Assembly: GCA_963665775.2 (NCBI GenBank)
Contig: CAXXTF010000002.1
Span: 960,001 to 1,024,000 of the forward strand
Length of the DNA: 64,000 nucleotides
From: Dehalococcoidia bacterium
GTDB taxonomy: Bacteria > Chloroflexota > Dehalococcoidia > SM23-28-2 > RBG-16-64-32
Direction of reading: 5' to 3'
In this document: one piece after another, positions 1 through 64,000 of the stretch
Position numbering within the stretch: the first letter of the stretch is position 1
How the letters are laid out: the number at the start of each line of letters is the position of its first letter
Notes under the pieces: generated by a model
Seen by the model: the letters and a program-made list of their open reading frames with translations, nothing else
Told to the model about the DNA's origin: nothing
Database searches by the model: none
Program-made: the position numbers and the translations under genes

Positions 1-389
1 TGCCAACCCTCCTCAGGTAGCCCAGTGAACAGCATCAGATTCAGGGGATACTCCTCGCTTTCGACAACGCGACGGAAATCGTCTCGCAACAAGAACGTGG
101 GTTTCCCTAGCACGATCGCCATGCCCAACTCCACCATCACGCCCTCATCGGGAGGAACGCCGTTGACTACCGCGAAGATAGCATCCGACTCCACCACGTC
201 GCGGAAATCCCTTTGGCCGATCCGATACGCCCACCCAGCCTCCAAGAAATCCACCTGGTTGTTCCGAGCGAACGGCTCCCAGACTTCCAACCCAAGCTCC
301 TCCAGCGCCGCCACTATCGGTGGCAGAAGCATCATCCTCTGCTGGGCAGAAAACCCGTAAGGATTGGCCAGGTAGATGGTCTTTGTCAT
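1..389 (-). CDS. Nucleoside 2-deoxyribosyltransferase family protein (3' end outside window)
   Basis: Manual translation from ATG at 389: MTKTIYLANPYGFS...SDAIFAVVNGVPPDEGVMVELGMAIVLGKP, carrying the IYLAxP and DxGxxxElG motifs. Confidence 0.8.
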   Translation of the reverse strand, partial: MTKTIYLANPYGFSAQQRMMLLPPIVAALEELGLEVWEPFARNNQVDFLEAGWAYRIGQRDFRDVVESDAIFAVVNGVPPDEGVMVELGMAIVLGKPTFLLRDDFRRVVESEEYPLNLMLFTGLPEEGW

Positions 390-504
390 CTTTACGCATC
401 CCTTCTGGTTACCTCCGACGGCCGGTCAACCTACTCGCCCCGAATCCGCGAAGGCTAACACGGCATCCCTGAGTACGACGTAAGACTGCTGGCCCCGTCC
501 GTAG

Positions 505-1330
505 TGTAACCCGTCAGGGAAAATGGGACACATTGGAGGGGTGGAAGACCCGAGAGTTTTGAGGTGGAGTGAGCTCCTGAAGTGGGGGTAGAGTACCCAA
601 GGAAAGGAGCAGCCGGTGTCCCAGTCACAAGTAGGCAAAGCAGAGGCCGCCGAGGAGCGGACCGAGGAGACCAGGTCCTTCGTCAGACGAGTCAGAGCAG
701 CCAGCCGGCGTAAGTACACCCCCGAGGAGAAGATCCGCATCGTCCCGGAGGGCTTCCGCCGGGAGGTCACAGTGAATGACCTGTGCCGGCGGGAGGGGAT
801 TAAGCCACACTCCTACTAGGCATGGATCAAGGAGTTCATGGAGGCTGGCAAGGACAGGCTTACCCGTGACAGCGTGCGCGATGCCACCAGCAGGAGATTC
901 AGGCGCTCAAGCGGGCCAATGGCGAGCTAAAGCAACTGGTCGCCGAGCTGTCCCTTGAGGCCTACCGTCTGAAGGGAGCGGACATCCCAATGCCTCAGGA
1001 CGGCGTCGATACCAGCGGATGAGTGCTGCTGAGAAGGCATCGATCCTGGCCCACAAGCTCCAGCAGGACATGACCTCTGACTCTTTCATCGAGGTCGTCC
1101 ACGCTACCTAAGCGTCAAGTACTCAGGGACCTGGGCGTTCCCAAGAGCACCTACTACCGGTGGAGCAGGCGGCTGCGGCTTGATGACCGGCCAGGAGGTA
1201 CCCCAACACCATGGAATCGCCTGAGCCCATCTGAGGAGCAGACGGTCCTGGCTGTAGCACAACGATCGCCTGAGATGAGCTGCCGTCAGTTGGCCGCCTG
1301 GACCACCGACAACAAGGGCTTCTCTGTCAC
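505..1330 (+). mobile_element. IS3-family insertion sequence remnant (left end, orfA with internal stop, orfB fragments)
   Basis: Begins TGTAACCCGTCAGGGAAAATGGGACA; orfA RRKYTPEEKIRIV...LCRREGI..SY*AWIKEF is an HTH_Tnp_1-like sequence broken by TAG; downstream pieces STYYRW and SCRQLAAW; right end approximate. Confidence 0.7.
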
Positions 1331-1633
1331 TCTAACCCTGGTTCAGCAACTCACACCACCTTCACACTCTCGGCTCCTCTTCGCCTTCCAGCTGTCCCTC
1401 CCCAGGCTGATGGTCAAAGCAGATTCGAGAAGGCGGGATTGGAGCTGGAGAAGGGACTCGAGCCCTCGACCCTCCATGAGAGGGTGGGCCGTTTGGGCGG
1501 CCGCGCTTGCGATAGTCCTGCTGTGCAATGCCACCGTATGACTATTGGTTGACTGATGTGTGAAAGGGAGCTTGAACGATCGCGGCCCGAGGGCAGGGCC
1601 TGTTCGTTTTGGCGCCATGGCCTACACCGAGAC

Positions 1634-2384
1634 TCACCTGCGAGCGTCCAGCCCCCTTGCCGCCTCCCCTTTCAGGAGCGCCAAGAGGCCGTTGCCCAAC
1701 CCCTCCATCTCTCGATCATAGGAAGCCGGCACCCAGTCCGCCAGGTCCTCTCGGATACGCCTAGCGGTTTCCGCGTTCTCCTCGACCTCTTCCCATACAA
1801 GCGCCCAGCCCTTGTCCACCGGGAATACGCTCTCCCGTCGCCAGGCATCGCTGGGCCCAGAGCCATCCTTCACCCGGCCGAGCACGTCCTCGATCAGAGA
1901 CCGGTCATACCCCGAGATCTGCCGGACTACCACGGTGGCGATCCCTTCCATGAAGTCGAGCCCGATCGCCCTGCTCTCCTCGACCAGATAGCCGTACATG
2001 GCCTTCACCTCGCCCGCCAGCCGGCGGGCGCGCCCAATATGATGCTCCAGCGCCCCCACTATCCCCTCATGAAGCTGAACGCCGCCCTTCTTGCCGAACG
2101 GAGACCGCTCCTTCTTGCCCCAGACGCCGAGGCGGACGGCGCCGAGACTCATCCGGAGCGTCAGGGGCTTGCCGGGCTCGAGGTTAGGATTCTTCACCAG
2201 GAGGGCGTCGGAGACACCAGGATCGAAGACTATCGCCTCCTCCAACTCGATGAGCGCCCGCTCGAACCAGAGGATACGGTCCCGAAGCAGGAGCTGCCTG
2301 CGGGCTTCGTCGACTAGCTGGGTCAGAAGACGCAGGTTCTCCAGGAGCGACTGGTCCCGGTCTATCACCTTGTCGTAGACGCCT
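1634..2384 (-). pseudogene. 5'-truncated copy A of the ~300-aa element hypothetical protein
   Basis: Clear paralog of 10525..11427 ([24 protein letters not shown]) lacking the N-terminal ~50 aa and joined to the methyltransferase fragment. Confidence 0.8.
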
Positions 2385-3056
2385 CCGCTTCCGGCCCTCC
2401 GGCTCGTAGGCCACGCCGTAGGGTGGGTCCGTCACCATCAGCGTCGCCGTCTCTCCCGCCACGAGCCGCGTCACGTCGCCCCTGTCCACCGAGTCTCCGC
2501 ACATCAGCCGGTGGTCGCCCAGGAGCCAGATGTCTCCCCGCCTGACGCCGGGGTCTGCGGCAGCCTCCTCCCAGGCGGCGTCGAAGTCGAAGGTCTCCGG
2601 TCGCTCTCGCCTCTCACGGGAGTCGAGCGACTTGAGGAGCTTGGCGATCTCGTCCTCCCCGAAGCCGGAAAGGGTTATGTCAACGTCCGGAGTCTCATTG
2701 AGTTCCGCCAGGAGCCGGGCCAGAAGCTCTTGGTCCCAGTCCCCGCTGATTCGGTTCAGGGCCAGGTTGAGGAGCTTAGCCTGCTCAGGCGAGAGGTCAA
2801 CGAAGATGACAGGGACGCTGGCCAAGCCCAGACGCCTTGCCGCCAGCAGTCGTTGGTGGCCGCCGATGACGGCGCGGTCCTCCCGCCGGGCGATGATGGG
2901 GTCAACGAATCCAAATTCTTGGATGCTCCTGGTTAGGGCGTCGAGCTCCTGCTCTGCGATCCGTCGAGGGTTGAAGAGGTCGGGCTTAAGCCGGTCGAGC
3001 TCCACATGTTCGATAGTGAGATGTGTTCTGTTGTCGTCCTCGCCTTCCACCGCCAC
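2385..3056 (-). pseudogene. 3'-truncated ParB-N/DNA methyltransferase, copy A
   Basis: ParB-like NPRRI...IGGHQRL, then GDHRLMCGDS...TDPPYGV; homology to 8844..10127 ends just after DPPY; GTG start with GGAGG RBS. Confidence 0.85.
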
Positions 3057-3089
3057 CCGTCCGCCTCCGCCTTGCTGAATCCGCAACCC

Positions 3090-4913
3090 TTAACCCCCCA
3101 ACTTAGGCACAGTAGTCCTAGAAGGGGAAGATACTTCATAAGGGCTAGCGTTATCGCGCCCTTGAGCCCGAGAAGCTTCATGGAATCGGCGTCGGGCCCT
3201 TCGGATCCACCTACTTAAGCTGGGGAGGTGGGTGGCAAAGACGTCTCGAAGGACGCTCTGTGGCACCAGCCCGGGGAGCCAGTCTGGTGGCTCAGAGCGT
3301 AAACGGCTCTGGGCCATCTCCATTTGTGGGACCTGAATCGGATATAGCTCCAGGACGATCTGCCGCTCGCTGACCTCAACGCGCCGCAGCACAAGTCGAA
3401 TCAGTTCCTTCCTCTCGAAGGGCGTCAGGCAGGCGTACACCTCGCTTAACTTCCCTAGAGCGGACCGTACCGCTTCCGCGGTGACTTGCTCCCTATCTAG
3501 TGATCTCAGGGCTTCCTCAGCCTCCACGATACCGTGTTCCAGATCGCCACGACGTTTGGCCAAATCGCTCAGCTTGTCCATGAGGAAGACCCGACCGCCA
3601 TCCTCTTCCAGGCCAGACCAATCGCCCATCAGCTTGTCGGCATCCGCCTTGACCTCGTCCAGGCTCTTCTGAAGGCCGCGGCGGCGGCGGGCCAACGCGG
3701 GCCTCTGCCGCGCCATCCTCTGGTTTGTCTCTCCCACGAGGCGTTCTAGCAGTCCGTCTGCCGTGGCCAAGTGTTGGATGCGCTACACGACCGCGCCCTC
3801 GATCTCCTCAGCCGCAACGTGCAGCCGGCAGTCCGAATTCCGACAGACATAGTAGAAATAGGTCACGCCTAGACGCCCTGTACCGGATCGACCCTCCATC
3901 GCCGAGTCACAGCGCCCACCGTGCAGAAGCCCCCGGCCCAGGACGTAGGCATGACGAACCGGGCGGGAGCCATTGTGGTTCGTTCATCCGTTGGCGGCCA
4001 TTAGTTGCTGGACCTGCTCGAACTTCTCCACGTCGACGATGGCCGGCCACACGGCGTCCACCAGCCGGTATCCGGCATCCACCTCACCCCTGGCCTTCGC
4101 TTTCTTGTTGATCTCTTTCTTCCCGATGTAGGCGGGGTTCTTGAGCATGTACTGGACCGACGTGATGTTAAACGGCTTGCCCGGATGGTGCTTACCCCGA
4201 CGGGATGTGTACCCCTTCGTCCGATAGCCCCGACTGTTGAGCGCCTTCACTGTCTCAGCGATCGATCCGAGATTCAGGTAGCTATCGGAGCCGAAGTTCA
4301 CCAGCGCTGCCTCCTGATCGTTCGGAACGAGATAGCCCGTGCGATCGGGGTCCAGGTCGTAACCCAGCAAGCGACCGCCATTCCACAACCCACGCTCCGC
4401 CCGGGCCGCGGTGGCGTCACGGGTTCGCTCCGCCGTTTGCTCCCTCTCGAATTCCGCCAGGGCCATCATCATGGTCACGAATAGCCTCCCCTGCGGGGTA
4501 GTGGTGTCGTAGTTCTGCTTGAGGCAAACGAACTCGACGCCATACTCGGTCAGGACTTCGAAGAAGTGGAGGAAGTCCTTCACCGAGCGGCTGATCCGAT
4601 CCAGAGCCGTACAAAGGATGGTGTTGACGCGCCCTGATCTAATATCAGCGAAGAGTCGCTGGAACTCGGGGCTGCGAATGGAGTCCTTCCCTGACACCGC
4701 CTTTAGCTCGTAGAGGCCGCCCTCCACCCATTCCTCGCCGGCCACGGCGGTCTTGTACTCCACGTGCTGCCGCAGTCTTTGCAGCTGGTTCTTTAGGGAG
4801 CCCTCGTCCGTCATCGCCTGACGATCGGTGCTCACCCGAACTACCAGCCCCACGTATCTAGCGAGCTGCGGGTGCGGGCCGTTGCCATTCTTCCTGGGAG
4901 CTTCAACAACCAA
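3090..4913 (-). pseudogene. Large serine recombinase (resolvase, recombinase, Zn-ribbon and coiled-coil regions), interrupted
   Basis: VRVSTDRQ catalytic motif, SGKD..., ALDRISRS, LAEFEREQTAERT; continues past TGA at ~3984 into YFYYVC, past TAG near 3785, then the coiled-coil ORF 3090..3770. Confidence 0.85.
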
Positions 4914-4916
4914 GGG

Positions 4917-5213
4917 TCACTGTTCCTCCACGTGGCCGTTCGATTGGCAGTCCGTAGTAACCGATACGTCGGGCGGTAAGTCAACGCCTGATCCAGCCGC
5001 TTGTCTTTGGCCCTCGAGCAGGCGCTCAATGCCGATTGCGAGGATGGCTACAACTCGCCGAGTCCGATCTTCGGCCCCGCCCTCATCGCTGGCGGCCCGA
5101 TCCAAAACCCTCCGCATTTCAAGGTTCCTATACGCAAACCGATGACGATGTGTCGGATCGGCAACCGACCCGCAACTTGTGTTGGAGCAACGGATGGAAA
5201 AACCTCCGCTCAA
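4917..5213 (-). CDS. Small hypothetical protein upstream of the recombinase
   Basis: ORF abuts the recombinase start on the same strand; true start uncertain. Confidence 0.4.
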   Translation of the reverse strand: MSGGFSIRCSNTSCGSVADPTHRHRFAYRNLEMRRVLDRAASDEGGAEDRTRRVVAILAIGIERLLEGQRQAAGSGVDLPPDVSVTTDCQSNGHVEEQ

Positions 5214-5268
5214 CCTCCGCTTAGACCCCGTAATTATGTAGGAGCCAAATAAGACCTAATTAAGAGGG

Positions 5269-5868
5269 GTGGACTCTTCACCCACTCCTCCAGAAGGCCA
5301 GTCAGATGAGTTCGAGACCTGGGAACTCGAACTAGCCAAACAGGTTATTCGGGACTTCCTGGCCAGCCGTCTTCCGTCCCCCGGATTGGAGTTTGATGAC
5401 CTCCTTCAGGAATGTCTCCTTCACTGGTGGAGACAGCGAAATGCATACAAAGAGACCAGGGGTGCCTCTCCAAAGACCTACATGCGGACAGTCCTCCGGG
5501 CCAAGCTTCTGGACATTGAACGGGCAGCCAAAGCTGGGAAGCGCGGAGGGGGTAGAAGTGACCACTCTTTTGATTCACCCTTCGGCACAAATGAGGAAGG
5601 CTCCACGCTACGAGATGTCATCCCCGATACCAAGCCCCACGGAGACCCCGAGAAGGTGGCTGAGAGATCTGCCCTGCTCCAAAAGATCAACAGCGTCCGC
5701 CGCAAGCTCGACCTCCGCCAGCGACGCCTTCTCGATGGACTAATGGTCGGGAGCAGCATGACGGAACTGAGCCGGCAGCTCGGCGTTCCCCGACCCACGC
5801 TCTACGGCGAGAGAGCGCGTATTCGAAAGACGTTTCGCGATGAGGGACTAGCGGAATTCCTGCGCTGA
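5269..5868 (+). CDS. Sigma-70/ECF-like element-encoded regulator
   Basis: FDDLLQECLLHWW (region 2), SFDSP, C-terminal HTH SMTELSRQLGVPRPTLY. Confidence 0.75.
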   Translation: MDSSPTPPEGQSDEFETWELELAKQVIRDFLASRLPSPGLEFDDLLQECLLHWWRQRNAYKETRGASPKTYMRTVLRAKLLDIERAAKAGKRGGGRSDHSFDSPFGTNEEGSTLRDVIPDTKPHGDPEKVAERSALLQKINSVRRKLDLRQRRLLDGLMVGSSMTELSRQLGVPRPTLYGERARIRKTFRDEGLAEFLR

Positions 5869-5919
5869 TCCCGACATTTTGGTGCTTTTTTTCGTATAGG
5901 AAGCCCAGGAGGAAAAACC

Positions 5920-6219
5920 ATGATCAAGGTCTTGCGATTTGACTTCGAGGAAGCCAACAGCCCGACAGAAGTCGAGGCCGACATCGCCCTCGCAATATTT
6001 GCTGCCGAGTGTCTCTATGGGAGGCCCCGCGTCCGGATGGAAACCTCTTACCTGGTCGACAAGCAGGGTAGATCGTGCGTGGTGGAAGTCAACGGCGAAT
6101 CGGGCGAGGCCGCCGCCCGCGTATTTGCGGGCCTCATCTCAGTTCGGGTCGGGGAGCACGCCTTCCGTATCGAAAGCGTGACTAGCCAGCGGCCCATTGA
6201 AGGAGGTGCCACAAGATGA
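5920..6219 (+). CDS. Hypothetical protein
   Basis: AGGAGG RBS, ATG, overlapping operon junction with the next ORF. Confidence 0.65.
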   Translation: MIKVLRFDFEEANSPTEVEADIALAIFAAECLYGRPRVRMETSYLVDKQGRSCVVEVNGESGEAAARVFAGLISVRVGEHAFRIESVTSQRPIEGGATR

Positions 6220-6440
6220 GCCAGAAGAAGCCGCCCATTGACGTGGACACCCCGCCTCTGCCCGGATTCGAGGCGGAGGTCGCGGCAATGCGCCTGGCAC
6301 AAGCAAGTCGCGAGTCCGAGCAAAGCACCGCCCGACGCCAGCGGAGGCGCGAACAGTCTGGTCGACGGCGAGCCCGGCAAGGTGGGGAGCGATCGCCACA
6401 GCTTCACCCACCGGGAGAGGGTCTCGGAAGTGGACTCTGA
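6216..6440 (+). CDS. Small hypothetical protein
   Basis: AGGAGG RBS and ATGA overlap with the previous gene; its stop overlaps the likely primase start. Confidence 0.5.
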   Translation: MSQKKPPIDVDTPPLPGFEAEVAAMRLAQASRESEQSTARRQRRREQSGRRRARQGGERSPQLHPPGEGLGSGL

Positions 6441-8844
6441 CCTTGTAATCCAGATTGACCCGGTGGTAATGAGCCGCCAGGGCAAGGCCGAAGGGGGCGA
6501 AGTCCGCTTTCTGTGCCCCGCTCATGACGACCATCACCCGTCGGCCAGGTGGAACCGGACGAAGGCCGTCTGGCACTGCGACGCCTGCGGTAAGGGCGGC
6601 GGCGCGCTGGACCTCGCTAGGCGCCTCGGTATCCCGCTACCTGATCGTGGGCCAGCCGGCTTGTCCATGTCCGAACTCGCTGAGGCAAAGGGCCTTTCGG
6701 TCGAATTCCTGAGATCACTTGGCGTCGCGGAGGGAATCTCCGGCTCTGGAAGGATAAAGTGTGTAGACGTGCCCTACCTAGACGCAAGCGGGGAGATCTT
6801 ATCGCTCCGTAAGCGGCTCAACCTTACTACCGAGCCTCGGTTCGCCTGGCGGCGTGGCGACAAGGCCGTTCCCTACGGCCTCTGGCGGCTCAACGAGGCT
6901 CGAGCTGGAGGCCGTCTGATCCTCGTAGAAGGTGAGTCCGACTGCTGGACGCTATGGAATGCCGGCCTGGCCGCGCTCGGCATTCCCGGAGGGAGCACGT
7001 GGAAAGAGGCGTGGAGGGCTTACCTTACCGGCGTCGCCGCGGTGTATCTATGGCACGAGCCCGACCCCGGCGGCGACAGCCTCATCTCCAGAGTAGCCGC
7101 TGACCTTCCCGATGTCCGGGTGATCGAGGCCCGGCCAGAGGCAAAGGACCCCAATGCCATTTGGCTAACGCTGGAGCAAGATCCAGAACGACTTCGCGGT
7201 CATCTCGACCACCTCATGGCCGAGGCCAAGCCCGCATCTGAGATTCGGGCCGAGGCGCTGAGCGACGAAGCCAGAAAGCTCTACTCACATGTGCGCGAAC
7301 TCTTGCAGGCCCCTGATCTCCTCGACAAGATTGGAGAGGCCATCAGTTCAAGTGGCTACGCCGGCAACTTGACGCCCCCGCTGCTGGCCTATATTTCCCT
7401 CACTTCACGCCTCCTGGAGCGGCCGCTCAACCTCGCCTTCATCGCCCCATCGAGCGCAGGCAAGAACCGAGCCGTCGACGCCGCCCTGGAGCTCATGCCC
7501 GACGAGGCTTACCACCTGGAGAAGGCGGGCAGCGCCAGAGCCCTTGTCTATTCTGACGCGGACTTCGCCCATCGGATAGTGGTCGTGTGCGAGGCTGATT
7601 CCATTCCCGACGACGGGCCGGCCGCGTCTGCCGTGCGCTCCATCGCCTCCGATTTCGTCATGTGCTATGACGTCGTAGAGAAAGACCCGAGCACAGGCCA
7701 GTTCAAGACCCGCAGGATCGAGAAGCCCGGCCCCACCGGGCTGATTACAACATCAACAAGGCGGCTGGGGGAGCAGATGGGCACCCGCCTCCTGTCTGTA
7801 TCCGTTGACGACACTCCGGGGCAAACTCGGGCCGTGCTCCTATCTCACGCGGCCAGCGTCAACGGAGCCAAGCCTGCATGCGACCTTTCGTCCCTTATCG
7901 ATCTGCAGCGCTGGCTGCAAATATCCGGCGACCATACGGTCACGATCCCGTTCGCCCGCGCCCTCGCTACTGCCGTGCCTGACCGAATCGTGCGGATGCG
8001 GAGGGACTTCCGCCAGCTCCTTACAGTAATCCAGACCGTCGCGCTGCTGTATCAGATACAGCGACAACGTGACTCCGACAGAAGGATCATCGCCGAGATC
8101 GATGACTACCGTGTGGCCCGCCAGGTTCTGCTCGATACCTTCTCCGCATCGGCTAGCGGCGGACTCTCAAGGCAGGTTCGGGAGACCATCGCCGCCGTAC
8201 ACGAACTCTACGACGGGCAGCACCCCCTCACAATCAAGACGGTCGGCGACAAGCTCGGGCTAGCGAAGGATACGGCCTGGTATCGAGTGAGACGGGCCAT
8301 CTCCCTGGGCCACATAGTCAATCTCGAAACGAAAAAGGGGCAACCGGCAAGGCTCATCCCGGGCGAATCTTTACCGGATGATCATCCGGCTTTGCCTTCG
8401 CCAGCAGAGCTTGAAGCCCTTGTGTACTCCGAGGAGCCGAATTCCCGTTCAACCGTTCAACCGGATGGTGATCAACAGATACATCCCGTATCCGAGGACC
8501 CGGTTGAAAGCGCGGTTGAAACCCCCGTTCAACCGGATATTCAACCGCCCCTCACCCTGGATATAGATATAGAGACCGGAGCTGAGGAGGACGCGGTTGA
8601 ACGGTTGAACGCCATCACGGGACATGTTCCCACAGAAACAGTGCCGGAGCGGCATTACGCGTTCGCGCTGGCCGAGGAGCTGGAATTCCCGGCGCTCCGG
8701 CTTCGCCCCGGAGAATCCGTTGCTGCGGGACGAGCAGCCTGGCAAACGTTTATCGACCGCGCAGACCGAGACCGTCTCAACGAAGCCACCCATGAACTGG
8801 AAGAGAAGTCGAGATCCCCCGTTCAACCTGAGGATAGGATCTGA
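6430..8844 (+). CDS. Primase-ATPase replication protein (Zn finger, Toprim, P-loop/AAA-like, wHTH)
   Basis: CPAHDDHHPS...WHCDACG zinc finger; LVEGESDC and EPDPGG Toprim motifs; APSSAGKN P-loop; RMRRDFRQLL; GTG at 6430 is in frame with ORF 6238..8844. Confidence 0.8.
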   Translation: MDSDLVIQIDPVVMSRQGKAEGGEVRFLCPAHDDHHPSARWNRTKAVWHCDACGKGGGALDLARRLGIPLPDRGPAGLSMSELAEAKGLSVEFLRSLGVAEGISGSGRIKCVDVPYLDASGEILSLRKRLNLTTEPRFAWRRGDKAVPYGLWRLNEARAGGRLILVEGESDCWTLWNAGLAALGIPGGSTWKEAWRAYLTGVAAVYLWHEPDPGGDSLISRVAADLPDVRVIEARPEAKDPNAIWLTLEQDPERLRGHLDHLMAEAKPASEIRAEALSDEARKLYSHVRELLQAPDLLDKIGEAISSSGYAGNLTPPLLAYISLTSRLLERPLNLAFIAPSSAGKNRAVDAALELMPDEAYHLEKAGSARALVYSDADFAHRIVVVCEADSIPDDGPAASAVRSIASDFVMCYDVVEKDPSTGQFKTRRIEKPGPTGLITTSTRRLGEQMGTRLLSVSVDDTPGQTRAVLLSHAASVNGAKPACDLSSLIDLQRWLQISGDHTVTIPFARALATAVPDRIVRMRRDFRQLLTVIQTVALLYQIQRQRDSDRRIIAEIDDYRVARQVLLDTFSASASGGLSRQVRETIAAVHELYDGQHPLTIKTVGDKLGLAKDTAWYRVRRAISLGHIVNLETKKGQPARLIPGESLPDDHPALPSPAELEALVYSEEPNSRSTVQPDGDQQIHPVSEDPVESAVETPVQPDIQPPLTLDIDIETGAEEDAVERLNAITGHVPTETVPERHYAFALAEELEFPALRLRPGESVAAGRAAWQTFIDRADRDRLNEATHELEEKSRSPVQPEDRI
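8446..8611. repeat. Eight TTCAACCG octamers in alternating pairs; putative replication origin
   Basis: Forward at 8448, 8456, 8528, 8540; reverse (CGGTTGAA) at 8501, 8513, 8594, 8602; outer perfect 18-bp inverted repeat; ATATAGATATAG at 8561. Confidence 0.75.
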
Positions 8845-10127
8845 TGGGGAGCAGTTTTCGAATGGAGCTTACAGTCGACTACGTAGGCCTTGATCATCTG
8901 CGTCCCGACCCGTTCAACCCACGGCGCATGTCTGACGCCGAGTTGGATGCGCTTACCCGCAGCATCCAGGAGTTCGGGCTGGTCGATCCCATCATTGCCC
9001 GCCGTGATGACCATGCGGTCATAGGCGGCCACCAGCGCTTGCTTGCAGCCCGCCGCCTGGGGATGGAGTCAGTGCCCGTGGTGTTCCTCGATCTCTCCGC
9101 CGAGCAGGCAAAGCTCCTGAACTTGGCCCTCAACCGTATCGGCGGTGACTGGGACCAGGAGCTGCTGGCCCGCCTCCTGTCCGACCTAAACGATGTTCAA
9201 GACGTCGACCTCACCTTCTTGGGCTTTGCGGAAGACGAAATCAAGAACCTGCTCCGCACCCTCGACAGCCGCGAGAAACGGGACAGACCCGAGACGTTCG
9301 ACCTCGATGCGGCCCTGGAGGCAGCCGGAGCCGACATCGGCGTTGAGCGAGGCGAGGTCTGGCAGCTCGGCGACCATCGCATCATGTGCGGCGATGCCAC
9401 TGACGGCGGCGACGCGGAGCGCCTGGTGGGCACACGACAAGCCTCCGTGGCCTTCACAGACCCGCCATACAACGTGGGCTACGGCGATCACGGCGGCCAG
9501 CAGCGGCGCTCCCGCAAACGCCGGATCAAGAACGATACCCTCCCGCCGGAGGAGTGGGAGGCGTTCTGCCGCAGCTGGGCTGGGAACCTTTTGAGTTATG
9601 TCGATGGTGCTATCTACATCTGCATGTCCACGAAGGAGTGGCCTACCGTTTCCCGCATCCTAGATGAACTAGGTGCTCGCTGGTCGGACACCATCATCTG
9701 GGCCAAGGACCGCTTCACTCTCGGTCGGGCCGACTACCAGCGACAGTACGAGCCCGTCTGGTACGGCTGGCGGGAGGGAGGCACCCACCACTGGTGCGGC
9801 GACCGCGACCAGGGCAACGTCTGGACGATCCCCCGCCCATCGGAGTCGGAGTTGCACCCCACGATGAAGCCCTTGGAGTTGGTGGAGAGGGCCATCGAGA
9901 ACAGCAGCCGGCCCGGTGATGTCGTCTTGGACCTGTTCCTCGGTTCGGGCACCACCCTGATCGCCGCCGAGCGGACAGGAAGGGTCTGCTTTGGCCTAGA
10001 ACTGGACCCACACTATTGCCGGATAGCGATCGCCCGCTGGGAGTCCTTCACCGGCATTAAGGCGGAAAAGGCCCCAACTCCGGCGATGGCAAGCAAGCCC
10101 CCTGTTAGCAGAGGTATGGGAAGGTAA
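8844..10127 (+). CDS. ParB-N domain / N6-N4 DNA methyltransferase, copy B (intact)
   Basis: ParB N-terminus, FTDPPYNV, HPTMKP, VLDLFLGSGTT motifs. Confidence 0.9.
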   Translation: MGSSFRMELTVDYVGLDHLRPDPFNPRRMSDAELDALTRSIQEFGLVDPIIARRDDHAVIGGHQRLLAARRLGMESVPVVFLDLSAEQAKLLNLALNRIGGDWDQELLARLLSDLNDVQDVDLTFLGFAEDEIKNLLRTLDSREKRDRPETFDLDAALEAAGADIGVERGEVWQLGDHRIMCGDATDGGDAERLVGTRQASVAFTDPPYNVGYGDHGGQQRRSRKRRIKNDTLPPEEWEAFCRSWAGNLLSYVDGAIYICMSTKEWPTVSRILDELGARWSDTIIWAKDRFTLGRADYQRQYEPVWYGWREGGTHHWCGDRDQGNVWTIPRPSESELHPTMKPLELVERAIENSSRPGDVVLDLFLGSGTTLIAAERTGRVCFGLELDPHYCRIAIARWESFTGIKAEKAPTPAMASKPPVSRGMGR

Positions 10128-10134
10128 GGCATAA

Positions 10135-10518
10135 GTGCAATCGCGCCTCTGCTCGTTCCGCAAGGAGTCCGGTGAGGTATGCGGAGCTCCACCCCTTCTG
10201 GAGGGGGAGTTCTGCTTCTGGCACGAACCAGAACGTGCGCAGGAGGTCGCTGAGGCACGGCGGCTCGGCGGATTGCGCCGGCGCAAGGAGCGCACCGTCG
10301 CCAGCGCCTATGACTTCGAGGGGCTGGAAACGGTCGGCCAGATCCGGAGACTGGTCGAGGTGGCGGCCGTAGACACCCTCTCCCTGGAGAACTCCGTGGC
10401 CCGCTCGCGTTCCCTGGCCTACCTGGCGCAGGTAAGCGTGAACCTGCTGGAGAAGGGCAGCCTGGATGAACGGCTGCGAGCCCTGGAGGACACCGTCCGG
10501 AGGAAGACGAGAGGGTAG
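10135..10518 (+). CDS. Hypothetical protein with N-terminal C-x8-C...FCxxH zinc-binding motif, copy B
   Basis: [11 protein letters not shown]...FCFWHEP; conserved in copy C (23439..23816). Confidence 0.75.
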   Translation: MQSRLCSFRKESGEVCGAPPLLEGEFCFWHEPERAQEVAEARRLGGLRRRKERTVASAYDFEGLETVGQIRRLVEVAAVDTLSLENSVARSRSLAYLAQVSVNLLEKGSLDERLRALEDTVRRKTRG

Positions 10519-10524
10519 GTGATC

Positions 10525-11427
10525 ATGACGTCGCCAGAGAAGCGGCTGCAAGAGATTATTAGCGGCCTGTCTCCGGAGGAGAAGGCGCGGCTGGCCATCG
10601 AGGATGCCCTCCGCCAAGAGCCCGTACTCTCGCCGGGTGACTGCGACAGGATGGTGCTAGCGCTAACCCCCCAAGATGGCCGCCGCTACAACAGGGTAAT
10701 AGAGCGATACCAGTCGCTTCTGGCGAACCTGCGTCTTCTGTCGCAGCTTGTCGACGAAGCCCGTAGGCAGCTCCTACTCCGGGATCGCATCCTCTGGTTC
10801 GAGCGGGCGCTCATAGAGCAGGACGAAGCGATCGCGTTTGATCCCGGCGTAGCTGATGCACTTCTGGTGAAGAATCCTAACCTCAAGCCCGGTAAGCCCT
10901 TGACCCTCCAGCTGAGTCTGGGCACCGTCCGCCTCGGTGTCTGGGGCAAGAAGAAACGTACTCCCTATGACAAGACCAGCGGCGTTCAGCTCGATGAGCG
11001 GATGGTGGAGGCGCTGGAGCACCATATCGGGCGCGCTCGCCAGCTAGCCCGCGAGGTGAAGGCCATCTACAGCAATCTGGTTGAGGAGAGCAGGGCGATC
11101 GGGCTCGACTTCGCTGAAGAGTTCGCCACCGGTGTTGTCAGGCAGATTTCGGAGTATGATCGGCCTCTGCTGGAGGATCTGATCAGCACTAGGAATGATG
11201 GCGCTCCGGCCAGCGAAGCCTGGCACCGGGAGAGCGTATTCCCGGTGGATAAGGCCCGGGCGCTCGTATGGGAAGAGATCGAGGAGGACGCTGAAACCGC
11301 GAGGCGTATCCGTGAGGACCCGGCCGACTGGGTGCCGGCTTCATATGACCAAGAGATGCAGAACAGCGGCCAGTTGTTGGAGATCCTGAAGGGTCAGGCG
11401 AAAAGGGGGCTGGACGCCGGCGGGTGA
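10525..11427 (+). CDS. ~300-aa hypothetical protein, copy B (intact)
   Basis: Protein sequence conserved in copies A and C; operonic with the upstream genes. Confidence 0.8.
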   Translation: MTSPEKRLQEIISGLSPEEKARLAIEDALRQEPVLSPGDCDRMVLALTPQDGRRYNRVIERYQSLLANLRLLSQLVDEARRQLLLRDRILWFERALIEQDEAIAFDPGVADALLVKNPNLKPGKPLTLQLSLGTVRLGVWGKKKRTPYDKTSGVQLDERMVEALEHHIGRARQLAREVKAIYSNLVEESRAIGLDFAEEFATGVVRQISEYDRPLLEDLISTRNDGAPASEAWHRESVFPVDKARALVWEEIEEDAETARRIREDPADWVPASYDQEMQNSGQLLEILKGQAKRGLDAGG

Positions 11428-11733
11428 GTCGGGAGGTTGGACATGCCGGCACGCTCAGGCACCGCCCTCGGGACGAGATCGCTCAAGGTCCACCTTGCGC
11501 ACCAGCCATCACAACTACCGCCTCGGTTTCGCCCTCTGCTAGCCATGCTGATGGAGTTTGACGCGGGACGGAGTCAGGGATAGGATACAAGCCGTTGGGC
11601 GCATAGCACACTTCGGGGTCACGAAGTTGATATGGGGAATCCCGGCCATAGGTTCTCTGCCCAGACTGGCTTGGAGAGCCTTTAAGGCGGATAAGATAGC
11701 GCTGGCGGTGGTTCACAGACCATCGCCGGCATA

Positions 11734-12996
11734 ATGAAGGAGCGTGGCATGCATAACCTGAGCCTTACGAGGGCAGGCATGGCCCTGGTTGCCGTGATCG
11801 GGGTGGTGGCGGTGGCTCTGGTCCTGGCGGTATCCCCGGCCCGGGGCCAGGGCGACATCACCTATAACGTGACCATAGAGAATCTCACAACGGGGCAACC
11901 TTTCACACCGCCGGTAGTGGCGGCCCACTCTGACCAGGTCGACGTGTTCGAGCTGGGTCAGGCGGCCTCCCCTGAGCTGCAGGCGATAGCCGAGAACGGC
12001 AACAACGATCCCCTGGTGGCCCTGCTCGGCGGCTCCGCTGCCGTCTTCGACATGGCGACCGGCACGGGACCCGTACTCCCCGGCGAGTCGGCTACCATCA
12101 CCGTTAAGGCCCCAGAGGGAAGTCTGCTATCCGTAGCCGCGATGCTCATCTGCACGAACGACGGCTTTACCGGCGTGGACTCCTGGGCGTTGCCCGCCAG
12201 CGGGTCCGCCAGCGTCGACGCCGACGCCTACGACGCGGGCACCGAAACGAACACCGAGGACTTCGCTGATATCGTGCCCCCCTGCCAAGGGCTGATCGGC
12301 GTCTCATCCGACGACGATGGCACCGGCGTGACGAACCCGGCGCTGGCCGAGGGCGGGGTCATAGCGGCCCACTCCGGAATCCAGGGCGGCACCGACCTGA
12401 CCGTGGCCGATCACGGCTGGACCGATCCGGTCGCCAGGATCACCGTGAATGTGATGCCCTCGCAGGAGCCCGATCTGGAGGCGATCTACCGGCAATGGAT
12501 CGATGCCTTCAATGCGGGCGACGTGGCTGGGGCCCTGGAGCTTCTTACCGATGATGCCGTCCGGGAGCCTGCAGGCCCATGTGCGCTGAACCCCTGTGTC
12601 GGCAAGGAAGCCATCAAGGGGGTGTTCGAGCACCTCGTGGCGGAGAATCCTAGCTTCACCATCACCAGCATCGAGGTGTCCGACAACATCCTGACTGCCC
12701 GCTTGGAGGTAATTTCGCCCATCATTCTGTCAGCCGGGGTAGAGCGGATCATCAGGTTGGACACGGTGGAGTTTACCGGCGACAAGATGTCGTCTATCAG
12801 CTCGTTCCCTGACCTCACTGACGAGCAGACAGTCGTCTTCCAGAAGTCCCAGATGCCCCCCGGGCAACTTCCGCCCACCGGCGGCCCTCCCTCGGCCGGC
12901 GACGGCGGCTTCGCTTGGTCGTACATCCTCATCGCCGCCGGTGTCCTGGCCGTGCTGGGTGGCGGCGCGCTGATCACCCGTCGCCATCGAGCGTAA
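11734..12996 (+). CDS. Secreted Spondin_N + SnoaL-like protein with LPPTG sorting signal
   Basis: Signal peptide; YNVTIENLT..QPFTP, AMLICTNDGF, YDAGTETNTE (spondin); DAFNAGDVAGALELLTDDAV (SnoaL); LPPTG, TM helix and RRHRA tail. Confidence 0.8.
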   Translation: MKERGMHNLSLTRAGMALVAVIGVVAVALVLAVSPARGQGDITYNVTIENLTTGQPFTPPVVAAHSDQVDVFELGQAASPELQAIAENGNNDPLVALLGGSAAVFDMATGTGPVLPGESATITVKAPEGSLLSVAAMLICTNDGFTGVDSWALPASGSASVDADAYDAGTETNTEDFADIVPPCQGLIGVSSDDDGTGVTNPALAEGGVIAAHSGIQGGTDLTVADHGWTDPVARITVNVMPSQEPDLEAIYRQWIDAFNAGDVAGALELLTDDAVREPAGPCALNPCVGKEAIKGVFEHLVAENPSFTITSIEVSDNILTARLEVISPIILSAGVERIIRLDTVEFTGDKMSSISSFPDLTDEQTVVFQKSQMPPGQLPPTGGPPSAGDGGFAWSYILIAAGVLAVLGGGALITRRHRA

Positions 12997-13184
12997 CGCC
13001 AGTCGCGGCGGTGCAAATAGCGGGGGCGGCCCGTCTCGGGGCCGCCCCTGGCGTTATGGGGGCGGCCCGCTGCCGTTGTCAGGCCGCCGGCCACAGCCCT
13101 CGCAGCTCTCGCAGCTCTCGTACCATCTCCCGCCGCCAGATCGCCCACATGGGGCGTCCGGCAAGTGGCCGGGAGCGCGTCGAT

Positions 13185-13204
13185 GCACTATGAGTTAATA
13201 GCGT
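13185..13204 (+). repeat. Boundary palindrome site 1
   Basis: GCACTAT-gagtta-ATAGCGT, between convergent gene ends. Confidence 0.8.
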
Positions 13205-13305
13205 CTCACAAGTGCTGTTCGCATGGACTGTACGATGCGCTGAAGGATGCCGGGCCCGTTACCACCGAGGGCGTCGCCTGTTCGGCGCGACCGGTTGCCC
13301 GCGCA

Positions 13306-14856
13306 TCACTCCCCATCCCCCAACGCCAGCGACAGCAACACTGGCGGGTTGGCGAACCCAACCGGAATCACCATCCGGTCGTCCACAATCGCCAGCCAGC
13401 CGTTAATGCCTCCAGGCGCCTCGTAGGACCAGACCTCCATGCCCGTAGCGCGGTCGAACGCCAGGATCACACCGCTCAGCATCGACGTGAACACCAGATC
13501 GTTGACGATTGTCGCTCCCCCGAAGCTGTCCCCAGGAAGTGACACGTCCCACAGGATCTCCCCGCTCGCCGCATCGATCGCAACCAGTTGGCTATCGAAC
13601 GAGCCGAGCCTGACCGCGTTACCGGTGCTCGATTCCTCCGGCCCCGCGTACATGATCGGGGCGTTCACCACGGACACGAACACAACGCCGTCCGCAACAA
13701 CGATTGGCGTTACCACCCCTCCCACAGCTCCCGGCATTACGTCTAGCGCGCCTTCGAAGGTGTCGAGGTCGTCGTTCATATGCATTCCGACCGGTGTGTC
13801 CCACAGCACCGTGCCATCCGGATCGAGGCCGATGACCCGCGCGAGCTTGCCGGTGCTGATGATCACCTGTTCGCCGTCGGGCAGGTTAACGACCGCGGTC
13901 AACACCGTGTCGCGGTCGAAGATGTCGTGCGGAACCGCCTGGTGTCCCCACCTCAGTTGGCCGGTGTGGAGGTCGACGGCCAGAATTGAATCCGTCCATC
14001 GGTTGTCGCCGGGCCGGCTGGAGCCGTTCGGGAAGCCAGACGCGCCGGGGAACGGGTACGGGTTTGACGTTCCCCAGTACGAAACGCCAGCTTCGATGTC
14101 GACTGCCGGAGTATACCAGGCCCCGCCGCCGCTGTTAAGTTCCGGGTTGCCCCAGAGGTCGTCCGACTCGATGGTGTCGAACGACCACACGACCGCGCCG
14201 GTCTCCTGGTCGAGCGCGAACAGCGTGCCACGGCCGCCCGGAATAGATAGCGATGATGTCGCGGCCAGGACCAGCCCGTCCGCTACCGTTGGCTGGATGT
14301 TGATCGCCCCGCCGCTCAATAGTAGGCCCGTCGCCCACAGCTCTTCGCCCGTCGTCGCGTCGTAAGCCGCGATCTCGCTGCCTCTCTTGTTCGCGAACAC
14401 CCTGCCGGAAGCGACGGCGACGCCGCTCGGCCCGAAAACCGGGCCGTCGACTTTGACCATCCATAGCCGTTCCCCGGTCGCCAGGTCAACGGCGTGCACG
14501 TTGGTCAGGAGATCGCCGAGGTAGACGACGCCGTCGATAATGACCGGCGTGGTCGCGGCCGCGCCGGATCCCCCGCCGAAGCGCAGCTCGTATCTCCATG
14601 CCTCGGTCAGCCGGTCAACGTTGCTGGAGTCGATAGTAGAGTCGAACGTAGCGCGAGTGTTCGCGTGGTCGTAGTTCGGCAGCGGCCAGTCGAACTCGAA
14701 CTCGGTCAGCCCTATCGGCGACGGTCGAGGCGTAGGCTCGCCGTCACTTTTGCTGTCACCGTCGGAGCACGCAGCCGCTGCCAAAACCACAATCGCAATC
14801 GCTGCTCTGGGGCAAAAGGCAAAGAATCGGCGGGCATTGTTAAATTTCCGAGTCAC
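13306..14856 (-). CDS. PQQ-binding-like beta-propeller lipoprotein (PVA/quinoprotein dehydrogenase-like)
   Basis: LAAAAC lipobox; repeated AxDxxTGxxxW; GGGAWYTPAVD, WGTSNP, HDIFDRD; start uncertain. Confidence 0.8.
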   Translation of the reverse strand: MTRKFNNARRFFAFCPRAAIAIVVLAAAACSDGDSKSDGEPTPRPSPIGLTEFEFDWPLPNYDHANTRATFDSTIDSSNVDRLTEAWRYELRFGGGSGAAATTPVIIDGVVYLGDLLTNVHAVDLATGERLWMVKVDGPVFGPSGVAVASGRVFANKRGSEIAAYDATTGEELWATGLLLSGGAINIQPTVADGLVLAATSSLSIPGGRGTLFALDQETGAVVWSFDTIESDDLWGNPELNSGGGAWYTPAVDIEAGVSYWGTSNPYPFPGASGFPNGSSRPGDNRWTDSILAVDLHTGQLRWGHQAVPHDIFDRDTVLTAVVNLPDGEQVIISTGKLARVIGLDPDGTVLWDTPVGMHMNDDLDTFEGALDVMPGAVGGVVTPIVVADGVVFVSVVNAPIMYAGPEESSTGNAVRLGSFDSQLVAIDAASGEILWDVSLPGDSFGGATIVNDLVFTSMLSGVILAFDRATGMEVWSYEAPGGINGWLAIVDDRMVIPVGFANPPVLLSLALGDGE

Positions 14857-15101
14857 ACGGAACCGCCGCAGCGTTAGTGGAGCGGACTCGGAGTCACCAC
14901 CGGTGGTGGATGTGCACGGCCTCCTGCGGTGAGGGCTTAAGACTCGCATCCCCTGTACTATACGGTATTGACCCTCGGGCCCGAACTTGCGACGCGCGAT
15001 TCGGCTTCACGCGAGAGAGCGGCCGAAGTGTCCATTAGAAAACGGGCCGAAAAGTCCGAAAGTCGCTGAAGACTGTCACACTCATGGCTCACCTTCGTTC
15101 G

Positions 15102-15314
15102 TTAGTTGGTGAAGATGTCGATGACGTCCGCGACGCGCCCACCGGACTTCAGTCTGTACATTTCGGTATAACCGCAATTGCTGCAGGTTATGGTCCCGAA
15201 CTTCTTGTTCTGCAGGTTGAGGAATCTGCTGAGACCAGACCCGGTCGTGCGGATTTCCTCGGTCTCGTATTTCGTCAAACCGCACTTCGCGCAGGCGAAC
15301 TCTCGTTGTGCCAT
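15102..15314 (-). CDS. Zinc-ribbon protein (DUF2082-like)
   Basis: CAKCG...QNKKF..ITCSNCGYTEMY; GGAGG RBS before MAQREF. Confidence 0.8.
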   Translation of the reverse strand: MAQREFACAKCGLTKYETEEIRTTGSGLSRFLNLQNKKFGTITCSNCGYTEMYRLKSGGRVADVIDIFTN

Positions 15315-15682
15315 TGCCCCTGCCCTCCTCAGGTATCGGTGCGGCATATGCGCCGCGCTTGGTTATGGTCGTGTGAATCTAAATTTCCGATTTCAGCCTG
15401 ATGACGCCGAAATGGTGGCCATCCAATCGACCCGCATGCTACGCTCGGCTCCACCTAGGGTCAACCCTCTTCTCTTTGCCAATGAATGGGTGCTCTGGCC
15501 ATCTTCGGAACACACGCCTTTGGGTTCTCGCGAAACCCGTCCGAGCAAGCCGCCATCGCCGTGGTGAGGACGAAGGAGACCACCTTCCACGTATCTACTG
15601 GTGACGCGCCCGCAGGATCGGAAGCGGTGGCTACACCGGAAAGAGGGCTCACCTGGCCGATGGACTACACGGACGCAGCGGC

Positions 15683-15702
15683 ACGCTATGGCTGAATAGT
15701 GT
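15683..15702 (+). repeat. Boundary palindrome site 2
   Basis: ACGCTAT-ggctga-ATAGTGT. Confidence 0.8.
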
Positions 15703-16033
15703 GCGTTTGATTCAGACCGCGCCCCTGCCAGCGCGGAAGACCTCAGCGAGAAACAGGGGTCATTTGACTCATTTCGATCCGCGTAGACGGGGATCGAGCA
15801 CGTCCCGCAGGGATCCGTTGCGAGAGGGGCTGCGATTAGAGCCGGTCTAACGCGCTCTGCTTATTCTGCCCCTGGGCTGAGCCGTTGTCCTGGTCTGTGG
15901 CGGGAGTCTGACGGTGGGCCAACAGATGAAGTGAGCGCATCACCCGGGTCACCATCCGATTAGTATAGAGTGTGAGTGCCCGGCCGAAGAGTTCGGGTTG
16001 CTGGCGACAGACTGTAGGGAGTAAGGTGCGTTT

Positions 16034-17170
16034 ATGAAGCGGTGCCTTGCCTGCCTGGCTCTATCTATGGTCGCCATGTTTGGGCTGGCCTGCGGTCAGC
16101 AAGACGAGACCGGCCCTGCGACGATCAGTCCCAGCGCACCTCCGGCAGCCACTCCCGAGGCCACCGCGACCCCAGCGCGATCGCCGACGGAACGGCCCAC
16201 AGCCAGCGCGACGGGGCCGGCAACCGACGAATCGCCGGTCGCGAGCCCGGCCGCGCTGCGATGGAGTGAACTGGCGCCGTCGGGGCCCACACCGCCCGCT
16301 CGGCGCGACCACACTCTCGTGACGGATGGAGAAAGGGTCTTCCTCTTCGGTGGTCGCGGGCTGGCGATATTTGGCGACACGTGGGAGTTCGATACGGCAA
16401 GCGGCTCCTGGAGCGAGATCAGCTCAGCACAGGGACCGCCGGCCCGGTTCGGACACAACGCCTTCTACGACCCGGCCGGCCGGCGGATGCTGGTTTTCGG
16501 CGGGCAAGCGGGTAGCAGCTTCTTCAATGACGTCTGGGCGCTGGACGTGAACACAGGCGAGTGGACGGAGCTGGCCGGCGAGGAGGACCTGCCAGCGCCC
16601 CGCTACGGCGCGGCCGGCGCGGTGGATTCAGGAGGCCGCTTCTTGCTCTCCCATGGCTTCACCAACGGGGGCCGGTTTGACGACACGTGGCGATATACCT
16701 TGGCCGACGATTCATGGTCTGATGTATCGGCCGAGGGCGAGCGGCCAGTGGAGCGCTGCCTTATGCGTGCGGTTTGGGACTCTGGGAGCGAGCGCCTCCT
16801 CATGTTCGGCGGTCAGACCACGGGGCGACCGTTTCTGGGCGACCTATGGGAGTTCGCCGACGGAGAGTGGCGAGATCTGAGCACGACCATCGGCCCGTCA
16901 CCACGAAACTTCTACGCAATGGCGTTTGACGCCGATGCTGGACGAGTGGTGCTATACGGTGGCAACACGCAGGATGGGCCGGTAAGTGACGTCTGGTTCT
17001 TTGATTCGGCAAGCGACAGTTGGGCCCAATCGGCGGTGGACGGGGAAGGGCCGTCACCGCGATTCGGGCACGATGCCGTGTGGCTCCCCGATGGCATCAT
17101 GTTCATCTTCGGCGGTCGTGATGACTCCGGGGAGCTGAACGATATCTGGGAGCTGGAGATCGTTCTGTGA
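16034..17170 (+). CDS. Kelch-repeat lipoprotein
   Basis: GLAC lipobox, Pro/Thr linker, repeated PxxRxxH...FGG...DxW. Confidence 0.9.
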   Translation: MKRCLACLALSMVAMFGLACGQQDETGPATISPSAPPAATPEATATPARSPTERPTASATGPATDESPVASPAALRWSELAPSGPTPPARRDHTLVTDGERVFLFGGRGLAIFGDTWEFDTASGSWSEISSAQGPPARFGHNAFYDPAGRRMLVFGGQAGSSFFNDVWALDVNTGEWTELAGEEDLPAPRYGAAGAVDSGGRFLLSHGFTNGGRFDDTWRYTLADDSWSDVSAEGERPVERCLMRAVWDSGSERLLMFGGQTTGRPFLGDLWEFADGEWRDLSTTIGPSPRNFYAMAFDADAGRVVLYGGNTQDGPVSDVWFFDSASDSWAQSAVDGEGPSPRFGHDAVWLPDGIMFIFGGRDDSGELNDIWELEIVL

Positions 17171-17216
17171 GGTTGAGCCTACTACGGTACGCAAGCCCAG
17201 GGCTGTAACGCGCCTG

Positions 17217-17236
17217 ACACTAAGTGTCGATAGTGG
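17217..17236 (+). repeat. Boundary palindrome site 3
   Basis: ACACTAA-gtgtcg-ATAGTGG. Confidence 0.75.
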
Positions 17237-17371
17237 CGATTATGACAGGAGGCTCCGCGTCGAGATCATCAGGGCCTAGAGTGGCTGCGATAAGCGAATG
17301 CAGAGAGTGGAACTGCCAAGCGACACTTTTCGGCTGCACACCAGAGGTGACTCCGGATAACGCCGCATCTG

Positions 17372-17395
17372 ACCGTCGTGGCGACGGTGTATAAT
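17372..17395 (+). promoter_or_regulatory. Putative thiolase promoter with palindromic operator
   Basis: ACCGTCG-tgg-CGACGGT immediately before TATAAT (17390-17395). Confidence 0.45.
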
Positions 17396-17463
17396 CGGGC
17401 CACTGAGATCTTGGCCGCTAGTGTCGGCCAGGAACGCGGGGAAAGACTAAAAGGGAGGCTTTA

Positions 17464-18687
17464 ATGGGATCTCTCACCAGGAAAGCGGCCATCGTCGGTG
17501 CGTATGAACACCCGTTACGGGTAGCCCCTGGCTACACGGAGATGGGGATTGAGATGGAGTGCGCCAAGGCGGCGCTGGAGGACGCCGGCCTAAACTTTGA
17601 GGATGTGGACGGCTTCTTCGGGGTCACTGCACCGGTGGAGAACATGAGCGCCGCTACCTATTGCGACTATCTGAACATTCACCCCCGGATCGTCGGCGAC
17701 ACAAGTATAGGGGGCGCTACGTTCCTCCGGTTTGTGCTGGAGGCGGCGTCCTTCATCAACGCCGGCCTGATGAACGTGGGGCTCATCACCTACTCCCAGC
17801 TCCTCGTCAGCCGGGGTTGGGGTCTCTTTCGGCCTATCTCCTTCGGCGGTACCGGCGGCTCGAAGCGACCACGTAGTGCCTCGGCGATCAGGGCGGCAGC
17901 TCGCCCCGCTCCCTCGTGGACCGAGGCTTTCTCCGCCCCCTACGGTCTGGTGGGGGTAGCCGGCTACGGCCAGGTGGCGCAGCGCCACATGCACGAGTAC
18001 GGCACGACCAGCGAGCAGTTGGCGGAGATCGCCGTGGCCACCCGCTACAACGCCTCCTTCAATCCCCAGGCCAAGTACCAGAGCCCGATCACGGTGGAGG
18101 ATGTGGTAGACTCGCGGCTGATCTGCTCGCCCCTGCACCTGTTGGACTGCTGCGTTGTCACCGATGGCGCTGGTGCCGTAGTGGTGGCCAGCCCGGAGGT
18201 AGCGCGGGGCTGTAAGCAGCCGCCGGCATGGGTGTTGGGTGGGGCGATGGCGATCGGGCACCGCGACGCCGGCTATCGGGACTACGGGCGGATCGCCGCC
18301 GCCGAATCGGGCCCCCGGGCCTTTGCCGACGTTGGGCTCAGCCAAGACGACATCGACCTATGCATGCTGTACGACTCCTACACGATCACCGTCCTGACCA
18401 CGCTGGAGGGGCTGGGGTTCTGCGAGATCGGCGAGGGCGGGCCCTTCGTGGCCAGCAAGAACATGCGGTTCGACGGGGACTTTCCACTTAACACCGATGG
18501 TGGCGGGCTCTCCTCCAACCATCCGGGGGCCAGGGGGATGTTTCTGTTGATCGAGGCCACCCGGCAGTTGCGGGGCAACCAGGGGAAGAGCCAGGTGAAG
18601 GACTGCAAGATAGCCCTGTGCCACGGCACCGGTGGAACGATAGGAACCATACATAGCGGGGCCACCGTGTTCCTGGCCAAAGACTAA
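17464..18687 (+). CDS. Thiolase family protein (SCP2-thiolase-like)
   Basis: PLHLLDCCVVTDGAGAVVV, LYDSYT, PLNTDGGGLS..HPG. Confidence 0.9.
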   Translation: MGSLTRKAAIVGAYEHPLRVAPGYTEMGIEMECAKAALEDAGLNFEDVDGFFGVTAPVENMSAATYCDYLNIHPRIVGDTSIGGATFLRFVLEAASFINAGLMNVGLITYSQLLVSRGWGLFRPISFGGTGGSKRPRSASAIRAAARPAPSWTEAFSAPYGLVGVAGYGQVAQRHMHEYGTTSEQLAEIAVATRYNASFNPQAKYQSPITVEDVVDSRLICSPLHLLDCCVVTDGAGAVVVASPEVARGCKQPPAWVLGGAMAIGHRDAGYRDYGRIAAAESGPRAFADVGLSQDDIDLCMLYDSYTITVLTTLEGLGFCEIGEGGPFVASKNMRFDGDFPLNTDGGGLSSNHPGARGMFLLIEATRQLRGNQGKSQVKDCKIALCHGTGGTIGTIHSGATVFLAKD

Positions 18688-18769
18688 GTCACCCTGATTG
18701 CGCTTCAGGCACGGAAGTGCGCCAAATGACCGCCCAGGGATTAGGACGGTCGCGGCCTTGAACCGCCGA

Positions 18770-18789
18770 ACACTATGACTTCATCGTGT
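18770..18789 (+). repeat. Boundary palindrome site 4
   Basis: ACACTAT-gacttc-ATCGTGT. Confidence 0.8.
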
Positions 18790-19017
18790 ACCCTGGCAGC
18801 CATACTGGCCTTGACAACCCGTCACGAATCGGAGCTGTGTGTCTAGGCAGATAACTTTACCCAAGAGTTTGGGTTGTGGCCTATTCCGACCCTCATTGCG
18901 AGGCGCTGAAGGGAGTACTATAATCCTTTCTCACTAGCGTGGCGGCAGGGGCTTGAGGGGGAGGACCACGCCGCCCTTCAGGGTCCGTCGGATCTGGACG
19001 GCGGAAGGGAGATCGCT

Positions 19018-19755
19018 GTGATCAGAGTTCGTCGCAATAGTGAAATCTACGAAGTCGTGGGCGACTGGTATCACGCCCGCTGGCACTTTTCGTTTGAGAC
19101 GTACAACGATCCCGAGAATGAAAGCTTTGGGGCTATGCGCGTGTTCAACGACGACCGCCTGACCCCCGGTGCCATCTGGCCGCTTCACCCACACCGTGAC
19201 GTCGAAGGGCTCACCTATGTCGTGGAAGGCACGTTCGGACACGAGGACAACGTCGGAGGCTCATATGGACCACTACCGGCCGGGTCGGTGCAACGCATGA
19301 CGCTGGGCTCAGGGGCGCTCCACTCCGAGCAGAACGCGTCGAAAGACGAACCGATGCGATTCGTCCAGATCTGGATCCTCCCAGACACACCTGACCTCAA
19401 GCCAGGAGTCGAGCAGCGTGTCTTTACGCTCGAGGACCGCACCAACAGGCTCCTGAAGGTCATCGGTCCCGAAGGAGGCGACAGTGTCCGGCTTCATCAG
19501 GACGCGTCCGTCCACATCGCTTCGCTGGAGCCAGGCGTTGAGGTCACGCACGAGATTAGCACGCGCCGTGGCGTGTATGCATATCTGATCGATGGCGCGG
19601 CCCGGTTCTTCGAAGAGCACCTGCATACTGGCGACGCGGCCAAGGTGACGGACGAACCCGATCTTCGCATCCGTGCGGTTAATCGGAGCGAGCTCATCCT
19701 TGTGGATGTGCCAATGCAGTTCAAACCAGTGGGGATATGGAAGGGCCGAATCTGA
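19018..19755 (+). CDS. Pirin family protein
   Basis: HFSF..Y.DP, RVFNDD, HPHRDVE, HSE.N, QIWILP; TATAAT at 18919 upstream. Confidence 0.9.
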   Translation: MIRVRRNSEIYEVVGDWYHARWHFSFETYNDPENESFGAMRVFNDDRLTPGAIWPLHPHRDVEGLTYVVEGTFGHEDNVGGSYGPLPAGSVQRMTLGSGALHSEQNASKDEPMRFVQIWILPDTPDLKPGVEQRVFTLEDRTNRLLKVIGPEGGDSVRLHQDASVHIASLEPGVEVTHEISTRRGVYAYLIDGAARFFEEHLHTGDAAKVTDEPDLRIRAVNRSELILVDVPMQFKPVGIWKGRI

Positions 19756-19767
19756 AAGGAGCATATT

Positions 19768-20313
19768 ATGAGTGACTTGGACACCAAGGAGTCCGCCACT
19801 TTCGTTCGGGTTACGCGATTGAATCACGCCGTCCTATACGTTCGGGACCTGAACCGGTCGGTGGAATTCTACCAGCTAGCCTTCGGATTCCAAGAGATCG
19901 CCCGCGAAGCGGGGAAGATGGCCTTCCTGCGCTCCCGCGGATCCAGCAACCACCATGACCTTGGGCTTCTGGAGGTGGGACCGACGGCCGCGCAGCCGGC
20001 GCCCGGATCTACCGGACTCTACCATCTGGCCTGGGAAGTGGCCAAGATTGAGGATCTGGCCGAGGCTGCCTCCCTGCTGGCCGATCTAGGTGCGCTCACT
20101 GGCCAGAGCGATCACGGGGCTACCAAGTCGCTCTATGGGCGCGATCCCGATGGCAATGAGTTCGAGGTAATGTGGATGGTTCCCCGGGACCGATGGGGCG
20201 AATTCGATAGCCGCGCCGTGGTGGCCCCCCTCGACCTCAGACACGAACTAACTCGCTTCGGCAGTGTCCAACGGGACAACGAGCAGGCAGCGCGCCGCGC
20301 CAGCAGAGATTAG
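19768..20313 (+). CDS. VOC/glyoxalase family protein
   Basis: LNHAVLYVRDL, HHDLGL, GLYHLAW, SLYGRDPDGNEFE. Confidence 0.9.
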   Translation: MSDLDTKESATFVRVTRLNHAVLYVRDLNRSVEFYQLAFGFQEIAREAGKMAFLRSRGSSNHHDLGLLEVGPTAAQPAPGSTGLYHLAWEVAKIEDLAEAASLLADLGALTGQSDHGATKSLYGRDPDGNEFEVMWMVPRDRWGEFDSRAVVAPLDLRHELTRFGSVQRDNEQAARRASRD

Positions 20314-20366
20314 CCAAATACCCTTCGTTCATGTCACCGAGCGCCTTATCAGACGGTTGGGCGACC

Positions 20367-20386
20367 ACACTAAGTCCGCATAGCCT
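20367..20386 (+). repeat. Boundary palindrome site 5
   Basis: ACACTAA-gtccgc-ATAGCCT. Confidence 0.65.
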
Positions 20387-20459
20387 CCCCCCAGATATGT
20401 TATTCTCCACCCCAGACGTTTCCATCAATATGATGACATGAAGATTAGGGTGACATCCC

Positions 20460-21335
20460 ATGCGCTTCGGCCTCGATGAGCCCGAGTCGCACTTCTATGA
20501 ATCTCAACGGCTCCGGCTGCACTACGTGGTATGGCGTGAAAGCAGCGGCCCTCCGCTCCTGCTTATCCACGGCAGCAGGGAGCACTGCAGAAGCTGGGAT
20601 TTCGTGGCGCGGACGCTCAAGGACCGCTATACCATCTACGCTCCCGATCTTAGGGGTCATGGCGATAGTGAGTGGGTTACAGATGGCTCTTACGGAACAC
20701 CTGAATTTGTCTTGGACATAGCGACTCTAGCCGAAACGATTGAGGGTTCACTTGCCATCATGGGTTTCTCCCGGGGCGGAAACATCGCCCTGCAGTATGC
20801 CGGAGTATTTCCGGAGAGAGTGTCGAAAGTGATAGCGGTCGAGGGACTCGGACCTCCCATGGTCGCTCACAGCCCGGACGGCATGGCCCCCCCTGCACGA
20901 ATGCGGCATTGGATCGACAGCAGGCGCCACGGGGAGCGACGACGATTGCGCAGGCATGTTTCCGTAGAGGAAGCTACTCGCCGAATAATTGAGGTGAACC
21001 CGCGAGTCAGCCCCGATATCGCTCGCCATTTGGCCCTTCATGGCATCCGGAAAAACGAAGACGGCACCTACTCGTGGAAGTTTGATAACTACCTCGTCGC
21101 AGGCGCAGGCGGTCTGCACCCTGACGGGGGCGAGGAGCTTTGGGCCAACATTCGAGCGCCCGTGCTTCTCGTAACTGGAAGCGAAAGCTGGTCCGCTCAT
21201 CCGGAGTGGCAGGCAAGAGCCCGCGCACTCCCCTTTTATCGCTCGGCGGTTATCGAGGGCGCTGGTCACTGGGTCCACCACGAACAGCTGGACCGCTTCT
21301 TGGAGGTAGTGGAGGCGTTCTTAGCGGACGGCTAA
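20460..21335 (+). CDS. Alpha/beta hydrolase
   Basis: LLIHG, DLRGHGDS, GFSRGG nucleophile elbow, AGHWVHHE. Confidence 0.9.
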   Translation: MRFGLDEPESHFYESQRLRLHYVVWRESSGPPLLLIHGSREHCRSWDFVARTLKDRYTIYAPDLRGHGDSEWVTDGSYGTPEFVLDIATLAETIEGSLAIMGFSRGGNIALQYAGVFPERVSKVIAVEGLGPPMVAHSPDGMAPPARMRHWIDSRRHGERRRLRRHVSVEEATRRIIEVNPRVSPDIARHLALHGIRKNEDGTYSWKFDNYLVAGAGGLHPDGGEELWANIRAPVLLVTGSESWSAHPEWQARARALPFYRSAVIEGAGHWVHHEQLDRFLEVVEAFLADG

Positions 21336-21396
21336 GGCTCGGAGCCAGAAACCCTCCGAGGCCGCCGACGAGTCTGGTCAGCTCACCGCCGAAGCA

Positions 21397-21416
21397 ACAT
21401 TATGTGTGGTTAGTGT
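21397..21416 (+). repeat. Boundary palindrome site 6
   Basis: ACATTAT-gtgtgg-TTAGTGT, between convergent gene ends. Confidence 0.7.
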
Positions 21417-21459
21417 GCCCTTGAGAGGCACCCTTGAGCACCGGAGTCGCCCTGCAACT

Positions 21460-22865
21460 CTACGCCGCCCAATCCAGGGACAGTACCTCGGCCTGTTCGA
21501 GGACGATGATGGTGGCTTTCTCTTGCTTGTCCGGTGGGTAGCCGTATCTCCGAAGGATGCGCTTCACAATCGTCCGGAGCTTCGCCCTCACACTCTGCTT
21601 GACTGTCCAGTCGATGGTGACGTTGCGCTTCACCGCGTCGACGAGCTCGCGAGCGATGGTCCGGAGGGTTTCGTCGCCGAGCACCTGGACGGCGCTATCG
21701 TTGACGCCGAGGGCATCATAGAATGCCAGCTCCTCGTCCGATAGGCCGAGGTCTTCCCCTCTCGCCTCGGCTGCCTGCATGTCCTTTGCTAGCTTGATCA
21801 ACTCCTCGATCACCAGGGCGGTCTCTATTGCCCGGCTCTGATAGGCGCGAACTGCACGCTCCAACATCTCCCCGAAGGACCGCGCCTGGACCACGTTTTT
21901 CTTGGCGCGCACCTTGATCTCGTCCTTCAGGAGCTTCGACAGCAGGTCGACGGCAAGGTTCTTCTGGGGCAGACCGCGTACTTCGGCGAGAAATTCGTCC
22001 GAGAGGATGGAGATGTCCGGCTTCTTAAGTCCGGCAGCAGCGAAGATGTCGACCACCTTGTCGGACACTATGGCTCTGGAGATGATCTGGCGAATCGCGT
22101 TATCGAAATCCTCCTCTGCCTTGCCACTCACGGAGGACTTGGCTATCGCTGCCCGGACGGCCTGGAAGAAGGCAACATCATCCCGGATGCGGATGGCCTC
22201 TTCACGAGTAGGGGCTAGGGCGAAGGCGCGAGAAAGATCAGTGACTGCTTTCAGAAACCGCTCTTTGCCGTCCACCTGGGCCAGGATATGCTCCTGAGCT
22301 GCAGGCAGAACGGAAAGCCGCTCTAACGGAGAGCCGGTCGTGAATGCCGAATAGTCTAAGCCGTCGAACATGGCCGCCACGATCTCGTACTTCTCCAGCA
22401 TGACAGCAGCGGCCTCTTCCAGATCGACGGCCGTGGTGCCTGAGCCGCCGCTCTCCGTGTAATTGGCAATAGCGCGCCGGAGCTGGTCAGCGAGGCCAAG
22501 ATAGTCAACTACAAGCCCGCCCGGCTTATCGCGGAATACGCGGTTCACGCGAGCTATGGCTTGCATGGAGTCCGTGGCCACGCATCGGCTTGTCTACGTA
22601 CATCGTGTGAAGGCTCGGAGCGTTGAAGCCCGTGAGCCACATGTCCCGTACAATCACAGCCTTGAGGGGGTCGTTTGGGTCCCGAAACCTCTTCGCCAGC
22701 GCCTCCCGGCGCGCCTTATTCCGAATGTGGGGTTGCCATGGCAGGCGATCTGAAGCCGAGCCAGTCATGACGACCTTCAGCGTGCCTTTGCTGTCGTCGT
22801 CCGGGTGATGCCACTCCGGCTTGAGGTGGACAATAGCGTCGTACACCTCTACGCAGATCCGTCGG
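21460..22865 (-). pseudogene. hsdR: Type I restriction endonuclease subunit R, C-terminal part (DUF3387), frameshifted and 5'-truncated
   Basis: [37 protein letters not shown] / [27 protein letters not shown]...[11 protein letters not shown]; frameshift near 22570. Confidence 0.9.
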
Positions 22866-23431
22866 CTCTCCTCGATCAGATAGCCGTAGATGGCCTTCAC
22901 CTCGCCAGCCAGCCGCCGGACCCGCCCGACGAGGAGTCCCAGTACCTCCACTATTCGCTCATCGAGCTGAACGCCGCTGGTCTTGCCGATTGGGGATCGC
23001 TTCTTCTTTCCCCAGACACCGAGGCGGACGGTCCCCAGAAACGCCCGAATCTCCAACGGTTCGCCGGGCTTGAGGTTAGGATTCTTCACCAACAGGGCGT
23101 TTGCGACAGCGGGGTCGAACACGATCGCCTCCTCCATCTCGACCAGCGCCCGTTCAAACCAGAGGATGCGGTCGCGCTCAAGGAGCTGCCTCCGCGCTTC
23201 ATCGACCAGCTGAGCCAGCAAACGAAGGTTAGGTAGAAGCACCTGGTACCGGGTTATTACCGCGTGATAGCGGTCCCACTCCTGGCTGCTGAGCGCCCGA
23301 ACCATCTTAAGACGGTCGCCCGGGGAGAGCGCCGGCTCCTTGCGGACGGTGTCCTCTATGGCCAGGCGCGCCTTCTCCTCGGGAGAGAGGGCACGGATGA
23401 TCTCTTCGAGTCGTTTCTCTTTGGACGTCAT
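22866..23431 (-). pseudogene. 3'-truncated copy C of the ~300-aa hypothetical, fused in frame to the hsdR fragment
   Basis: [12 protein letters not shown]...YLIEESR matches 10525..11427, then switches to HsdR sequence. Confidence 0.85.
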
Positions 23432-23438
23432 AGGGACT

Positions 23439-23816
23439 CTAGGCGTTCCTCCGAAGCGTATCTTCCAGGGCTTCGAGCCTGCTCTCCAGCTCGCCCTTTT
23501 CCAGCAGATTTACGCTCACCTGGGCCAAGTAGGCCAGGGCGCGGGAGCGGCCGAGGGAGTTCTCCAGGGACAGAGTATCTACGGCCGCTACTTCGACCAG
23601 TCTCCGGATCTCGGTGACAGTGCCGAGCCCCTGGAAATCGTAGGCGCTGGCGACGGTCTGTTCCTTGCGCCGGCGGAGTCCGCCCAGCCGCCTGGCCTCA
23701 GCGACCTCCTGCGCACGTTCTGGTTCGTGCCAGAAGCAGAACTCCCCCTCCAGAAGGGGTGGAGCGCCGCATACCTCACCGGACTCCTTGCGGAACGAGC
23801 AAAGGCGCGATTGCAC
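23439..23816 (-). CDS. Zinc-motif hypothetical protein, copy C
   Basis: Near-identical to 10135..10518. Confidence 0.8.
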
Positions 23817-23823
23817 TTATGCC

Positions 23824-25107
23824 TTACCTTCCCTTACATATGCTAACAGGGGGCTTGCTTGCCATCGCCGGAGTTGGGGCCTTTTCCGCCTTAATGCCGG
23901 TGAAGGACTCCCAGCGGGCGATCGCTATCCGGCAATAGTGTGGGTCTAATTCCATGCCATAGCAGACCCGCCCTGTCCGCTCGGCGGCGATGAGGGTGGT
24001 GCCCGAGCCGAGGAAGAGGTCCAGCACTACATCACCCGGTCTGCTGCTGTTCTCGATGGCCCGCTCAACCAGGGCCAGCGGCTTCATCGTGGGGTGCAGC
24101 TCCGACTCCGCCGGGCGGGGGAGGGTCCAGACGTCACCCTGGTCGCGGTCGCCGCACCAGTCGTGTGTGGCTCCCTCTCGCCAGCCGTACCAGATGGGCT
24201 CGTACTGGCGCTGGTAGTCAGCCCGACCGAGGGTGAAGTGATCCTTGGCCCAGATGATGGTGTCCGACCAGTGGCCACCGAGTTCCTCCAGGACGCGGGA
24301 AACCGTAGCCCACTCCTTGGTGGACATGCAGATGTAGGTGGCACCCTCCACCGACTCCAAGAGGTTCTTCGCCCAGGCGCGACAGAACGCCTCCCATTCC
24401 TCCGGCGACAGAGCATCGTTCTTGATCCGGCGCTTGCGGGTGCCCCGCTGCTGGCCGCCGTGATCGCCGTAGCTAACGTTGTATGGCGGATCCGTGAAGG
24501 CCAAGGAGGCTTGCCCTGTGCCCACCAGGCGGCCAACGTCGCCCTGGTCGGTAGCATCCCCGCACGTGATGCGATGGTCGCCGAGCCGCCAGACCTCGCC
24601 TCGCTCAACGCCGGGGTCGGCCTGGGCCGCCTCCAGGGCAGCGTCGAGGTCAAACGTCTCGGGCCGATCCCGCTTTTCACGGACGTTGAGGGAGCGAAGC
24701 AAGTTCTTGATCTCGTCCTCCTCGAAGCCGGTGAGAGTTATGTCGACCTCGGGGGCCTCGCCCAGCTCGGAAAGGAGGCGGGCCAGCAACTCATTGTCCC
24801 AGTCCCCGGAGATGCGGTTGAGGGCCAAGTTCAAGAGCTTCGCCTGCTCCACAGTGAGTTCCACGAAGATGACTGGAACGGTGGCGTAGCCGAGGCGGCG
24901 GGCTGCCAGGAGACGTTGATGGCCGCCGATGACACATTGGTCTTCATGGCGAGCGATGATGGGGTCTACCATGCCAAATTGCTGGATGCTGCGGGTCAGC
25001 GACTCCAATTCGGCATCGGAGATGCGCCTGGGGTTGAAGGGGTCGGGCCGGAGATCGCCGATGGGGACGTGCTGAATCTCGATTTTCGTCTTCGCTTCTG
25101 CAACCAC
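23824..25107 (-). CDS. ParB-N / DNA methyltransferase, copy C (intact)
   Basis: FTDPPYNV, HPTMKP, DLFLGSGTT; GTG start with GGAGGG RBS. Confidence 0.9.
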   Translation of the reverse strand: MVAEAKTKIEIQHVPIGDLRPDPFNPRRISDAELESLTRSIQQFGMVDPIIARHEDQCVIGGHQRLLAARRLGYATVPVIFVELTVEQAKLLNLALNRISGDWDNELLARLLSELGEAPEVDITLTGFEEDEIKNLLRSLNVREKRDRPETFDLDAALEAAQADPGVERGEVWRLGDHRITCGDATDQGDVGRLVGTGQASLAFTDPPYNVSYGDHGGQQRGTRKRRIKNDALSPEEWEAFCRAWAKNLLESVEGATYICMSTKEWATVSRVLEELGGHWSDTIIWAKDHFTLGRADYQRQYEPIWYGWREGATHDWCGDRDQGDVWTLPRPAESELHPTMKPLALVERAIENSSRPGDVVLDLFLGSGTTLIAAERTGRVCYGMELDPHYCRIAIARWESFTGIKAEKAPTPAMASKPPVSICKGR

Positions 25108-25211
25108 GATGGCCCTCCAAACCAAACGAAAAAGCCAGCCCAGAAGACCTGGGCTGGCCTCAATACTCCACACAGGGTCTTAGCCTGTGAAACCTTCTTT
25201 AATTATCTTAA

Positions 25212-25442
25212 TTATATCACAAGGTAGACCATTTCACTGCAGCCTCGATGTCTCAGGACTTCGGCAGGGCTCCCGCCCGCTGTGCCATTTCTTATGTGAC
25301 GCCACACCTGTCGCCACTCGTTTCGGGGACTCTTGCGGCGACATTGGGGGCAATAGACGACATCCTCTTTCCGCGTCGCGTTTGGCTCCCGGCCAGCCAC
25401 GCGGCCCGCGCCTCTTGGAAGTGCCCCTCCCTCTCTCATCAC
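25212..25442 (-). CDS. Small hypothetical protein with CxxC
   Basis: GGGGAG RBS, YCPQC...HRGC; lies between the recombinase tail and the methyltransferase. Confidence 0.45.
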   Translation of the reverse strand: MMREGGALPRGAGRVAGREPNATRKEDVVYCPQCRRKSPRNEWRQVWRHIRNGTAGGSPAEVLRHRGCSEMVYLVI

Positions 25443-25461
25443 TCCCCTAGACCGACGCCCA

Positions 25462-25700
25462 TCACTTCTGAGCGGGCCCGAGAACTTGGGTCACCCGCGC
25501 CCGTGAAACACCCTGGAGGCGAGCAAGAGCAGCGCGGTTTGGCGCTGCACCCGTTTCAAGCAGCCCTCTCCAGGAGTCCGCCAGATCCTGGACAGCCTTC
25601 CTAGCCGTTGCCTTCCGGCGAGACCAGTTGAGGAGGCTAGCTAAGCGAACGGGGAAAGACTGCCGCAGAACGCTCTGGGACACAAATCCGGGGAGCCAAT
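25462..25700 (-). pseudogene. C-terminal tail remnant of the serine recombinase
   Basis: WLPGFVSQSVLRQSF...L.SL..W.RR aligns with WLPGLVPQSVLRDVF...LPSLSRWIRR in 3090..3770; ends in HTH-like AALARLQGVSRARVTQVL. Confidence 0.7.
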
Positions 25701-25989
25701 GTCAACTATTCCTTCGCCCCCATCCTTCTCCCTCTCCAGCCGATCCAGGGCAAAGAAGGGCAGATAGGCCATCTTGGGGGCGAAGGCTACCTTCTTTCGG
25801 TCTCGCACTGAGGGGTGTTCCCCGCCAGCAACTTTCAGAATCTGTGTAAGGAGATCCTAATGGACATCAGGACAGGAATTACTAAATGTTTCCTGCCGTT
25901 TCTGAGAGCCTATCCCCCAGGTAAATACATGGACCCTGGAGACGTCTCTGATGCGTGAAAGCAAGACTTCGGGCAGCCTCTCCCATTAT

Positions 25990-26049
25990 TCCGGCCTCTT
26001 GGAGGTGTTGAAAGGAGAGGCGGAAAGAGGGCTGGACGCTGGTATGTGA
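25990..26049 (+). pseudogene. Fourth remnant: last codons of the ~300-aa hypothetical
   Basis: SGLLEVLKGEAERGLDAGM* versus SGQLLEILKGQAKRGLDAGG* in copy B. Confidence 0.7.
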
Positions 26050-26094
26050 ACGAGCCTGGCGCGGGCCAGATGCTCGTAATGTACAATCAGTGGC

Positions 26095-27054
26095 ATGGCG
26101 AATGACGCGCCTCCCCTCGAAGTGGTGAGCAAGGACGGCGTCACCTACCGCATCCGACGCCTGACTGAGGTCTCGCAGATCCTACCTCGGCTGGAGAAGG
26201 ACCGCGTCTTCTGTGCCTACGCCATCTGCCAGCTAGAGCCTGGGCGCTTTCCGCACACTCGCTGGTACGTGGCGGAAGGCGAAGGTGATGAGGCCCTGGT
26301 GATGCACGGCACCGGCAGTTTGAGGCGCAGCCTGTACGGCTTTGGGGCCGACCTCTTCTGCATGGGTGACCTAGCCTCACTGGATGCGATACTTTCCCTT
26401 CACCCTGGCCCTCGTTACAAGTCCCGCTTGTGGGCCCAGGTCGAGCACGGCCCGATCCTCAAGCGGCATTTTCGATTGGTAGAGGACGGCCCCAAGCTTC
26501 TAATGCAGGAGTACCGGGAAGAGGTCGGGGCGATCGATCCTGCGATAGTGCGACTGACCGGCGTCGACATTGGGAAGATCAATCGACTCTTCAGAGCGGT
26601 GGGAGGCTCCTTGGGACTCTATCGGCGTGAACTAATAGATCGCGGCCACTGGTATGGTTGGGTTGAAGACGGGCGTCTTGTTGCCGTCACGTCCCACGAG
26701 ACCGTCTCGCCGAGCCACGGGATTGCCATTTACGGCAGGGGCCTGACCCACCCCGAGTACCGGGGAAGGCACCATATTAGAGATCAGCTTAGCATCGCCC
26801 TGAAGCGAGATACCTCAGCAAAGTACCCGATGCGGCTGTCTACGGTCGACCCCGCAAATGCCGCTATGATGCGCCGGGTGATCCGTACGCGGCCGTTGCG
26901 GGATACTGAAGAGGCTGTGCAAGTCCTAGAGTCGCGGGCCTACCGTCGCGGCGTGGTGGGCCTGGCCAGCTTCATCCGGCGGGTGCTGGCTCGGCGTCGG
27001 GCGAGAGAAGCTGGCTTGGCAGCGCCATCCGGTTTGCCCAGGAGAGAAGAATGA
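26095..27054 (+). CDS. Divergent GNAT-fold protein, paralog 1
   Basis: YGWVEDGRLVA...LTHPEYRGR...TVDPAN; TACAAT 7 nt before ATG. Confidence 0.75.
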   Translation: MANDAPPLEVVSKDGVTYRIRRLTEVSQILPRLEKDRVFCAYAICQLEPGRFPHTRWYVAEGEGDEALVMHGTGSLRRSLYGFGADLFCMGDLASLDAILSLHPGPRYKSRLWAQVEHGPILKRHFRLVEDGPKLLMQEYREEVGAIDPAIVRLTGVDIGKINRLFRAVGGSLGLYRRELIDRGHWYGWVEDGRLVAVTSHETVSPSHGIAIYGRGLTHPEYRGRHHIRDQLSIALKRDTSAKYPMRLSTVDPANAAMMRRVIRTRPLRDTEEAVQVLESRAYRRGVVGLASFIRRVLARRRAREAGLAAPSGLPRREE

Positions 27055-28016
27055 GCGCCGCCGGAAGCGAAGGGAAAAGGAACGACCCGCCTCCTGTCGA
27101 AGTGGTGAGCAAAGACGGCATCACATATCGCATCCGACAGCTCACCGAGGTCTCCCAGGTCCTGCCTCGGCTGGAGAAGGATCGGGTCTTGTCGGCCTAC
27201 GCCATCTGCCAGCTGGAGCCCGAGCGGTTCCCACACACGGGCTGGTATGTGGCCGAGGGCGAGGGTGGCGAGGCGCTGGTAATGCATGGCACTGGCAGTC
27301 TGAATGGCGGTCTGTACGGCTACGGTGCGGACCTCTTCTGCATGGGCGACCCAGCCGCACTAGATGCGATACTTGCCCTTCACCCAGGCCCTCGCTACAA
27401 TTCGCGCCTATAGGCTCCGGTCGAGCATGGGCCGGTGCTGAAGCGACACTTTATCCTTCTACGGGACTCTCCGATTCAGGTTGTGGCGAGGACCGGTGGT
27501 GGCAGCAACCCTGACCTTGGGCCGGATAATAACCCTGCGAGACGCCTCACGAGTGCTGACATTGGCGAAATCAACCGTTTGAGGCGTACAGCGGGATCCT
27601 TCGGGATTCTGCGCGGCAAACTCATCGACCGAGGCTCCTGGTACGGTCTATTTGAGGATGGGCGTCTGGTTGCGCTCATCGGTGGGGGGATCGGTTCCCC
27701 TACCTATGGGGTGAGGGTAGGCGGCCGGTCAATAGTAGACCCGAAGTATCGGGGACGCCGCTACGCAGACCTACCAAGCTACGCCCAGCGTCGAGATCGG
27801 TCGGATGACCATGTGTACTCCGTCGTAGTGAATACGGTCGACCCCTTGAACCCAGCCGCGATTCAGCGCAGAAGGCGGCGAGAAACGGAGCGACAGGGAA
27901 GGCTTCGTCGCGCCATGGAGGTGCTGGCGACCTCGGCGTTTCGTCGCGACCCGGTGGGCCTGACCAGCCTCATCCAGCGGGTGTTGGCACGACGAAGGGC
28001 CAAGAGAAGCGCCTGA
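27051..28016 (+). pseudogene. Divergent GNAT-fold protein, paralog 2, with in-frame TAG at 27411-27413
   Basis: SRL*APVEH where the paralogs read SRLWAQVEH; frame continues to RRRAKRSA. Confidence 0.8.
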
Positions 28017-28160
28017 CCGACACTCCCCTACTTGAGCCCTTGCGCGATGAGTGCTCGGAATGCGCCCAATTGTTAGCTAATGCAGGTTTGAGGGTTATCA
28101 CACGCAAACAAGCACGCCCTAAAAGGCCCAGGCTCATCTACCAGGTGTACAATCGACGGC

Positions 28161-29096
28161 ATGGAGAATGACCCGCCTTCTGTCGAGGTGGTGACAAAAG
28201 AGGGCGTCACCTACAAGGTTCGGCGCCTAACTGAGGTCTCCCAGATTCTGCCCCGCCTGGAGAAGGACCGTGTCTTCGCCGTCTATGCCATCTGCCAACT
28301 GGAGCCTGGGCGCTTTCCGCACACACGGTGGTATGTGGCGGAAGGCGATACTGGTGAGGCCCTGGTCATGCACGGCACGGGCAGCCTCAGGAGCAGTCTA
28401 TACGGCTATGGGGCCGACCTTTTCTGTATGGGCGACCCCGCTTCCGTAGAGGTGATACTGTGCCTTCACCCCGGCCCGCGCTACGTGTCCAGACTCTGGG
28501 CTCAGGTCGAGCATGCTCCAATACTCAAGCATCACTTCCGCCTAGTTAATGACTACCCGATGGTCCTTCGAAAAAGCGACCGTGTGGAGGAAGGGACCGT
28601 CGAGCCACCGGTTCGGCGACTTACAGGAGCAGACATCGGGGAGGTCAACCGTCTGTACCGTGCCTGCGGCGGCTCGCTAGGGCGATATCGGAGGGAGCGA
28701 ATAGATCGCGGACACTGGTACGGGATATATGAGGATGGGCACCTAGTTGCGCTCAGTTCGGTAGATGCCACCTCGCCCACGTATCGAGTGTCGCTTTACG
28801 GCCGGGCCCTAGTGCACCCCAAGTACCGGGGGCGGCGCTACGTAGACCTAATGAACACTGCTCGGCGACGGGATACAGACAAGATATACAGCCTGAGGGT
28901 GAGCACACTTGATACCCGGAATAAAGGAATGCAGCGGGTCGAGGCGCGTAGAGGTGTGCGGTCAACAGACATTGGACATGTCCTGGAGTCGAGAGCCTAC
29001 CGCAGGGACCTGGTGGGCCTGGCCAGCCTTGTGCGGCGGGTGCTGGCTCGGCGTCGGGCGAGAGAAGCTGGCTTGGCAGCGCCATCTGAAGAATGA
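28161..29096 (+). CDS. Divergent GNAT-fold protein, paralog 3
   Basis: Same conserved N- and C-termini; VHPKYRGRRY; TACAAT 7 nt before ATG. Confidence 0.75.
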   Translation: MENDPPSVEVVTKEGVTYKVRRLTEVSQILPRLEKDRVFAVYAICQLEPGRFPHTRWYVAEGDTGEALVMHGTGSLRSSLYGYGADLFCMGDPASVEVILCLHPGPRYVSRLWAQVEHAPILKHHFRLVNDYPMVLRKSDRVEEGTVEPPVRRLTGADIGEVNRLYRACGGSLGRYRRERIDRGHWYGIYEDGHLVALSSVDATSPTYRVSLYGRALVHPKYRGRRYVDLMNTARRRDTDKIYSLRVSTLDTRNKGMQRVEARRGVRSTDIGHVLESRAYRRDLVGLASLVRRVLARRRAREAGLAAPSEE

Positions 29097-30034
29097 GCAC
29101 CGCCGGAAGCGAAGGGAAAAGGAACGACCCGCCTCCTGTCGAAATGGTGAGCAAAGATGGCATCACATACCGCATCCGACAGCTCACCGAGGTCTCGCAG
29201 ATACTTCCACGACTGGAGAAGGACCGGGTATTCGCTGCCTACGCCATCTGCCAGCTGGAGCCGGAGTGCTTTCCGCACACGACGTGGTATATAGCTGAGG
29301 GCGAGGATGGCGAGGCGCTGGTCATGCACGGCACGGGCAGCCTGAGGGGAAGCCTATACGGTTTCGGTGCGGACCTCTTCTGCATGGGCGACCCTGCGGC
29401 TCTAGAGGCTATTCTGACCCTCCACCCTGGCCCTCGTTACAAGTCCCGTTTGTGGGCTCAGGTTGAGCATGGTCCGGTGCTCAATCGTCACTTCCATCTT
29501 GTAGAAGTCTCCCCCAAGTTGCTTCTATATCGGAACGTCCAGAATCAACCGGTGCTTGATAACCGGGTGCGCCGTCTCACCGGTGATGACCACAAGGAGG
29601 TCAACCGCCTGTTTCGGGCCGGGGGAGGTTCGCTGGGGCTATATCGCAGGGAGTTGATTGATCACGGTGTCTGGTACGGTCTGTTCGAAGGCCAGCGACT
29701 CGTTGCGCTGGCCTCTTACGAGTCTGTCTCGCCAACATATGGGCTGGCATTGTCTGGCCGATTCCTAACGCACCCAAATTATCGGGGAAAACGCTACGGC
29801 AACCTTGCTGACGCTGGCCGCTTGCGAGAGGCTGCAAGGATCTATCCTCTAGCCGTTAGCACAATCGAAGCTGGAAACGTGGCATCAGCACGGGCATCGA
29901 GTCGGGCACCGACGGGAGCTGGCATAGAGGCTGGGCAAATCCTGGAGTCGCGGGCCTATCGCCGCGACCCGGTGGGCCTGGCCAGCCTCATCCGGCGCGT
30001 CCTTGCACAACGAAGGGCCAAGAGAAGCGCCTGA
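29093..30034 (+). CDS. Divergent GNAT-fold protein, paralog 4
   Basis: Same conserved termini; THPNYRGKRY. Confidence 0.75.
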   Translation: MSTAGSEGKRNDPPPVEMVSKDGITYRIRQLTEVSQILPRLEKDRVFAAYAICQLEPECFPHTTWYIAEGEDGEALVMHGTGSLRGSLYGFGADLFCMGDPAALEAILTLHPGPRYKSRLWAQVEHGPVLNRHFHLVEVSPKLLLYRNVQNQPVLDNRVRRLTGDDHKEVNRLFRAGGGSLGLYRRELIDHGVWYGLFEGQRLVALASYESVSPTYGLALSGRFLTHPNYRGKRYGNLADAGRLREAARIYPLAVSTIEAGNVASARASSRAPTGAGIEAGQILESRAYRRDPVGLASLIRRVLAQRRAKRSA

Positions 30035-30195
30035 CTGACACTCCCCATACTTGCCAGCAGGACTGCGGCTGACAGCGAGCAGCCCGCCGCCACCGCGAGC
30101 GCCATGGCCAGAGTCTTGATCTCCCAGAGTATAAGGTCAGCGAAAAGCAGGCAGCCAAGCGTCCACAGAGCGACCAAGAGCCCACTGGCCGCGTG

Positions 30196-30215
30196 ACACT
30201 ATGAGTTAATAGCGT
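30196..30215 (+). repeat. Boundary palindrome site 7
   Basis: ACACTAT-gagtta-ATAGCGT. Confidence 0.85.
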
Positions 30216-30463
30216 ATCCGGGCCGCTGCCGCAAGGCGGTGACAATTACTCCTGTCAGGACTTGATCCGAGAGGGCCTTCCTCACCTCCAGATCGCGAAA
30301 GGACCACAGACAAACGCGCCGCTGGCCCTCACACAGCGCAAGTTCACTAGCACTCCTGGTCAGCCCCCGAAGCCCATCCAGTTTCCCGACATTCCGGATC
30401 CCTTGACACTCGCACCCGGAGCGGGTACCGTACCATCATTCAAAGGGCCAAAAAGGAGGAGTC

Positions 30464-32285
30464 ATGGACAACAATTACTGGGCACGATACTGGCGTAACC
30501 GTCTGACGCGCCGAACCCTGCTGCGGACCACCGCGGTCGGTGCCGGCGGCCTCGTTACGGCGGCGGTCGTAGGCTGTGGGGACGACGAAGAGGTGCCGGG
30601 GGCGACTACGCCTGCCGCCACCGCTACCCCCGCCGCAACGACCCCGGGCGCCACGGCTACCCCCGGCCCAACTGCCACCGAGGCCCCACCGGCGGTCACG
30701 CGGGGCGGAAGGTACATTACCGGCGGTTCTACTCGGAGCCCCACCACCACGGACCCTCATAAGAAAGGCGGCAGTGCCTACAGGTCCACCGTGAACAGCC
30801 GTCTGTTCACTCGGGAGACTGGCCCAGGCTTCGACTTATGGGGATCGCCGGGCGTGCCAGACGCCGTCGACACGTTCGAGCAGCCCGAGCCCACTGTCCT
30901 CATCGTGAAGCTCAAGCCTAACGTCCTGTTCGGCCATCCCATCAGCCGGGCCATGACCGCCGACGACGTCATCTACTCCTTCAGCCGCTACACCGGTGGC
31001 ATCGAGGGGGTTCCCGAATCACCGGAAGGGGGAGCTACCAAGAGGATCTTCAAGTCCTGGACCAAGATAGACGATCTCACCGTCCGCTTCGACTTGAAGC
31101 AGCCCCAGGCCAACCTACTCTACTGGATGTCGGCCACCTACACCCCCTTCCTGATGCCCGAGGATGCTGACAAGCTGTACGACGTCGATAACGTGGCGGT
31201 AGGGTCCGGCCCCTGGCGTGTCCAGAATTTCACCAATGATGTCACCCTGGTATTAGAGCGGAACCCTGACTGGTTTGGCGGACCGGAAAGGCCTTACCTG
31301 GACCAGACCGAGAGTCTCGTTTCGGGGGACTACACCTCCAGGTTGACCCAATTCCTGGGCGGCAACTTTATGAGTCTGGTGAATGTCCCGGGTGGAGACC
31401 TCAAGCGGCTACAAGATACGATAGAAGGTGTGCAGCTCATCCTCAACCTTGTAGGAGACCCGGTGAACATGAGCGGCCTAACCTTCTCCCCTGAGAGGAT
31501 CACCCCGAACGCCCCCTGGCGGGACCCGAGGGTGCGTCAGGCAATCTCGATGGCAATCGACCGGGATGCCATGACCGAGGCCGCCTACGACATCTCGATT
31601 CTGCAAGCGCGGGGCTTGGACGTCGAGGTCGAGTGGAACGGCTTCATCCCGGTGGCGATGCGGGAGTTCTGGAACGACCCCAAGCGGGTGGGGCCCAACA
31701 AGATGGATCCGGAGTCGGCCCAGTACTTCGCGTACGATCCGGAAGGGGCCAGAAACCTGCTAAAGGAGGCCGGCTACGAGGGCGGCTTCAGTGGCGGGCC
31801 CTTCTGGTACATCAACATCTTCGGCCCGGGCAGCATCACCATAGCCGAGCTGACCGCCCAGTACCTCGCCCAGGTCGGGATCAACTTCGACCTCAGCGTC
31901 GCCGACTACCGCGGCTACTACGTGCCCTCGATCCGCAACACGGGTGATTACGAGGGGATGGCCTTAGTGCCATTCGGGACGTTCGGGGAGCCAGGTGAGG
32001 TGCTGGTCGGGCATGTACGTCCCCGGCGGCAACCGTAACAACGGCCAGATCGATGACCCGGTGCTGACCGCCCAGATCTCAGACATCGAGCAAGATCTGG
32101 ACCCGCCGTCCCGGAGACAGAAGATCCTCGACCTCCAGAACGACCTCGCTCTTAAGATGTACTATGTGCCGATGCAGGCGGGGGCGGCGCCGGTGGCCAC
32201 CGCCTACCAGCCATATGTACAGAACGCAGTCACACATATCAGCCGGCAGGCCTATAACAATTCCTACTACTGGCTCGACCTGTAG
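30464..32285 (+). CDS. ABC transporter substrate-binding protein family 5 (Tat lipoprotein), frameshift near 32000
   Basis: LTRRTLL Tat motif, VVGC lipobox, GSGPW, DPRVRQAISMAIDR; C-terminus lies in ORF 31995..32285. Confidence 0.85.
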
Positions 32286-32309
32286 GCGAGAGTAGCGTAG
32301 CAAAGGCTG

Positions 32310-32351
32310 GACTAACGCCATCCATCCGTATCCGGATGGATGGCGTTAGTC
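32310..32351. terminator. Long perfect hairpin after the substrate-binding protein gene
   Basis: GACTAACGCCATCCATCCG-tatc-CGGATGGATGGCGTTAGTC (19-bp stem); no U-tract. Confidence 0.6.
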
Positions 32352-32843
32352 GTGCCCGATGAGTGGGTTCGAGTCAGGGCAGATCGACGATCTGAAGTCC
32401 AGAAACGCGGTCGCTTGGAAAGAGCAGTAATTATGCCTCACACACGTATGGGACTTCGCTAAATGCTGGTGGCGTCGAGAACTCCATCCTGTGGGGGCCG
32501 TATCCCCTCCTGCCTACCCTCGCCTGCCCTGCGGATCCTCCCTCCTCGTCCGAAGCCAGGCGAGGGCCGCGATGGGCGGGCCCCACGTCGATACGCTGGT
32601 CCGGGCAGCGGCGGATTCCGATCGCCAATGGCGTTCTGGAAACCCGCCGAATCGCGGGAGTTGGGCGACCGGAGCGGCCGTGAGCCAGGAACGCCACTGT
32701 CCTGAACGCTGTTACCGTCGGCCTATAGTGACACGGGGCCGCCTAGGGCGCGCAGGCCGACGGGGGGCGCGTACCCCCCCCCCGGGTGATCGCAGCCCAC
32801 AGTCCCGCCCTATTTCAGTCGCTGAGCTCTGTAGGTATGACCG

Positions 32844-33992
32844 CTATACGCCCGTTAAGTTGTAGAAGTTGCATGCATTATCGTGCAGGATTAGCTTCCT
32901 CTCATCGTCGGGCACGTTCCTGAACAAGCGGTCGACTTGATTGCGGCTGTTGGGCCATTCATTACCGCCATGAGGGAAGTCCGTCGACCACATGATTCGG
33001 TCAACGCCGATGTAGTGGCGCAGCTCCACACCTATGTGGTCGCACATGAAGGTGGCCCAGAAGTTCCGGCGGAACTGCTCACTCGGAGCCATTTTCAGAT
33101 GGGACTTGCCCGTGATGAAGCGATAGTGTAGCCAGCGGTCATCAGCCTGCTCCAGGTAGCACGGAATCCAGCCAACATTGCACTCCGTAAACAGGATCTT
33201 AATTTTCGGGAAGCGTTCGGCGATCGCCTGGCCCAACAAACTATCGATAATTGGCATGGTGGTGGCGCCGCTCTTGGCCATAGTGCCAAGTGCGACCTGA
33301 TCGGGCCCCATGCCCTCGAAGGTAACGCGTGCGGGCGTAAAGTCTCCGGCGATGTGGATGCAGACAGGTAGGTTCGTGTCCTCGGCCATGGCCCAGAACT
33401 TATCGTCCTCCGGGCTCGGCATCTGCGAGCCATTGGGCCACCGAGTGAGATTGATCCCTGTGTGGCCTTTCTTCATGGACCGCTCCACTTCCGCCAGAGC
33501 GTCTTCGATTCCGGTGGTAGGCACCACGGCCAAACCGAAAATTCTGTTGCCGGACGGTCCGCAGAACTCTTCAACTATCCAATCGTTATAGGCCTGAGTG
33601 CAGGCCAGTATAAGCTCCCGATCGTCCCCGTAAGCGCCGGGGCCAAGAGGATAGATAACCTCGGCACCGATCCCGTCCAGGTCCATGTCCTCGACCCGCG
33701 CTTTCGAATCAAAATGGGAGGGGCGGATCGTGTCGTAGGTAACAACGGCCTCCGAATTGACATCGGTGGCCATCAAGCCACCTGCGTTGGTAGTAACGAA
33801 CATAGGCCGCACATGCTTGCCGTCTTCGTAGGACCATGCATCGCCACCGTTCGGCAGTTTCACGACCTTCGGAGCGCGCTCCTTCAGCTTCTGTGGCACC
33901 CTGCTCTGCCAGAGGTGTGGCGGCTCAGTAACGTGAGAGTCTGAGTCTACGATGTTGTAATCCAGTCTCGCGTGGGCTTGCCCCTGTAGCAT
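32844..33992 (-). CDS. Amidohydrolase family 2 protein
   Basis: VDSDSHVTEP, PVCIHI, RIMWSTDFPH; AGGAGG RBS before MLQG. Confidence 0.9.
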   Translation of the reverse strand: MLQGQAHARLDYNIVDSDSHVTEPPHLWQSRVPQKLKERAPKVVKLPNGGDAWSYEDGKHVRPMFVTTNAGGLMATDVNSEAVVTYDTIRPSHFDSKARVEDMDLDGIGAEVIYPLGPGAYGDDRELILACTQAYNDWIVEEFCGPSGNRIFGLAVVPTTGIEDALAEVERSMKKGHTGINLTRWPNGSQMPSPEDDKFWAMAEDTNLPVCIHIAGDFTPARVTFEGMGPDQVALGTMAKSGATTMPIIDSLLGQAIAERFPKIKILFTECNVGWIPCYLEQADDRWLHYRFITGKSHLKMAPSEQFRRNFWATFMCDHIGVELRHYIGVDRIMWSTDFPHGGNEWPNSRNQVDRLFRNVPDDERKLILHDNACNFYNLTGV

Positions 33993-34544
33993 CTTGAGAT
34001 TTCCTCCTGTCACATAGATTAGGAATCGATCCTGGGCCAGCGATGAACCCTGCAGCCCATCACATCTCTCCGATCTGGCCGCCACGGTCACAAGGCCGGA
34101 CCGTGGTGAGACTATTCTAGTCCTATATCATAAAACGTCAAGGGGCGTTCCCAAGGCCAGATGAGCTTGCGTGAGGCCGCTCAGCGGCGTCGGGTGGAGC
34201 GAGATACGCGGACAAACGGCGAAGCCGCCCTGCCACACCTCCCCGCCAATCAGGATAACCGCGTAACAGATACAGATGTCTATTGCGGTCGTTGCCGGTC
34301 GGTCATGCCCAACCTAGAGGGCCCGCTGCCGTGCCCGGCGTACTGCAAGGGGTGCGTCTAGGCGGACTAGGAGACGCGCCCACAGTTGAGCGCGCCAGCT
34401 ACAAAGGCCCAGGAGCAAGGGGCACAACACCAATCTGCTAACGACTGTAATCACTGGGGCGATTACAGCGGATGAGGTTTTGGCGCCCCACAACGCTTGT
34501 TGGCACCATGCGGGATATGAACCTTGCTTGCGGTGCCATGCACG

Positions 34545-35422
34545 CTATGTACCGGCCCGAGCTGCCTGCAGGTGTGCCTCCGTCCGCGCGATGAAGTCGG
34601 CGAAAGGGCCGGCCAGGCGGGGCAGAAGTTCGCGGGCCGGGGTCGCGTCCAGCACCCTCCCGTTACTGATCTCTATCCACTCCTCGTAGCCCCACGGGAG
34701 CTCGGCCTGCTGAACCTCCGGCAGCAGCTGCGAGACGGCGTCCGATACCTCTCTCGAATGGTGATCGTCGTTGCCGTGGAACAGAAGCGTCGGCGCCCGG
34801 ATCGAGCGTAGGTCATCCTTCGTGCAGCCGATGAGCGGCATCTCCAGCCGGTAGTAGAAGGTCTCGTTCCAACGCTGCATCGTCCGGATAAACTCCTTCG
34901 GATCCAGGGCGAGCAGGCGGGTTCGGTTCCCAGGGTTCTTCGCAATCAGCTCGGAAAAGAAGGGGGTCTCCGCGACCGCCTCCATGCCGCCAGCCTGTGC
35001 CGCGTGGATGAACGGTACGTGGTACTGGTAGCCCAGGTTCTGGCTGGCATACGGACCGCCCGAGGCCATGAAGAGCACCAGCCCCCGCACGACCTCCGGG
35101 TGGCAGGCCGCCGCCATCAGGGAGACGCGACACCCCGCCGACCCGCCGCCGAGGTAGGACGGCGCGATACCGAGCTGCCGTACCAGCTCTGCGATGTCGT
35201 CCGCGCATACTTCCTGCTCCGACCGCTCGCCGCCGAAGTGGACATCCGAGCTGCCGGTGTTGCGTCTGTCCCAGATGACCACCTGACAGCGGTCGGCGAG
35301 GACTCGCGCTAGAGGACGCATCACCGCCTTTGCATTCCGTCCCCCGGAGTAAGTACAAGCGGCGGTCCGCTGCCGAACACCTCGTAGTGGATCGTGCAGC
35401 CGTCAATGGTGATTGTCGCCAT
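34545..35422 (-). pseudogene. Alpha/beta hydrolase, frameshift near 35340
   Basis: MATITIDGCTIHYEVFGSGPPLVLTPG in one frame, then WDRRNTGSS...GGSAG in another. Confidence 0.8.
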
Positions 35423-35598
35423 GCCTGCCCTCCAATCGCTTGCAATCAAGGCGGTCAATGCCCCGGCCCATTCTATCACCGGCATGGGCGGCAAGACTCC
35501 ATCGCGACTGCTTTCCCAGGTTTCCTCAATGGCGCACTGTTTTCTCAAGAGTTTCTGGATAGCCTCCAGTAGCCCAGAGCGATTCGAAGAGCATCCTC

Positions 35599-35618
35599 AC
35601 GCTAAGTCTGCATACTGT
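35599..35618 (+). repeat. Boundary palindrome site 8
   Basis: ACGCTAA-gtctgc-ATACTGT; spacer resembles site 5. Confidence 0.6.
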
Positions 35619-35729
35619 GCGCCTGAGCCGTCACTCTTAGGGGGTCATGCCACGTTGGCGCTCGAGAACATCTCGCCGGGCCGGTCATCACGAGCGTGCG
35701 GTGGCCCCTTACCTAGCGCCCCAGATCTG

Positions 35730-36050
35730 CGGACGGCGCGGACTCTGAGCCCATAGTTGGCCTACATCCCTCAAGTAGTTCAGCGCGGCCTCCACGTCCA
35801 ACACCTCTTGCGGACGCTCTACTTCAGCCAACGTCCGCTTGATGGGTACAGTCTCTCGCTTCAGCCGCTACTCATCGACCTCCCCAAGCACATATAACCT
35901 TCGCCATCGATCCAATTCCCGGCGCAATCGACCTGTTTGGCCTTGATCCCCAGTCTCCCTCCCTGGGGCGGTAACGTCGTCTGAGCTCAGCCACGACTTC
36001 ACCGAGGTTTTCGGGGGGCAGCCGCGGTTGATTCAATTGGCCCGGCCGTT
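35730..36050 (-). pseudogene. Possible coiled-coil C-terminal remnant of another serine recombinase
   Basis: RLRRELDRWRRLYVLGEVDE*RLKRE...EAALNYLRDVGQLW resembles the LYxxGxI..E...LxxxW tail of large serine recombinases. Confidence 0.45.
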
Positions 36051-36086
36051 GACCGGTGATCGCCCCAGCGCTAACATAGCGCCGTC

Positions 36087-36659
36087 ATGAAATCCTGGGT
36101 CGCGCTGGCGCTGGTGGCGGTTTTGGGACTTGCATGCGCTGGCAGCCCCGTGGCTCCAACGTCTACCCCCCCGCCTACGCCGATGCCTACCAGCACTCCT
36201 CCTCCAACTCTGTCACCTCCGCCTACCGTAACGCCGACGCCCACCCTCACGACGGCACCACCACCATCGTCACCCACACCGACACCGACAGCTACGCTTC
36301 AACCTACGCTCACACCTACCCCTGCGCCCACTTTGGAGCCAACACCCACACCGGAAAGCACCTTGCAGATCAAGATGGTGCCCTTCATAACGTTCGACAG
36401 GGAACAGCTATCGATCCCTGCTGGCACTGAAGTGACCATCGTCGCCGACAACATCGACACGGGGCTCTCCCACAACTTCGCGGTCTACGCGAGTAGAGAG
36501 GTGGCGGAGAGCGAAGGGCAGTCGGCGGCCCTTGCCATGACAGAGGAGTGTAAGGGCCCATGTACCCGCCAGCTCACTCTCAACCTGGATACGGGCGAGT
36601 ATTTCTTCCGGTGTGAGGTTCACCCGCCAATAATGACCGGTACGCTGATCGTGCAGTAG
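36087..36659 (+). CDS. Cupredoxin-domain lipoprotein
   Basis: GLAC lipobox, Pro/Thr linker, HNF...YFFRCEVHPPIMTG type-1 copper ligands. Confidence 0.85.
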   Translation: MKSWVALALVAVLGLACAGSPVAPTSTPPPTPMPTSTPPPTLSPPPTVTPTPTLTTAPPPSSPTPTPTATLQPTLTPTPAPTLEPTPTPESTLQIKMVPFITFDREQLSIPAGTEVTIVADNIDTGLSHNFAVYASREVAESEGQSAALAMTEECKGPCTRQLTLNLDTGEYFFRCEVHPPIMTGTLIVQ

Positions 36660-36679
36660 GCCGGTCTTACCGCCGCGGC

Positions 36680-36871
36680 AGTATCGCCGTCCGCCACGTA
36701 CCAGCGCGATTGCGGAAAGCGCTCCGGCTCCAACTAACAGATGGCGTAGGCAGCGAACATGCGGTCCTTCTCGAGGCGAGGCAGGACCTGCGAGACCTCG
36801 GTCAGGCGTCGGATGCGGTAGGTCACGCCGTTCTTGGTCACTACCTCGACCGGAAGCGGGTCGTTCTCCAT
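36680..36871 (-). pseudogene. Fifth, truncated copy of the GNAT-like family (N-terminus only)
   Basis: MENDPLPVEVVTKNGVTYRIRRLTEVSQVLPRLEKDRMFAAYAIC*LEPERFPQSRWYVADGD; TACACT 6 nt before ATG. Confidence 0.85.
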
Positions 36872-37146
36872 GCGCTGAGTGTACCTTAGTCGCTCGCCTC
36901 AGGTGACCACCCTAGAAGGGGCTACCGAGACAGGAACTGGTTCGCAGTCGGCACTCGTGAGCCGTCTCGCCGGGTTATCATCCGGCCCCAAGTCCGGCTT
37001 AACGCCATGTAGTAAATAGAGCACAAGGGGCACAGGGCGTCACGGGGCTTCAAGTTTCGCTTTGCCAGTTCGCATATCATAGGCTAAGGACAGAGAGCCC
37101 GTGGGCGCGTGAGCTCGCCCGCGCTACGGAAGTGAAAGAGCAACAC

Positions 37147-37773
37147 ATGGAGTCGGCAGCAAGAAACCTCAGGGTGCTCATCGTGGCGAACGACTCTCTG
37201 GCCCGATTAGGGCTCGCAGCGCTACTCACGGACGAGCCTGGGCTTACTGTCGTGGGTCAGGCCGGAGAGACGGATCTCTCGGGCAGCCAAGAAATGTATC
37301 ATCCCGATGTGGTCCTTTGGGACATGGGATGGAACACCTCACCTCTCGGCGAGCACGTCGCCGAACAGACTGAAGGGGCGCCGGTTGTAGCGTTGGTGGC
37401 GAATGAAGACGGTGTGGCCGACGCCCAGATGATAGGAGCCCGTGCAGTCATCTTCCGAAATGCGGATATCGAGACCATACGGGCTGCGGCAGTAGCCGTC
37501 GACCGGGGGTTGATGGTTCTCGATCCGGCTTTTGCCAAGGTGACAGCGGCCGGAGTTCGGTCGTCGCGTGCTGCCGAGGATTTAACCTCTCGAGAACGGG
37601 AAGTGCTTATACTGCTGGCAGACGGCCTATCGAACAAGCTCATTGCACGGCGTCTAGATATCAGCGAACACACTGTCAAATTCCATGTAAACGCGATCCT
37701 TGGCAAGCTCGGTGTTCAAAGCCGCACAGAGGCCGTCAGTCATGCCGCTCGCCTCGGGCTGATCACCCTCTAG
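37147..37773 (+). CDS. NarL/LuxR-family response regulator
   Basis: PDVVLWD receiver; LTSREREVL...GLSNKLIARRLDISEHTVKFHV. Confidence 0.9.
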   Translation: MESAARNLRVLIVANDSLARLGLAALLTDEPGLTVVGQAGETDLSGSQEMYHPDVVLWDMGWNTSPLGEHVAEQTEGAPVVALVANEDGVADAQMIGARAVIFRNADIETIRAAAVAVDRGLMVLDPAFAKVTAAGVRSSRAAEDLTSREREVLILLADGLSNKLIARRLDISEHTVKFHVNAILGKLGVQSRTEAVSHAARLGLITL

Positions 37774-37867
37774 ACCTGGCCATTTTTCCAGGTAACAACC
37801 TAATCGAACGGGTGGTGTATCCGTTTCTGCCTCCGCGTAGACTATGGTTACGAAGGAGGTGCTGGTA

Positions 37868-38761
37868 ATGACCGAAATCCTATCAAGTCTGTCCAACGGA
37901 CTGGCGGGAGCAGTCGATGCTGCTAGCCCGGCGGTAGTCCGTGTTGAGGCCCGGCCTCGCTTGGCTGGCAGTGGCATAGTCTGGAACCCAGAGGGCATCA
38001 TAGTGACGGCACAGCATATCATCGAGCGCGAAGACAACCTCAAAGTCGGGCTGCCCGATGGTCGGACGGTGCCGGCGGTGCTGGTTGGCGCTGACCAGGC
38101 AACGGATCTGGCCGTCTTGCGTGCCGAAGCCAAGGATCTCACACCGGCGGGCTGGGCTGAAGCCGCTAACACCCGAGTAGGGCATTTGGTGCTGGCCCTC
38201 GGGAGGCCGGGCCGAGGCGTGCAGGCGACGTTAGGGATCGTGAGCGCTCTGGGAGAAGGCTGGCGCACACCAGCCGGCGGCAATGTAGACCGTTACCTGC
38301 AGACGGATGTAGTGATGTATCCAGGGTTTTCCGGGGGACCGTTGGTAGATGTGGAGGGAGAAGCTCTGGGGCTCAACACATCAGCATTCCGAGGTGTCAG
38401 CCTCACGATACCATTGACGACCTTGCGCCGGGTGGTCGATATGATCCTCACTTTTGGGCGCGTGCGCCGGGGTTACGGTGGCGTTGCTACCCAACCAGTT
38501 CGCCTGCCTGAGGCGCTGGCTCAACAGGTGGGCCAGGAGACCGGTTTGCTAGTCGTATCGGTGGAGGCGAGTAGCCCTGCCGATTCGGCCGGTGTCCTAC
38601 TGGGTGACATCCTGGTCGGACTGGAGGGTAAACCTCTGCGCAGCCTGGACGAATTGTTGGCTTCCCTAAGTGATGACCGGATCGGTGTGGCGATGCCGTT
38701 AACGATAGTGCGCGGCGGACAAGCCCGCGAGCTGACTCTTACGATCGGAGAGCGCAGCTGA
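37868..38761 (+). CDS. S1C/HtrA-like serine protease with PDZ domain
   Basis: GSG...VTAQH, TDLAVL, PGFSGGPL, C-terminal PDZ. Confidence 0.9.
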   Translation: MTEILSSLSNGLAGAVDAASPAVVRVEARPRLAGSGIVWNPEGIIVTAQHIIEREDNLKVGLPDGRTVPAVLVGADQATDLAVLRAEAKDLTPAGWAEAANTRVGHLVLALGRPGRGVQATLGIVSALGEGWRTPAGGNVDRYLQTDVVMYPGFSGGPLVDVEGEALGLNTSAFRGVSLTIPLTTLRRVVDMILTFGRVRRGYGGVATQPVRLPEALAQQVGQETGLLVVSVEASSPADSAGVLLGDILVGLEGKPLRSLDELLASLSDDRIGVAMPLTIVRGGQARELTLTIGERS

Positions 38762-38771
38762 GAAGGGGTGG

Positions 38772-39404
38772 ATGGTGAATCTATTACAAGAGTTGAACCG
38801 TGAGACGGCAGGTGTGATCGAACGGGTACGGAGCAGCCTGGTGGAGATTCGCAACAGCGGCGGAGGCGTTGGCTCGGCGGTGATCTGGCATTCGAATGGC
38901 CTTCTCATCACGAATGCCCACGTTATCCAGCGCAAAGGTCTGGAGGTCAGGTTCAGAGATGGACGGATCCTCCCCGCCCGAGTCCTGGGATATGACGATG
39001 AGAACGACATCGCTGCTCTGGGAGTGGAGGGGCATGACTTGCCTGTAGCGGAAATTGGCGATTCCCGAGAACTCCGGCCTGGACAGTGCGTGTTCGCGTT
39101 AGGGAATCCTTGGGGAGTTATCGGCTCCGTGACGGCCGGCATCGTTGTGGGAACAGACGGAGCGGGCTCGAATATGCGGGCGGACGATCGGGAGTGGATT
39201 GTCGTTGACCTGCAGCTCCGGCCGGGGAATTCAGGTGGACCCTTAGTTGACGTCGGCGGTCGGCTGGTCGGCATCAATACGATGATCTCCGGTCCTGAGG
39301 TCGGTTTGGCCGTGCCAACCCATGTGGTCCAGGGCTTTCTGGCTCGGCTCGGAGAGTCGAGAATGAAACAGAGGGATCAGGCGGACCACAACTGGCTGGC
39401 GTAA
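38772..39404 (+). CDS. Trypsin-like S1C peptidase without PDZ
   Basis: ITNAHV, DIAAL, PGNSGGPL. Confidence 0.9.
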   Translation: MVNLLQELNRETAGVIERVRSSLVEIRNSGGGVGSAVIWHSNGLLITNAHVIQRKGLEVRFRDGRILPARVLGYDDENDIAALGVEGHDLPVAEIGDSRELRPGQCVFALGNPWGVIGSVTAGIVVGTDGAGSNMRADDREWIVVDLQLRPGNSGGPLVDVGGRLVGINTMISGPEVGLAVPTHVVQGFLARLGESRMKQRDQADHNWLA

Positions 39405-39439
39405 ACACCATCGGGTTTGAACAGGCAGCGCCGGGAAAG

Positions 39440-40048
39440 TCAGTTAGTGAGGAGTCCCGGGAAGGAAGTTGAGAGCCCCTCCAGGATGAAATCGGTGGCG
39501 ATGGCGAAAAGGAGTATGCCGACGAGACGGGAGAGGAGCCGTAGAGCAGAGGCGCCTAGGCGCACGAATAGCAAACTGGCCCCGGCAAAGGCGAAGAAGG
39601 CGAGGGCTAGCACCAGAGACATGGCGAGGATGGTGGTGCCTGGCCCCACGGTCTCGGAAAAAGAGGTGGCGGTGGCGAGAGCGCCGGGGCCGGCCAGGAG
39701 AGGTGTGGCGAAGGGGACCAGGGCTATCTCCACAGGCTCCCCCCCGTGCTCTTCGGAGATCACCATAGACTGACCATGGACCACCAGTTGGTAGGCTGAG
39801 AGCAGCAGGAGAGATCCAGCCGCCACCTTGAAGCTCCCTTGAGAGATGTCCAAGAGGTCAAGCACCTCCCTGCCCCACAGGCTGAACAATATCAGCATGG
39901 CGGCAGCAGCTAGCACTGCAATGGCGGCGACCTGAAGTTGGCGAGGGAAAGAGAGGGCACGGGTCAGAACGTAGAAGACAAGCACGTTGCCGATGGGGTC
40001 GATAATGGCGAGGAAAGACACGAAAGCGCGAGCCAAATCCTCACTCAT
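39440..40048 (-). CDS. MarC family membrane protein
   Basis: AIIDPIGN, IALVPFATPLLAGPG, SRLVGILLFAIA; TACAAT 6 nt before ATG. Confidence 0.9.
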   Translation of the reverse strand: MSEDLARAFVSFLAIIDPIGNVLVFYVLTRALSFPRQLQVAAIAVLAAAAMLILFSLWGREVLDLLDISQGSFKVAAGSLLLLSAYQLVVHGQSMVISEEHGGEPVEIALVPFATPLLAGPGALATATSFSETVGPGTTILAMSLVLALAFFAFAGASLLFVRLGASALRLLSRLVGILLFAIATDFILEGLSTSFPGLLTN

Positions 40049-40139
40049 AGCCGCATTGTACAGCCTGAACAGGGCGAGAAGGTGCTGGGTCACAAGGGCT
40101 TATTGCTGCTCCCCGGTTGGGCCGGCCCCGCTTAATGAG

Positions 40140-40159
40140 ACGCTATTCAGCCATAGTGC
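40140..40159 (-). repeat. Boundary palindrome site 9
   Basis: ACGCTAT-tcagcc-ATAGTGC (reverse spacer ggctga, as in site 2). Confidence 0.8.
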
Positions 40160-40566
40160 CAGCTCCCCGGCATTCCCCCACCGGTCTGCACAGAGTTCCT
40201 TGCCGGGACAAACCCGCCCAGTGCTTACCCTCGCAAGAAGTGTTACGATGCTCGCGAGCCCAGCATTCCAGCTGCAGCGACTTTTCGGCTGGGCATCCAC
40301 TCGGCAGGTCTGCAGGTAATCGGCAAGCCGGCTCGTTGAACTCGGAGGGTTCCGGTGAGTGAAACCGATTGGGAGCGACTGATCAGGGACACCATCGATG
40401 GTGGAACACTCCTGACCAAGAAGGTGTTCGGTGGAACACATTCGATGACCGCCCAAGAAGTGTTGGAGCTCCTCTAGAAGAACCGAGGAATCGAGTACAA
40501 GCCGGGCCGACCTTGATATGGGGAATGTCGCATCGCATCTGGTTAGCGTTTTCATGACGGGATGAG

Positions 40567-41010
40567 GTGATGCCGACGTCTACTCTGGAGAACACGATCG
40601 CCATCGCAGCGCCGATCGAGCAGGTATGTCATCTGGCGTGTGCCATCGAGCACATCCCTGAGTGGTTCCTTGGCGCGAAGGTCGCCAACGTGAACCCGAC
40701 CGACATTATGGTGGACACCACTTGGGACTGGAGCTATCGCATTTGGGGCTGGCGGTTCAGAGGCCAGGCCAGGCTGGTGGAGTACGAAGAGCCACATCGC
40801 AGCGCCACAGAAACGTCGGGGGGTGTCGTGGCTCGTTTCCTCTGGACTTATGCGCCCCGGGATGGGGAAACGCTGGTCAAAAGCACGGTGGATTACTCCG
40901 TCCCCATGGGCCTATTCGGCCAGATAGCCGACCGGCTGTTGGTTCGGCGGGCGTTCGCGAGCAATGTGCAACGTAGCCTGGAAAACCTCAAACGGGCGTG
41001 CGAGTCGTAG
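40567..41010 (+). CDS. SRPBCC/polyketide cyclase family protein
   Basis: IAAPIEQV...PEW..., DYSVPMGLFGQIADRL...SLENLK. Confidence 0.8.
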   Translation: MMPTSTLENTIAIAAPIEQVCHLACAIEHIPEWFLGAKVANVNPTDIMVDTTWDWSYRIWGWRFRGQARLVEYEEPHRSATETSGGVVARFLWTYAPRDGETLVKSTVDYSVPMGLFGQIADRLLVRRAFASNVQRSLENLKRACES

Positions 41011-41034
41011 CCGGGTACGGCGGTAGGAGGTTAA

Positions 41035-42477
41035 GTGGGCATTTCACAGAGTGACCTAGAGGCCAGGCTGGGGCAGCAGAAGCAGCGAGACGAGATCCTG
41101 CTGGAGGTGACTCGCAGCGTCTGTCCTACCTGCCGACAGGTAATCGACGCCCAGATTTTCATGCGCGATAACCGCATCGTCATGCGTAAGCGCTGCCCTG
41201 AGCACGGGCGGTTCGAGGCGCTGATCTGGTCGGACGCCCAGATGTACCTGAAAGCGATGCCCTACAACAAGCCGGGGACTATGCCCCTGCAGTTCAACTC
41301 GGAAGTGAAAGACGGCTGTCCCTTTGACTGCGGCCTCTGCCCCGATCACCAGCAGCACACCTGCGTAGGCATAATCGAGGTCACCGGGCGCTGCAACCTG
41401 GACTGCCCGGTCTGCTTCGCCGGCGACGAACACGACACCCGCCTGAGCCTGGAGCAGGTCGACTCCATCCTGGAGAACCTGTTGCGCTGCGAGGAGTGGC
41501 CGGACGTAGTGCAGTTCAGCGGCGGCGAGCCCACGGTGCATCCCCAGATCCTGGATATGTTGCGCCTGGCCAAGAGCAAGCCCATCAAGGCGGTGATGCT
41601 GAACACTAACGGCCTCCGCATCGCCAACGACAAGCGCTTCGTGGACGCCCTGGCGGAGATCCGGCCCTATATCTATCTGCAGTTCGATGGCCTTGAGGCG
41701 CAGACGTACGAGCGCCTACGCGGCCGCAACCTTCTCGACGTCAAGCTGCGCGCCCTGGACAACCTGGCGGCAGCCGGCCTCGGCGCGATCCTGGTCAGCA
41801 CCGTCATCAAAGGGGTCAACGACCATGAGGTGGGCGAGATCGTCAAGTTCGGCGTCCGCCATCCCGCCGTGCGTGGGGTCTCCTTCCAGCCCGGGTTCGC
41901 CAGCGGCCGCTATCTGCCGCCCTTCGACCCGATGGACCGCACCACAATACCGGACGTGATCAAAGGGATCGAGGCCCAGACCGACGGCATGTTCGTGGCC
42001 GACGACATCATTCCCATCCCCTGCTGCTTCCCCACCTGCTCCGCCGCCACCTACGCTCTCATGATCGACGACGAGGTCGTTCCTCTTCCCCGGTTGGTTG
42101 AGGTCGAAGACTACTTGGACTACTTCACCAACCGGGCCATCCCGGAGCCGGCCCACGAGGTGATGCAGGCCTTGGAAAGCCTCTGGTCGGCCTCCGGCGG
42201 GCAGGGCCCGGATCGGGCCCTGCAGCACTTCTGCACGGCCTGCGGCATCGACTTCTCCCATCTGGAGGAGCTGGAGCAGATGCTGTTCATGATCGTCATC
42301 GTCGCTTTCCAGGACGAGTGGAATTTCGACGTCAAGCGGGTCATGAAGTGCTGTGTGCACGAGCTGCTGCCCGGCGATCGGATCATCCCCTTCTGCGCCT
42401 ACAACTCCGTAGGTTATCGAGAGCAGGAGCGGGGCGATCCGATCGTATCGCCCAAGTACGAGGCGGCGGAGCGATGA
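41035..42477 (+). CDS. Radical SAM protein, tetraether synthase (Tes/MJ0619)-like family
   Basis: SVCPTC...CPEHG rubredoxin-like site; GCPFDCGLCPDH; CNLDCPVC; QFSGGEP; FQDEWNFD..R..KCC...IPFCAYN. Confidence 0.8.
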   Translation: MGISQSDLEARLGQQKQRDEILLEVTRSVCPTCRQVIDAQIFMRDNRIVMRKRCPEHGRFEALIWSDAQMYLKAMPYNKPGTMPLQFNSEVKDGCPFDCGLCPDHQQHTCVGIIEVTGRCNLDCPVCFAGDEHDTRLSLEQVDSILENLLRCEEWPDVVQFSGGEPTVHPQILDMLRLAKSKPIKAVMLNTNGLRIANDKRFVDALAEIRPYIYLQFDGLEAQTYERLRGRNLLDVKLRALDNLAAAGLGAILVSTVIKGVNDHEVGEIVKFGVRHPAVRGVSFQPGFASGRYLPPFDPMDRTTIPDVIKGIEAQTDGMFVADDIIPIPCCFPTCSAATYALMIDDEVVPLPRLVEVEDYLDYFTNRAIPEPAHEVMQALESLWSASGGQGPDRALQHFCTACGIDFSHLEELEQMLFMIVIVAFQDEWNFDVKRVMKCCVHELLPGDRIIPFCAYNSVGYREQERGDPIVSPKYEAAER

Positions 42478-42578
42478 CGACCCCGTCGAGGGCGGGACGG
42501 CTTCGTTGCTGACTCGCTTCCTGCTGGGCGAGTCGGCGCCGCAGGCCGCCGCCGAGCGCCAATAACAGCCCTGGCGAG

Positions 42579-42598
42579 ACGCTATTAACTCATAGTGT
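42579..42598 (-). repeat. Boundary palindrome site 10
   Basis: ACGCTAT-taactc-ATAGTGT, exact reverse complement of site 7; between convergent gene ends. Confidence 0.85.
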
Positions 42599-42692
42599 CG
42601 CGTGGGAATCGGCGGTCACAACGAGTGGACTCAGCATGCGGTCAAGGGCTCCCGCGCGTTCTGTAGGCTTAGCGGACTCCATACCCTGCGCG

Positions 42693-43988
42693 TTACCCCG
42701 TGCCCTCCCCTGGTTCACCCTCCGATGACGGCGGCACTCGGTACTCGCTGATGAGGCGGGTGTCGGCGCGCGCCGCCCACATTGCGATGGCAGATAGACT
42801 CACCACGAGCGCTATGACGGACCAGCCTAGAGTGTAGCCGCCGGTGACGTCCAGCGCTTTGCCCACGAATAACGGTCCGAAGAGAGCGCCGATCGTGACC
42901 GACAGCCGACTGAGCCCGTTGATAGTGCCGAAGGTCTTGGTGCCGAAGTAGTCCGCCACTATCGCCTGGCGTACTGGCAGGGTGGAGCCGAAGCCCACGG
43001 CGATGATCATTAAACCGATGATGACGTGCCAGAGCTCGCCAGCGATTGCGAGGATCGGGAGCCCGGCCGCAGCTGTCAGCATGGCGACGGCCATTACCAC
43101 CCTCTTCTCGTAGATATCCCCCAAGATTCCGGCCCCCACGCGGCCGAATATCGTGGTGACGGTGAACACCGCCAGGACAGAGCTAGCAAGGGCCTTTGAG
43201 TAGCCCAGCGATTCCACGAAGGGGATCAGGTGAACCATGAGACCAGACGAGCCGAAGCCGAGGAGCGCCACCCCCAGACTGAGCATCCAGAAGGAGCGCG
43301 AGCGAAGCGCCCGACGCACAGGCACTCCCCAGTCGGGGGACGCCACGCCGGCACCTTCGCCTCCTTCTGCGGCAGGATCGATACCGTCGACCGGCTGCCG
43401 ATGGTTGGCCGGGCGCTCGCGTACGTTAAGTGCAGGGTACATAGCCACAGTGAGGGCGATGACGGCCAAGATGCGCAACGCCGCCCGCCAGCCTATCTCA
43501 TCCACCATCCAGCCCGCGCCCACCACGAGGATGCCTGACAGGCCCCCGCCCACGGAGACCAGGGCCATCGCCCGGGAGCGCCGCCTCACGAACCAGGTGG
43601 CCGTGGCCTTGTAGGCGGAGACCCCGCTGGCGCCGCTGTGACCGGCAGAGATGAGCATCATCACAACATAGAATTGCCAGAGCTCCTGGATGAACGACAT
43701 CAGGAAAACTCCGCCCGAGGCGAGAAACAGGCCGACGACGAGCAGGCGGCGCGGCCCGATCCGATCCAGGAGCACCCCGACGACTGGAGCGGCGATGCTG
43801 GCCGCCTCGGAACGCAGCGAGAAAGCCAGGCTGACGGAGGCCGCGCTCCAACCAAATTCGTCGCGCAGGGGGTTGAAGATCGTACCGAAGGAATGGACGA
43901 ATACGGCCGTCGTCAGGATGATAATGAAGCCGCCCGAGGCGGCAACCAGCCAGCCTTCGTAGACATTGGGAAACAGTCGGCTGAGCAT
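42693..43988 (-). CDS. MFS transporter (OFA/MCT-like)
   Basis: Multiple TM segments, GVLLDRIGPR, WFVRRRSRA, ADYFG. Confidence 0.9.
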   Translation of the reverse strand: MLSRLFPNVYEGWLVAASGGFIIILTTAVFVHSFGTIFNPLRDEFGWSAASVSLAFSLRSEAASIAAPVVGVLLDRIGPRRLLVVGLFLASGGVFLMSFIQELWQFYVVMMLISAGHSGASGVSAYKATATWFVRRRSRAMALVSVGGGLSGILVVGAGWMVDEIGWRAALRILAVIALTVAMYPALNVRERPANHRQPVDGIDPAAEGGEGAGVASPDWGVPVRRALRSRSFWMLSLGVALLGFGSSGLMVHLIPFVESLGYSKALASSVLAVFTVTTIFGRVGAGILGDIYEKRVVMAVAMLTAAAGLPILAIAGELWHVIIGLMIIAVGFGSTLPVRQAIVADYFGTKTFGTINGLSRLSVTIGALFGPLFVGKALDVTGGYTLGWSVIALVVSLSAIAMWAARADTRLISEYRVPPSSEGEPGEGTG

Positions 43989-44220
43989 CGAAACTACCTG
44001 AGATGCTACCTCATCGGACTGGCAGGCGCACTTTCAGTTGCCAGGGCTGCTCTCAACCCAGGCCAGGGCGGCTCTCAGCTCAGGATGGTCTGCCGCTTAC
44101 TCCCGCCCAGCATCCAGCCCCCTTGCTGCCTACGCGGCTGTGGCTCCCCTCGACACATCCTCAGCCGGGTTAGTCCGTCGCCGACTGAATCGGACCGAAC
44201 CGGCGGCTGTGAACTATCCT

Positions 44221-44240
44221 ACACTGCCCACACATAGAGT
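44221..44240 (-). repeat. Boundary palindrome site 11 (degenerate)
   Basis: ACACTGC-ccacac-ATAGAGT; spacer is the reverse complement of site 6. Confidence 0.55.
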
Positions 44241-44318
44241 CCGCTGTAGGGCCTTGTGCCGTGACTTTAATCGTCGTCTAACGTTTAACTCTTATACTGG
44301 AACGCTAGAAGAAGACTC

Positions 44319-45977
44319 ATGAAGATGTCTAGAGGACTCTCACGGCGGGCATTCCTCGGTGGCACCGTGGCAGCGGCGGCGGGGACAGCGGGAGCGTTCA
44401 CCTTCTGGCTGATCGACTTCCCCATGGGTAGCAGCGTGCACGTGTCCCCCGGAGATGCCGCGGATGTCAATGCTAGAGCGTCGTTTGAGTTCCCGCCTGG
44501 CCGGCGGGCGGAGGCCGCCCATCTGCTTCGCCGCGCTGGCTTCGGCGGCAGCCGCGCCGAAATGGAGTCCCTGGCGGGTCTGTCCCGTGAGGAGGCCGTT
44601 GACCGTGTGATGGACTTCTCCGTCGCCGACCATGCCGACAGCGTGCTGAGCGAGCTGGGCGTGGACCCGTGGAACCATCCGGACCAGATCGGACGTTGGT
44701 GGGCTCTACGAATGGTGTACAGCAGCCGCCCGATGTTGGAGCGCTTCACGCTCTTCTGGCATGACCACTTCGCGACGTCCATTCAGAAAGTCAAGGATCC
44801 GTGGCTGATGCTGGGCCAGAACCAACTGCTTCGCTCCCATGCCCTAGGCAGCTTTCGAGACCTTGTACTGGCAACGGCCAAGGATCCAGCTATGCTCATC
44901 TGGCTGGACAACCGTCTGAATGTGAAAGGAAACCCGAACAAGAACTACGCACGCGAATTGATGGAGCTGCACACGATCGGGATCGGGAACTACACCGAGA
45001 CGGATGTGAAGGAGGCAGCCAGAGCCTTCACCGGTTGGGGCTTGCGGCGTCGAGAGCAGCGAACGTTTCGCCTGCGCGCTCAGGAGCTACGTAAAGCGGC
45101 CGCCAGCCCGGATCTGAGCGCCAGCCAGCGCCGGGATATCAGGCGAGAACTCCGCATGTTGGAGCGCGACTACCCTCTGGAGTTCACCTTCAGTCCTGAG
45201 CATCACGATGAGGGCATCAAGACCTTCCTCGGAGAGACCGGCCCCTGGGATGGCGAAGACATCATTGACCTCCTAGTGCAGAGCGACGCCTGTGCCGATT
45301 TCATCTGCCACAAGCTGTTCGCTCATCTAGCCTATGAGGAGCCGAGCGAGGCGACGATCGACCAACTCAAGGCTACCTACTTTCGGAGCGGCTATAGGCT
45401 TCAGCCGGTGGTGCGCGAGATCCTCCTGTCGCCAGAGTTCTACTCGGATCGTGCGTACCGGTCCCGGATAAAAAGCCCGGCCCAGTTCGTTGCCGGTACT
45501 GTCCGTGCTCTAGACGGTCAAACTGACGGCTTCGGGCTGGATTCGGCTATGGCCAGTCAAGGCCAGCATCTGTTTAACCCGCCGAATCCCGCCGGCTGGC
45601 CGGGTGGTCCTGCTTGGATCAACGGCAACACCATCATCGGCCGGTCCAACTTTGCTGCGGAGGTCGCGGCGGCTCGCCCAAGCGGCGAAAATGTCTCTCC
45701 AGAGGGCCGTCAAAGGGACCGAGCCAGCCACGGTTGGATCGACCCTGCTAGTCTCCTCGCCGACGCAACCGAGGCGGGACAGGTGGCCCAGACCCTTGTC
45801 GAGCTACTTCTAGACGGCAACGTGACGGCTGGCGACCTGAACATCCTGGTTAAGTACCTGCACACAGGTCCGGGAGGTAGCTATCAGGAGTTTAGCTTGA
45901 CCGAACGAAGTATCGACCATAAAGTGCGCGGCCTAATCCATCTCATCCTGGCTTCGCCTCTTTACGAACTGAGCTAG
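44319..45977 (+). CDS. DUF1800 family protein
   Basis: HLLRRAGFG, LFWHDHFATS, DPAMLIWLDN, NYARELMELHTIG, PPNPAGW; Tat-like SRRAFL. Confidence 0.9.
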   Translation: MKMSRGLSRRAFLGGTVAAAAGTAGAFTFWLIDFPMGSSVHVSPGDAADVNARASFEFPPGRRAEAAHLLRRAGFGGSRAEMESLAGLSREEAVDRVMDFSVADHADSVLSELGVDPWNHPDQIGRWWALRMVYSSRPMLERFTLFWHDHFATSIQKVKDPWLMLGQNQLLRSHALGSFRDLVLATAKDPAMLIWLDNRLNVKGNPNKNYARELMELHTIGIGNYTETDVKEAARAFTGWGLRRREQRTFRLRAQELRKAAASPDLSASQRRDIRRELRMLERDYPLEFTFSPEHHDEGIKTFLGETGPWDGEDIIDLLVQSDACADFICHKLFAHLAYEEPSEATIDQLKATYFRSGYRLQPVVREILLSPEFYSDRAYRSRIKSPAQFVAGTVRALDGQTDGFGLDSAMASQGQHLFNPPNPAGWPGGPAWINGNTIIGRSNFAAEVAAARPSGENVSPEGRQRDRASHGWIDPASLLADATEAGQVAQTLVELLLDGNVTAGDLNILVKYLHTGPGGSYQEFSLTERSIDHKVRGLIHLILASPLYELS

Positions 45978-45990
45978 GGAGGACCGGCCA

Positions 45991-47259
45991 ATGCCCAGGA
46001 CCCAGATCAGTAGACGCGAGTTTCTAAGAGGGAGTATGGGCGGCATTGCCCTCGTCTCGGCTGGCTCGCTGATGCCGGCGGTGTTCGTGCGGTCCGTATT
46101 CTCCCGGGAGGCTCGTACTGTATCCGCTGCTGAGGGACGCGTCATCGTAATCCTTCAGGTGGCCGGGGGCAACGACGGCCTGAATACGGTTGTACCGTAC
46201 AACGACGGGCTCTACTATGACGCCCGTGCCAGCTTGGCCATCTCTCCTGAGGATGTGCTTCCCTTAAACGACCGAATTGGTTTGCATCCGGCGATGACGG
46301 GGCTCAATACCCTGTGGCAGGAGGGCCATCTGGCCGTCGTGGAAGGTGTGGGTTATCCGAACCCCAGCCGTTCTCACTTCCGATCCATGGAAATATGGCA
46401 CACGGCCAACGCGGAGGGCGTGTCCTACGAGGGCTGGCTTGGCAAGTACCTAGATGCTACGGGCGCAGAGAACGGTAATCTTTGGCGGGCAGTGAACGTG
46501 GGATCTTCGCTCGCACCCTCTCTGGCCTCGGATGCCGTCTATGTGCCGACGGTCAGCAATATTAACGCCTACCAGCTACGGAGCGACCCACGCTACCCCG
46601 ATGACCACGAAAACAGGATGCAGGCGTGGACAGCTCTCTACGCTGAGGCTGCTTCCGAACCTGGCTATCTTCCCCTGGTGAGCGCGACAGGTCTCCAAGC
46701 CTTCGATAGCGCCATTCAGCTTGGTAACGTTGCTTCCGGTTACGAGCCGGCGGTAGAGTATCCGAGCGGCCCCCTCGGCGAGGCGATGAAGCTAGTGGCC
46801 CAGCTGATAGATTCCGAGCTGGGTACTGGGATTTGCTATGTGACTACCGGTGGCTTCGACACACATGCACAGCAGCCCAACCTGCACGCGGCACTTCTGG
46901 GAGGACTCTCAGACGCCATCCTCGCCTTCGACCGAGACCTTGCCGCGCACGGCAAAGGCCAGGACGTAGTCCTGGTGACGTGGTCGGAGTTCGGTCGTCG
47001 AGTAAAGGAGAACGGCAGCACGGGCACCGATCACGGTACCGCCGGCCCCCTGTTTGTGGTTGGCGATCCGGTGCAGGGTGGCGTCTATGGCGAGCCCTCT
47101 AGCCTCGCGGAGCTGGACAACGGTGACCTGAGGTTCACCACCGATTTCCGATCGGTCTACGCTACACTTCTTGAGGAGTGGCTAAGTATGCCATCCGCCG
47201 ATGTCTTGGGTGCCAGTTTCCCAACTCTCGGGATCTTTGCCGGACCTCCCGCCGTCTAA
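45991..47259 (+). CDS. DUF1501 family protein
   Basis: SRREFL, GGNDGLNTVVP, RSHFRS, GGFDTH, SEFGRR..ENG..GTDHG. Confidence 0.9.
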   Translation: MPRTQISRREFLRGSMGGIALVSAGSLMPAVFVRSVFSREARTVSAAEGRVIVILQVAGGNDGLNTVVPYNDGLYYDARASLAISPEDVLPLNDRIGLHPAMTGLNTLWQEGHLAVVEGVGYPNPSRSHFRSMEIWHTANAEGVSYEGWLGKYLDATGAENGNLWRAVNVGSSLAPSLASDAVYVPTVSNINAYQLRSDPRYPDDHENRMQAWTALYAEAASEPGYLPLVSATGLQAFDSAIQLGNVASGYEPAVEYPSGPLGEAMKLVAQLIDSELGTGICYVTTGGFDTHAQQPNLHAALLGGLSDAILAFDRDLAAHGKGQDVVLVTWSEFGRRVKENGSTGTDHGTAGPLFVVGDPVQGGVYGEPSSLAELDNGDLRFTTDFRSVYATLLEEWLSMPSADVLGASFPTLGIFAGPPAV

Positions 47260-47282
47260 CACTTCAGAGGCGCTGGGCGCGA

Positions 47283-47535
47283 CTTAGAACCAAAGGCCAG
47301 CAGTGAAGTCCGTGTGATGGTCGCTCTGGGCAGCGTTGCTTAGGCTGCGGTGTCTCGGCTGGTAGACCTGCGGCCGAGGCCCAAAATCGGACACGGCGTA
47401 GAGGCTCGTCTACCCGGCCGGCGCGTAATGATCTGTTCTTATCACCCTAGCCGGCAGAACCCATTCACGCTCAGGCTCAGCGAAGAGATGCTTGACACCG
47501 TGTTCCGCAGGGCTCGGCTACTCGCTTCGGTCTGA
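47283..47535 (+). pseudogene. Uracil-DNA glycosylase (family 5-like) C-terminal fragment
   Basis: VMVALGSVA*AA...GHG...CSYHPSRQN.FT.RL...MLDTVF. Confidence 0.7.
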
Positions 47536-47586
47536 GAACCGACGCCGGGCCATGTTCCGGCCTGAGAACTGACGCCGCGATCCCAA

Positions 47587-48876
47587 TTAGGACGTCCAAC
47601 GGGCTGGTATCGCCAGCTCGGATGCCAGACCCTTTTCTTGAGCGAGGAGCCGAATATAGTTCATGGCGGCGCTACCCTGCTGCAACTCACTTTTCAGTTT
47701 TGGATCGGTGAGTCGCATCTCAATAAGGCTGGCCAGGAGACCGCCCTCGTCCAGGGGCTTGCCGATAAGGACTGCGCCGACAAGCCGGTCGCCTTCAAAG
47801 ATCAGCTTTCGGTAGTCCCCGCCAGAGTTGACGGTAATGATACCCTCTCGGCCGTTACCCTCGTCAAGGATCCCTACGGAGCCACAGGGAACGCCCAGAG
47901 GAGTGAAGGAGTTGAGCCCCAGGTTTCGCAAGCGGGCCGTGGGTAGCCCCCCCATGTTCAGCCCAGCCACCCTCCCATGCTCAGTGGCGGCCGGTATTAT
48001 TGCGAATACGCTAAGCTCGCCACTTATAGCGTCTACACTGGCGGCGCAATCCCCTGCCGCGTAGATTCCCTCGACGTTGGTCTTGGAGTGATCGTCGATA
48101 ACGATGCCCCGATCCACCTTGATGCCGGCTCCATCTAGGAAGTCGATGTTTGGCACGACACCTACTGCCATCACGACCATGTCCGCCTCGACCTGGTCAC
48201 CACTGGCCAAGGTCAGAATCTTCTGCCCGTTGGAATCTTCGATCCGATCAACCCGCTGTTCGAGGCGCAGGTCCACGCCGACATCCCGGTAGCGGGCCTC
48301 TATGATCTTGCCACCATCGGCGTCCATGGCCACCGGCATCACGCGGCTCAACATTTCGATCTGAGTCACCTGCTTGCCTCGGGCTACCATCGCGTTCACC
48401 GTCTGGATTCCGATCAGGCCCCCGCCGACCACGGTCACACGTTTAGCAGTCTGGGCAGCGTCGTCGATCTTACGCGCATCTTCCGCGGTCCACAGGGTGA
48501 GCACGCCGGGCAGCCGGCCCCCGTCCATTGAGGGAACGATGGACTTGGATCCGGTAGCGATTAAGAGGTCATCATAGGGTACGGATGTGCCGTCTGCCAG
48601 CGTCACCGCCTTGCCGGCAGCGTCTATCTGTACCACGGCCTTGCCGGCACCGAGAAGGGGTTCCACGTTGTGCTTCTTGTAGAAGCTGTAATCAAGGTAA
48701 AACATCTGCTCATAGGACATCTTCCCGGATAGGTAATAAGTGGTGAGAGCCGGTGAGTAGGGTGACCCGTCCTCTCTTGAGATCAGCACCACCTCATCGG
48801 AGTCACTAACTTTGCGCAACCACTCCACGGCGGTCGTGGCAGCATGGCTATTGCCGATAATAACGTGCCGCTTCAC
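47587..48876 (-). CDS. FAD/NAD-dependent oxidoreductase (AorC-like subunit)
   Basis: VIIGNS, YDDLLIATGS, VVGGGLIG, IYAAGD. Confidence 0.85.
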   Translation of the reverse strand: MKRHVIIGNSHAATTAVEWLRKVSDSDEVVLISREDGSPYSPALTTYYLSGKMSYEQMFYLDYSFYKKHNVEPLLGAGKAVVQIDAAGKAVTLADGTSVPYDDLLIATGSKSIVPSMDGGRLPGVLTLWTAEDARKIDDAAQTAKRVTVVGGGLIGIQTVNAMVARGKQVTQIEMLSRVMPVAMDADGGKIIEARYRDVGVDLRLEQRVDRIEDSNGQKILTLASGDQVEADMVVMAVGVVPNIDFLDGAGIKVDRGIVIDDHSKTNVEGIYAAGDCAASVDAISGELSVFAIIPAATEHGRVAGLNMGGLPTARLRNLGLNSFTPLGVPCGSVGILDEGNGREGIITVNSGGDYRKLIFEGDRLVGAVLIGKPLDEGGLLASLIEMRLTDPKLKSELQQGSAAMNYIRLLAQEKGLASELAIPARWTS

Positions 48877-48920
48877 TTGTTTCCTCCTGCCAAGAGCTAG
48901 ATCAGTGGGAGGCTAACGGC

Positions 48921-49421
48921 CTAGGCCGTAGGAGCGTCGCCGGTAACCGGTGTAAGTGGGACCACCTCATCGGTGAAGCGTAGGTAGGGCAGCGCGCGAA
49001 GATGGTCCGCTGGCTCCGGGAGTTCGCCATAGCTGATGGCCCCCACCTCACAAAACTTCACGCACCAGGGATCTCCATCACACAGGTCACACTTATGGGC
49101 CAGGCCATCCCTGACGGTGACCGCGCCGAAGGGGCAGGTGACCGTACAGAGGTTGCAATTGATGCACTTATCGGCGATGAAATCCACCTGGCCGGTTTCC
49201 GGGTTCTTCTCGAGGGCCCGAGTTGGACAGTTCAGGGCACAATACGGAATTTCGCACTGGGCGCAGACCATCGGGTAATAGAAGTAGGCCTCATTAAATA
49301 GTTGCATTCCGATGAGGGACTTAGACGGATCGATTTCCCCCTCGTGCGAAAGGGAGCAGGCCACCTCACAAGCCCTGCAGGCGATGCATCTGCTGGCATT
49401 AATCAGGAGTCCCTTAGTCAT
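48921..49421 (-). CDS. 4Fe-4S ferredoxin subunit (AorA-like)
   Basis: Four Cys clusters including CIACRACEVAC and CINCNLCTVTCP. Confidence 0.9.
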   Translation of the reverse strand: MTKGLLINASRCIACRACEVACSLSHEGEIDPSKSLIGMQLFNEAYFYYPMVCAQCEIPYCALNCPTRALEKNPETGQVDFIADKCINCNLCTVTCPFGAVTVRDGLAHKCDLCDGDPWCVKFCEVGAISYGELPEPADHLRALPYLRFTDEVVPLTPVTGDAPTA

Positions 49422-49469
49422 GGCGACACTCCATTCTGTCGTTGGCCTTGGCGGAGGCCGTCCGGAATC

Positions 49470-51377
49470 TCATGTCGGTTTAGAGCCCGCCGGCTCAGCA
49501 TAGAGCGGGGGAATCAAGTCATCGAGGCCCAGCCGCTTCAACGTCTCGGGCAGAGGCTTGCCCTCTTCTTTACTCCAGCCCATGGACTCGTAAAACTCTT
49601 CAATCATTCCGACCAGGTGGGGCCGGATATCAAGTCCGGCGTAGGCACCCGTCGTGTGGGGCTCCATGAAGCGGGGTCCGATGTCCAGATCGTCGGCTTT
49701 TGTCATGCCGCGGCGAATCCCGTACACCCGCTGGAGGTTCATGACGCGCTCGCCCACTTCCAGCACTTCTTCATGGCTGAAGTCATCCCAGCCAACAGCG
49801 GTGGCGATGCTGCGAGCCATGAGCGTGTGGTAGCCGGGCGTGCGCCGCATATTGATGTTGGCAGCGAACCAGCAGACCCCATTGACATCCTCGAAGGTGG
49901 ACCGCTTCTGGGTGCCGGCCAGGAGCGCGCCCTTACCTTTCATTTCCCACGGGTCCTGGGGTTCAAACCCCAGGTCGGGCTCCCCCATCAGCTCGCTGCC
50001 GAGGCTACCTTGCCAGCAGGGGCCGGCTGGACAGACGGCCTGTCCCACGATGATGCTGGGACGAGCCCGCCAATCATGGAGGTTGGGGCCGGAGCCCTTG
50101 ACGTGGACCACCATGTTGGGGGCCTCACCGCCAATGTACTCGGCGGTCTTCTTGGGCCCTTCCGCCAGGATCGCACCGAAGCCTTCCTTGTAGGCGATCA
50201 TGCGCCATAGCTTCTCGGTCATTTCGGCGTCGCCCCAACGGAGCTCCAGGCCGCCAGTCTTCTCCTTCGTCAGGATGCCCTTCTCGAAACACTCGATGGC
50301 CAGGCCGATCGCGCAGGATGGCGTTCCCACGTCCAGGCCCAGGCGGTCCACCAGGTCCGTCAGGTAGAGCACTGTCCCCGGCTCATCAACGCCGGCCATG
50401 GCGGCAGCCCCCTCCGAGTTTTCGAATCCTCCCGCCAGGGTAGCCTCGTAGCCAGCATGGGGACCGGTGGTCACGTCGATGCCGTAGGCGCACGGGCTGG
50501 GGCAGGCCCAGCAGCCTCTCGGGTGGACCGGGAACTTTTCCGACTCCTCAGAGACGCCGCGGCGGAACTCCTTGGACCATTCCGGGTCGCTGAAGTTCTT
50601 GCCGGTCGTGAAGTAGGGGGCGTCACCGGCATCGGGCGGCCTGGCACGGGCGGCATGGGCGATGACGTGGGTCCCCTCGACAGTCTTGTGCCACTCGAGG
50701 GAGACCTGCAAGAACTCTTTCGGGTTAGCGATTGGCACCGGGTAGGGCCCTCTGGTGACGGCAATAGCCTTAAGCTTCTTGGCGCCCATGATGCAGCCCA
50801 TGCCCTTGGAAGCGCTATGCATCTTGTCGTTCTCGATGGAGGCGGCCTCCACGAGATTCTCGCCGGCGGGGCCGATGGCTGCCACACTCGTTTCCGCCAC
50901 CATCCCGATGTCCACCACAACGGCGTCCTCTGTTTCGTGAGTGTCCAGCCCCCAGATGCCGCTGGCGTCCCGAAGCTCGGCCTCGCCATCGTGGATCCAG
51001 AGGTAAGTGGGGCTAGCGGCTGCCCCCTGGACGATAATGCCATCGAACCCGTTCAACTTGAGGAAGGCACCCCAATAGCCATGAGAGTGGGAACCGTGTA
51101 TGACCTTGCTGTGAAGCTCGTGGCGGACGCTCGTGACTGTCCAGTCCGATGAACTCTGGATAAGGGTGCCGGTGATGGGACCGGTGGTGAACACCAGCCG
51201 GTTTTCGGGGTCGAGGGCGTGGACGTTCATGGGCACCTCGTTATTGATGATCCAAGCGCCCAGGCCGAGGCCGCCTATGTACTTGCGGAGGATCTCATCA
51301 CTCGGTAGTGGCTCCTCTGAGACACTGCCGGAGCTGAGATCTACCCTAAGGAATTTGCCGGCATAACCACCCTTCAT
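49470..51377 (-). CDS. Tungsten-dependent aldehyde:ferredoxin oxidoreductase family catalytic subunit
   Basis: GYAGKFLRVDLS, AIGPAGENLV, MGAKKLKAIAV, CWACPSPC, DRLGLD. Confidence 0.9.
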   Translation of the reverse strand: MKGGYAGKFLRVDLSSGSVSEEPLPSDEILRKYIGGLGLGAWIINNEVPMNVHALDPENRLVFTTGPITGTLIQSSSDWTVTSVRHELHSKVIHGSHSHGYWGAFLKLNGFDGIIVQGAAASPTYLWIHDGEAELRDASGIWGLDTHETEDAVVVDIGMVAETSVAAIGPAGENLVEAASIENDKMHSASKGMGCIMGAKKLKAIAVTRGPYPVPIANPKEFLQVSLEWHKTVEGTHVIAHAARARPPDAGDAPYFTTGKNFSDPEWSKEFRRGVSEESEKFPVHPRGCWACPSPCAYGIDVTTGPHAGYEATLAGGFENSEGAAAMAGVDEPGTVLYLTDLVDRLGLDVGTPSCAIGLAIECFEKGILTKEKTGGLELRWGDAEMTEKLWRMIAYKEGFGAILAEGPKKTAEYIGGEAPNMVVHVKGSGPNLHDWRARPSIIVGQAVCPAGPCWQGSLGSELMGEPDLGFEPQDPWEMKGKGALLAGTQKRSTFEDVNGVCWFAANINMRRTPGYHTLMARSIATAVGWDDFSHEEVLEVGERVMNLQRVYGIRRGMTKADDLDIGPRFMEPHTTGAYAGLDIRPHLVGMIEEFYESMGWSKEEGKPLPETLKRLGLDDLIPPLYAEPAGSKPT

Positions 51378-51584
51378 GGTGCACCTCCAACCATATTCGC
51401 TGCCTAGCTCACTGACCCGGGGCCGCCTCACCCAGTCCTGCAGGCGATCGCTCCGCGCCACTCAATATACTAGCATTATACAGCCGAAAGCGATCGTGTC
51501 ACGGCCAGGCTCCGCCGACCCTGCTTACACGGCGAGCAAACTGCTGGGTCTCTTCGCTGATCCGCGCTTGAACACTCTCCTGCG

Positions 51585-51604
51585 ACACTAGGGAACGACA
51601 GCGT
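51585..51604 (+). repeat. Boundary palindrome site 12 (degenerate)
   Basis: ACACTAG-ggaacg-ACAGCGT, abutting the CoA-transferase stop codon. Confidence 0.5.
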
Positions 51605-52800
51605 CAGTCGATGGCTCCCCGCTCCCTGAGGTCGGCGATCTGTTGCTGACTATACCCGATCTCGGCCAGAACCTCGTCCGTGTGTTCGCCCGTATACGGG
51701 GTAGGCCTACTGATTTCGAAGCCGTCGCCTTTCACCTTGACGGGGCTGGCCGCAGCCTTGATCGTCCCGTACTCCCGGCAGTCCTGATCGACGAACATCT
51801 GGCGAGCCTTGAACAGGTCGGACTCGGCCATTTCGTTAAGCGGGTAATAGGGAGCACCGGCGATGTTGTTGTCGATGAAGATGTTGGTCCACTCAGCCTG
51901 CGTCTTCGTGGCGAAAACCTTGATCATCTCCTGCCTCAGCTCCTCGTCACCGGAGCCGCTATCCATGCGGCTCACGCTCCAGTCGCCGCGGTTCTCCAGG
52001 TCGAGCCGGTCGATGACCGTACAGAAGCGGAACCAGAAATTTCGCTCGATCGCTTGAATGAGCATGAAGCGGTCATCCTTGGTCTTGTAGTAGCAGTACT
52101 TAGCGCTTATATCGACGTTTGGGTCCTTCCAACCCTCTTCACCATCGTTGAGGACGGGCAACATCTCCTGCCCCAGGGCGGCCACTGTCGCGTCTGAGCA
52201 GGAGATATCCAGATAAGCGCCCTCACCGGTACTCTTTAACTGAACCAGGGCAGCGCATACCGCCATGGCGCCGACCCAGGAGCCGTAGGTCAGGCCATGA
52301 GGGTAGGGCCGGAACTGCACGTAGTTGCCGTCATTCGTCTGATAGGGGATGGCCAGGCCGGCAACGGCATCATAGGCGCCACCGTGGGTGGCCAGATGCG
52401 CGAAAGGCCCGTCCTGGCCGAAGCCGGTAATCGAGCAGTAGATGATGCCTGGATTGACGGCCCTGAAATCCTCGTAGCCCAGACCAAGCTTGGCCTCGAC
52501 GCCGGGTCGGGCGCCCTCCACCACTACCTGACAGCTCTTGGCCATGTCCAGGAGTATCTGGCGGCCCCCAGGAGCGTTCAGGTCCATAGAGATGTCCCGC
52601 TTGTTGCGGTTTATCCACAGGAACAGGGGCATCGACCCACCCCATTTGTCGGGCTCTCTGCCAAACCTGAGGTAGTCGGCGGCTGACTTCTCCTCGACCT
52701 TGATCACGTCGGCGCCCATATCGGCGAGGAGCATGGTGAGCATGGGACCCGGGATAAGGCGGGACATGTCCATGACCTTGATTCCCTTCAGAAGCTTCAC
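51604..52800 (-). CDS. CaiB/BaiF class III CoA-transferase
   Basis: PGP...LADMGADVIKVE, NRNKR, YCSITGFGQDGP, GEHTDEVL. Confidence 0.9.
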   Translation of the reverse strand: MKLLKGIKVMDMSRLIPGPMLTMLLADMGADVIKVEEKSAADYLRFGREPDKWGGSMPLFLWINRNKRDISMDLNAPGGRQILLDMAKSCQVVVEGARPGVEAKLGLGYEDFRAVNPGIIYCSITGFGQDGPFAHLATHGGAYDAVAGLAIPYQTNDGNYVQFRPYPHGLTYGSWVGAMAVCAALVQLKSTGEGAYLDISCSDATVAALGQEMLPVLNDGEEGWKDPNVDISAKYCYYKTKDDRFMLIQAIERNFWFRFCTVIDRLDLENRGDWSVSRMDSGSGDEELRQEMIKVFATKTQAEWTNIFIDNNIAGAPYYPLNEMAESDLFKARQMFVDQDCREYGTIKAAASPVKVKGDGFEISRPTPYTGEHTDEVLAEIGYSQQQIADLRERGAID

Positions 52801-53038
52801 GGTGACCTCCTTCTACAGCATCTACGCCTGCTGGTATGCGGGTATCTTCAGAGACTCCGGTATCCTCCCCGCAAGAGTGTAGCCGCGCCGCGCCACACCA
52901 TCACGAGCGCCCTCGTGGGGCGCCTGTTCCATTCTAGCCTCCTTCGCGCATCCTGCCCACTGAACTCGAGTTGGGCGGGCCGCCGGCGCATCCCCGCTGC
53001 GGAGCGGTGATCCAGTGATCGGGTAAGATGAGGATGCC

Positions 53039-53419
53039 ATGTCGCTAACGTTCTGGTTTGACGGTCAAGGCCCCTTTGAGGCGTCGGCGCTGGGCGTAGT
53101 GCCCGCCCCCGAGATTCCACCCACGGTCGACATCAAAGATGCCGAGGGAGGGCGCCTAGCACCCATTTTGTATGACCAGAGATTCCGGCTGGACTTCCCT
53201 GTGAGCGAGGACGCGAACCGTGCCGTCATCCCTCGCGGGCCACATGGTGATGTCGAACTGGTCGTGAGCGACGGGCAGCGAACTGCCAGGGCGGTAGTCA
53301 TATGTAGCAAGTATGATTTTGTCGGGATCGGAACTGGCGAATTGACTTGCTTCTTGCACGGTTCGCGGCAAGGGGATCAGGGTGATCTCCAGCCTGTCGC
53401 TACCTGGGACATGAACTGA
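53039..53419 (+). CDS. Hypothetical protein
   Basis: GAGG RBS and ATG; 126-aa ORF fills the gap between genes. Confidence 0.45.
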   Translation: MSLTFWFDGQGPFEASALGVVPAPEIPPTVDIKDAEGGRLAPILYDQRFRLDFPVSEDANRAVIPRGPHGDVELVVSDGQRTARAVVICSKYDFVGIGTGELTCFLHGSRQGDQGDLQPVATWDMN

Positions 53420-53480
53420 TATCAGCAGCCGTCGCTGCAAGCAACGTCGGGCCCTGGAAGCATGGCCCTTGCGGAAAAGA

Positions 53481-54581
53481 CTAACCCAAAACCTGGCGTT
53501 GCCCAGTGTCGGAGGCCTTCTGAATGGTGTCCAGCAGCCTGTGGCGGGACACCGCCAGGTCGAAGTCCGGACCTACTGACGAGGCGCCGCGAATACTATC
53601 CGCGAGCCTCTGGAACATCTGGCTCACATTAAAAGGTGGGCCTGCGGGTACGGCGGCAGGCACCCAGCGATACTTCTCAGGAATCGGGAGCGCTTCCATA
53701 TCTTTATCGCCGCGCTGGGCACCTCGGAGAGTCAACTCATTGATCTGCGCTGAGCCGTCGGAGGTGACTACAAGGACCCCTTGGGTGCCGTGGATCTCAA
53801 ACATGAAACCGGTCCCGTGAGCAGGAACGCTCTTGATGTGGACTGACGCCACAGCTCCGTTTTCCAGCACACCGCTCACCAGGACATTGTCGGGGGAGGT
53901 CACATCCATCGTTTCACCGGTTTCGATAATGGTCACTTGCTTGACCTGAGTTTTAACCTGAGCCGAGATCTCGCGGAATTCGCCCAGACAGAAGCAGAGG
54001 GCATCGATGGAATGCCCGCCAGCAATGGTAAGCGTCGTGGCGCCCTTCGTTCGGTCGGCAGCCCAGGCGAAAGCCGATGACCGTCGACCGGCACCGAGGA
54101 GCGAGGACAGCATGCTGCATGAAAGCGCCTCGCCGATATAACCCTCGGATATCAGATCCCTCGTGTAGTTGAAGGCCGGCGCTCCCCGAGCCTGAAGCCC
54201 AACCATGTGAGAAACCTTCTTGGCCTGGGCTAAGTCCCGCATCTCTATCGCTTCCTGCAGGTTCGTGCCCAGCGGCCATTCACAATACACGTGCTTACCG
54301 GCATCGAGCGCCGCTGTGACCATCTGGCGGTGAGCCGGTACCCTGACGCACACCAAAACCAGGTCCACGTCTGGATGGCTGACCAAATCCAGGGGGTCAT
54401 GGAAGGCCAGGGGTATGCCGTACTGGCGGGCTGTCTCCTCGGCAGTTTCCTGTCGGGTGGTGCAGACAGCCACCAGCTCAAACTCGGGAAGCCCCTTGAT
54501 GGCTGGGATGTGGGCCCTGGTCCCCCAGCCGTAGCTAACATTGGCTCCGATGATACCGACGCGAATTTTCTCTCCTGCCAT
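53481..54581 (-). CDS. Gfo/Idh/MocA oxidoreductase
   Basis: IRVGIIGA, AGKHVYCEWPL, GGHSID. Confidence 0.9.
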   Translation of the reverse strand: MAGEKIRVGIIGANVSYGWGTRAHIPAIKGLPEFELVAVCTTRQETAEETARQYGIPLAFHDPLDLVSHPDVDLVLVCVRVPAHRQMVTAALDAGKHVYCEWPLGTNLQEAIEMRDLAQAKKVSHMVGLQARGAPAFNYTRDLISEGYIGEALSCSMLSSLLGAGRRSSAFAWAADRTKGATTLTIAGGHSIDALCFCLGEFREISAQVKTQVKQVTIIETGETMDVTSPDNVLVSGVLENGAVASVHIKSVPAHGTGFMFEIHGTQGVLVVTSDGSAQINELTLRGAQRGDKDMEALPIPEKYRWVPAAVPAGPPFNVSQMFQRLADSIRGASSVGPDFDLAVSRHRLLDTIQKASDTGQRQVLG

Positions 54582-54745
54582 GCCACACCTTCCTATCGTC
54601 TTGGCGCGTTTGGCTGTCGTCGAAACTACGGACGCTCGCCCGCTCCTCAGGTCAGATTCCGGGTCTCGACCCAACGAGCCTCAGGCTGCCGCTCGCGACC
54701 GGCCACACGCTACTTCCGGCTCTACCCCGCGTCAAACCTTCCGTG

Positions 54746-54765
54746 ACACTATGGGAACATAGTTC
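54746..54765 (+). repeat. Boundary palindrome site 13
   Basis: ACACTAT-gggaac-ATAGTTC. Confidence 0.65.
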
Positions 54766-54870
54766 AAGGTAGCACGAGAAGCTGATCCACGCGTAGTGGG
54801 CAGCCGAGGTTCCCTGAGCTGGACTCTTGGTGATATCGGCCTGGGCGCTCATGTCGCCGCTATGGAGCGG

Positions 54871-56001
54871 CTACTCTGGCGCCGCGAACAAGGTCGTAGC
54901 GGGATGATACGCGGACCAGCCGTACCATTCGCTGACGTAGGCGACTACGAAGTCCAGCGCCTTGGCCTCGCCGGCCACGCCGACTCCCGTGATGTTCCAC
55001 GTCGTGTTGGTTACGTCATCACGGGCACGGAAGGGATCGCTGCCAACGAGCTCAAACTGCGCCTCCCGTCCGTCGATCACACGGGAGAAGGCGGTAGCGC
55101 TGTTGCTTTCGGCATCGTAGAAGATGACGATGGGCAGGCCGTCTATCGTGTCATTGACGACGCCGCCTGATTCCCTCAGTTCGAACAACGGGTAGGCCGC
55201 GTAGCTCTCGTCGGTCATGACGCCCAGCACCAGCTCCTCAGCCTTCAGCCGATCGTCTCCGTACAGCAGGTCTTGGCCCGCTCGCGAGTTGGGCATCCCG
55301 ACCTGCACGTCACGATAGCGTGAGCGGAAGGGCGTGTCGTCGGAGAGGACCACTGTATTGGGCTGGAGATCGAGCCACTCCTCCCAGCTGGTGAGTAGGA
55401 TGGGAATGAATTCCATTGTGGCTCCGGTCACCGGGCCCTGTATGGCTTCCCCGTCAAGATGAGACCACACGCTCCCGGTCTCACGGTCGATCATGACCAG
55501 GACGCCTAGCTGCAGGCCGAAAACCTCGAAGGTGTACCTTTGCCCTTCGATTACGGGGTCGAACCCGACCCCCGAACTGCAGCGTATTCAGAAGGTGATG
55601 AGGATGGGCCTCCCATCGAACGAGTCGTTCACGATATGGTGGAAGGTCATCATCCTGATAGGGTAGGCGCGGCTGTCGCCATCGATCGTCACTCCCAGGA
55701 CATGATCGTCGGCCTCAAGGAACGTAGCCTCGGCAGGGGAGATGAATTCCGGGGCGTCTAGAGGGACGAACGGGCTACGGCGCTGATAGCTGGAAGACAC
55801 GTCGTCGCTGTCGGCGACCGCTTCATTCGAAGCCGGCACCGATGGTGTGGGTGTGTCAGGGACGCCAGGGGTGCCCGCGGTGGGCAGTTGATTTTCACCG
55901 GCCTCGGGCGGCGACCCGCAGGCGGCTGCTCCGACCGCCAGCAGCCCCAACAGAAGGACCGAAATCGCGATGCTAGCCTTTGCTCGCCAGTGTCCGCTCA
56001 T
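54871..56001 (-). CDS. DUF3179 family selenoprotein (UGA at 55588-55590 read as Sec)
   Basis: RAYP...HHIVND...LITF-U-IRCSSG continues in frame to MIDRETGSVWSH; UxxC at the family CxxC position; SECIS-like hairpin downstream. Confidence 0.85.
55555..55572 (-). promoter_or_regulatory. Putative bacterial SECIS hairpin
   Basis: GGGGUCG-GGUU-CGACCCC starting about 15 nt 3' of the in-frame UGA. Confidence 0.65.
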
Positions 56002-56108
56002 TGCAAGTGTTCTTCTCCTAGTTAGAGGTATCGGCCAGGACGCACCTCTGCCGCCATCGTAACACCCTCACATTAGACAACGATTAGAGAATGCCACAGA
56101 CTGTATGA

Positions 56109-56128
56109 ACGCTGTTCAGCCATACAGT
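56109..56128 (-). repeat. Boundary palindrome site 14 (degenerate)
   Basis: ACGCTGT-tcagcc-ATACAGT; same spacer as site 9. Confidence 0.5.
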
Positions 56129-56239
56129 GCGCTAGCTCGGCCTGTTTGGCGGTCTGAGCGCGGGGGATTTGTCGTGTGCTGGGCTGGGGGGTAACCTATC
56201 TCTAGAGATAGCTGCACCGGAGCTATAGAAGAGGATGGA

Positions 56240-57187
56240 ATGGCTATTCTTTTTGGCACCAGCGACGGCGTTTGGCAGCTGGACGGCCGCATAGGAAACA
56301 GAATCGCCCTTACTGGAGCCACAGTGAGCCACATCGCCAACCGAAGTGGCGCGGTCTTGGCCGCGGTGCCGCATGACGGCCTTTACGATGTATCGGGTGC
56401 TTCAGAGCGCCGCATTTGGGAAGGGGACGCGCGCGCCTGCGCGTTTGGCCCGGACGGCAAGCTCTATGTAGGCACAGAACCGGCGATGGTCTATCGCAGC
56501 GACGATCGAGGGGAGAGCTGGAAACGTCTGGACAAGATTGACGAGCTCCCCACCCGGGAGAGCTGGTACTTCCCGGTTCCGCCTCGAGAGCCACATGTAC
56601 GATCGATTGACTTCCTCCCTGACAACGACAGCACCCTTCTGGTTGGGGTCGAGGTGGGAGGCGTCCTCCTGTCCGACGACTACGGTCACACCTGGAAGGA
56701 GCTGAATAATGGAGTGTACGCGGATGTCCACGCCGTGCGCCCCGATCCATCGGAGTCTGGCCGGCTAATAGCTGCCACTGGTCGTGGGCTGTACGTTAGC
56801 CACGACAATGGTGGGTCCTGGGAGCACGTAAAGGAAGGACTAGGTCAGAATTACGCCGTAGGACTCCACCTCAATCCCCTCAGCGCGGGCGAAATGTTGG
56901 TGTCCACTGGCGACCATCCTCCCGGTCTAGACGCACGCGTTTACCACTCCATTGACGGAGGACAGGAATGGAGACAGATTATGGACCCCGTATTACCTTC
57001 CCGCTACGATCGAGTTCCCGTGGTGCTTTTCGGCGAGGGAAGCGCTTGGATAGCCACGGATAAGGGTCAGGTCTTTCGTGCGGATGACGCTGGCGGGAAG
57101 TGGTCGCTTTCCTGTGAGCTACCGACGAGTATCCACGCCGCGTCGGCAGGTGGCAGCCCCTGCTCCGTCTCCTATGGATACCGGTGA
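56240..57187 (+). CDS. BNR/Asp-box beta-propeller protein
   Basis: Repeated SxDxGxxW; YVGTEPA, HVRSI, GVEVGGV. Confidence 0.85.
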   Translation: MAILFGTSDGVWQLDGRIGNRIALTGATVSHIANRSGAVLAAVPHDGLYDVSGASERRIWEGDARACAFGPDGKLYVGTEPAMVYRSDDRGESWKRLDKIDELPTRESWYFPVPPREPHVRSIDFLPDNDSTLLVGVEVGGVLLSDDYGHTWKELNNGVYADVHAVRPDPSESGRLIAATGRGLYVSHDNGGSWEHVKEGLGQNYAVGLHLNPLSAGEMLVSTGDHPPGLDARVYHSIDGGQEWRQIMDPVLPSRYDRVPVVLFGEGSAWIATDKGQVFRADDAGGKWSLSCELPTSIHAASAGGSPCSVSYGYR

Positions 57188-57224
57188 GGCGAACGCCCTT
57201 GAGACTCCAGGGTTTCCCGGCAGA

Positions 57225-57768
57225 GGCGCGAGCTACGACTGCCTATGCGCGCGGCAGCCCGAGCCTGGATTGGGCTACCCGTCCGTAGGTGCGAGCGGAT
57301 CGATCTTAGTCATGTGACTCTCTCCCGGAGACCGGATCGAGAGGTGAACGAAGCTGGACTCATCGGTGGCCCCATGCCAGTGAAGCTCGCCAGCCGGGAC
57401 ATGGACGACGTCACCAGCCGTGACAAGATTTCTCTCGTGTTGCGTCGCTAGGATACCCTTGCCTTCAATGCAGTGGAGAACCTGCACGGTGTCGTGCGTG
57501 TGAAGATACGTCCGGGCGCCAGGGCTAAAGCGGACAGCGGAAATTTCTAGCCCGTCGGCGGAGGTAAGTATCGATTGGCGGTGGACCTGTCCTATAAAGC
57601 TTCCCTCGCCTCCTGGCTGGGCGGCGTCTGGAGTGATTTGGATCACTTTCATCAATACCTCCTGATCGCTTCGCCAGGCCCGGACTTGGCCGACCAAGCA
57701 GCTTCGTCCTCCCGACTGCGAGCACGTGGCGCGAGCTTCGACTGCCTATGCACGCGGCAGCCCGAGCC
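57225..57768. repeat. 41-bp direct repeat flanking the cupin gene (57225-57265 and 57728-57768)
   Basis: GGCGCGAGCT(A/T)CGACTGCCTATGC(G/A)CGCGGCAGCCCGAGCC; contains the acyl-CoA dehydrogenase 3' end. Confidence 0.85.
57275..57652 (-). CDS. Cupin domain protein
   Basis: VRFSPGARTYLHTH..Q.L, GDVVHVPAGELHWHGA. Confidence 0.9.
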   Translation of the reverse strand: MKVIQITPDAAQPGGEGSFIGQVHRQSILTSADGLEISAVRFSPGARTYLHTHDTVQVLHCIEGKGILATQHERNLVTAGDVVHVPAGELHWHGATDESSFVHLSIRSPGESHMTKIDPLAPTDG

Positions 57769-58930
57769 CCCTTGTCGTGATGACGTTGTGTTGGACCTCG
57801 ATGCTCCCACCGGAGATCGTCGTGGGTATAGTAGCCAGAAGGTATCGCTCCAACTCCCCCTGGATTTTCGCCCACTTCGATTTAGGCGACAGTGGACCGT
57901 ACAGGCCCAGCAGGTTGACGCCAAAGTTGGCGAGACCCTGATACAGATTCGCGGCCAGCGTCTTGGATATGGATGCCTCATGATTGGCGATCTTGCCCTC
58001 GGTCTGCATCGCGGTCACCCTATAGGCCAAATACCGTCCCGCTTAACTCATAACAGCGAAATCGGCCAGCCGTTGTCGTGCCGCCGGTGGCAACCCCGTC
58101 CCGTCCTTCTTTTCTCTCCTCGCAAAGTCGATGAGGTCGTCCAGCAACCGCTTGGCTGGAGCCCAGCGCTCCATACCGGACCGTTCGAGATCGAGCGTCG
58201 TCATTATCTGATACCAGCCCTGATTCTCGAGCCCGACTAGTTGCTCCGCAAGCAGCCTCACGTTATCGAAGAAGACCTGGTTCAAAGAGTGCTCGCCCAA
58301 CACGTTGATTAAAGGGGTGATGGTGATACCCGGCAGGTCCGTGGGCATCACGAAGGTGCTTATGCCTTTGTGCTTGGGCGCGTCCGGGTCGGTACGGGCC
58401 GCCAGCCAACCGTAGTCGGATCGGTGAGCATCGCTCGTAAAGGTCTTCTGGCCATTGACTATGTAGTAGTCGCCATCCCGGACGGCGCGAGTCTGGAGGC
58501 TACCCAGGTCGGAGCCAGCCTGGGGCTCAGTGAACATCTGGCAGAAGTACAGATCCCCACTCGCGATGCCAGGCAGGTACCTCTTCTTCTGCTCTTCGTT
58601 GCCGTATATCATGATGCTTGGCCCGATGTTGTTCACACCGTTTGAATTGATCCCCGGCACCCGATGATATCCAGTCTCCTCCTTGAAGATCAGCTGCTGC
58701 CAGTAGCTCGCGTTTAGGCCTCCGTACTCCTCCGGCCAGGCTAAAACCAACCATCCTCGGGCACCCAATTGATGCCCAACCGAGCGCGAGAATTCCCGCT
58801 GCTCCGCCGTGTCGTCGGCAAAGCCGGTCCAGTCAGCAGGCAGCGTGTCTTTGATGAAGCTCCGGATCTCTTGGCGAAAGGCCTCGTCCTCTGGGCTCCA
58901 CTGGAATTCCATCGTGTCTAGCTCCTTCAT
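57746..58930 (-). pseudogene. Acyl-CoA dehydrogenase, frameshift near 58040
   Basis: WPEEYGG, FTEPQAGSDL, NGQKTFTS, VFFDNV, LDLER; C-terminal ISGGSIEVQ in the second frame. Confidence 0.85.
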
Positions 58931-59207
58931 CCCTGGGCCCGGGATTAATGTCTCCCCGTTTCCTTCGGTATGAACACCCCCTATTCTAAGTGATTAATCG
59001 ATCTGTCAACCCCGCACAACGGCGTCGGAATCCGATATACCGTTCGGGGCGCGACAGGACATGCACCATGTTCCCATCGTGGAGGCGGGGCCTCGCCCTC
59101 CTACTACCGGAGCGCAAATGGATGCCGTGTTTCCACCATGACCTTACCCCTCTTTCACCCTATACTGAGAGCAAACTCCGGTATGGTAGGTTGCCGGAGC
59201 CCGAACG

Positions 59208-60329
59208 GTGAGGAGGGAGCTAGCGGTGCGAACACTCATAGCAGGGCTTGCATTTACCGCCATCACGCTGACCGCTTGCACGAGCGGTGAGGACGCCGGC
59301 TCCGCCCCGACAAGTGGTGCGACGGACCGCCCAGGCCCGACCCCCACTGCTATAGGCACTGGGGTTAGTGCCACCCCCACCACTGTCCCTTCGACCCCAT
59401 CAGCAATCCCAAGCGCGAGCCCCGAGCCACCACGACAGCCTGCACTGACCGTATACATGGTCCCGTCGGGATCCCGACCCCACGACGTCGCCCCCGCGAT
59501 CGACGGTGGTGTCTGGTACACCGCACAGGGCAGTGGCGAGCTCGGCTGGCTTGACCCTGTGTCGGGGGAAACGCTGCACATCTCACTGGGACCAGGGTCC
59601 GCACCTCACGGGGTAGTTGTGGGGCCTGACGGAGCTCCCTGGATCACGGACGGTGGACTTAACGCCATCGTTCGGGTAGATCCGCAAACGGACGAGGTCA
59701 AACGCTTCCCGTTGCCCGCTGACCGTCCCAATGCCAATCTCAACACGGCGACGTTTGATGGCCGTGGCCAGCTCTGGTTCACGGGTCAAAACGGTGTCTA
59801 CGGACGCCTCGATCCTGAAACCGGAGAGATGGAGGTGTTCGACGCTCCACGTGGGCGGGGGCCGTACGGGATCACTTCGACACCGGACGGCGAGGTCTAT
59901 TACGCATCGCTAGCAGGGAGCTACATTGCTCGCATAGATGTGGAAACTGGGGAGGCAACCGTCATTGAACCGCCCACCCCAAATCAGGGGGCGCGCCGCG
60001 TCTGGTCGGACTCTGATGGCCGGATTTGGGTAAGCGAGTGGAACTCGGGGCAGGTCAGTATGTACGACCCTGATACAGAGGATTGGCAAATTTGGAAGCT
60101 ACCGGGCGCGGCTCCCCGCGTCTATGCGGTCTATGTGGATGAACGGGACAAGGTGTGGCTGAGCGACTTCGGTGCGAACGTCCTGCTTCGGTTCGACCCG
60201 GAGACTGAACAGTTCGAGTCTTTCACTCTACCGAGCTCTCCAGGAAACGTTCGCCAGATATTGGGGAGGCCCGGCGAGGTCTGGGCGCCGGAATCAGCGG
60301 CAGACGAGCTCGTGGTTGTACGTTATTGA
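59208..60329 (+). CDS. Virginiamycin B lyase (Vgb)-like beta-propeller lipoprotein
   Basis: LTAC lipobox; PHDVAP..DG.VWYT, PHGV..GPDG..WITD repeats. Confidence 0.85.
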   Translation: MRRELAVRTLIAGLAFTAITLTACTSGEDAGSAPTSGATDRPGPTPTAIGTGVSATPTTVPSTPSAIPSASPEPPRQPALTVYMVPSGSRPHDVAPAIDGGVWYTAQGSGELGWLDPVSGETLHISLGPGSAPHGVVVGPDGAPWITDGGLNAIVRVDPQTDEVKRFPLPADRPNANLNTATFDGRGQLWFTGQNGVYGRLDPETGEMEVFDAPRGRGPYGITSTPDGEVYYASLAGSYIARIDVETGEATVIEPPTPNQGARRVWSDSDGRIWVSEWNSGQVSMYDPDTEDWQIWKLPGAAPRVYAVYVDERDKVWLSDFGANVLLRFDPETEQFESFTLPSSPGNVRQILGRPGEVWAPESAADELVVVRY

Positions 60330-60396
60330 GCGGTGCGAATACGGGGCCTGAGGATCGACGGTGCAATGCGGCCTATTAGGGGCCAGCGCGGTGACC

Positions 60397-60416
60397 ACAC
60401 TATGTGTCGATCGTGG
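60397..60416 (+). repeat. Boundary palindrome site 15
   Basis: ACACTAT-gtgtcg-ATCGTGG; same spacer as site 3. Confidence 0.75.
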
Positions 60417-60529
60417 CCGTGGTCCGAAGGTGCGCCGCCATCAGCGGTGTAAGTAGGCCTCCGTCTCGGACTCAAGCTCCGGGGTGGCTCGGTCGGGCCC
60501 CTGTATATTAGGTGCCTCTCGGTGATACT

Positions 60530-61478
60530 ATGGCGGTTATGGACGTTATCCGCTGTGAGGAACTCTCCAAGCGTTATGGCAAAATCCGTGCTGTCGACGG
60601 CCTGAACCTAACTGTTGATGAGGGTACGGCGTTCGGATTAATCGGCCCCAACGGTGCTGGCAAGACGACAACCCTCCGCCTGTTCACTGGCCTGACCAAT
60701 GCGGACGCCGGCCGGGTCTGGGTGGCAGGCGAGGAGGTATCGAAAGGCACCTTACAATGGCGGTCAAAGGTGGGCTATCTGCCCGAGTCCCCGGCCTTCT
60801 ACGGCTGGATGACGGGCCGCCAGTACCTTCAGTTCACGGGAGAGCTATACGGCCTTAACTCCGGGGAGACGAAAGTCCGCGCCGAGCAGCTTCTTGAGCA
60901 GGTTAGCCTGACCGAGGCAGCAGACCGAAAGACAAAGGGATACTCGCGGGGGATGCAGCAACGCCTTGGGCTAGCCCAAGGCGTTGCTTAATCGTCCGGC
61001 GGTGTTGTTGCTAGACGAGCCTGCCTCCGCTTTGGATCCCATTGGGCGGCGGGACATGCTGGAGACGTTGCTTGCCCTGAAGGGCCAGACCACTGTCTTC
61101 ATCTCCACTCACATCCTGGCCGACGTGGAGCGCGTGTGTGACCGCGTGGCGATCGTGAATCACGGTAAACTGGTGACTTCAGGCTCTGTCGATCAGCTAC
61201 GCGCTCAGCGACAACAGTCTATCTTTGAGTTGGAGTTCGAGGACGATGCGGCCGCGCTCGCGGGTCAGCTGGCCGAAATGCCGTGGGTGAAATCCACGGA
61301 CAGACTTGAACGAGGTAACCGGCAGGTGTTCCAGGTGCAGGTTATCGATGTCGGCGAGGCGAATCGGGAACTCCTGAGGCTGGTGTACGAGAGCGGGCTG
61401 AACCTGCTGAGATACGAGCTGATCCAGGCCAGCCTTGAGGATGTGTTCATGGAGCTGCTTGGCGAGGAGAATAAGTGA
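60530..61478 (+). CDS. ABC transporter ATP-binding protein, frameshift near 60984
   Basis: GPNGAGKTT, YSRGMQQRL; LLLDEP and STH in the next frame. Confidence 0.85.
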
Positions 61479-62239
61479 CCGGATTCTGGCCCCTGGTACG
61501 TAAGGAGGTCCAGGAGCAGCGTCGCACCTGGAAGTTTCTGGCGCTAGTGGGCGTCTTCACTGCCTTGGCGCTACTCATCAGCATAATCCCTTTCATCGTG
61601 GCAGAAGTGAAAGGGGAGCACCAGGGGGTCGAACAGGCGCGCGACGTATTGGGTGGGTTCGGCATTTCCATCTTCACCCTCGGAACCCTCGTGACGATCA
61701 GCATCGCCATGGGCTCACTTGGAAATGAACGGTCGAGCGGAACGGCAGCCATGACACTCACCAAGCCGGTGACTCGATCGGCCTTCGTAGCCGCAAAGTT
61801 TCTGGGACTGGTGCTGGCGATATTCGCTGCCCTGGCCATCGCCTCTGTTGCCATGTACGTTCTGACCTTCATCCTGTTCGCCGACCCCCGCGCGGGGGCG
61901 AATTTCGCCGGCTTCATGGCCGTAATCTGGCTATGGTTGGTGTTTATAGGCTCAATCGCCTTCTTTTGGAGCGCTATGTTTAGCCAGCAGCTGCTGGCCG
62001 GCGGGCTGGCCCTGTTCCTGTTCGTCGCTCAGGCTCCTCTGAGTGAGATTCCAGGCACGGAGCGGTACTGGCCCGTAAACTCAATTGCTTGGGCGGGCGA
62101 CTACTTTGACCCGGATGAAGACGAGAATCCCGAGAATCCCGACAGCGGGGACTGGTGGACCGCCTTACCAATTACCGCCGGCGGCATACCCCTGCTAACC
62201 CTTGGCGCTTGGGGGGTATTTCGGCGAAAAGAGCTTTGA
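61475..62239 (+). CDS. ABC-2 type permease
   Basis: ERSSGT...LTKPVTR..FVAAKF; multiple TM segments. Confidence 0.85.
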   Translation: MTGFWPLVRKEVQEQRRTWKFLALVGVFTALALLISIIPFIVAEVKGEHQGVEQARDVLGGFGISIFTLGTLVTISIAMGSLGNERSSGTAAMTLTKPVTRSAFVAAKFLGLVLAIFAALAIASVAMYVLTFILFADPRAGANFAGFMAVIWLWLVFIGSIAFFWSAMFSQQLLAGGLALFLFVAQAPLSEIPGTERYWPVNSIAWAGDYFDPDEDENPENPDSGDWWTALPITAGGIPLLTLGAWGVFRRKEL

Positions 62240-62312
62240 AAGACTGGTTTCAATTGGAACGAGTTAGCTTTCGATGCTACGGGACCCGCTCACGGTGTAG
62301 GAATCGCGTTCG

Positions 62313-62575
62313 TCAGGGCGCCCTACGCGGCTCTTTGCCCGCGGAGCCCACCTCTACATAGCAGAAGCCATGGCCCGTGAACCGGGTTGCGGTGCTCTCT
62401 CCCGCCATCTCTGCCGCTATGTTCGCCGCCACCACGCGGGCCTGCTCGTCCGCAAACACTCCGGCCTTGGGAAGGTACATGCCGATCGGCAATCTGACAG
62501 CCGTCACGTCGCCGATGGCGAACACCCCAGAGTAGCGCGTCTGGAGGGTTGTCGGGTCAACGGGGACCCAGCCTA
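62313..62575 (-). pseudogene. Internal fragment of an SQR-like FAD oxidoreductase
   Basis: GWVPVDPTTLQT...VFAIGDV...LPKAGVFA...GFCYVEVG. Confidence 0.75.
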
Positions 62576-62847
62576 AAGCGAAGGGCGTTCCACACCGTCT
62601 CTGTTTCGGTCGTATTGATCACCAGCAGGTACTTCATGGTACCTCTCCCTTCGCGCTGGCGGGCCAGCCCCTGCAATAGAGCAAATCGACCTTCATGTTC
62701 ACCTCCATAAGTTTAGGTATACCGCTACCATGATATCCCTACGGCAAGGCTGCTGTGACCGATCCGTGACGTGTCGCTTGACGAGCCGAGGGGCGATAGC
62801 CTAATTTACGCATCGACTTCTCAACTAATTTGGGGGGTATGTCTCTT

Positions 62848-62961
62848 ATGGGCAAGATGGTCGACTGCAACAAGGCGAACCCAGCCAGCGGCTGCGGCCA
62901 CGTCGTTCGCGGCGAGACTGAGGAGGAGCTCCTGAAGAACGCGGCGGAGCGCGCGAATTGA
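62848..62961 (+). pseudogene. DUF1059-like small protein fragment
   Basis: MGKMVDC...GCGHVVRGETEEELLKNAAE, followed by an early stop. Confidence 0.55.
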
Positions 62962-63058
62962 CATGCGAGGCGATGGGGAGTATTTTCCTGCTATCACCGC
63001 GAGAGGCCTTGGATCGGCACGTGTCGCTCCCTGGCAATGGGCTAGAAGGAGATGGGTC

Positions 63059-63400
63059 ATGGGTCAGCCAGTAGTGCACTTTGAGGTACTGGGGCAGGAC
63101 GCCAAGCGTCTGCAGGAGTTCTACAGCGGGCTGTTCGGGTGGGAGATTAGCTCCGACAACCCGATTAACTACGGGATGGTGGATACCAAAGGCAAGGGCG
63201 GAATCGGCGGCGGCATAGGGCCGGCGCAGGGCCAGAACCAGTTGACCTTCTACATCCAGGTCGACGACCTACAGGCTTATCTCGATCGGATCGAGGCGGC
63301 AGGCGGCAAGACGGTCATGCCAGTCACCGAGATTCCCGACATGGTAACCTTCGCGCTCTTCGCCGACCCGGAGGGCAACGTGGTGGGCCTGGTCAAGTGA
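63059..63400 (+). CDS. VOC/glyoxalase family protein
   Basis: PVVHFEV, FYSGLFGW, YIQVDDL, FADPEGNVVGL. Confidence 0.9.
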   Translation: MGQPVVHFEVLGQDAKRLQEFYSGLFGWEISSDNPINYGMVDTKGKGGIGGGIGPAQGQNQLTFYIQVDDLQAYLDRIEAAGGKTVMPVTEIPDMVTFALFADPEGNVVGLVK

Positions 63401-63567
63401 GGAAGGCCCGTGACCGGCGCCTGGAACGGGGAGGCGCCGGCCTGAATCGGACTCCACCGGATCCACGAGGCCGCATGCCGTGTTGGTGACGCCGCACCAC
63501 CCGAGTCCGGGCAGGCGGCTCAACGCGCCTCAGGCCGTCCGAACGCCACGGAGGGATGTAAGTAGCC

Positions 63568-63897
63568 TTGCCATACGACGATAAGCTCGCCGAGCGGGTC
63601 CGTGCGGCCCTGGGAAAGCAGGAAGGGCTGACGGAGAAGAGGATGTTCGGGGGGCTCTCCTTCATGCTCCGTGGCAACATGTGCTGTGGGGTCTTGAAGG
63701 ATGACCTGGTCGTCCGGGTAGGGCCAGGCGGGTTTGAGGAGGCGCTGGCCGAACCTCACGCCCGACCGATGGACTTCACGGGCCGGCCGATGAGAGGGAT
63801 GGTATACGTGGGCCCGGGCGGGTATCGGAGTGACGACGATTTGGCGGCGTGGCTGAAACGGGCCGTCGACTTCGCCCGGTCGCTGGCCCCCAAGTAG
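63568..63897 (+). CDS. TfoX/Sxy N-terminal domain protein
   Basis: EKRMFGG..FM..GNMCCGV, MDFTGRPMRG. Confidence 0.85.
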   Translation: MPYDDKLAERVRAALGKQEGLTEKRMFGGLSFMLRGNMCCGVLKDDLVVRVGPGGFEEALAEPHARPMDFTGRPMRGMVYVGPGGYRSDDDLAAWLKRAVDFARSLAPK

Positions 63898-64000
63898 CGC
63901 TTGTGGCGTCCGGAAGATAGCGGCGGTCGGAATCGCGGTCGACTTGCACCACCCTGGCCAAGCGAAGCGAGCTGCCGAGATCCTGACCAGCCGGGATAAA

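Follow-up and report, generated by a model that had tools for sequence, protein, structure and literature searches.

A 64-kb window of a Dehalococcoidia genome (contig CAXXTF010000002.1, positions 960,001 to 1,024,000) contains an array of 20-bp near-palindromic sites located between unrelated genes. The sites are probably core sites of an Xer-like tyrosine recombinase that fall into ordered, orthogonal classes and permit the exchange of slots between arrays, with the array in the window being an orphan and a 312-aa protein, here called rec1, the best candidate for the enzyme. Taken at the level of sequence, the sites point to a recombinase-driven gene-shuffling system unlike integrons.

Sequence and copy number of the site

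The consensus of the site is ACACTAT-N6-ATAGTGT, with two 7-bp arms around a 6-bp spacer. All 15 palindromic sites reported in an earlier note on this DNA are present, 12 as strong and three as decayed copies (44221, 51585, and 56109). With up to three mismatches allowed, the window contained 16 matches to the consensus, as compared with a mean of 0.50 and a maximum of 3 in 100 shuffles. These matches included every reported site except the one at 56109, and the other two (10010 and 23922) are placed inside two paralogous ParB/N6-N4 methylase genes. The degenerate pattern first used to describe the sites, RCRCTAW-N6-ATMGYGK, fits exactly at eight of the 15 positions (13185, 15683, 17217, 18770, 30196, 40140, 42579, and 60397) and gave 11 strand-matches in the window against 0.07 expected from 100 shuffles.

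Scored with a position weight matrix (PWM) built from sites across the genome, 12 of the 15 sites obtained 17-32 bits, and the decayed sites at 44221, 56109, and 51585 obtained 13.1, 11.4, and 7.9 bits, with spacers that are still typical of their classes. The reversed window gave three matches of at least 7 bits. The genome-wide scan that had been proposed earlier, run here with the reversed genome as the control, yielded 70 sites of at least 14 bits (control, 5) and 45 sites of at least 20 bits (control, none). These sites cluster in a few islands, and the motif is not a promoter fixture genome-wide.

The sequence conservation is limited to the 20 bp, the flanks do not align, and no accessory sites were seen beside the 20-bp sites. 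At the first spacer position, 40 of 41 sites have a G; the base at the mirror position is never a T and is a C in only nine, and because this G has no mirror partner the site is directional. The sites have the generic layout of tyrosine-recombinase core sites, in which inverted arms surround an asymmetric overlap of 6-8 bp. The arms of 7 bp are short for a tyrosine-recombinase half-site.

Location of the sites in the window

In our own, crude gene model, on which the intergenic counts rest, 14 of the 15 sites are intergenic, whereas the site at 40140, which had also been placed between genes, is located inside a doubtful ORF of 151 amino acids with a low GC3. A class A site (spacer GAGTTA; 13185-13204, +; 29.1 bits) between the convergent genes 11734-12996(+) and 13306-14949(-) is followed by an intergenic class B site (GGCTGA; 15683-15702, +; 28.0 bits) and by sites of class C (GTGTCG; 17217-17236, +; 27.9 bits), class D (GACTTC; 18770-18789, +; 31.0 bits), class E (GTCCGC; 20367-20386, +; 17.4 bits), and class F (GTGTGG; 21397-21416, +; 26.8 bits), the last of which is also located between convergent genes. 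Further downstream there are sites of class A (GAGTTA; 30196-30215, +; 32.2 bits), class E (GTCTGC; 35599-35618, +; 19.8 bits), class B (GGCTGA; 40140-40159, -; 26.4 bits), and class A (GAGTTA; 42579-42598, -; 32.2 bits), the latter between the convergent genes 41035-42477(+) and 42693-43988(-). The location of the sites at 13185, 21397, and 42579 between convergent 3' ends is as originally described.

The decayed class F site (GTGTGG; 44221-44240, -) has three arm mismatches, and the decayed class G-like site (GGGAAC, with a one-base shift; 51585-51604) touches the stop codon of the gene 51604-52800(-), as had been observed. The remaining sites are a class G site of ambiguous orientation (GGGAAC/GTTCCC; 54746-54765; 18.5 bits), the decayed class B site (GGCTGA; 56109-56128, -), and a class C site (GTGTCG; 60397-60416, +; 27.8 bits). 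An additional weak class G site, absent from the earlier note, was identified in intergenic DNA (59063-59082; 12.6 bits). The sites separate genes that are unrelated to one another, and the cargo of the slots is ordinary accessory metabolism.

Palindromes in intergenic DNA, some of them between convergent genes, could also represent REP-like or terminator-like hairpins that accumulate between genes, and one of five folded sites (15683; -6.3 kcal/mol, z -2.46) was more stable than its shuffles and was called terminator-like in a simple scan. However, three of the five were no better than shuffles (-0.3 to -2.1 kcal/mol), terminator-like matches numbered 7 against 10.8 in shuffles, and there was no match to any Rfam family. 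The pairing of the arms is not maintained, because they contain conserved non-pairing differences, such as ACACTAT opposite ATAGCGT in class A, and neither a stable paired hairpin nor a T-run is characteristic of the sites. The hairpin reading, which also leaves the junctions and the spacer order described below unaccounted for, is disfavored, and we consider it very improbable.

Sites as junctions between exchanged modules

Comparisons of repeated DNA indicate that the sites are the exact points of past gene-module exchange. None of 66 sites was crossed by repeated DNA, whereas 18-22 of 66 were crossed at shifts of ±300 and ±500 bp, and the end of a repeat HSP was located inside the site in 24 of 66 cases, as compared with 2-9 of 66 at 12 shifted control offsets. 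Among 2145 site pairs, 16 shared only the left flank, six shared only the right flank, and none shared both. In the 22 one-sided pairs, which are not independent since families with three copies contribute three pairs each, the spacers were identical in 18 and one base apart in four, while spacers were identical in 159 of all 2145 pairs (7%). Over the same 22 pairs, there were 15 differences in the arm next to the common flank and 35 in the far arm. Because the partners have the same spacers and each arm follows its own flank, the crossovers would be placed inside the spacer, as with tyrosine recombinases. The sequence comparison is consistent with a crossover in the overlap, one arm from each parent, and identity of the overlap between the partners. 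In the recombinase loci of other MAGs, which contained 98 sites, seven pairs were one-sided and one was two-sided.

The site at 17217 has one-sided flank pairs on either side, with one repeat that stops at 17229 (copy C1 683618-683721) and another that begins at 17203 (copy C1 313284-313085), and a repeat ends at 18788 in the class D site (copy C2 450733-450441). The class E site at 20367 is clearly a chimeric junction, the left arm and left module of which correspond to the site at C2 353958, while the right arm and right module correspond to the site at C2 247526. The module in slot D-E (18814-20383, +) contains pirin-like and glyoxalase-family genes according to Pfam and is 98.2% identical to C2 355531-353961. 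The neighboring module in slot E-F (20368-21415, +) contains an alpha/beta hydrolase, also according to Pfam, and is 96.7% identical to C2 247544-246503, which is likewise flanked by E- and F-class sites. These two adjacent modules of the window thus have their copies at two separate places in the genome. The 96.7% repeat ends at 21415 in the class F site, other repeats begin at 35598 and 35599 at the class E site (copies C1 778332 and C2 194822), an 86% repeat begins at 51588 in the G-like site (copy C1 819914), and 96% repeats end at 60416 and 60415 in the last class C site (copies C2 218802 and C1 782060).

The suggestion that the sites delimit mobile cassettes is upheld in the sense that they bound exchangeable modules, but not in the sense of integron cassettes that are excised as circles. 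Junctions across site pairs had been proposed as a check; Logan contigs, which drop rare variants and were taken from three studies (four runs), showed neither alternative joints nor circles, and bridge the sites at 13185, 15683, and 30196 in the window's own arrangement. Slot-by-slot exchange between arrays fits the data better than excised-circle cassettes.

Spacer classes in a fixed order

The spacers sort into about ten discrete classes. The order of the classes is A-B-C-D-E-F, then two inverted classes, and then the promoter of the 312-aa Xer-like recombinase. Several islands share this order, as do another genus and dozens of Dehalococcoidia MAGs. The run A-B-C-D-E-F is present in the window and at C2 253-246 kb, and partial runs in the same order are found at four more places. 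Classes A to F have a single orientation in the runs in the window, at C2 246-254 kb, and on contig C43 of genome G040. In genus g3, represented by contigs C43 and C85 of G040, the class order is the same and the spacers have drifted by one or two bases, with no homologous cargo.

In the mechanism that we propose, the two inverted 7-bp arms would be the binding arms and the asymmetric 6-bp spacer would be the overlap for strand exchange. Recombination would require two sites to have identical or almost identical overlaps, and the approximately ten spacer classes would for that reason be mutually orthogonal. Two arrays would cross over at one class and then, in a second crossover, at another class, corresponding to cointegrate formation and resolution. 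This double crossover would swap the genes in a single slot or in several consecutive slots while the site order is preserved, and different classes of one array would be unable to delete each other. The array in the window would be an orphan that is served in trans. Binding, cleavage positions, the identity of the acting enzyme, and present-day activity are all features that we infer from sequence comparisons. If the mechanism is correct, orthogonal classes in a fixed order would shield an array from self-deletion and still permit slot-wise exchange, which would provide a means for rapid turnover and paralog expansion of accessory metabolic genes in the Dehalococcoidia.

A broader and more tentative proposal, which we hold to be possible rather than probable, is that the Dehalococcoidia own an integron-independent exchange platform with about ten orthogonal sites that differ only in the 6-bp overlap and with an order that is older than the genera. 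The arrays would then resemble small linkage maps with defined crossover points, the slots of which hold interchangeable "alleles" of unrelated accessory genes. The platform would be a natural form of recombinase-mediated cassette exchange with an Xer-like recombinase dedicated to it, the islands themselves being integrated by a large serine recombinase, and it may be a main engine of the paralog-rich accessory metabolism of the class.

Candidate recombinases

No tyrosine recombinase was found in the 64-kb window, in agreement with the earlier note, to which a serine-recombinase fragment (3984-4913, -) can be added. The array in the window and several other arrays are located far from any tyrosine recombinase gene. 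Elsewhere in the genome there are two intact copies of rec1, which aligns with XerD across the R..K..HxxR..H..Y motifs. The closest solved structures for the recombinase are XerD and XerA, with a weaker match to IntI4. A second Xer-like family, rec2, has a length of 337 amino acids. In searches with the integron-integrase model TIGR02249, rec1 scored 49.7 bits and rec2 65.5-67.7 bits, against a cut-off of 265.

In this genome, as in many relatives, rec1 has a site directly next to its promoter, at the array's proximal end, and the ordered array is located upstream. The promoter's -35 box (TTGACTT) is adjoined or partly covered by the site. The 80 rec1 loci (1.42 Mb) contained 99 sites, as compared with 3 in the control. 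Near rec1, all 22 occurrences of GACCTG are upstream and inverted and all 8 of GTGTGG are upstream and forward, the latter being farther out than GACCTG in all four loci with both. When the loci are compared, the upstream DNA is non-homologous, and the gene, the promoter, and the downstream genes are conserved. This association of an Xer-like family with a site at its promoter and an array upstream supports the earlier suggestion that a recombinase may act in trans. Two conserved proteins of unknown family are encoded between the tyrosine and serine recombinase genes.

Repressor "stoperator" sites are present in many copies in some temperate phages, and the sites could similarly be operators to which a protein encoded on the islands binds to silence or regulate the cargo, with module exchange being incidental through general recombination. 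A 20-bp near-palindrome in intergenic DNA is typical of a dimeric regulator, its position at the -35 box of the recombinase promoter fits autoregulation, the two conserved proteins of unknown family could bind DNA, and regulatory and recombination roles are compatible with each other. However, free drift of the spacer would be expected for operators, yet there are discrete classes in a fixed order across genera next to unrelated genes. Nor is there a consistent position or orientation: relative to the neighboring genes, 17 sites are end/start, 12 start/end, 9 start/start, and 7 end/end, and three sites of the window are located between convergent gene ends. Furthermore, none of the 66 sites is crossed by a repeat, the crossovers map between the arms, and 20 bp of imperfect identity would be too short for efficient exchange of the RecA type. 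We therefore regard operators as a rather unlikely explanation.

The co-distribution of tyrosine recombinases with the motif, which had been proposed as a check, was examined in 64 genomes of the order. Of 12 genomes with rec1, 10 had the strict site, as did 13 of 52 without rec1; for rec1 or rec2, the corresponding numbers were 17 of 25 and 6 of 39. The co-occurrence with sites does not separate rec1 from rec2. The complete genome G034 has six copies of rec2 and no strict site, and rec1 was not found with the query used in the site-rich genomes G002, G017, and G042, two of which are only 86% complete. The best candidate enzyme for the sites is rec1, which has a site at its own promoter, with rec2 as an alternative or a partner.

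Another explanation would be that the sites are dif-like and used by the chromosomal Xer of the host, as proposed for pdif, with the island Xer-like genes being cargo or integrases of other elements. Inverted arms around a 6-bp spacer recall pdif, as does the same-spacer rule, many arrays (the window's included) lack their own recombinase gene, and a better-scoring Xer homolog is encoded at C1 734585-735538 (165.8 bits). However, the nearly symmetric 7-bp arms are unlike the distinct 11-bp XerC and XerD arms in Table 1 of PMC13141974. The strict site is missing in 41 of 65 genomes in the order, each of which is expected to have a host Xer, and its presence tracks rec1 and rec2. The site position at the rec1 promoter is conserved, with an ordered array upstream, in dozens of loci. 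The distribution of the sites argues for island-borne Xer-like genes over host XerC/XerD as the likely recombinase, and use by the host Xer is in our opinion unlikely.

Comparison with known systems

To our knowledge, integrons and pdif modules are the only well-described movers of gene units bounded by tyrosine-recombinase sites. Both are known mainly from Proteobacteria, and a third such system in a major uncultured environmental lineage would, if true, imply that modular site-specific exchange arose more than once.

Of the known systems, the pdif (dif) modules of Acinetobacter Rep_3/OrfX plasmids are the closest, and the likeness drawn in the earlier note was apt. According to PMC13141974, pdif sites recombine only with identical or nearly identical 6-bp spacers, and the exchange of single modules proceeds by way of a cointegrate that is formed and then resolved, with a conserved backbone and variable accessory modules. 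The Dehalococcoidia arrays are similar in that short Xer-type sites with a 6-bp spacer enclose discrete gene modules, crossovers occur within the site under the same-spacer rule, and the pattern agrees with the exchange of single modules around a constant backbone. The system differs from pdif in its site, its orientation, its fixed order, and its putative own recombinase. The distinct 11-bp XerC and XerD arms of pdif are replaced by nearly palindromic arms of 7 bp. Neighboring pdif sites have alternating orientations (C and D modules), are located on small plasmids, and depend on the host XerC/XerD, whereas the Dehalococcoidia sites are mostly direct rather than inversely oriented, belong to chromosomal islands, and have a dedicated Xer-like gene with a site at its promoter at the head of the array. 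Also unlike pdif, the spacer classes keep a fixed order across genera.

Similar to integrons, the tyrosine recombinase gene reads away from an adjacent variable array of mostly single- or few-gene units, and the boundary between conserved and variable DNA is placed at a site beside the recombinase promoter. A variable array beside the recombinase gene and promoter is seen at the rec1 loci, while the array in the window has no such gene. Orphan arrays without a recombinase exist in both systems, the comparable term for integrons being CALINs. However, attC sites are hairpins of 57-141 bp, whereas the Dehalococcoidia sites are duplex-type cores of 20 bp with weak single-strand folding; neither an IntI-type integrase at cut-off nor attC-type folded repeats were found. 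The partners also need matching spacers and the site order is fixed, unlike in integrons.

Engineered heterospecific lox and FRT sites have spacer variants that recombine only with themselves, so that a segment between two different sites is exchanged without deletion. The Dehalococcoidia spacers appear to be self-specific in the same manner, although in a natural array rather than a laboratory design, and no description of a natural array of about ten orthogonal classes in fixed order was found in the literature searched. If our reading is correct, the array would provide a ready natural set of orthogonal sites for one small recombinase that would be useful in genome engineering. In shufflons (Rci/sfx), segments of one gene are inverted to generate protein variation. 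The Dehalococcoidia system is similar in that one tyrosine recombinase would act on many short clustered sites, but differs in that whole unrelated genes appear to be exchanged between distant arrays.

A 20-bp directional palindrome in the window and across the genome

The earlier note described a 7-6-7 palindromic site at fifteen positions in the window, and its degenerate pattern matches exactly at eight of them, against 0.07 expected. The consensus ACACTAT-N6-ATAGTGT, allowing up to three mismatches, matches 16 times in the window (0.50 expected, at most three in 100 shuffles); these matches represent 14 of the 15 listed sites and two positions inside paralogous ParB/N6-N4 methylase genes. 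In a position weight matrix (PWM), twelve of the listed sites, which are named here by their start positions, score 17-32 bits. The remaining three are weaker, 44221 at 13.1, 56109 at 11.4 and 51585 at 7.9 bits, and one further intergenic site was recovered at 59063. When the 15 sites were aligned together with flanks of 40 bp, no conservation was seen beyond the 20 bp, and the information profile of 41 sites from the whole genome (2.35 Mb, 63% GC, contigs C1 and C2, with the window at C2 960001-1024000) is likewise limited to 20 bp. The 6-bp spacer between the arms is asymmetric in these 41 sites, with a G at the first position in 40 and a T at the fourth in 31.

The matrix identified 70 sites in the genome at 14 bits or more and 45 at 20 bits or more, compared to five and zero in the reversed genome. 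Most of them are clustered at 192-384 kb and 1435-1441 kb on C2, at ~767-815 kb on C1, and in the window. According to our own, crude gene predictions, in which coding sequence makes up 86% of the genome, 49 of the 70 sites are intergenic and six overlap a gene end. The possibility, raised in the earlier note, that the motif is as common within genes or at promoters in general was not borne out, since the clustering and the intergenic positions argue that it is neither a general promoter feature nor dispersed among genes. A role as hairpins or terminators is very improbable, as the sites fold only weakly and the arms lack compensatory pairing. Promoters and terminators were not in excess in a scan for them and did not overlap consistently with the sites, and an Rfam search of the window found no family.

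Of the 65 genomes of the order, in each of which the backwards control is zero, 24 contain the strict pattern, and the same spacer classes recur. In fragmented assemblies, several of these matches are no more than 150 bp from the end of a contig, which is expected if repeated modules adjoin different neighbours. A metagenome-wide scan with the pattern yielded at least 119 stretches, and nearly all of the 80 examined are single matches on low-GC contigs with unrelated spacers. Given the very large size of the collection, nearly all of the matches listed were dismissed as due to chance, with little bearing on the spacer classes; only L169, with four sites, and L132 looked related among them.

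Repeated modules end within the sites

We compared the genome against itself to identify repeats; the cross-genome set included no close relative, and the junction tests therefore rest on intragenomic paralogues. The module with pirin-like and glyoxalase genes at 18814-20383 matches C2 355531-353961 at 98% identity, while the adjoining module at 20368-21415, with an alpha/beta hydrolase gene, is 96.7% identical to C2 247544-246503. The copies of the two modules lie at separate places, which sets the break inside site 20367. Repeats also end or start inside 17217, 18770, 21397, 35599, 51585 and 60397, which together with 20367 makes seven of the 15 listed sites. Outside the genic family, 24 of 66 sites in the genome contain a repeat end, compared to 2-9 at twelve shifted offsets, and none of the 66 is crossed by a repeat, compared to 18-22 when the positions are shifted by 300 or 500 bp in either direction. 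The proposal that the sites bound exchanged modules thus holds in these comparisons, in which repeats stop at the sites and cross none of them.

None of the 2145 site pairs has both flanks in common; 16 match on the left alone and six on the right alone. The two spacers are the same in 18 of these 22 one-sided pairs and deviate at a single base in four, whereas identical spacers occur in 159 (7.4%) of all site pairs. Over the same 22 pairs, which are not all independent, the arm near the shared flank contains 15 differences in total and the far arm 35. Site 20367 is a case in point: it has the left arm, ACACTAA, and the left module in common with the site at C2 353958, and the right arm, ATAGCCT, and the right module in common with the site at C2 247526. 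The 7-6-7 site is directional, junctions fall within it, its partners carry the same spacer, and the arms are linked to their flanks. Exchange between the arms combined with a matching overlap is the signature of tyrosine-recombinase chemistry. The pattern is also seen in other metagenome-assembled genomes (MAGs), whose recombinase loci contain 98 sites with seven one-sided pairs and one two-sided pair. A DNA search with 13100-21500 against the 65 genomes of the order returned only gene-level homologues, with 64-77% identity and on separate contigs.

Six public sequencing runs contain 78-86% of the words of window positions 17000-22000, and four of them (X8, X9, X10 and X13, from three studies) were compared over 12800-32700 as Logan contigs rather than raw reads. 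The contigs span sites 13185, 15683 and 30196 in the arrangement of the window, and the joints listed fall inside paralogous genes. No joints at sites were listed for the Logan contigs of the four runs, which neither show nor exclude rare rearrangements. One contig of 1016 nt, present in X8 and X9, extends from within site 20367 to within site 21397, as a repeated module would be expected to yield.

Two side observations concern module ends. A module encoding an 854-aa molybdopterin oxidoreductase (C1 782385-784949; L113 885-3449(+)) occurs as five or six copies with 76-98% identity, two of which begin exactly at a class C site (defined below). A MITE-like repeat of ~140 bp with terminal inverted repeats, at C2 ~355570-355715 (L114 2570-2715) and C2 ~196620-196765 (L115 2620-2765), occupies the place where a class D or F site is expected next to two module copies.

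Spacer classes recur in a fixed order

The spacers fall into discrete classes, each reused many times, which we refer to as A (GAGTTA), B (GGCTGA), C (GTGTCG), D (GACTTC), E (GTCTGC), F (GTGTGG), G (GGGAAC), H (GGCGCA) and I (GACCTG). Window positions 13185-21397 display the order A+ B+ C+ D+ E+ F+, and after 21397 the order is A+ E+ B- A- F- G G B- G C+ when weak sites are included. The array at C2 253678-241038 consists of A B C D E F, followed by inverted I and H, a site-like sequence over the -35 box of a recombinase promoter, and the recombinase gene. The array at C1 782059-767460 similarly contains C E F, inverted I and H, promoter and gene. The class order is also kept in shorter runs, namely A B C, C D E and B G C. 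Furthermore, in G040, from another genus, contig C43 contains six sites of the same orientation in the order A, B, G, C, D, E, with spacers that deviate by 0-2 bases, and contig C85 contains classes D, E and F. The cargo ORFs of the G040 arrays show no meaningful similarity to those in the genome under study, with only two matches at 26-32% identity. The class order is thus fixed while the cargo is unrelated. An array of operators is unlikely: it would account for the palindrome and for the overlap with promoters, but leaves the discrete and ordered spacers, the junctions and the mixed orientation relative to genes unexplained.

Xer-like recombinase genes are associated with the sites

The window contains no tyrosine recombinase, as stated in the earlier note, and none of the 22 Phage_integrase-domain matches in the genome is located there. 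A serine recombinase fragment, which the earlier note does not mention, is present at 3984-4913(-) (309 aa, Resolvase and Recombinase domains, no zinc ribbon). Two families of Xer-like tyrosine recombinases are associated with the sites. The first, rec1 (312 aa), is encoded at C1 766482-767420 and C2 240060-240998 by copies that are 91% identical, with a remnant at C2 ~60.8 kb. It scores below every curated cut-off, including those for XerC, XerD, XerA and the integron integrase (49.7 bits versus a cut-off of 265 for the latter). The nearest solved structures are XerD and XerA, and the alignment to XerD runs through the catalytic motifs, whose residues are invariant in six orthologues. Homology between the two copies stops just beyond a site-like sequence that precedes the start codon by 40 bp.

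Orthologues of rec1 with 63-79% identity are found in many Dehalococcoidia MAGs, often in several copies. Their promoter is conserved, with TTGACTT followed by a -10-like ATGGT or ATAGT, while the DNA directly upstream of it differs in nearly all loci and no ORF upstream of rec1 is common to different loci. A palindromic site adjoins the -35 box in several loci. The 80 rec1 loci (1.42 Mb) contain 99 sites at 15 bits or more, compared to three in the control, and their layout does not vary. GACCTG is inverted and upstream of rec1 in 22 of 22 cases; GTGTGG is forward and upstream in eight of eight, and is farther out than GACCTG in all four loci with both classes; GGCGCA is inverted in three of three and closest to the gene in two of two.

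The second family, rec2 (337 aa), is present as five copies or fragments within or beside arrays, one of them at C2 1438444-1439457, with a promoter similar to that of rec1; in other genomes, two of eight rec2 loci contain a site within 1.5 kb to either side. The layout common to the two promoters (L009, L103, L110 and others) is TTGACTT, ~14 bases, AGAG(C/T)G and an ATGRT-like -10 box, which suggests that the two families are regulated together or that their regulatory regions have a common origin.

Tyrosine recombinases co-distributed with the motif, as anticipated in the earlier note, were found in that strict sites track rec1 and rec2. Among 64 other genomes of the order, where kin are not independent and many genomes are incomplete, the strict site occurs in 10 of 12 genomes with rec1 versus 13 of 52 without, in 12 of 18 with rec2 versus 11 of 46 without, and in 17 of 25 with either gene versus six of 39 with neither. 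By this association, the sites may be assigned to an Xer-like enzyme. That the host Xer proteins act on dif-like sites is unlikely, since the arms are unlike those of XerC and XerD and the sites follow rec1 and rec2 rather than being present in all genomes.

A model for module exchange

We suggest that a recombinase dimer would bind the two arms, and that sites with the same 6-bp overlap would synapse and exchange strands at the overlap edges, while sites of unlike classes would not react. If two arrays crossed over at one class, all DNA distal to that site would be swapped, and a second crossover, at another class, would complete the exchange of the slot between the two site classes. Both crossovers would keep the class order, which would explain why the order outlives the content, and the lack of reaction between unlike classes would explain why directly repeated sites do not delete their own array.

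An integron was rejected on the integrase model, the site length and the single-strand folding, none of which agrees. The dif modules of Acinetobacter plasmids (pdif) differ in arms, orientation and replicon type, so that the system is not pdif in the strict sense. The two work alike, and for pdif modules this two-step route and spacer rule have been demonstrated (PMC13141974). Two features go beyond pdif, namely that the orthogonal classes follow a fixed order and that a recombinase is linked to the arrays. No account of a comparable system in Dehalococcoidia or Chloroflexota was found in the literature searched, whose coverage was incomplete. A bolder reading, which we consider plausible and put forward tentatively, is that the arrays are a natural platform for cassette exchange.

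Other features of the islands

The motif matches at 10010 and 23922 were set aside because repeats run across both and each falls within one of the paralogous methylase genes. Each of the four paralogous ParB_N/N6-N4 methylase genes contains such a 14.8-bit match with the spacer TGCCGG, and the copies in the window (10010-10029 and 23922-23941) are mutually inverted on either side of the A-F array; these matches may be functional or due to chance. An island "backbone" with an 868-aa protein containing a primase-type zinc finger, the ParB-methylase and ORFs of unknown function is repeated in the window (1-12996 and 21460-25173) and on C2 at 229-235 kb, 256-260 kb and 942-953 kb, in diverged copies with 70-84% identity that are partly inverted. 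Two neighbouring ORFs at 21460-23431(-) contain only the C-terminal domains of the R subunit of a type I restriction enzyme and are probably a broken hsdR. At 26095-30034(+) there are tandem paralogues of a ~315-aa protein, a family with approximately ten or more copies in the genome and no match in Pfam or NCBIfam.

Downstream of rec1, 40 of 68 loci encode a large serine recombinase along with two proteins of no assigned family; these two conserved proteins, located between the recombinase genes, had no family in Pfam or NCBIfam. The serine recombinase is 531-538 aa long (L102 6276-7871(-) and 5249-6394(+), and L101 4572-6188(-), adjoining ORF included). On C1 it abuts a 381-aa ChlI/Mg-chelatase (ComM/YifB-like) ORF that seemingly lacks its C-terminal part, suggesting that the island is integrated into this gene.

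Follow-up and report, generated by a model that had tools for sequence, protein, structure and literature searches.

Sites and gene modules of the array

The window, the whole 64-kb stretch of DNA analysed, contains an array of small gene modules parted by 20-bp imperfect palindromes, spanning positions 10010 to 23941, with additional sites across the rest of the window. Each site has the form ACACTAW-N6-WTMGYGT (7-6-7), in which two 7-bp inverted arms enclose a 6-bp spacer. At both ends of the array a TGCCGG site falls within the 3' end of a methylase gene: the array's first site (10010-10029, plus strand, 22.3 bits) in a ParB_N-DNA methylase gene (8844-10127), and an inverted site (23922-23941, minus strand) in a second ParB_N-methylase gene (23824-25173, minus strand). 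The TGCCGG type also opens a sister array at C2 258994 (coordinates outside the window carry the prefix C1 or C2).

Module 0 (10135-12996, plus strand) consists of two ORFs of 127 and 302 aa that belong to no Pfam family, and a SnoaL/Spondin_N protein (11734-12996); paralogues of the first two ORFs (families F3 and F4) occupy the same slot of the sister array. Site GCACTAT-GAGTTA-ATAGCGT (13185-13204, plus strand, 20.2 bits) lies between two convergent gene ends and is followed by module 1 (13306-15315, minus strand), a PQQ beta-propeller protein (13306-14949; PF01011, PF13360) and a 77-aa cysteine-rich ORF (15082-15315, minus strand). The latter had been called a Zn ribbon in a preliminary description of this DNA, and it has no Pfam match at E ≤ 1e-5. 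The next site, ACACTAT-TCAGCC-ATAGCGT on the minus strand (15683-15702, 24.3 bits; spacer GGCTGA on the plus strand), precedes module 2 (16034-17170, plus strand), a Kelch-repeat protein by Pfam whose N-terminus, read from the sequence, ends in a lipobox-like LACG. Site ACACTAA-GTGTCG-ATAGTGG (17217-17236, plus strand, 23.3 bits) separates it from module 3 (17464-18687, plus strand), a thiolase-like protein (Pfam Thiolase_C_1). Beyond site ACACTAT-GACTTC-ATCGTGT (18770-18789, plus strand, 23.5 bits) lies module 4, with pirin (19018-19755) and VOC/glyoxalase (19768-20313) genes (19018-20313, plus strand; both Pfam). Site ACACTAA-GTCCGC-ATAGCCT (20367-20386, plus strand; GTCTGC type with hybrid arms) leads to module 5, a Pfam alpha/beta hydrolase (20460-21335, plus strand), which is closed by ACACTAA-CCACAC-ATAATGT on the minus strand (21397-21416, 23.6 bits; spacer GTGTGG on the plus strand). 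The remaining segment (21460-23816, minus strand), an inverted copy of the first two ORFs of module 0, holds a 125-aa ORF and fragments resembling the R subunit of type I restriction systems (T1RH-like_C, T1R_D3-like).

The six consecutive sites from 13185 to 21416, each separating one module, are all where they had been described, and they exceed chance. The five segments measure 2.48, 1.51, 1.53, 1.58 and 1.01 kb, within the 1.0-2.5 kb first given, and Pfam bears out the gene order PQQ, Kelch, thiolase, pirin plus VOC, alpha/beta hydrolase. Array genes lie on both strands. The proposal that the thiolase and pirin segments carry their own promoter-like sequences holds for the TATAAT motifs (17390-17395 and 18919-18924), but a full promoter-like match (TTGCGA-17-TATAAT, 18896-18924) is present only at the second. 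Six promoter-like matches fall within 12900-21600, compared with 1.5 ± 1.4 in shuffles. Codon usage is only mildly heterogeneous (GC3 per segment 0.65-0.82, small ORF 0.45).

Further sites in the window are a GAGTTA site in direct orientation to that at 13185 (30196-30215, plus strand, 24.3 bits), a weaker GTCTGC-type site (35599-35618, minus strand, 17.4 bits), GGCTGA (40140-40159, minus strand, 20.2 bits), an inverted GAGTTA (42579-42598, minus strand, 24.3 bits), GGGAAC, which is the GTTCCC type inverted (54746-54765, plus strand, 20.8 bits), and GTGTCG (60397-60416, plus strand, 20.6 bits).

The genome contains about 60 such sites, grouped in islands, far above the shuffled expectation. 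When the 2.35-Mb genome was scanned with a two-arm weight matrix derived from its own sites, 131 matches reached 14 bits (10 after shuffling) and 77 reached 18 bits (1 after shuffling); the matches merge to 76 sites. The strict pattern matches 25 times and its backwards reading not at all in the genome, and the pattern with different spacing stays at chance level (11 matches, 11.6 expected). Sequence conservation is limited to the 20 bp, and the hairpins that the sites can form are weak (-5.5 to -8.8 kcal/mol). On a rough map ORFs cover about 85% of the genome; 41 of the 53 sites scoring at least 17 bits fall outside them. These 41 stand in mixed contexts (6 convergent, 8 divergent, 27 tandem), so the sites have no constant relation to promoters or terminators. 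The TGCCGG sites, unlike the typical intergenic ones, lie within coding sequence, which counts against the explanation we prefer below. So does arm length: the arms of studied Xer and Cre sites are 11-13 bp, longer than the 7 bp found here.

Homology to other copies ends at the sites

The hydrolase module (20368-21415) matches C2 247544-246503 from site to site, with 96.7% identity over 1048 nt. The pirin-VOC module (18814-20383) matches C2 355531-353961 with 98.2% identity over 1571 nt; one end falls inside the 20367 site, and the left border lies 25 bp past the 18770 site, a place where the other copy has no site. Segment 22862-23710 is 97.8% identical to C2 257209-258057. A 93% match to the final 92 bp of the Kelch module, running on through the left arm and the spacer of the site that follows, lies at C1 683618-683721, and this homology breaks off exactly past the spacer. 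One-sided homology is also seen at the 17217 site (right flank only, to the site at C1 313251), at the 18770 site (left flank in common with a degenerate GACTTC site at C2 450441-450460, right flanks different), at the 35599 site (to C1 778312 and C2 194822) and at the 60397 site, where the left flank shares 96% identity with the left flanks at C2 218802 and C1 782059 and homology ends at the site. Thiolase paralogues show homology at gene level only, which sets in some 150 bp into the segment.

When the neighbourhoods of 53 sites were compared all against all, with the site at positions 401-420 of each segment, about 14 site pairs had a single flank in common, the alignments ending at 387-401 or 417-433. 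Homology spanning a site was found for the TGCCGG type only, and in some copies. Two extra one-sided cases end at degenerate sites, one of them stopping exactly past the spacer. In all five informative pairs (782059/218802, 353958/980367, 247526/980367, 778312/194822 and 228933/253678; flanks 89-99.8% identical), the arm beside the common flank is identical and the far arm different, which places the crossovers inside the site. The 20367 site is accordingly a hybrid: its left arm is that of the site at the other pirin-VOC copy, and its right arm that of the site at the other hydrolase copy. Among 21 metagenome contigs with a GTCTGC-type site, two further pairs share a left flank (95%) up to the site and have no right-side match, one right flank in each being only 94 or 128 nt long. 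In short contigs from public runs, breaks or loose ends at 17229, 20368 and 21415 mirror the paralogous copies in the same genome.

The idea of a cassette-type array is upheld by these data: homology to other copies stops at the sites, and the neighbours differ. The block was found intact and collinear in none of 40 relatives searched.

Spacer order and recombinase genes

The 6-bp spacers fall into about 12 discrete types, arranged in the order ...GAGTTA, GGCTGA, GTGTCG, GACTTC, GTCTGC, GTGTGG, CAGGTC, TGCGCC, CTTGAC, recombinase gene. This order is the same in three arrays of the genome (the window, C2 236-262 kb and C1 763-790 kb) and recurs in four other genomes, which belong to two Dehalococcoidia families (G015, G029, G031, where it occurs three times, and G033). 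Despite the kept spacer order, ORF families are almost never in common between arrays. A single spacer type, such as GTGTCG or GTCTGC, is found beside several different left and several different right flanks, and so belongs to a class of site, not to a single cassette. The strict pattern is present in 17 of 41 related genomes, with no match for the backwards control, and 17 of the 28 sites outside this genome, counted from the strict-pattern list, carry one of its spacer types. Many of the strict-pattern sites in related genomes are close to contig ends, no more than a few hundred bases away. Kinship or paralogy among the loci and genomes compared means that the counts in this section overstate independence.

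No tyrosine recombinase gene was found in the 64-kb window. Two copies of a 312-aa Xer-like tyrosine recombinase, F1, lie outside it (C2 240060-240998 and C1 766482-767420), each preceded at 39 bp by a CTTGAC site at the end of a sister array and transcribed away from that array. F1 carries PF00589 and PF02899, and its nearest solved relatives are XerD, XerA and XerH. The tyrosine-recombinase residues (TGRRR Arg box, KGGK hairpin, HxLRH and Y291) are kept in eight of eight aligned members, one of which has one His replaced by Gln. The association with sites extends to 80 F1 loci in public Chloroflexota MAGs, with 89 sites in 619 kb upstream and 27 in 671 kb downstream. A site of at least 12 bits lies within 150 bp upstream of F1 at 28 of 79 loci, compared with 20 of 1500 control windows. 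Upstream, 32 of 97 sites have a spacer identical to one of the types known here, each of the 32 pointing the same way, and 11 of 11 ordered pairs are concordant; downstream, none of the 27 matches carries one of this genome's spacer types, and in G031 the 60 kb downstream of F1 contain no site.

A second Xer-like family, F2, has three copies in the genome and also lies in site-rich islands. The genome also encodes a host XerC/XerD pair (C1 734585-735538 and C2 1067207-1068427). F1 or F2 was seen in only 9 of the 17 pattern-bearing genomes, and most of the others are incomplete MAGs.

Interpretation

The six sites are probably crossover sites for spacer-matched module exchange, with F1 as the most likely enzyme, judging from sequence comparison. 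They would act as double-stranded core-type recombination sites with a 6-bp crossover spacer between the arms, and 10010-23941 would be a recombinase-less copy of an F1-ended array, whose spacer types keep a constant order and orientation towards the recombinase gene. F1 would need to act on it in trans, since the window holds no tyrosine recombinase. If same-spacer sites on different arrays recombine, within the genome or with incoming DNA, the content between or beyond the matching sites would be swapped and the site scaffold kept; the modules may bring their own expression signals. We infer that F1 is the enzyme, that strand exchange requires matching spacers and that the system is active at present.

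The exchange could be real and yet need no dedicated enzyme, proceeding by RecA-type or phage-type homologous recombination on 20-bp patches, much as boundary sequences in mosaic phages are thought to act as short homology patches. Sites of one type can be identical over as much as 20 bp, homologous exchange between arrays in alignment would leave order-preserving mosaics, and the role of F1 is deduced from sequence comparison. However, 20 bp is very short for RecA, conserved arms around free but discrete centres (7-6-7) suggest that a protein recognises the site, and homologous recombination gives no reason for the site just upstream of F1 or for the one-sided distribution over 80 loci. We regard this explanation as unlikely.

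Site-specific exchange by F2, by host XerC/XerD or by F1 and F2 together is quite unlikely. One F2 copy lies 96 bp from a GAGTTA site, and in G017 and G023, two genomes in which no F1 was found, F2 homologues adjoin sites; these observations, with the presence of F2 in site-rich islands, are why we hold F1 at most likely and not as settled. Acinetobacter plasmid dif modules, which are bounded by pdif sites, are reported to be served by the host XerC/XerD pair (PMC13141974, PMC6449649). On the other hand, only one of the three F2 genes here has an adjoining site, G019 has five F2-like genes and no strict-pattern site, near-symmetric arms suit a single protein species, and the F1 linkage holds across 80 loci.

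It is very unlikely that the sites are regulator operators, ParB-domain centromere-like sites or REP-like palindromes at which homology ends merely because they are intergenic. They are indeed palindromic, intergenic and clustered, ParB_N-methylase genes stand on both sides of the array, and the genome gives one Y1 transposase-like match of marginal score (20.8 bits, E 6e-4), well away from the islands. But the sites occur in convergent as well as tandem and divergent contexts, in about 14 pairs homology breaks off right at the edge of the site, and the arms go with the flanks they adjoin. The linkage of sites to a recombinase gene is one-sided, and a regulator would leave the dozen ordered hexamers, kept across families with changing genes, unexplained.

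A sedentary integron or CALIN, in which an integron integrase would recombine attC sites in folded single-strand form, is hardly credible: the one- or two-gene units parted by palindromic sites and the recombinase gene transcribed outward from the sister-array end fit it, but the best TIGR02249 match in the genome is partial and reaches 78.8 bits where the cut-off is 265, F1 reaches 52 bits on the integron-integrase model, over the N-terminal part only, and the weakly folding 20-bp sites lack outside conservation and the GTTRRRY/RYYYAAC cores of attC, whose hairpins measure 57-141 bp. The integron frame implied by the preliminary description is not supported. What integrons and CALINs share with these arrays is the layout: small gene modules parted by recombination sites, a tyrosine recombinase gene at one end with a somewhat deviant site adjoining, and recombinase-less arrays elsewhere in the genome. 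The differences are the double-strand-type cores in place of attC hairpins, the absence of an IntI-type integrase, both gene orientations, promoter-like sequences within some segments, and discrete centres in a constant order, which insertion at attI would not give and which suggests exchange of like with like.

Engineered recombinase-mediated cassette exchange employs heterospecific lox or FRT variants with identical arms and spacers that do not cross-react, so that a donor with the same pair of unlike sites replaces the segment between them through a double exchange. The arrays here likewise combine identical arms with differing, presumably incompatible spacers; the laboratory design has two sites, whereas here there would be a natural series of ten or more. 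The tandem ssrA genomic islands of Dehalococcoides, from the same bacterial class, are also accessory islands parted by short repeats, but every repeat is the same ssrA 3' end in direct orientation, in contrast to the two-armed sites with differing centres here. The pdif sites have 11-bp arms and alternate in orientation, whereas our sites have 7-bp arms, are co-oriented and form chromosomal arrays (1.49-Mb contig) with a linked recombinase gene and ordered centres. Common to both are short Xer-type sites with a 6-bp centre and discrete accessory modules shuffled between replicons. No description of a system like the present one was found in the literature searched.

In the window array the cargo is metabolic enzymes; in other genomes, the genes close to the recombinase include many with a role in anti-phage defence. 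In relatives, the roughly 1.5 kb around pirin/VOC homologues at 11 loci is free of sites except for two weak matches, and gives no sign of those modules moving between genomes. In this uncultured, Dehalococcoidia-type member of the Chloroflexota, sequence comparison indicates that an accessory region is cut by 20-base two-armed sites into gene modules exchanged exactly at the sites, a layout that is integron-like in effect and differently built.

Form and placement of the sites

The six sites listed in the preliminary description, in six intergenic stretches of the window, are copies of one recurring 20-bp imperfect palindrome, at 13185, 15683, 17217, 18770, 20367, and 21397. Two more copies, at 10010 and 23922, bracket this block on either side, and at least six additional sites lie beyond it later in the window. 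In a logo of 53 copies from the genome (2.35 Mb in two contigs, C1 and C2, 63% G+C), the information is confined to two 7-bp arms; the central six bases and the positions outside are free. The resulting 7-6-7 pattern, ACACTAW-N6-WTMGYGT, replaced an earlier one in the wrong register (CACTAWG-N6-ATAG, two mismatches allowed), which was found 11 times against 11.6 expected by chance.

A weight matrix of the arms alone has 131 matches of at least 14 bits in the genome, compared to 10 in a shuffled genome, and 77 of at least 18 bits, compared to one. Merging of the matches gave 76 sites, most of them in five islands (C1 767-814 kb; C2 218-260, 312-354, 918-1025, and 1430-1441 kb). ORFs cover about 85% of the genome in a rough map, and 41 of the 53 best sites lie outside them, in 27 tandem, eight divergent, and six convergent gene contexts. 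A repeat search of 11000-24000 missed the site family; its sole results were an inverted repeat of 99 nt and the pair 15684/23923. The composition profile has no sharp steps at the sites and GC3 varies moderately from gene to gene, neither being decisive. Rfam gave no match in 9000-26000 at E<=1, although it may lack an attC model. A reading of the sites as hairpins or terminators was rejected: the region has two terminator-like matches against 5.0 expected, one of them coinciding with the 15683 site.

Pfam confirmed the modules listed earlier for the segments between the sites (PQQ, Kelch, thiolase, pirin with VOC, alpha/beta hydrolase), except that the small Cys-rich ORF described as a zinc ribbon has no family match. 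Between this ORF and the PQQ gene is a 62-nt repeat (15011-15072), with copies of 89-95% identity at C1 788084, C1 810063, and C2 330463, and matches of 84-90% in four other genera, its surroundings not being conserved. Rfam has no match for this repeat, and shuffled sequence is predicted to fold at least as well. The array is bracketed by inverted copies (8844-11427 and 22526-25173, 82-90% identical) of a block containing a ParB_N-DNA methylase and two ORFs without family; more copies of the methylase block are found at C2 229-235 kb and 256-260 kb. Adjoining the blocks, the window has a serine recombinase ORF of 309 aa, a sigma-70-like gene, and a protein of 868 aa that weakly matches a primase zinc finger, surroundings that look like a mobile-element backbone. 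Further on, 26095-30034 contains five tandem ORFs (120-319 aa) of one family without Pfam match, which has many more copies on both contigs (e.g. C1 282896, 658996, and 844926; C2 326705 and 329369). Three genes, at 54871-56001, 58043-58930, and 60512-61478, appear broken or incomplete and may be pseudogenes or assembly indels: DUF3179 is divided between two ORFs, an acyl-CoA dehydrogenase lacks the C-terminal domain, and an ABC ATPase is spread over two ORFs that overlap.

Homology borders at the sites

The alpha/beta-hydrolase segment (20368-21415) recurs from site to site at C2 246503-247544 with 96.7% identity, and C2 353961-355531 is a 98.2% identical copy of the pirin-VOC segment (18814-20383), the copied stretch ending within the 20367 site. 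Both duplicates have different neighbours in their second location. Among copies within the genome, the expectation that homology would stop at the sites and neighbours would differ was borne out for these two segments. Two observations fit less well: the left border of the pirin-VOC duplication is 25 bp past the 18770 site, the other copy having no site there, and the thiolase paralogies are at the gene level only.

We compared all 53 sites with each other, each with 400 bp on either side (site at positions 401-420). Approximately 14 pairs have only one flank in common, and their alignments end at 387-401 or 417-433, which is the edge of the site. Homology spans the site only in copies with the spacer TGCCGG, which lie within the 3' end of paralogous ParB_N-methylase genes. 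In all five informative pairs, the arm beside the common flank is identical and the far arm is different. The 20367 site is a hybrid in this respect, its left arm being that of the site by the other pirin-VOC copy and its right arm that of the site by the other hydrolase copy. Two more alignments are one-sided as well and end at degenerate sites that fell short of the threshold of the scan, C1:683709-683728 and C2:450441-450460; at the former, homology to the Kelch segment ends exactly after the spacer. This degenerate site retains the left arm and a GTGTCG spacer and has largely lost the right arm. The one-sided homology, the segregation of the arms, and the hybrid at 20367 together place crossovers inside the 20 bp, in or beside the spacer. 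Judged from these alignments, the sites are points of exchange.

The 8.6-kb block, whose collinearity in relatives would have counted against a cassette array, is not collinear in any of 40 relatives; single genes only match there, scattered and at no more than 77% identity. At 11 loci with homologues of the array genes in relatives, no flanking sites were found except for two weak matches, and these homologues therefore lend no support to movement of the window modules between genomes. As to the sites themselves, 17 of 41 related genomes contain the strict pattern, and none contains it when read backwards. By our count from the strict-pattern list, 17 of 28 sites outside the genome under study have one of its spacer types. 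Many of these outside sites are a few hundred bases from a contig end, as expected if assemblies fork at sites.

The window stretch is present in six public runs from two studies, as short contigs only. Contigs over 9000-26000 break or fork at 17159/17229, 20341/20378, and 21399/21415; their loose ends match the genome's own paralogous copies and so provide no independent sign of site activity. All four runs compared (two studies) have contigs in which 12463 is joined to the opposite strand at 20367, with a depth near that of a single copy; the assembly lacks this joint. The site begins with base 20367, and 12463 is where the homology of a SnoaL/Spondin gene to two paralogues ends. A site of the GTCTGC type was found on 21 metagenome contigs, among which two further pairs have only the left flank in common. 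Directly beside some of these sites is a repeat of about 64 nt (right flanks of contigs L138, L144, and L149; left flanks of L140, L144, L145, and L152), which recurs a few hundred bases off in other metagenome contigs.

Spacer order and associated recombinases

The central hexamers are non-random and fall into about 12 types of several copies each: GAGTTA, GTGTCG, GTCTGC, GGCTGA, TGCCGG, CTTGAC, TGCGCC, CAGGTC, GTGTGG, GACTTC, GTTCCC, and GACGTC. A single type adjoins several flanks that are unrelated to each other, on the left as well as on the right, indicating that the spacer belongs to a class of site and not to a single cassette. The types follow a fixed order towards a recombinase gene: TGCCGG > GAGTTA > GGCTGA > (GTTCCC) > GTGTCG > GACTTC > GTCTGC > GTGTGG > CAGGTC > TGCGCC > CTTGAC > gene. 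In the window, the array covers the types from TGCCGG to GTGTGG. That at C2 236-262 kb has TGCCGG, GAGTTA, GACTTC, GTCTGC, GTGTGG, CAGGTC, TGCGCC, and CTTGAC, and that at C1 763-790 kb has GTGTCG, GTCTGC, GTGTGG, CAGGTC, TGCGCC, and CTTGAC. The pair of types that encloses pirin and VOC in the window encloses a family III CoA-transferase in the C2 array.

The recombinase, F1, accounts for two of the 22 matches to the tyrosine-recombinase catalytic domain in the genome. Its two copies of 312 aa (C2:240060-240998 and C1:766482-767420) are 91% identical; a CTTGAC site lies 39 bp before each ORF, and the arrays run on from there. F1 has the features of a simple, Xer-type tyrosine recombinase, with a PF00589 catalytic domain (69 bits), a SAM-like N-terminal domain (PF02899), and the catalytic set of Arg, Lys, His-x-x-Arg, His/Trp, and Tyr, invariant in eight aligned members except that a single His is replaced by Gln in one of them. 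Among solved structures, XerD, XerA, and XerH are the closest. F1 scores under the cut-offs of all IntI and Xer equivalog models, and hence is not XerC, XerD, or XerA proper.

Orthologues of F1 with 75-78% identity occur in seven of 41 related genomes, from two families, and a public scan of one genome per species confirmed 141 F1 loci. Sites were counted at 80 of these loci, all from Chloroflexota MAGs and often several per genome; relatives found in public data through one protein of the genome under study are likewise all titled as Dehalococcoidia, Chloroflexota, or 'Chloroflexia' MAGs. Since the loci include kin and paralogues and the matrix comes from the genome under study, the following figures overstate independence: site density is 3.6-fold greater upstream of F1 (89 in 619 kb) than downstream (27 in 671 kb); a site of at least 12 bits lies within 150 bp upstream of the gene at 28 of 79 loci, compared to 20 of 1500 control windows; 32 of 97 upstream sites, and none of the 27 downstream matches, have an exact spacer type of our genome, all 32 in the same orientation; and all 11 ordered spacer pairs upstream agree with the order found here. 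No sites were found in the 60 kb downstream of three F1 genes of one related genome (G031).

A second Xer-like family, F2, might less probably be the enzyme, or a partner. Its three copies (C2:1438444-1439457, C2:341890-343059, and C2:359497-360537) lie within site-rich islands, one of them 96 bp from a GAGTTA site, and its relatives adjoin sites in two related genomes (G017 and G023). The F2 copies are 91-95% identical to each other and approximately 27% identical to F1.

The order beside F1 is kept next to orthologous recombinases in four genomes from two other lineages (G015, G029, G031 three times, and G033), with one-base spacer variants such as GTCGGC and GTGGGG. The arrays in these genomes have almost no ORF family in common with each other or with the genome under study. 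Metabolic genes make up most of the cargo of the latter (hydrolases, CoA-transferase, thiolase, pirin, VOC, tyrosinase, M1 peptidase). Slots close to the recombinase in other genomes are occupied by genes for restriction-modification and of other defence types (AIPR, Z1, GmrSD, TIR, type I R-M, Cap17-like domain, HerA).

Known platforms and a probable mechanism

REP/RAYT systems combine a Y1 (HUH) transposase with REP clusters bearing a conserved 5' tetranucleotide. A search of the genome for such a transposase gave a single marginal match to PF01797 (20.8 bits, E 6e-4), located at C2:1417671 and not within the islands of sites; neither one-sided homology nor an order of centres is a feature of REP elements. 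Shufflons of the Rci type have inverted sites within the alternative 3' ends of one gene and undergo inversion only, whereas the sites here are mostly co-oriented, intergenic, and between unrelated complete genes.

Membership of the integrons, or of CALINs, was not upheld on any of three counts. The best IntI (TIGR02249) match in the whole genome scores 78.8 bits over model positions 239-308, compared to a cut-off of 265; F1 scores 52 bits, over positions 12-178 only. An attC site is a long, imperfect palindrome whose outer cores are conserved and which recombines as a folded single strand, but conservation here is limited to 20 bp and the single-strand folds are weak. Integron cassettes are mostly promoterless, co-oriented, and read from a common promoter, whereas the modules here are on both strands and some have promoter-like sequence. 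The suggestion that some segments carry promoter-like sequence of their own is partly sustained, with six promoter-like sites in 12900-21600 against 1.5 expected, all of them matches to the consensus only. The window array resembles a CALIN in having no recombinase gene, and would depend on the two F1 genes elsewhere.

The Acinetobacter pdif sites, 28 bp with two 11-bp arms, also have a 6-bp centre, but the arms here are 7 bp without conservation outside. In dif modules, the flanking sites alternate in orientation and the host XerC/XerD acts, whereas our sites are co-oriented by spacer and order and the array has a dedicated recombinase gene linked to it. In its effect, the system resembles the cassette platforms of integrons and dif modules, without belonging to either. 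For Chloroflexota, full-text searches of the literature turned up no description of ordered 20-bp sites together with a Xer-like recombinase, although one may exist in print; the papers returned were on integrons, dif modules, and tycheposons.

Simple tyrosine recombinases (Cre, Flp, lambda Int, Xer) place one monomer on each arm and cleave 6-8 bp apart, and the spacers of the two partner sites must match. The two-armed 7-6-7 site has the layout of a core site for such an enzyme. Spacer matching would explain why types are discrete, why spacers are kept while arms and flanks reassort, and why the order is preserved. Arrays would swap segments only at like sites, one crossover exchanging everything distal and two refilling a single slot. 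With direct pairs of the same type (13185/30196; GTTCCC twice in G031), circles could be excised and integrated, and with inverted pairs (10010/23941; 30196/42579), inversions could occur. We tentatively propose, as a reading that is plausible but short of probable, an address-coded cassette exchange: a dedicated Xer-like recombinase acts on at least ten ordered sites with common arms and mutually incompatible 6-bp spacers, each slot accepts modules only from its counterpart in another array, the standard is kept across Dehalococcoidia families, and defence and metabolic modules circulate with the scaffold intact.

If this reading is true, integrons and dif modules would be joined by a third type of platform for gene cassettes, extending platform designs beyond integrons. 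Engineered cassette exchange uses heterospecific lox or FRT sites, which the ordered unlike spacers recall; the arrays would be its natural counterpart, and could offer genome engineering a panel of short recombination sites, orthogonal by nature, for a single small recombinase. Soils, sediments, and groundwater harbour abundant Dehalococcoidia and related Chloroflexota, which have large paralogous sets of catabolic enzymes and variable islands; to our knowledge, the turnover of their accessory genes is poorly understood. Site-specific exchange of modules would explain why the same scaffold carries entirely different cargo, why MAG assemblies break at the sites, and how metabolic and anti-phage genes are reshuffled.
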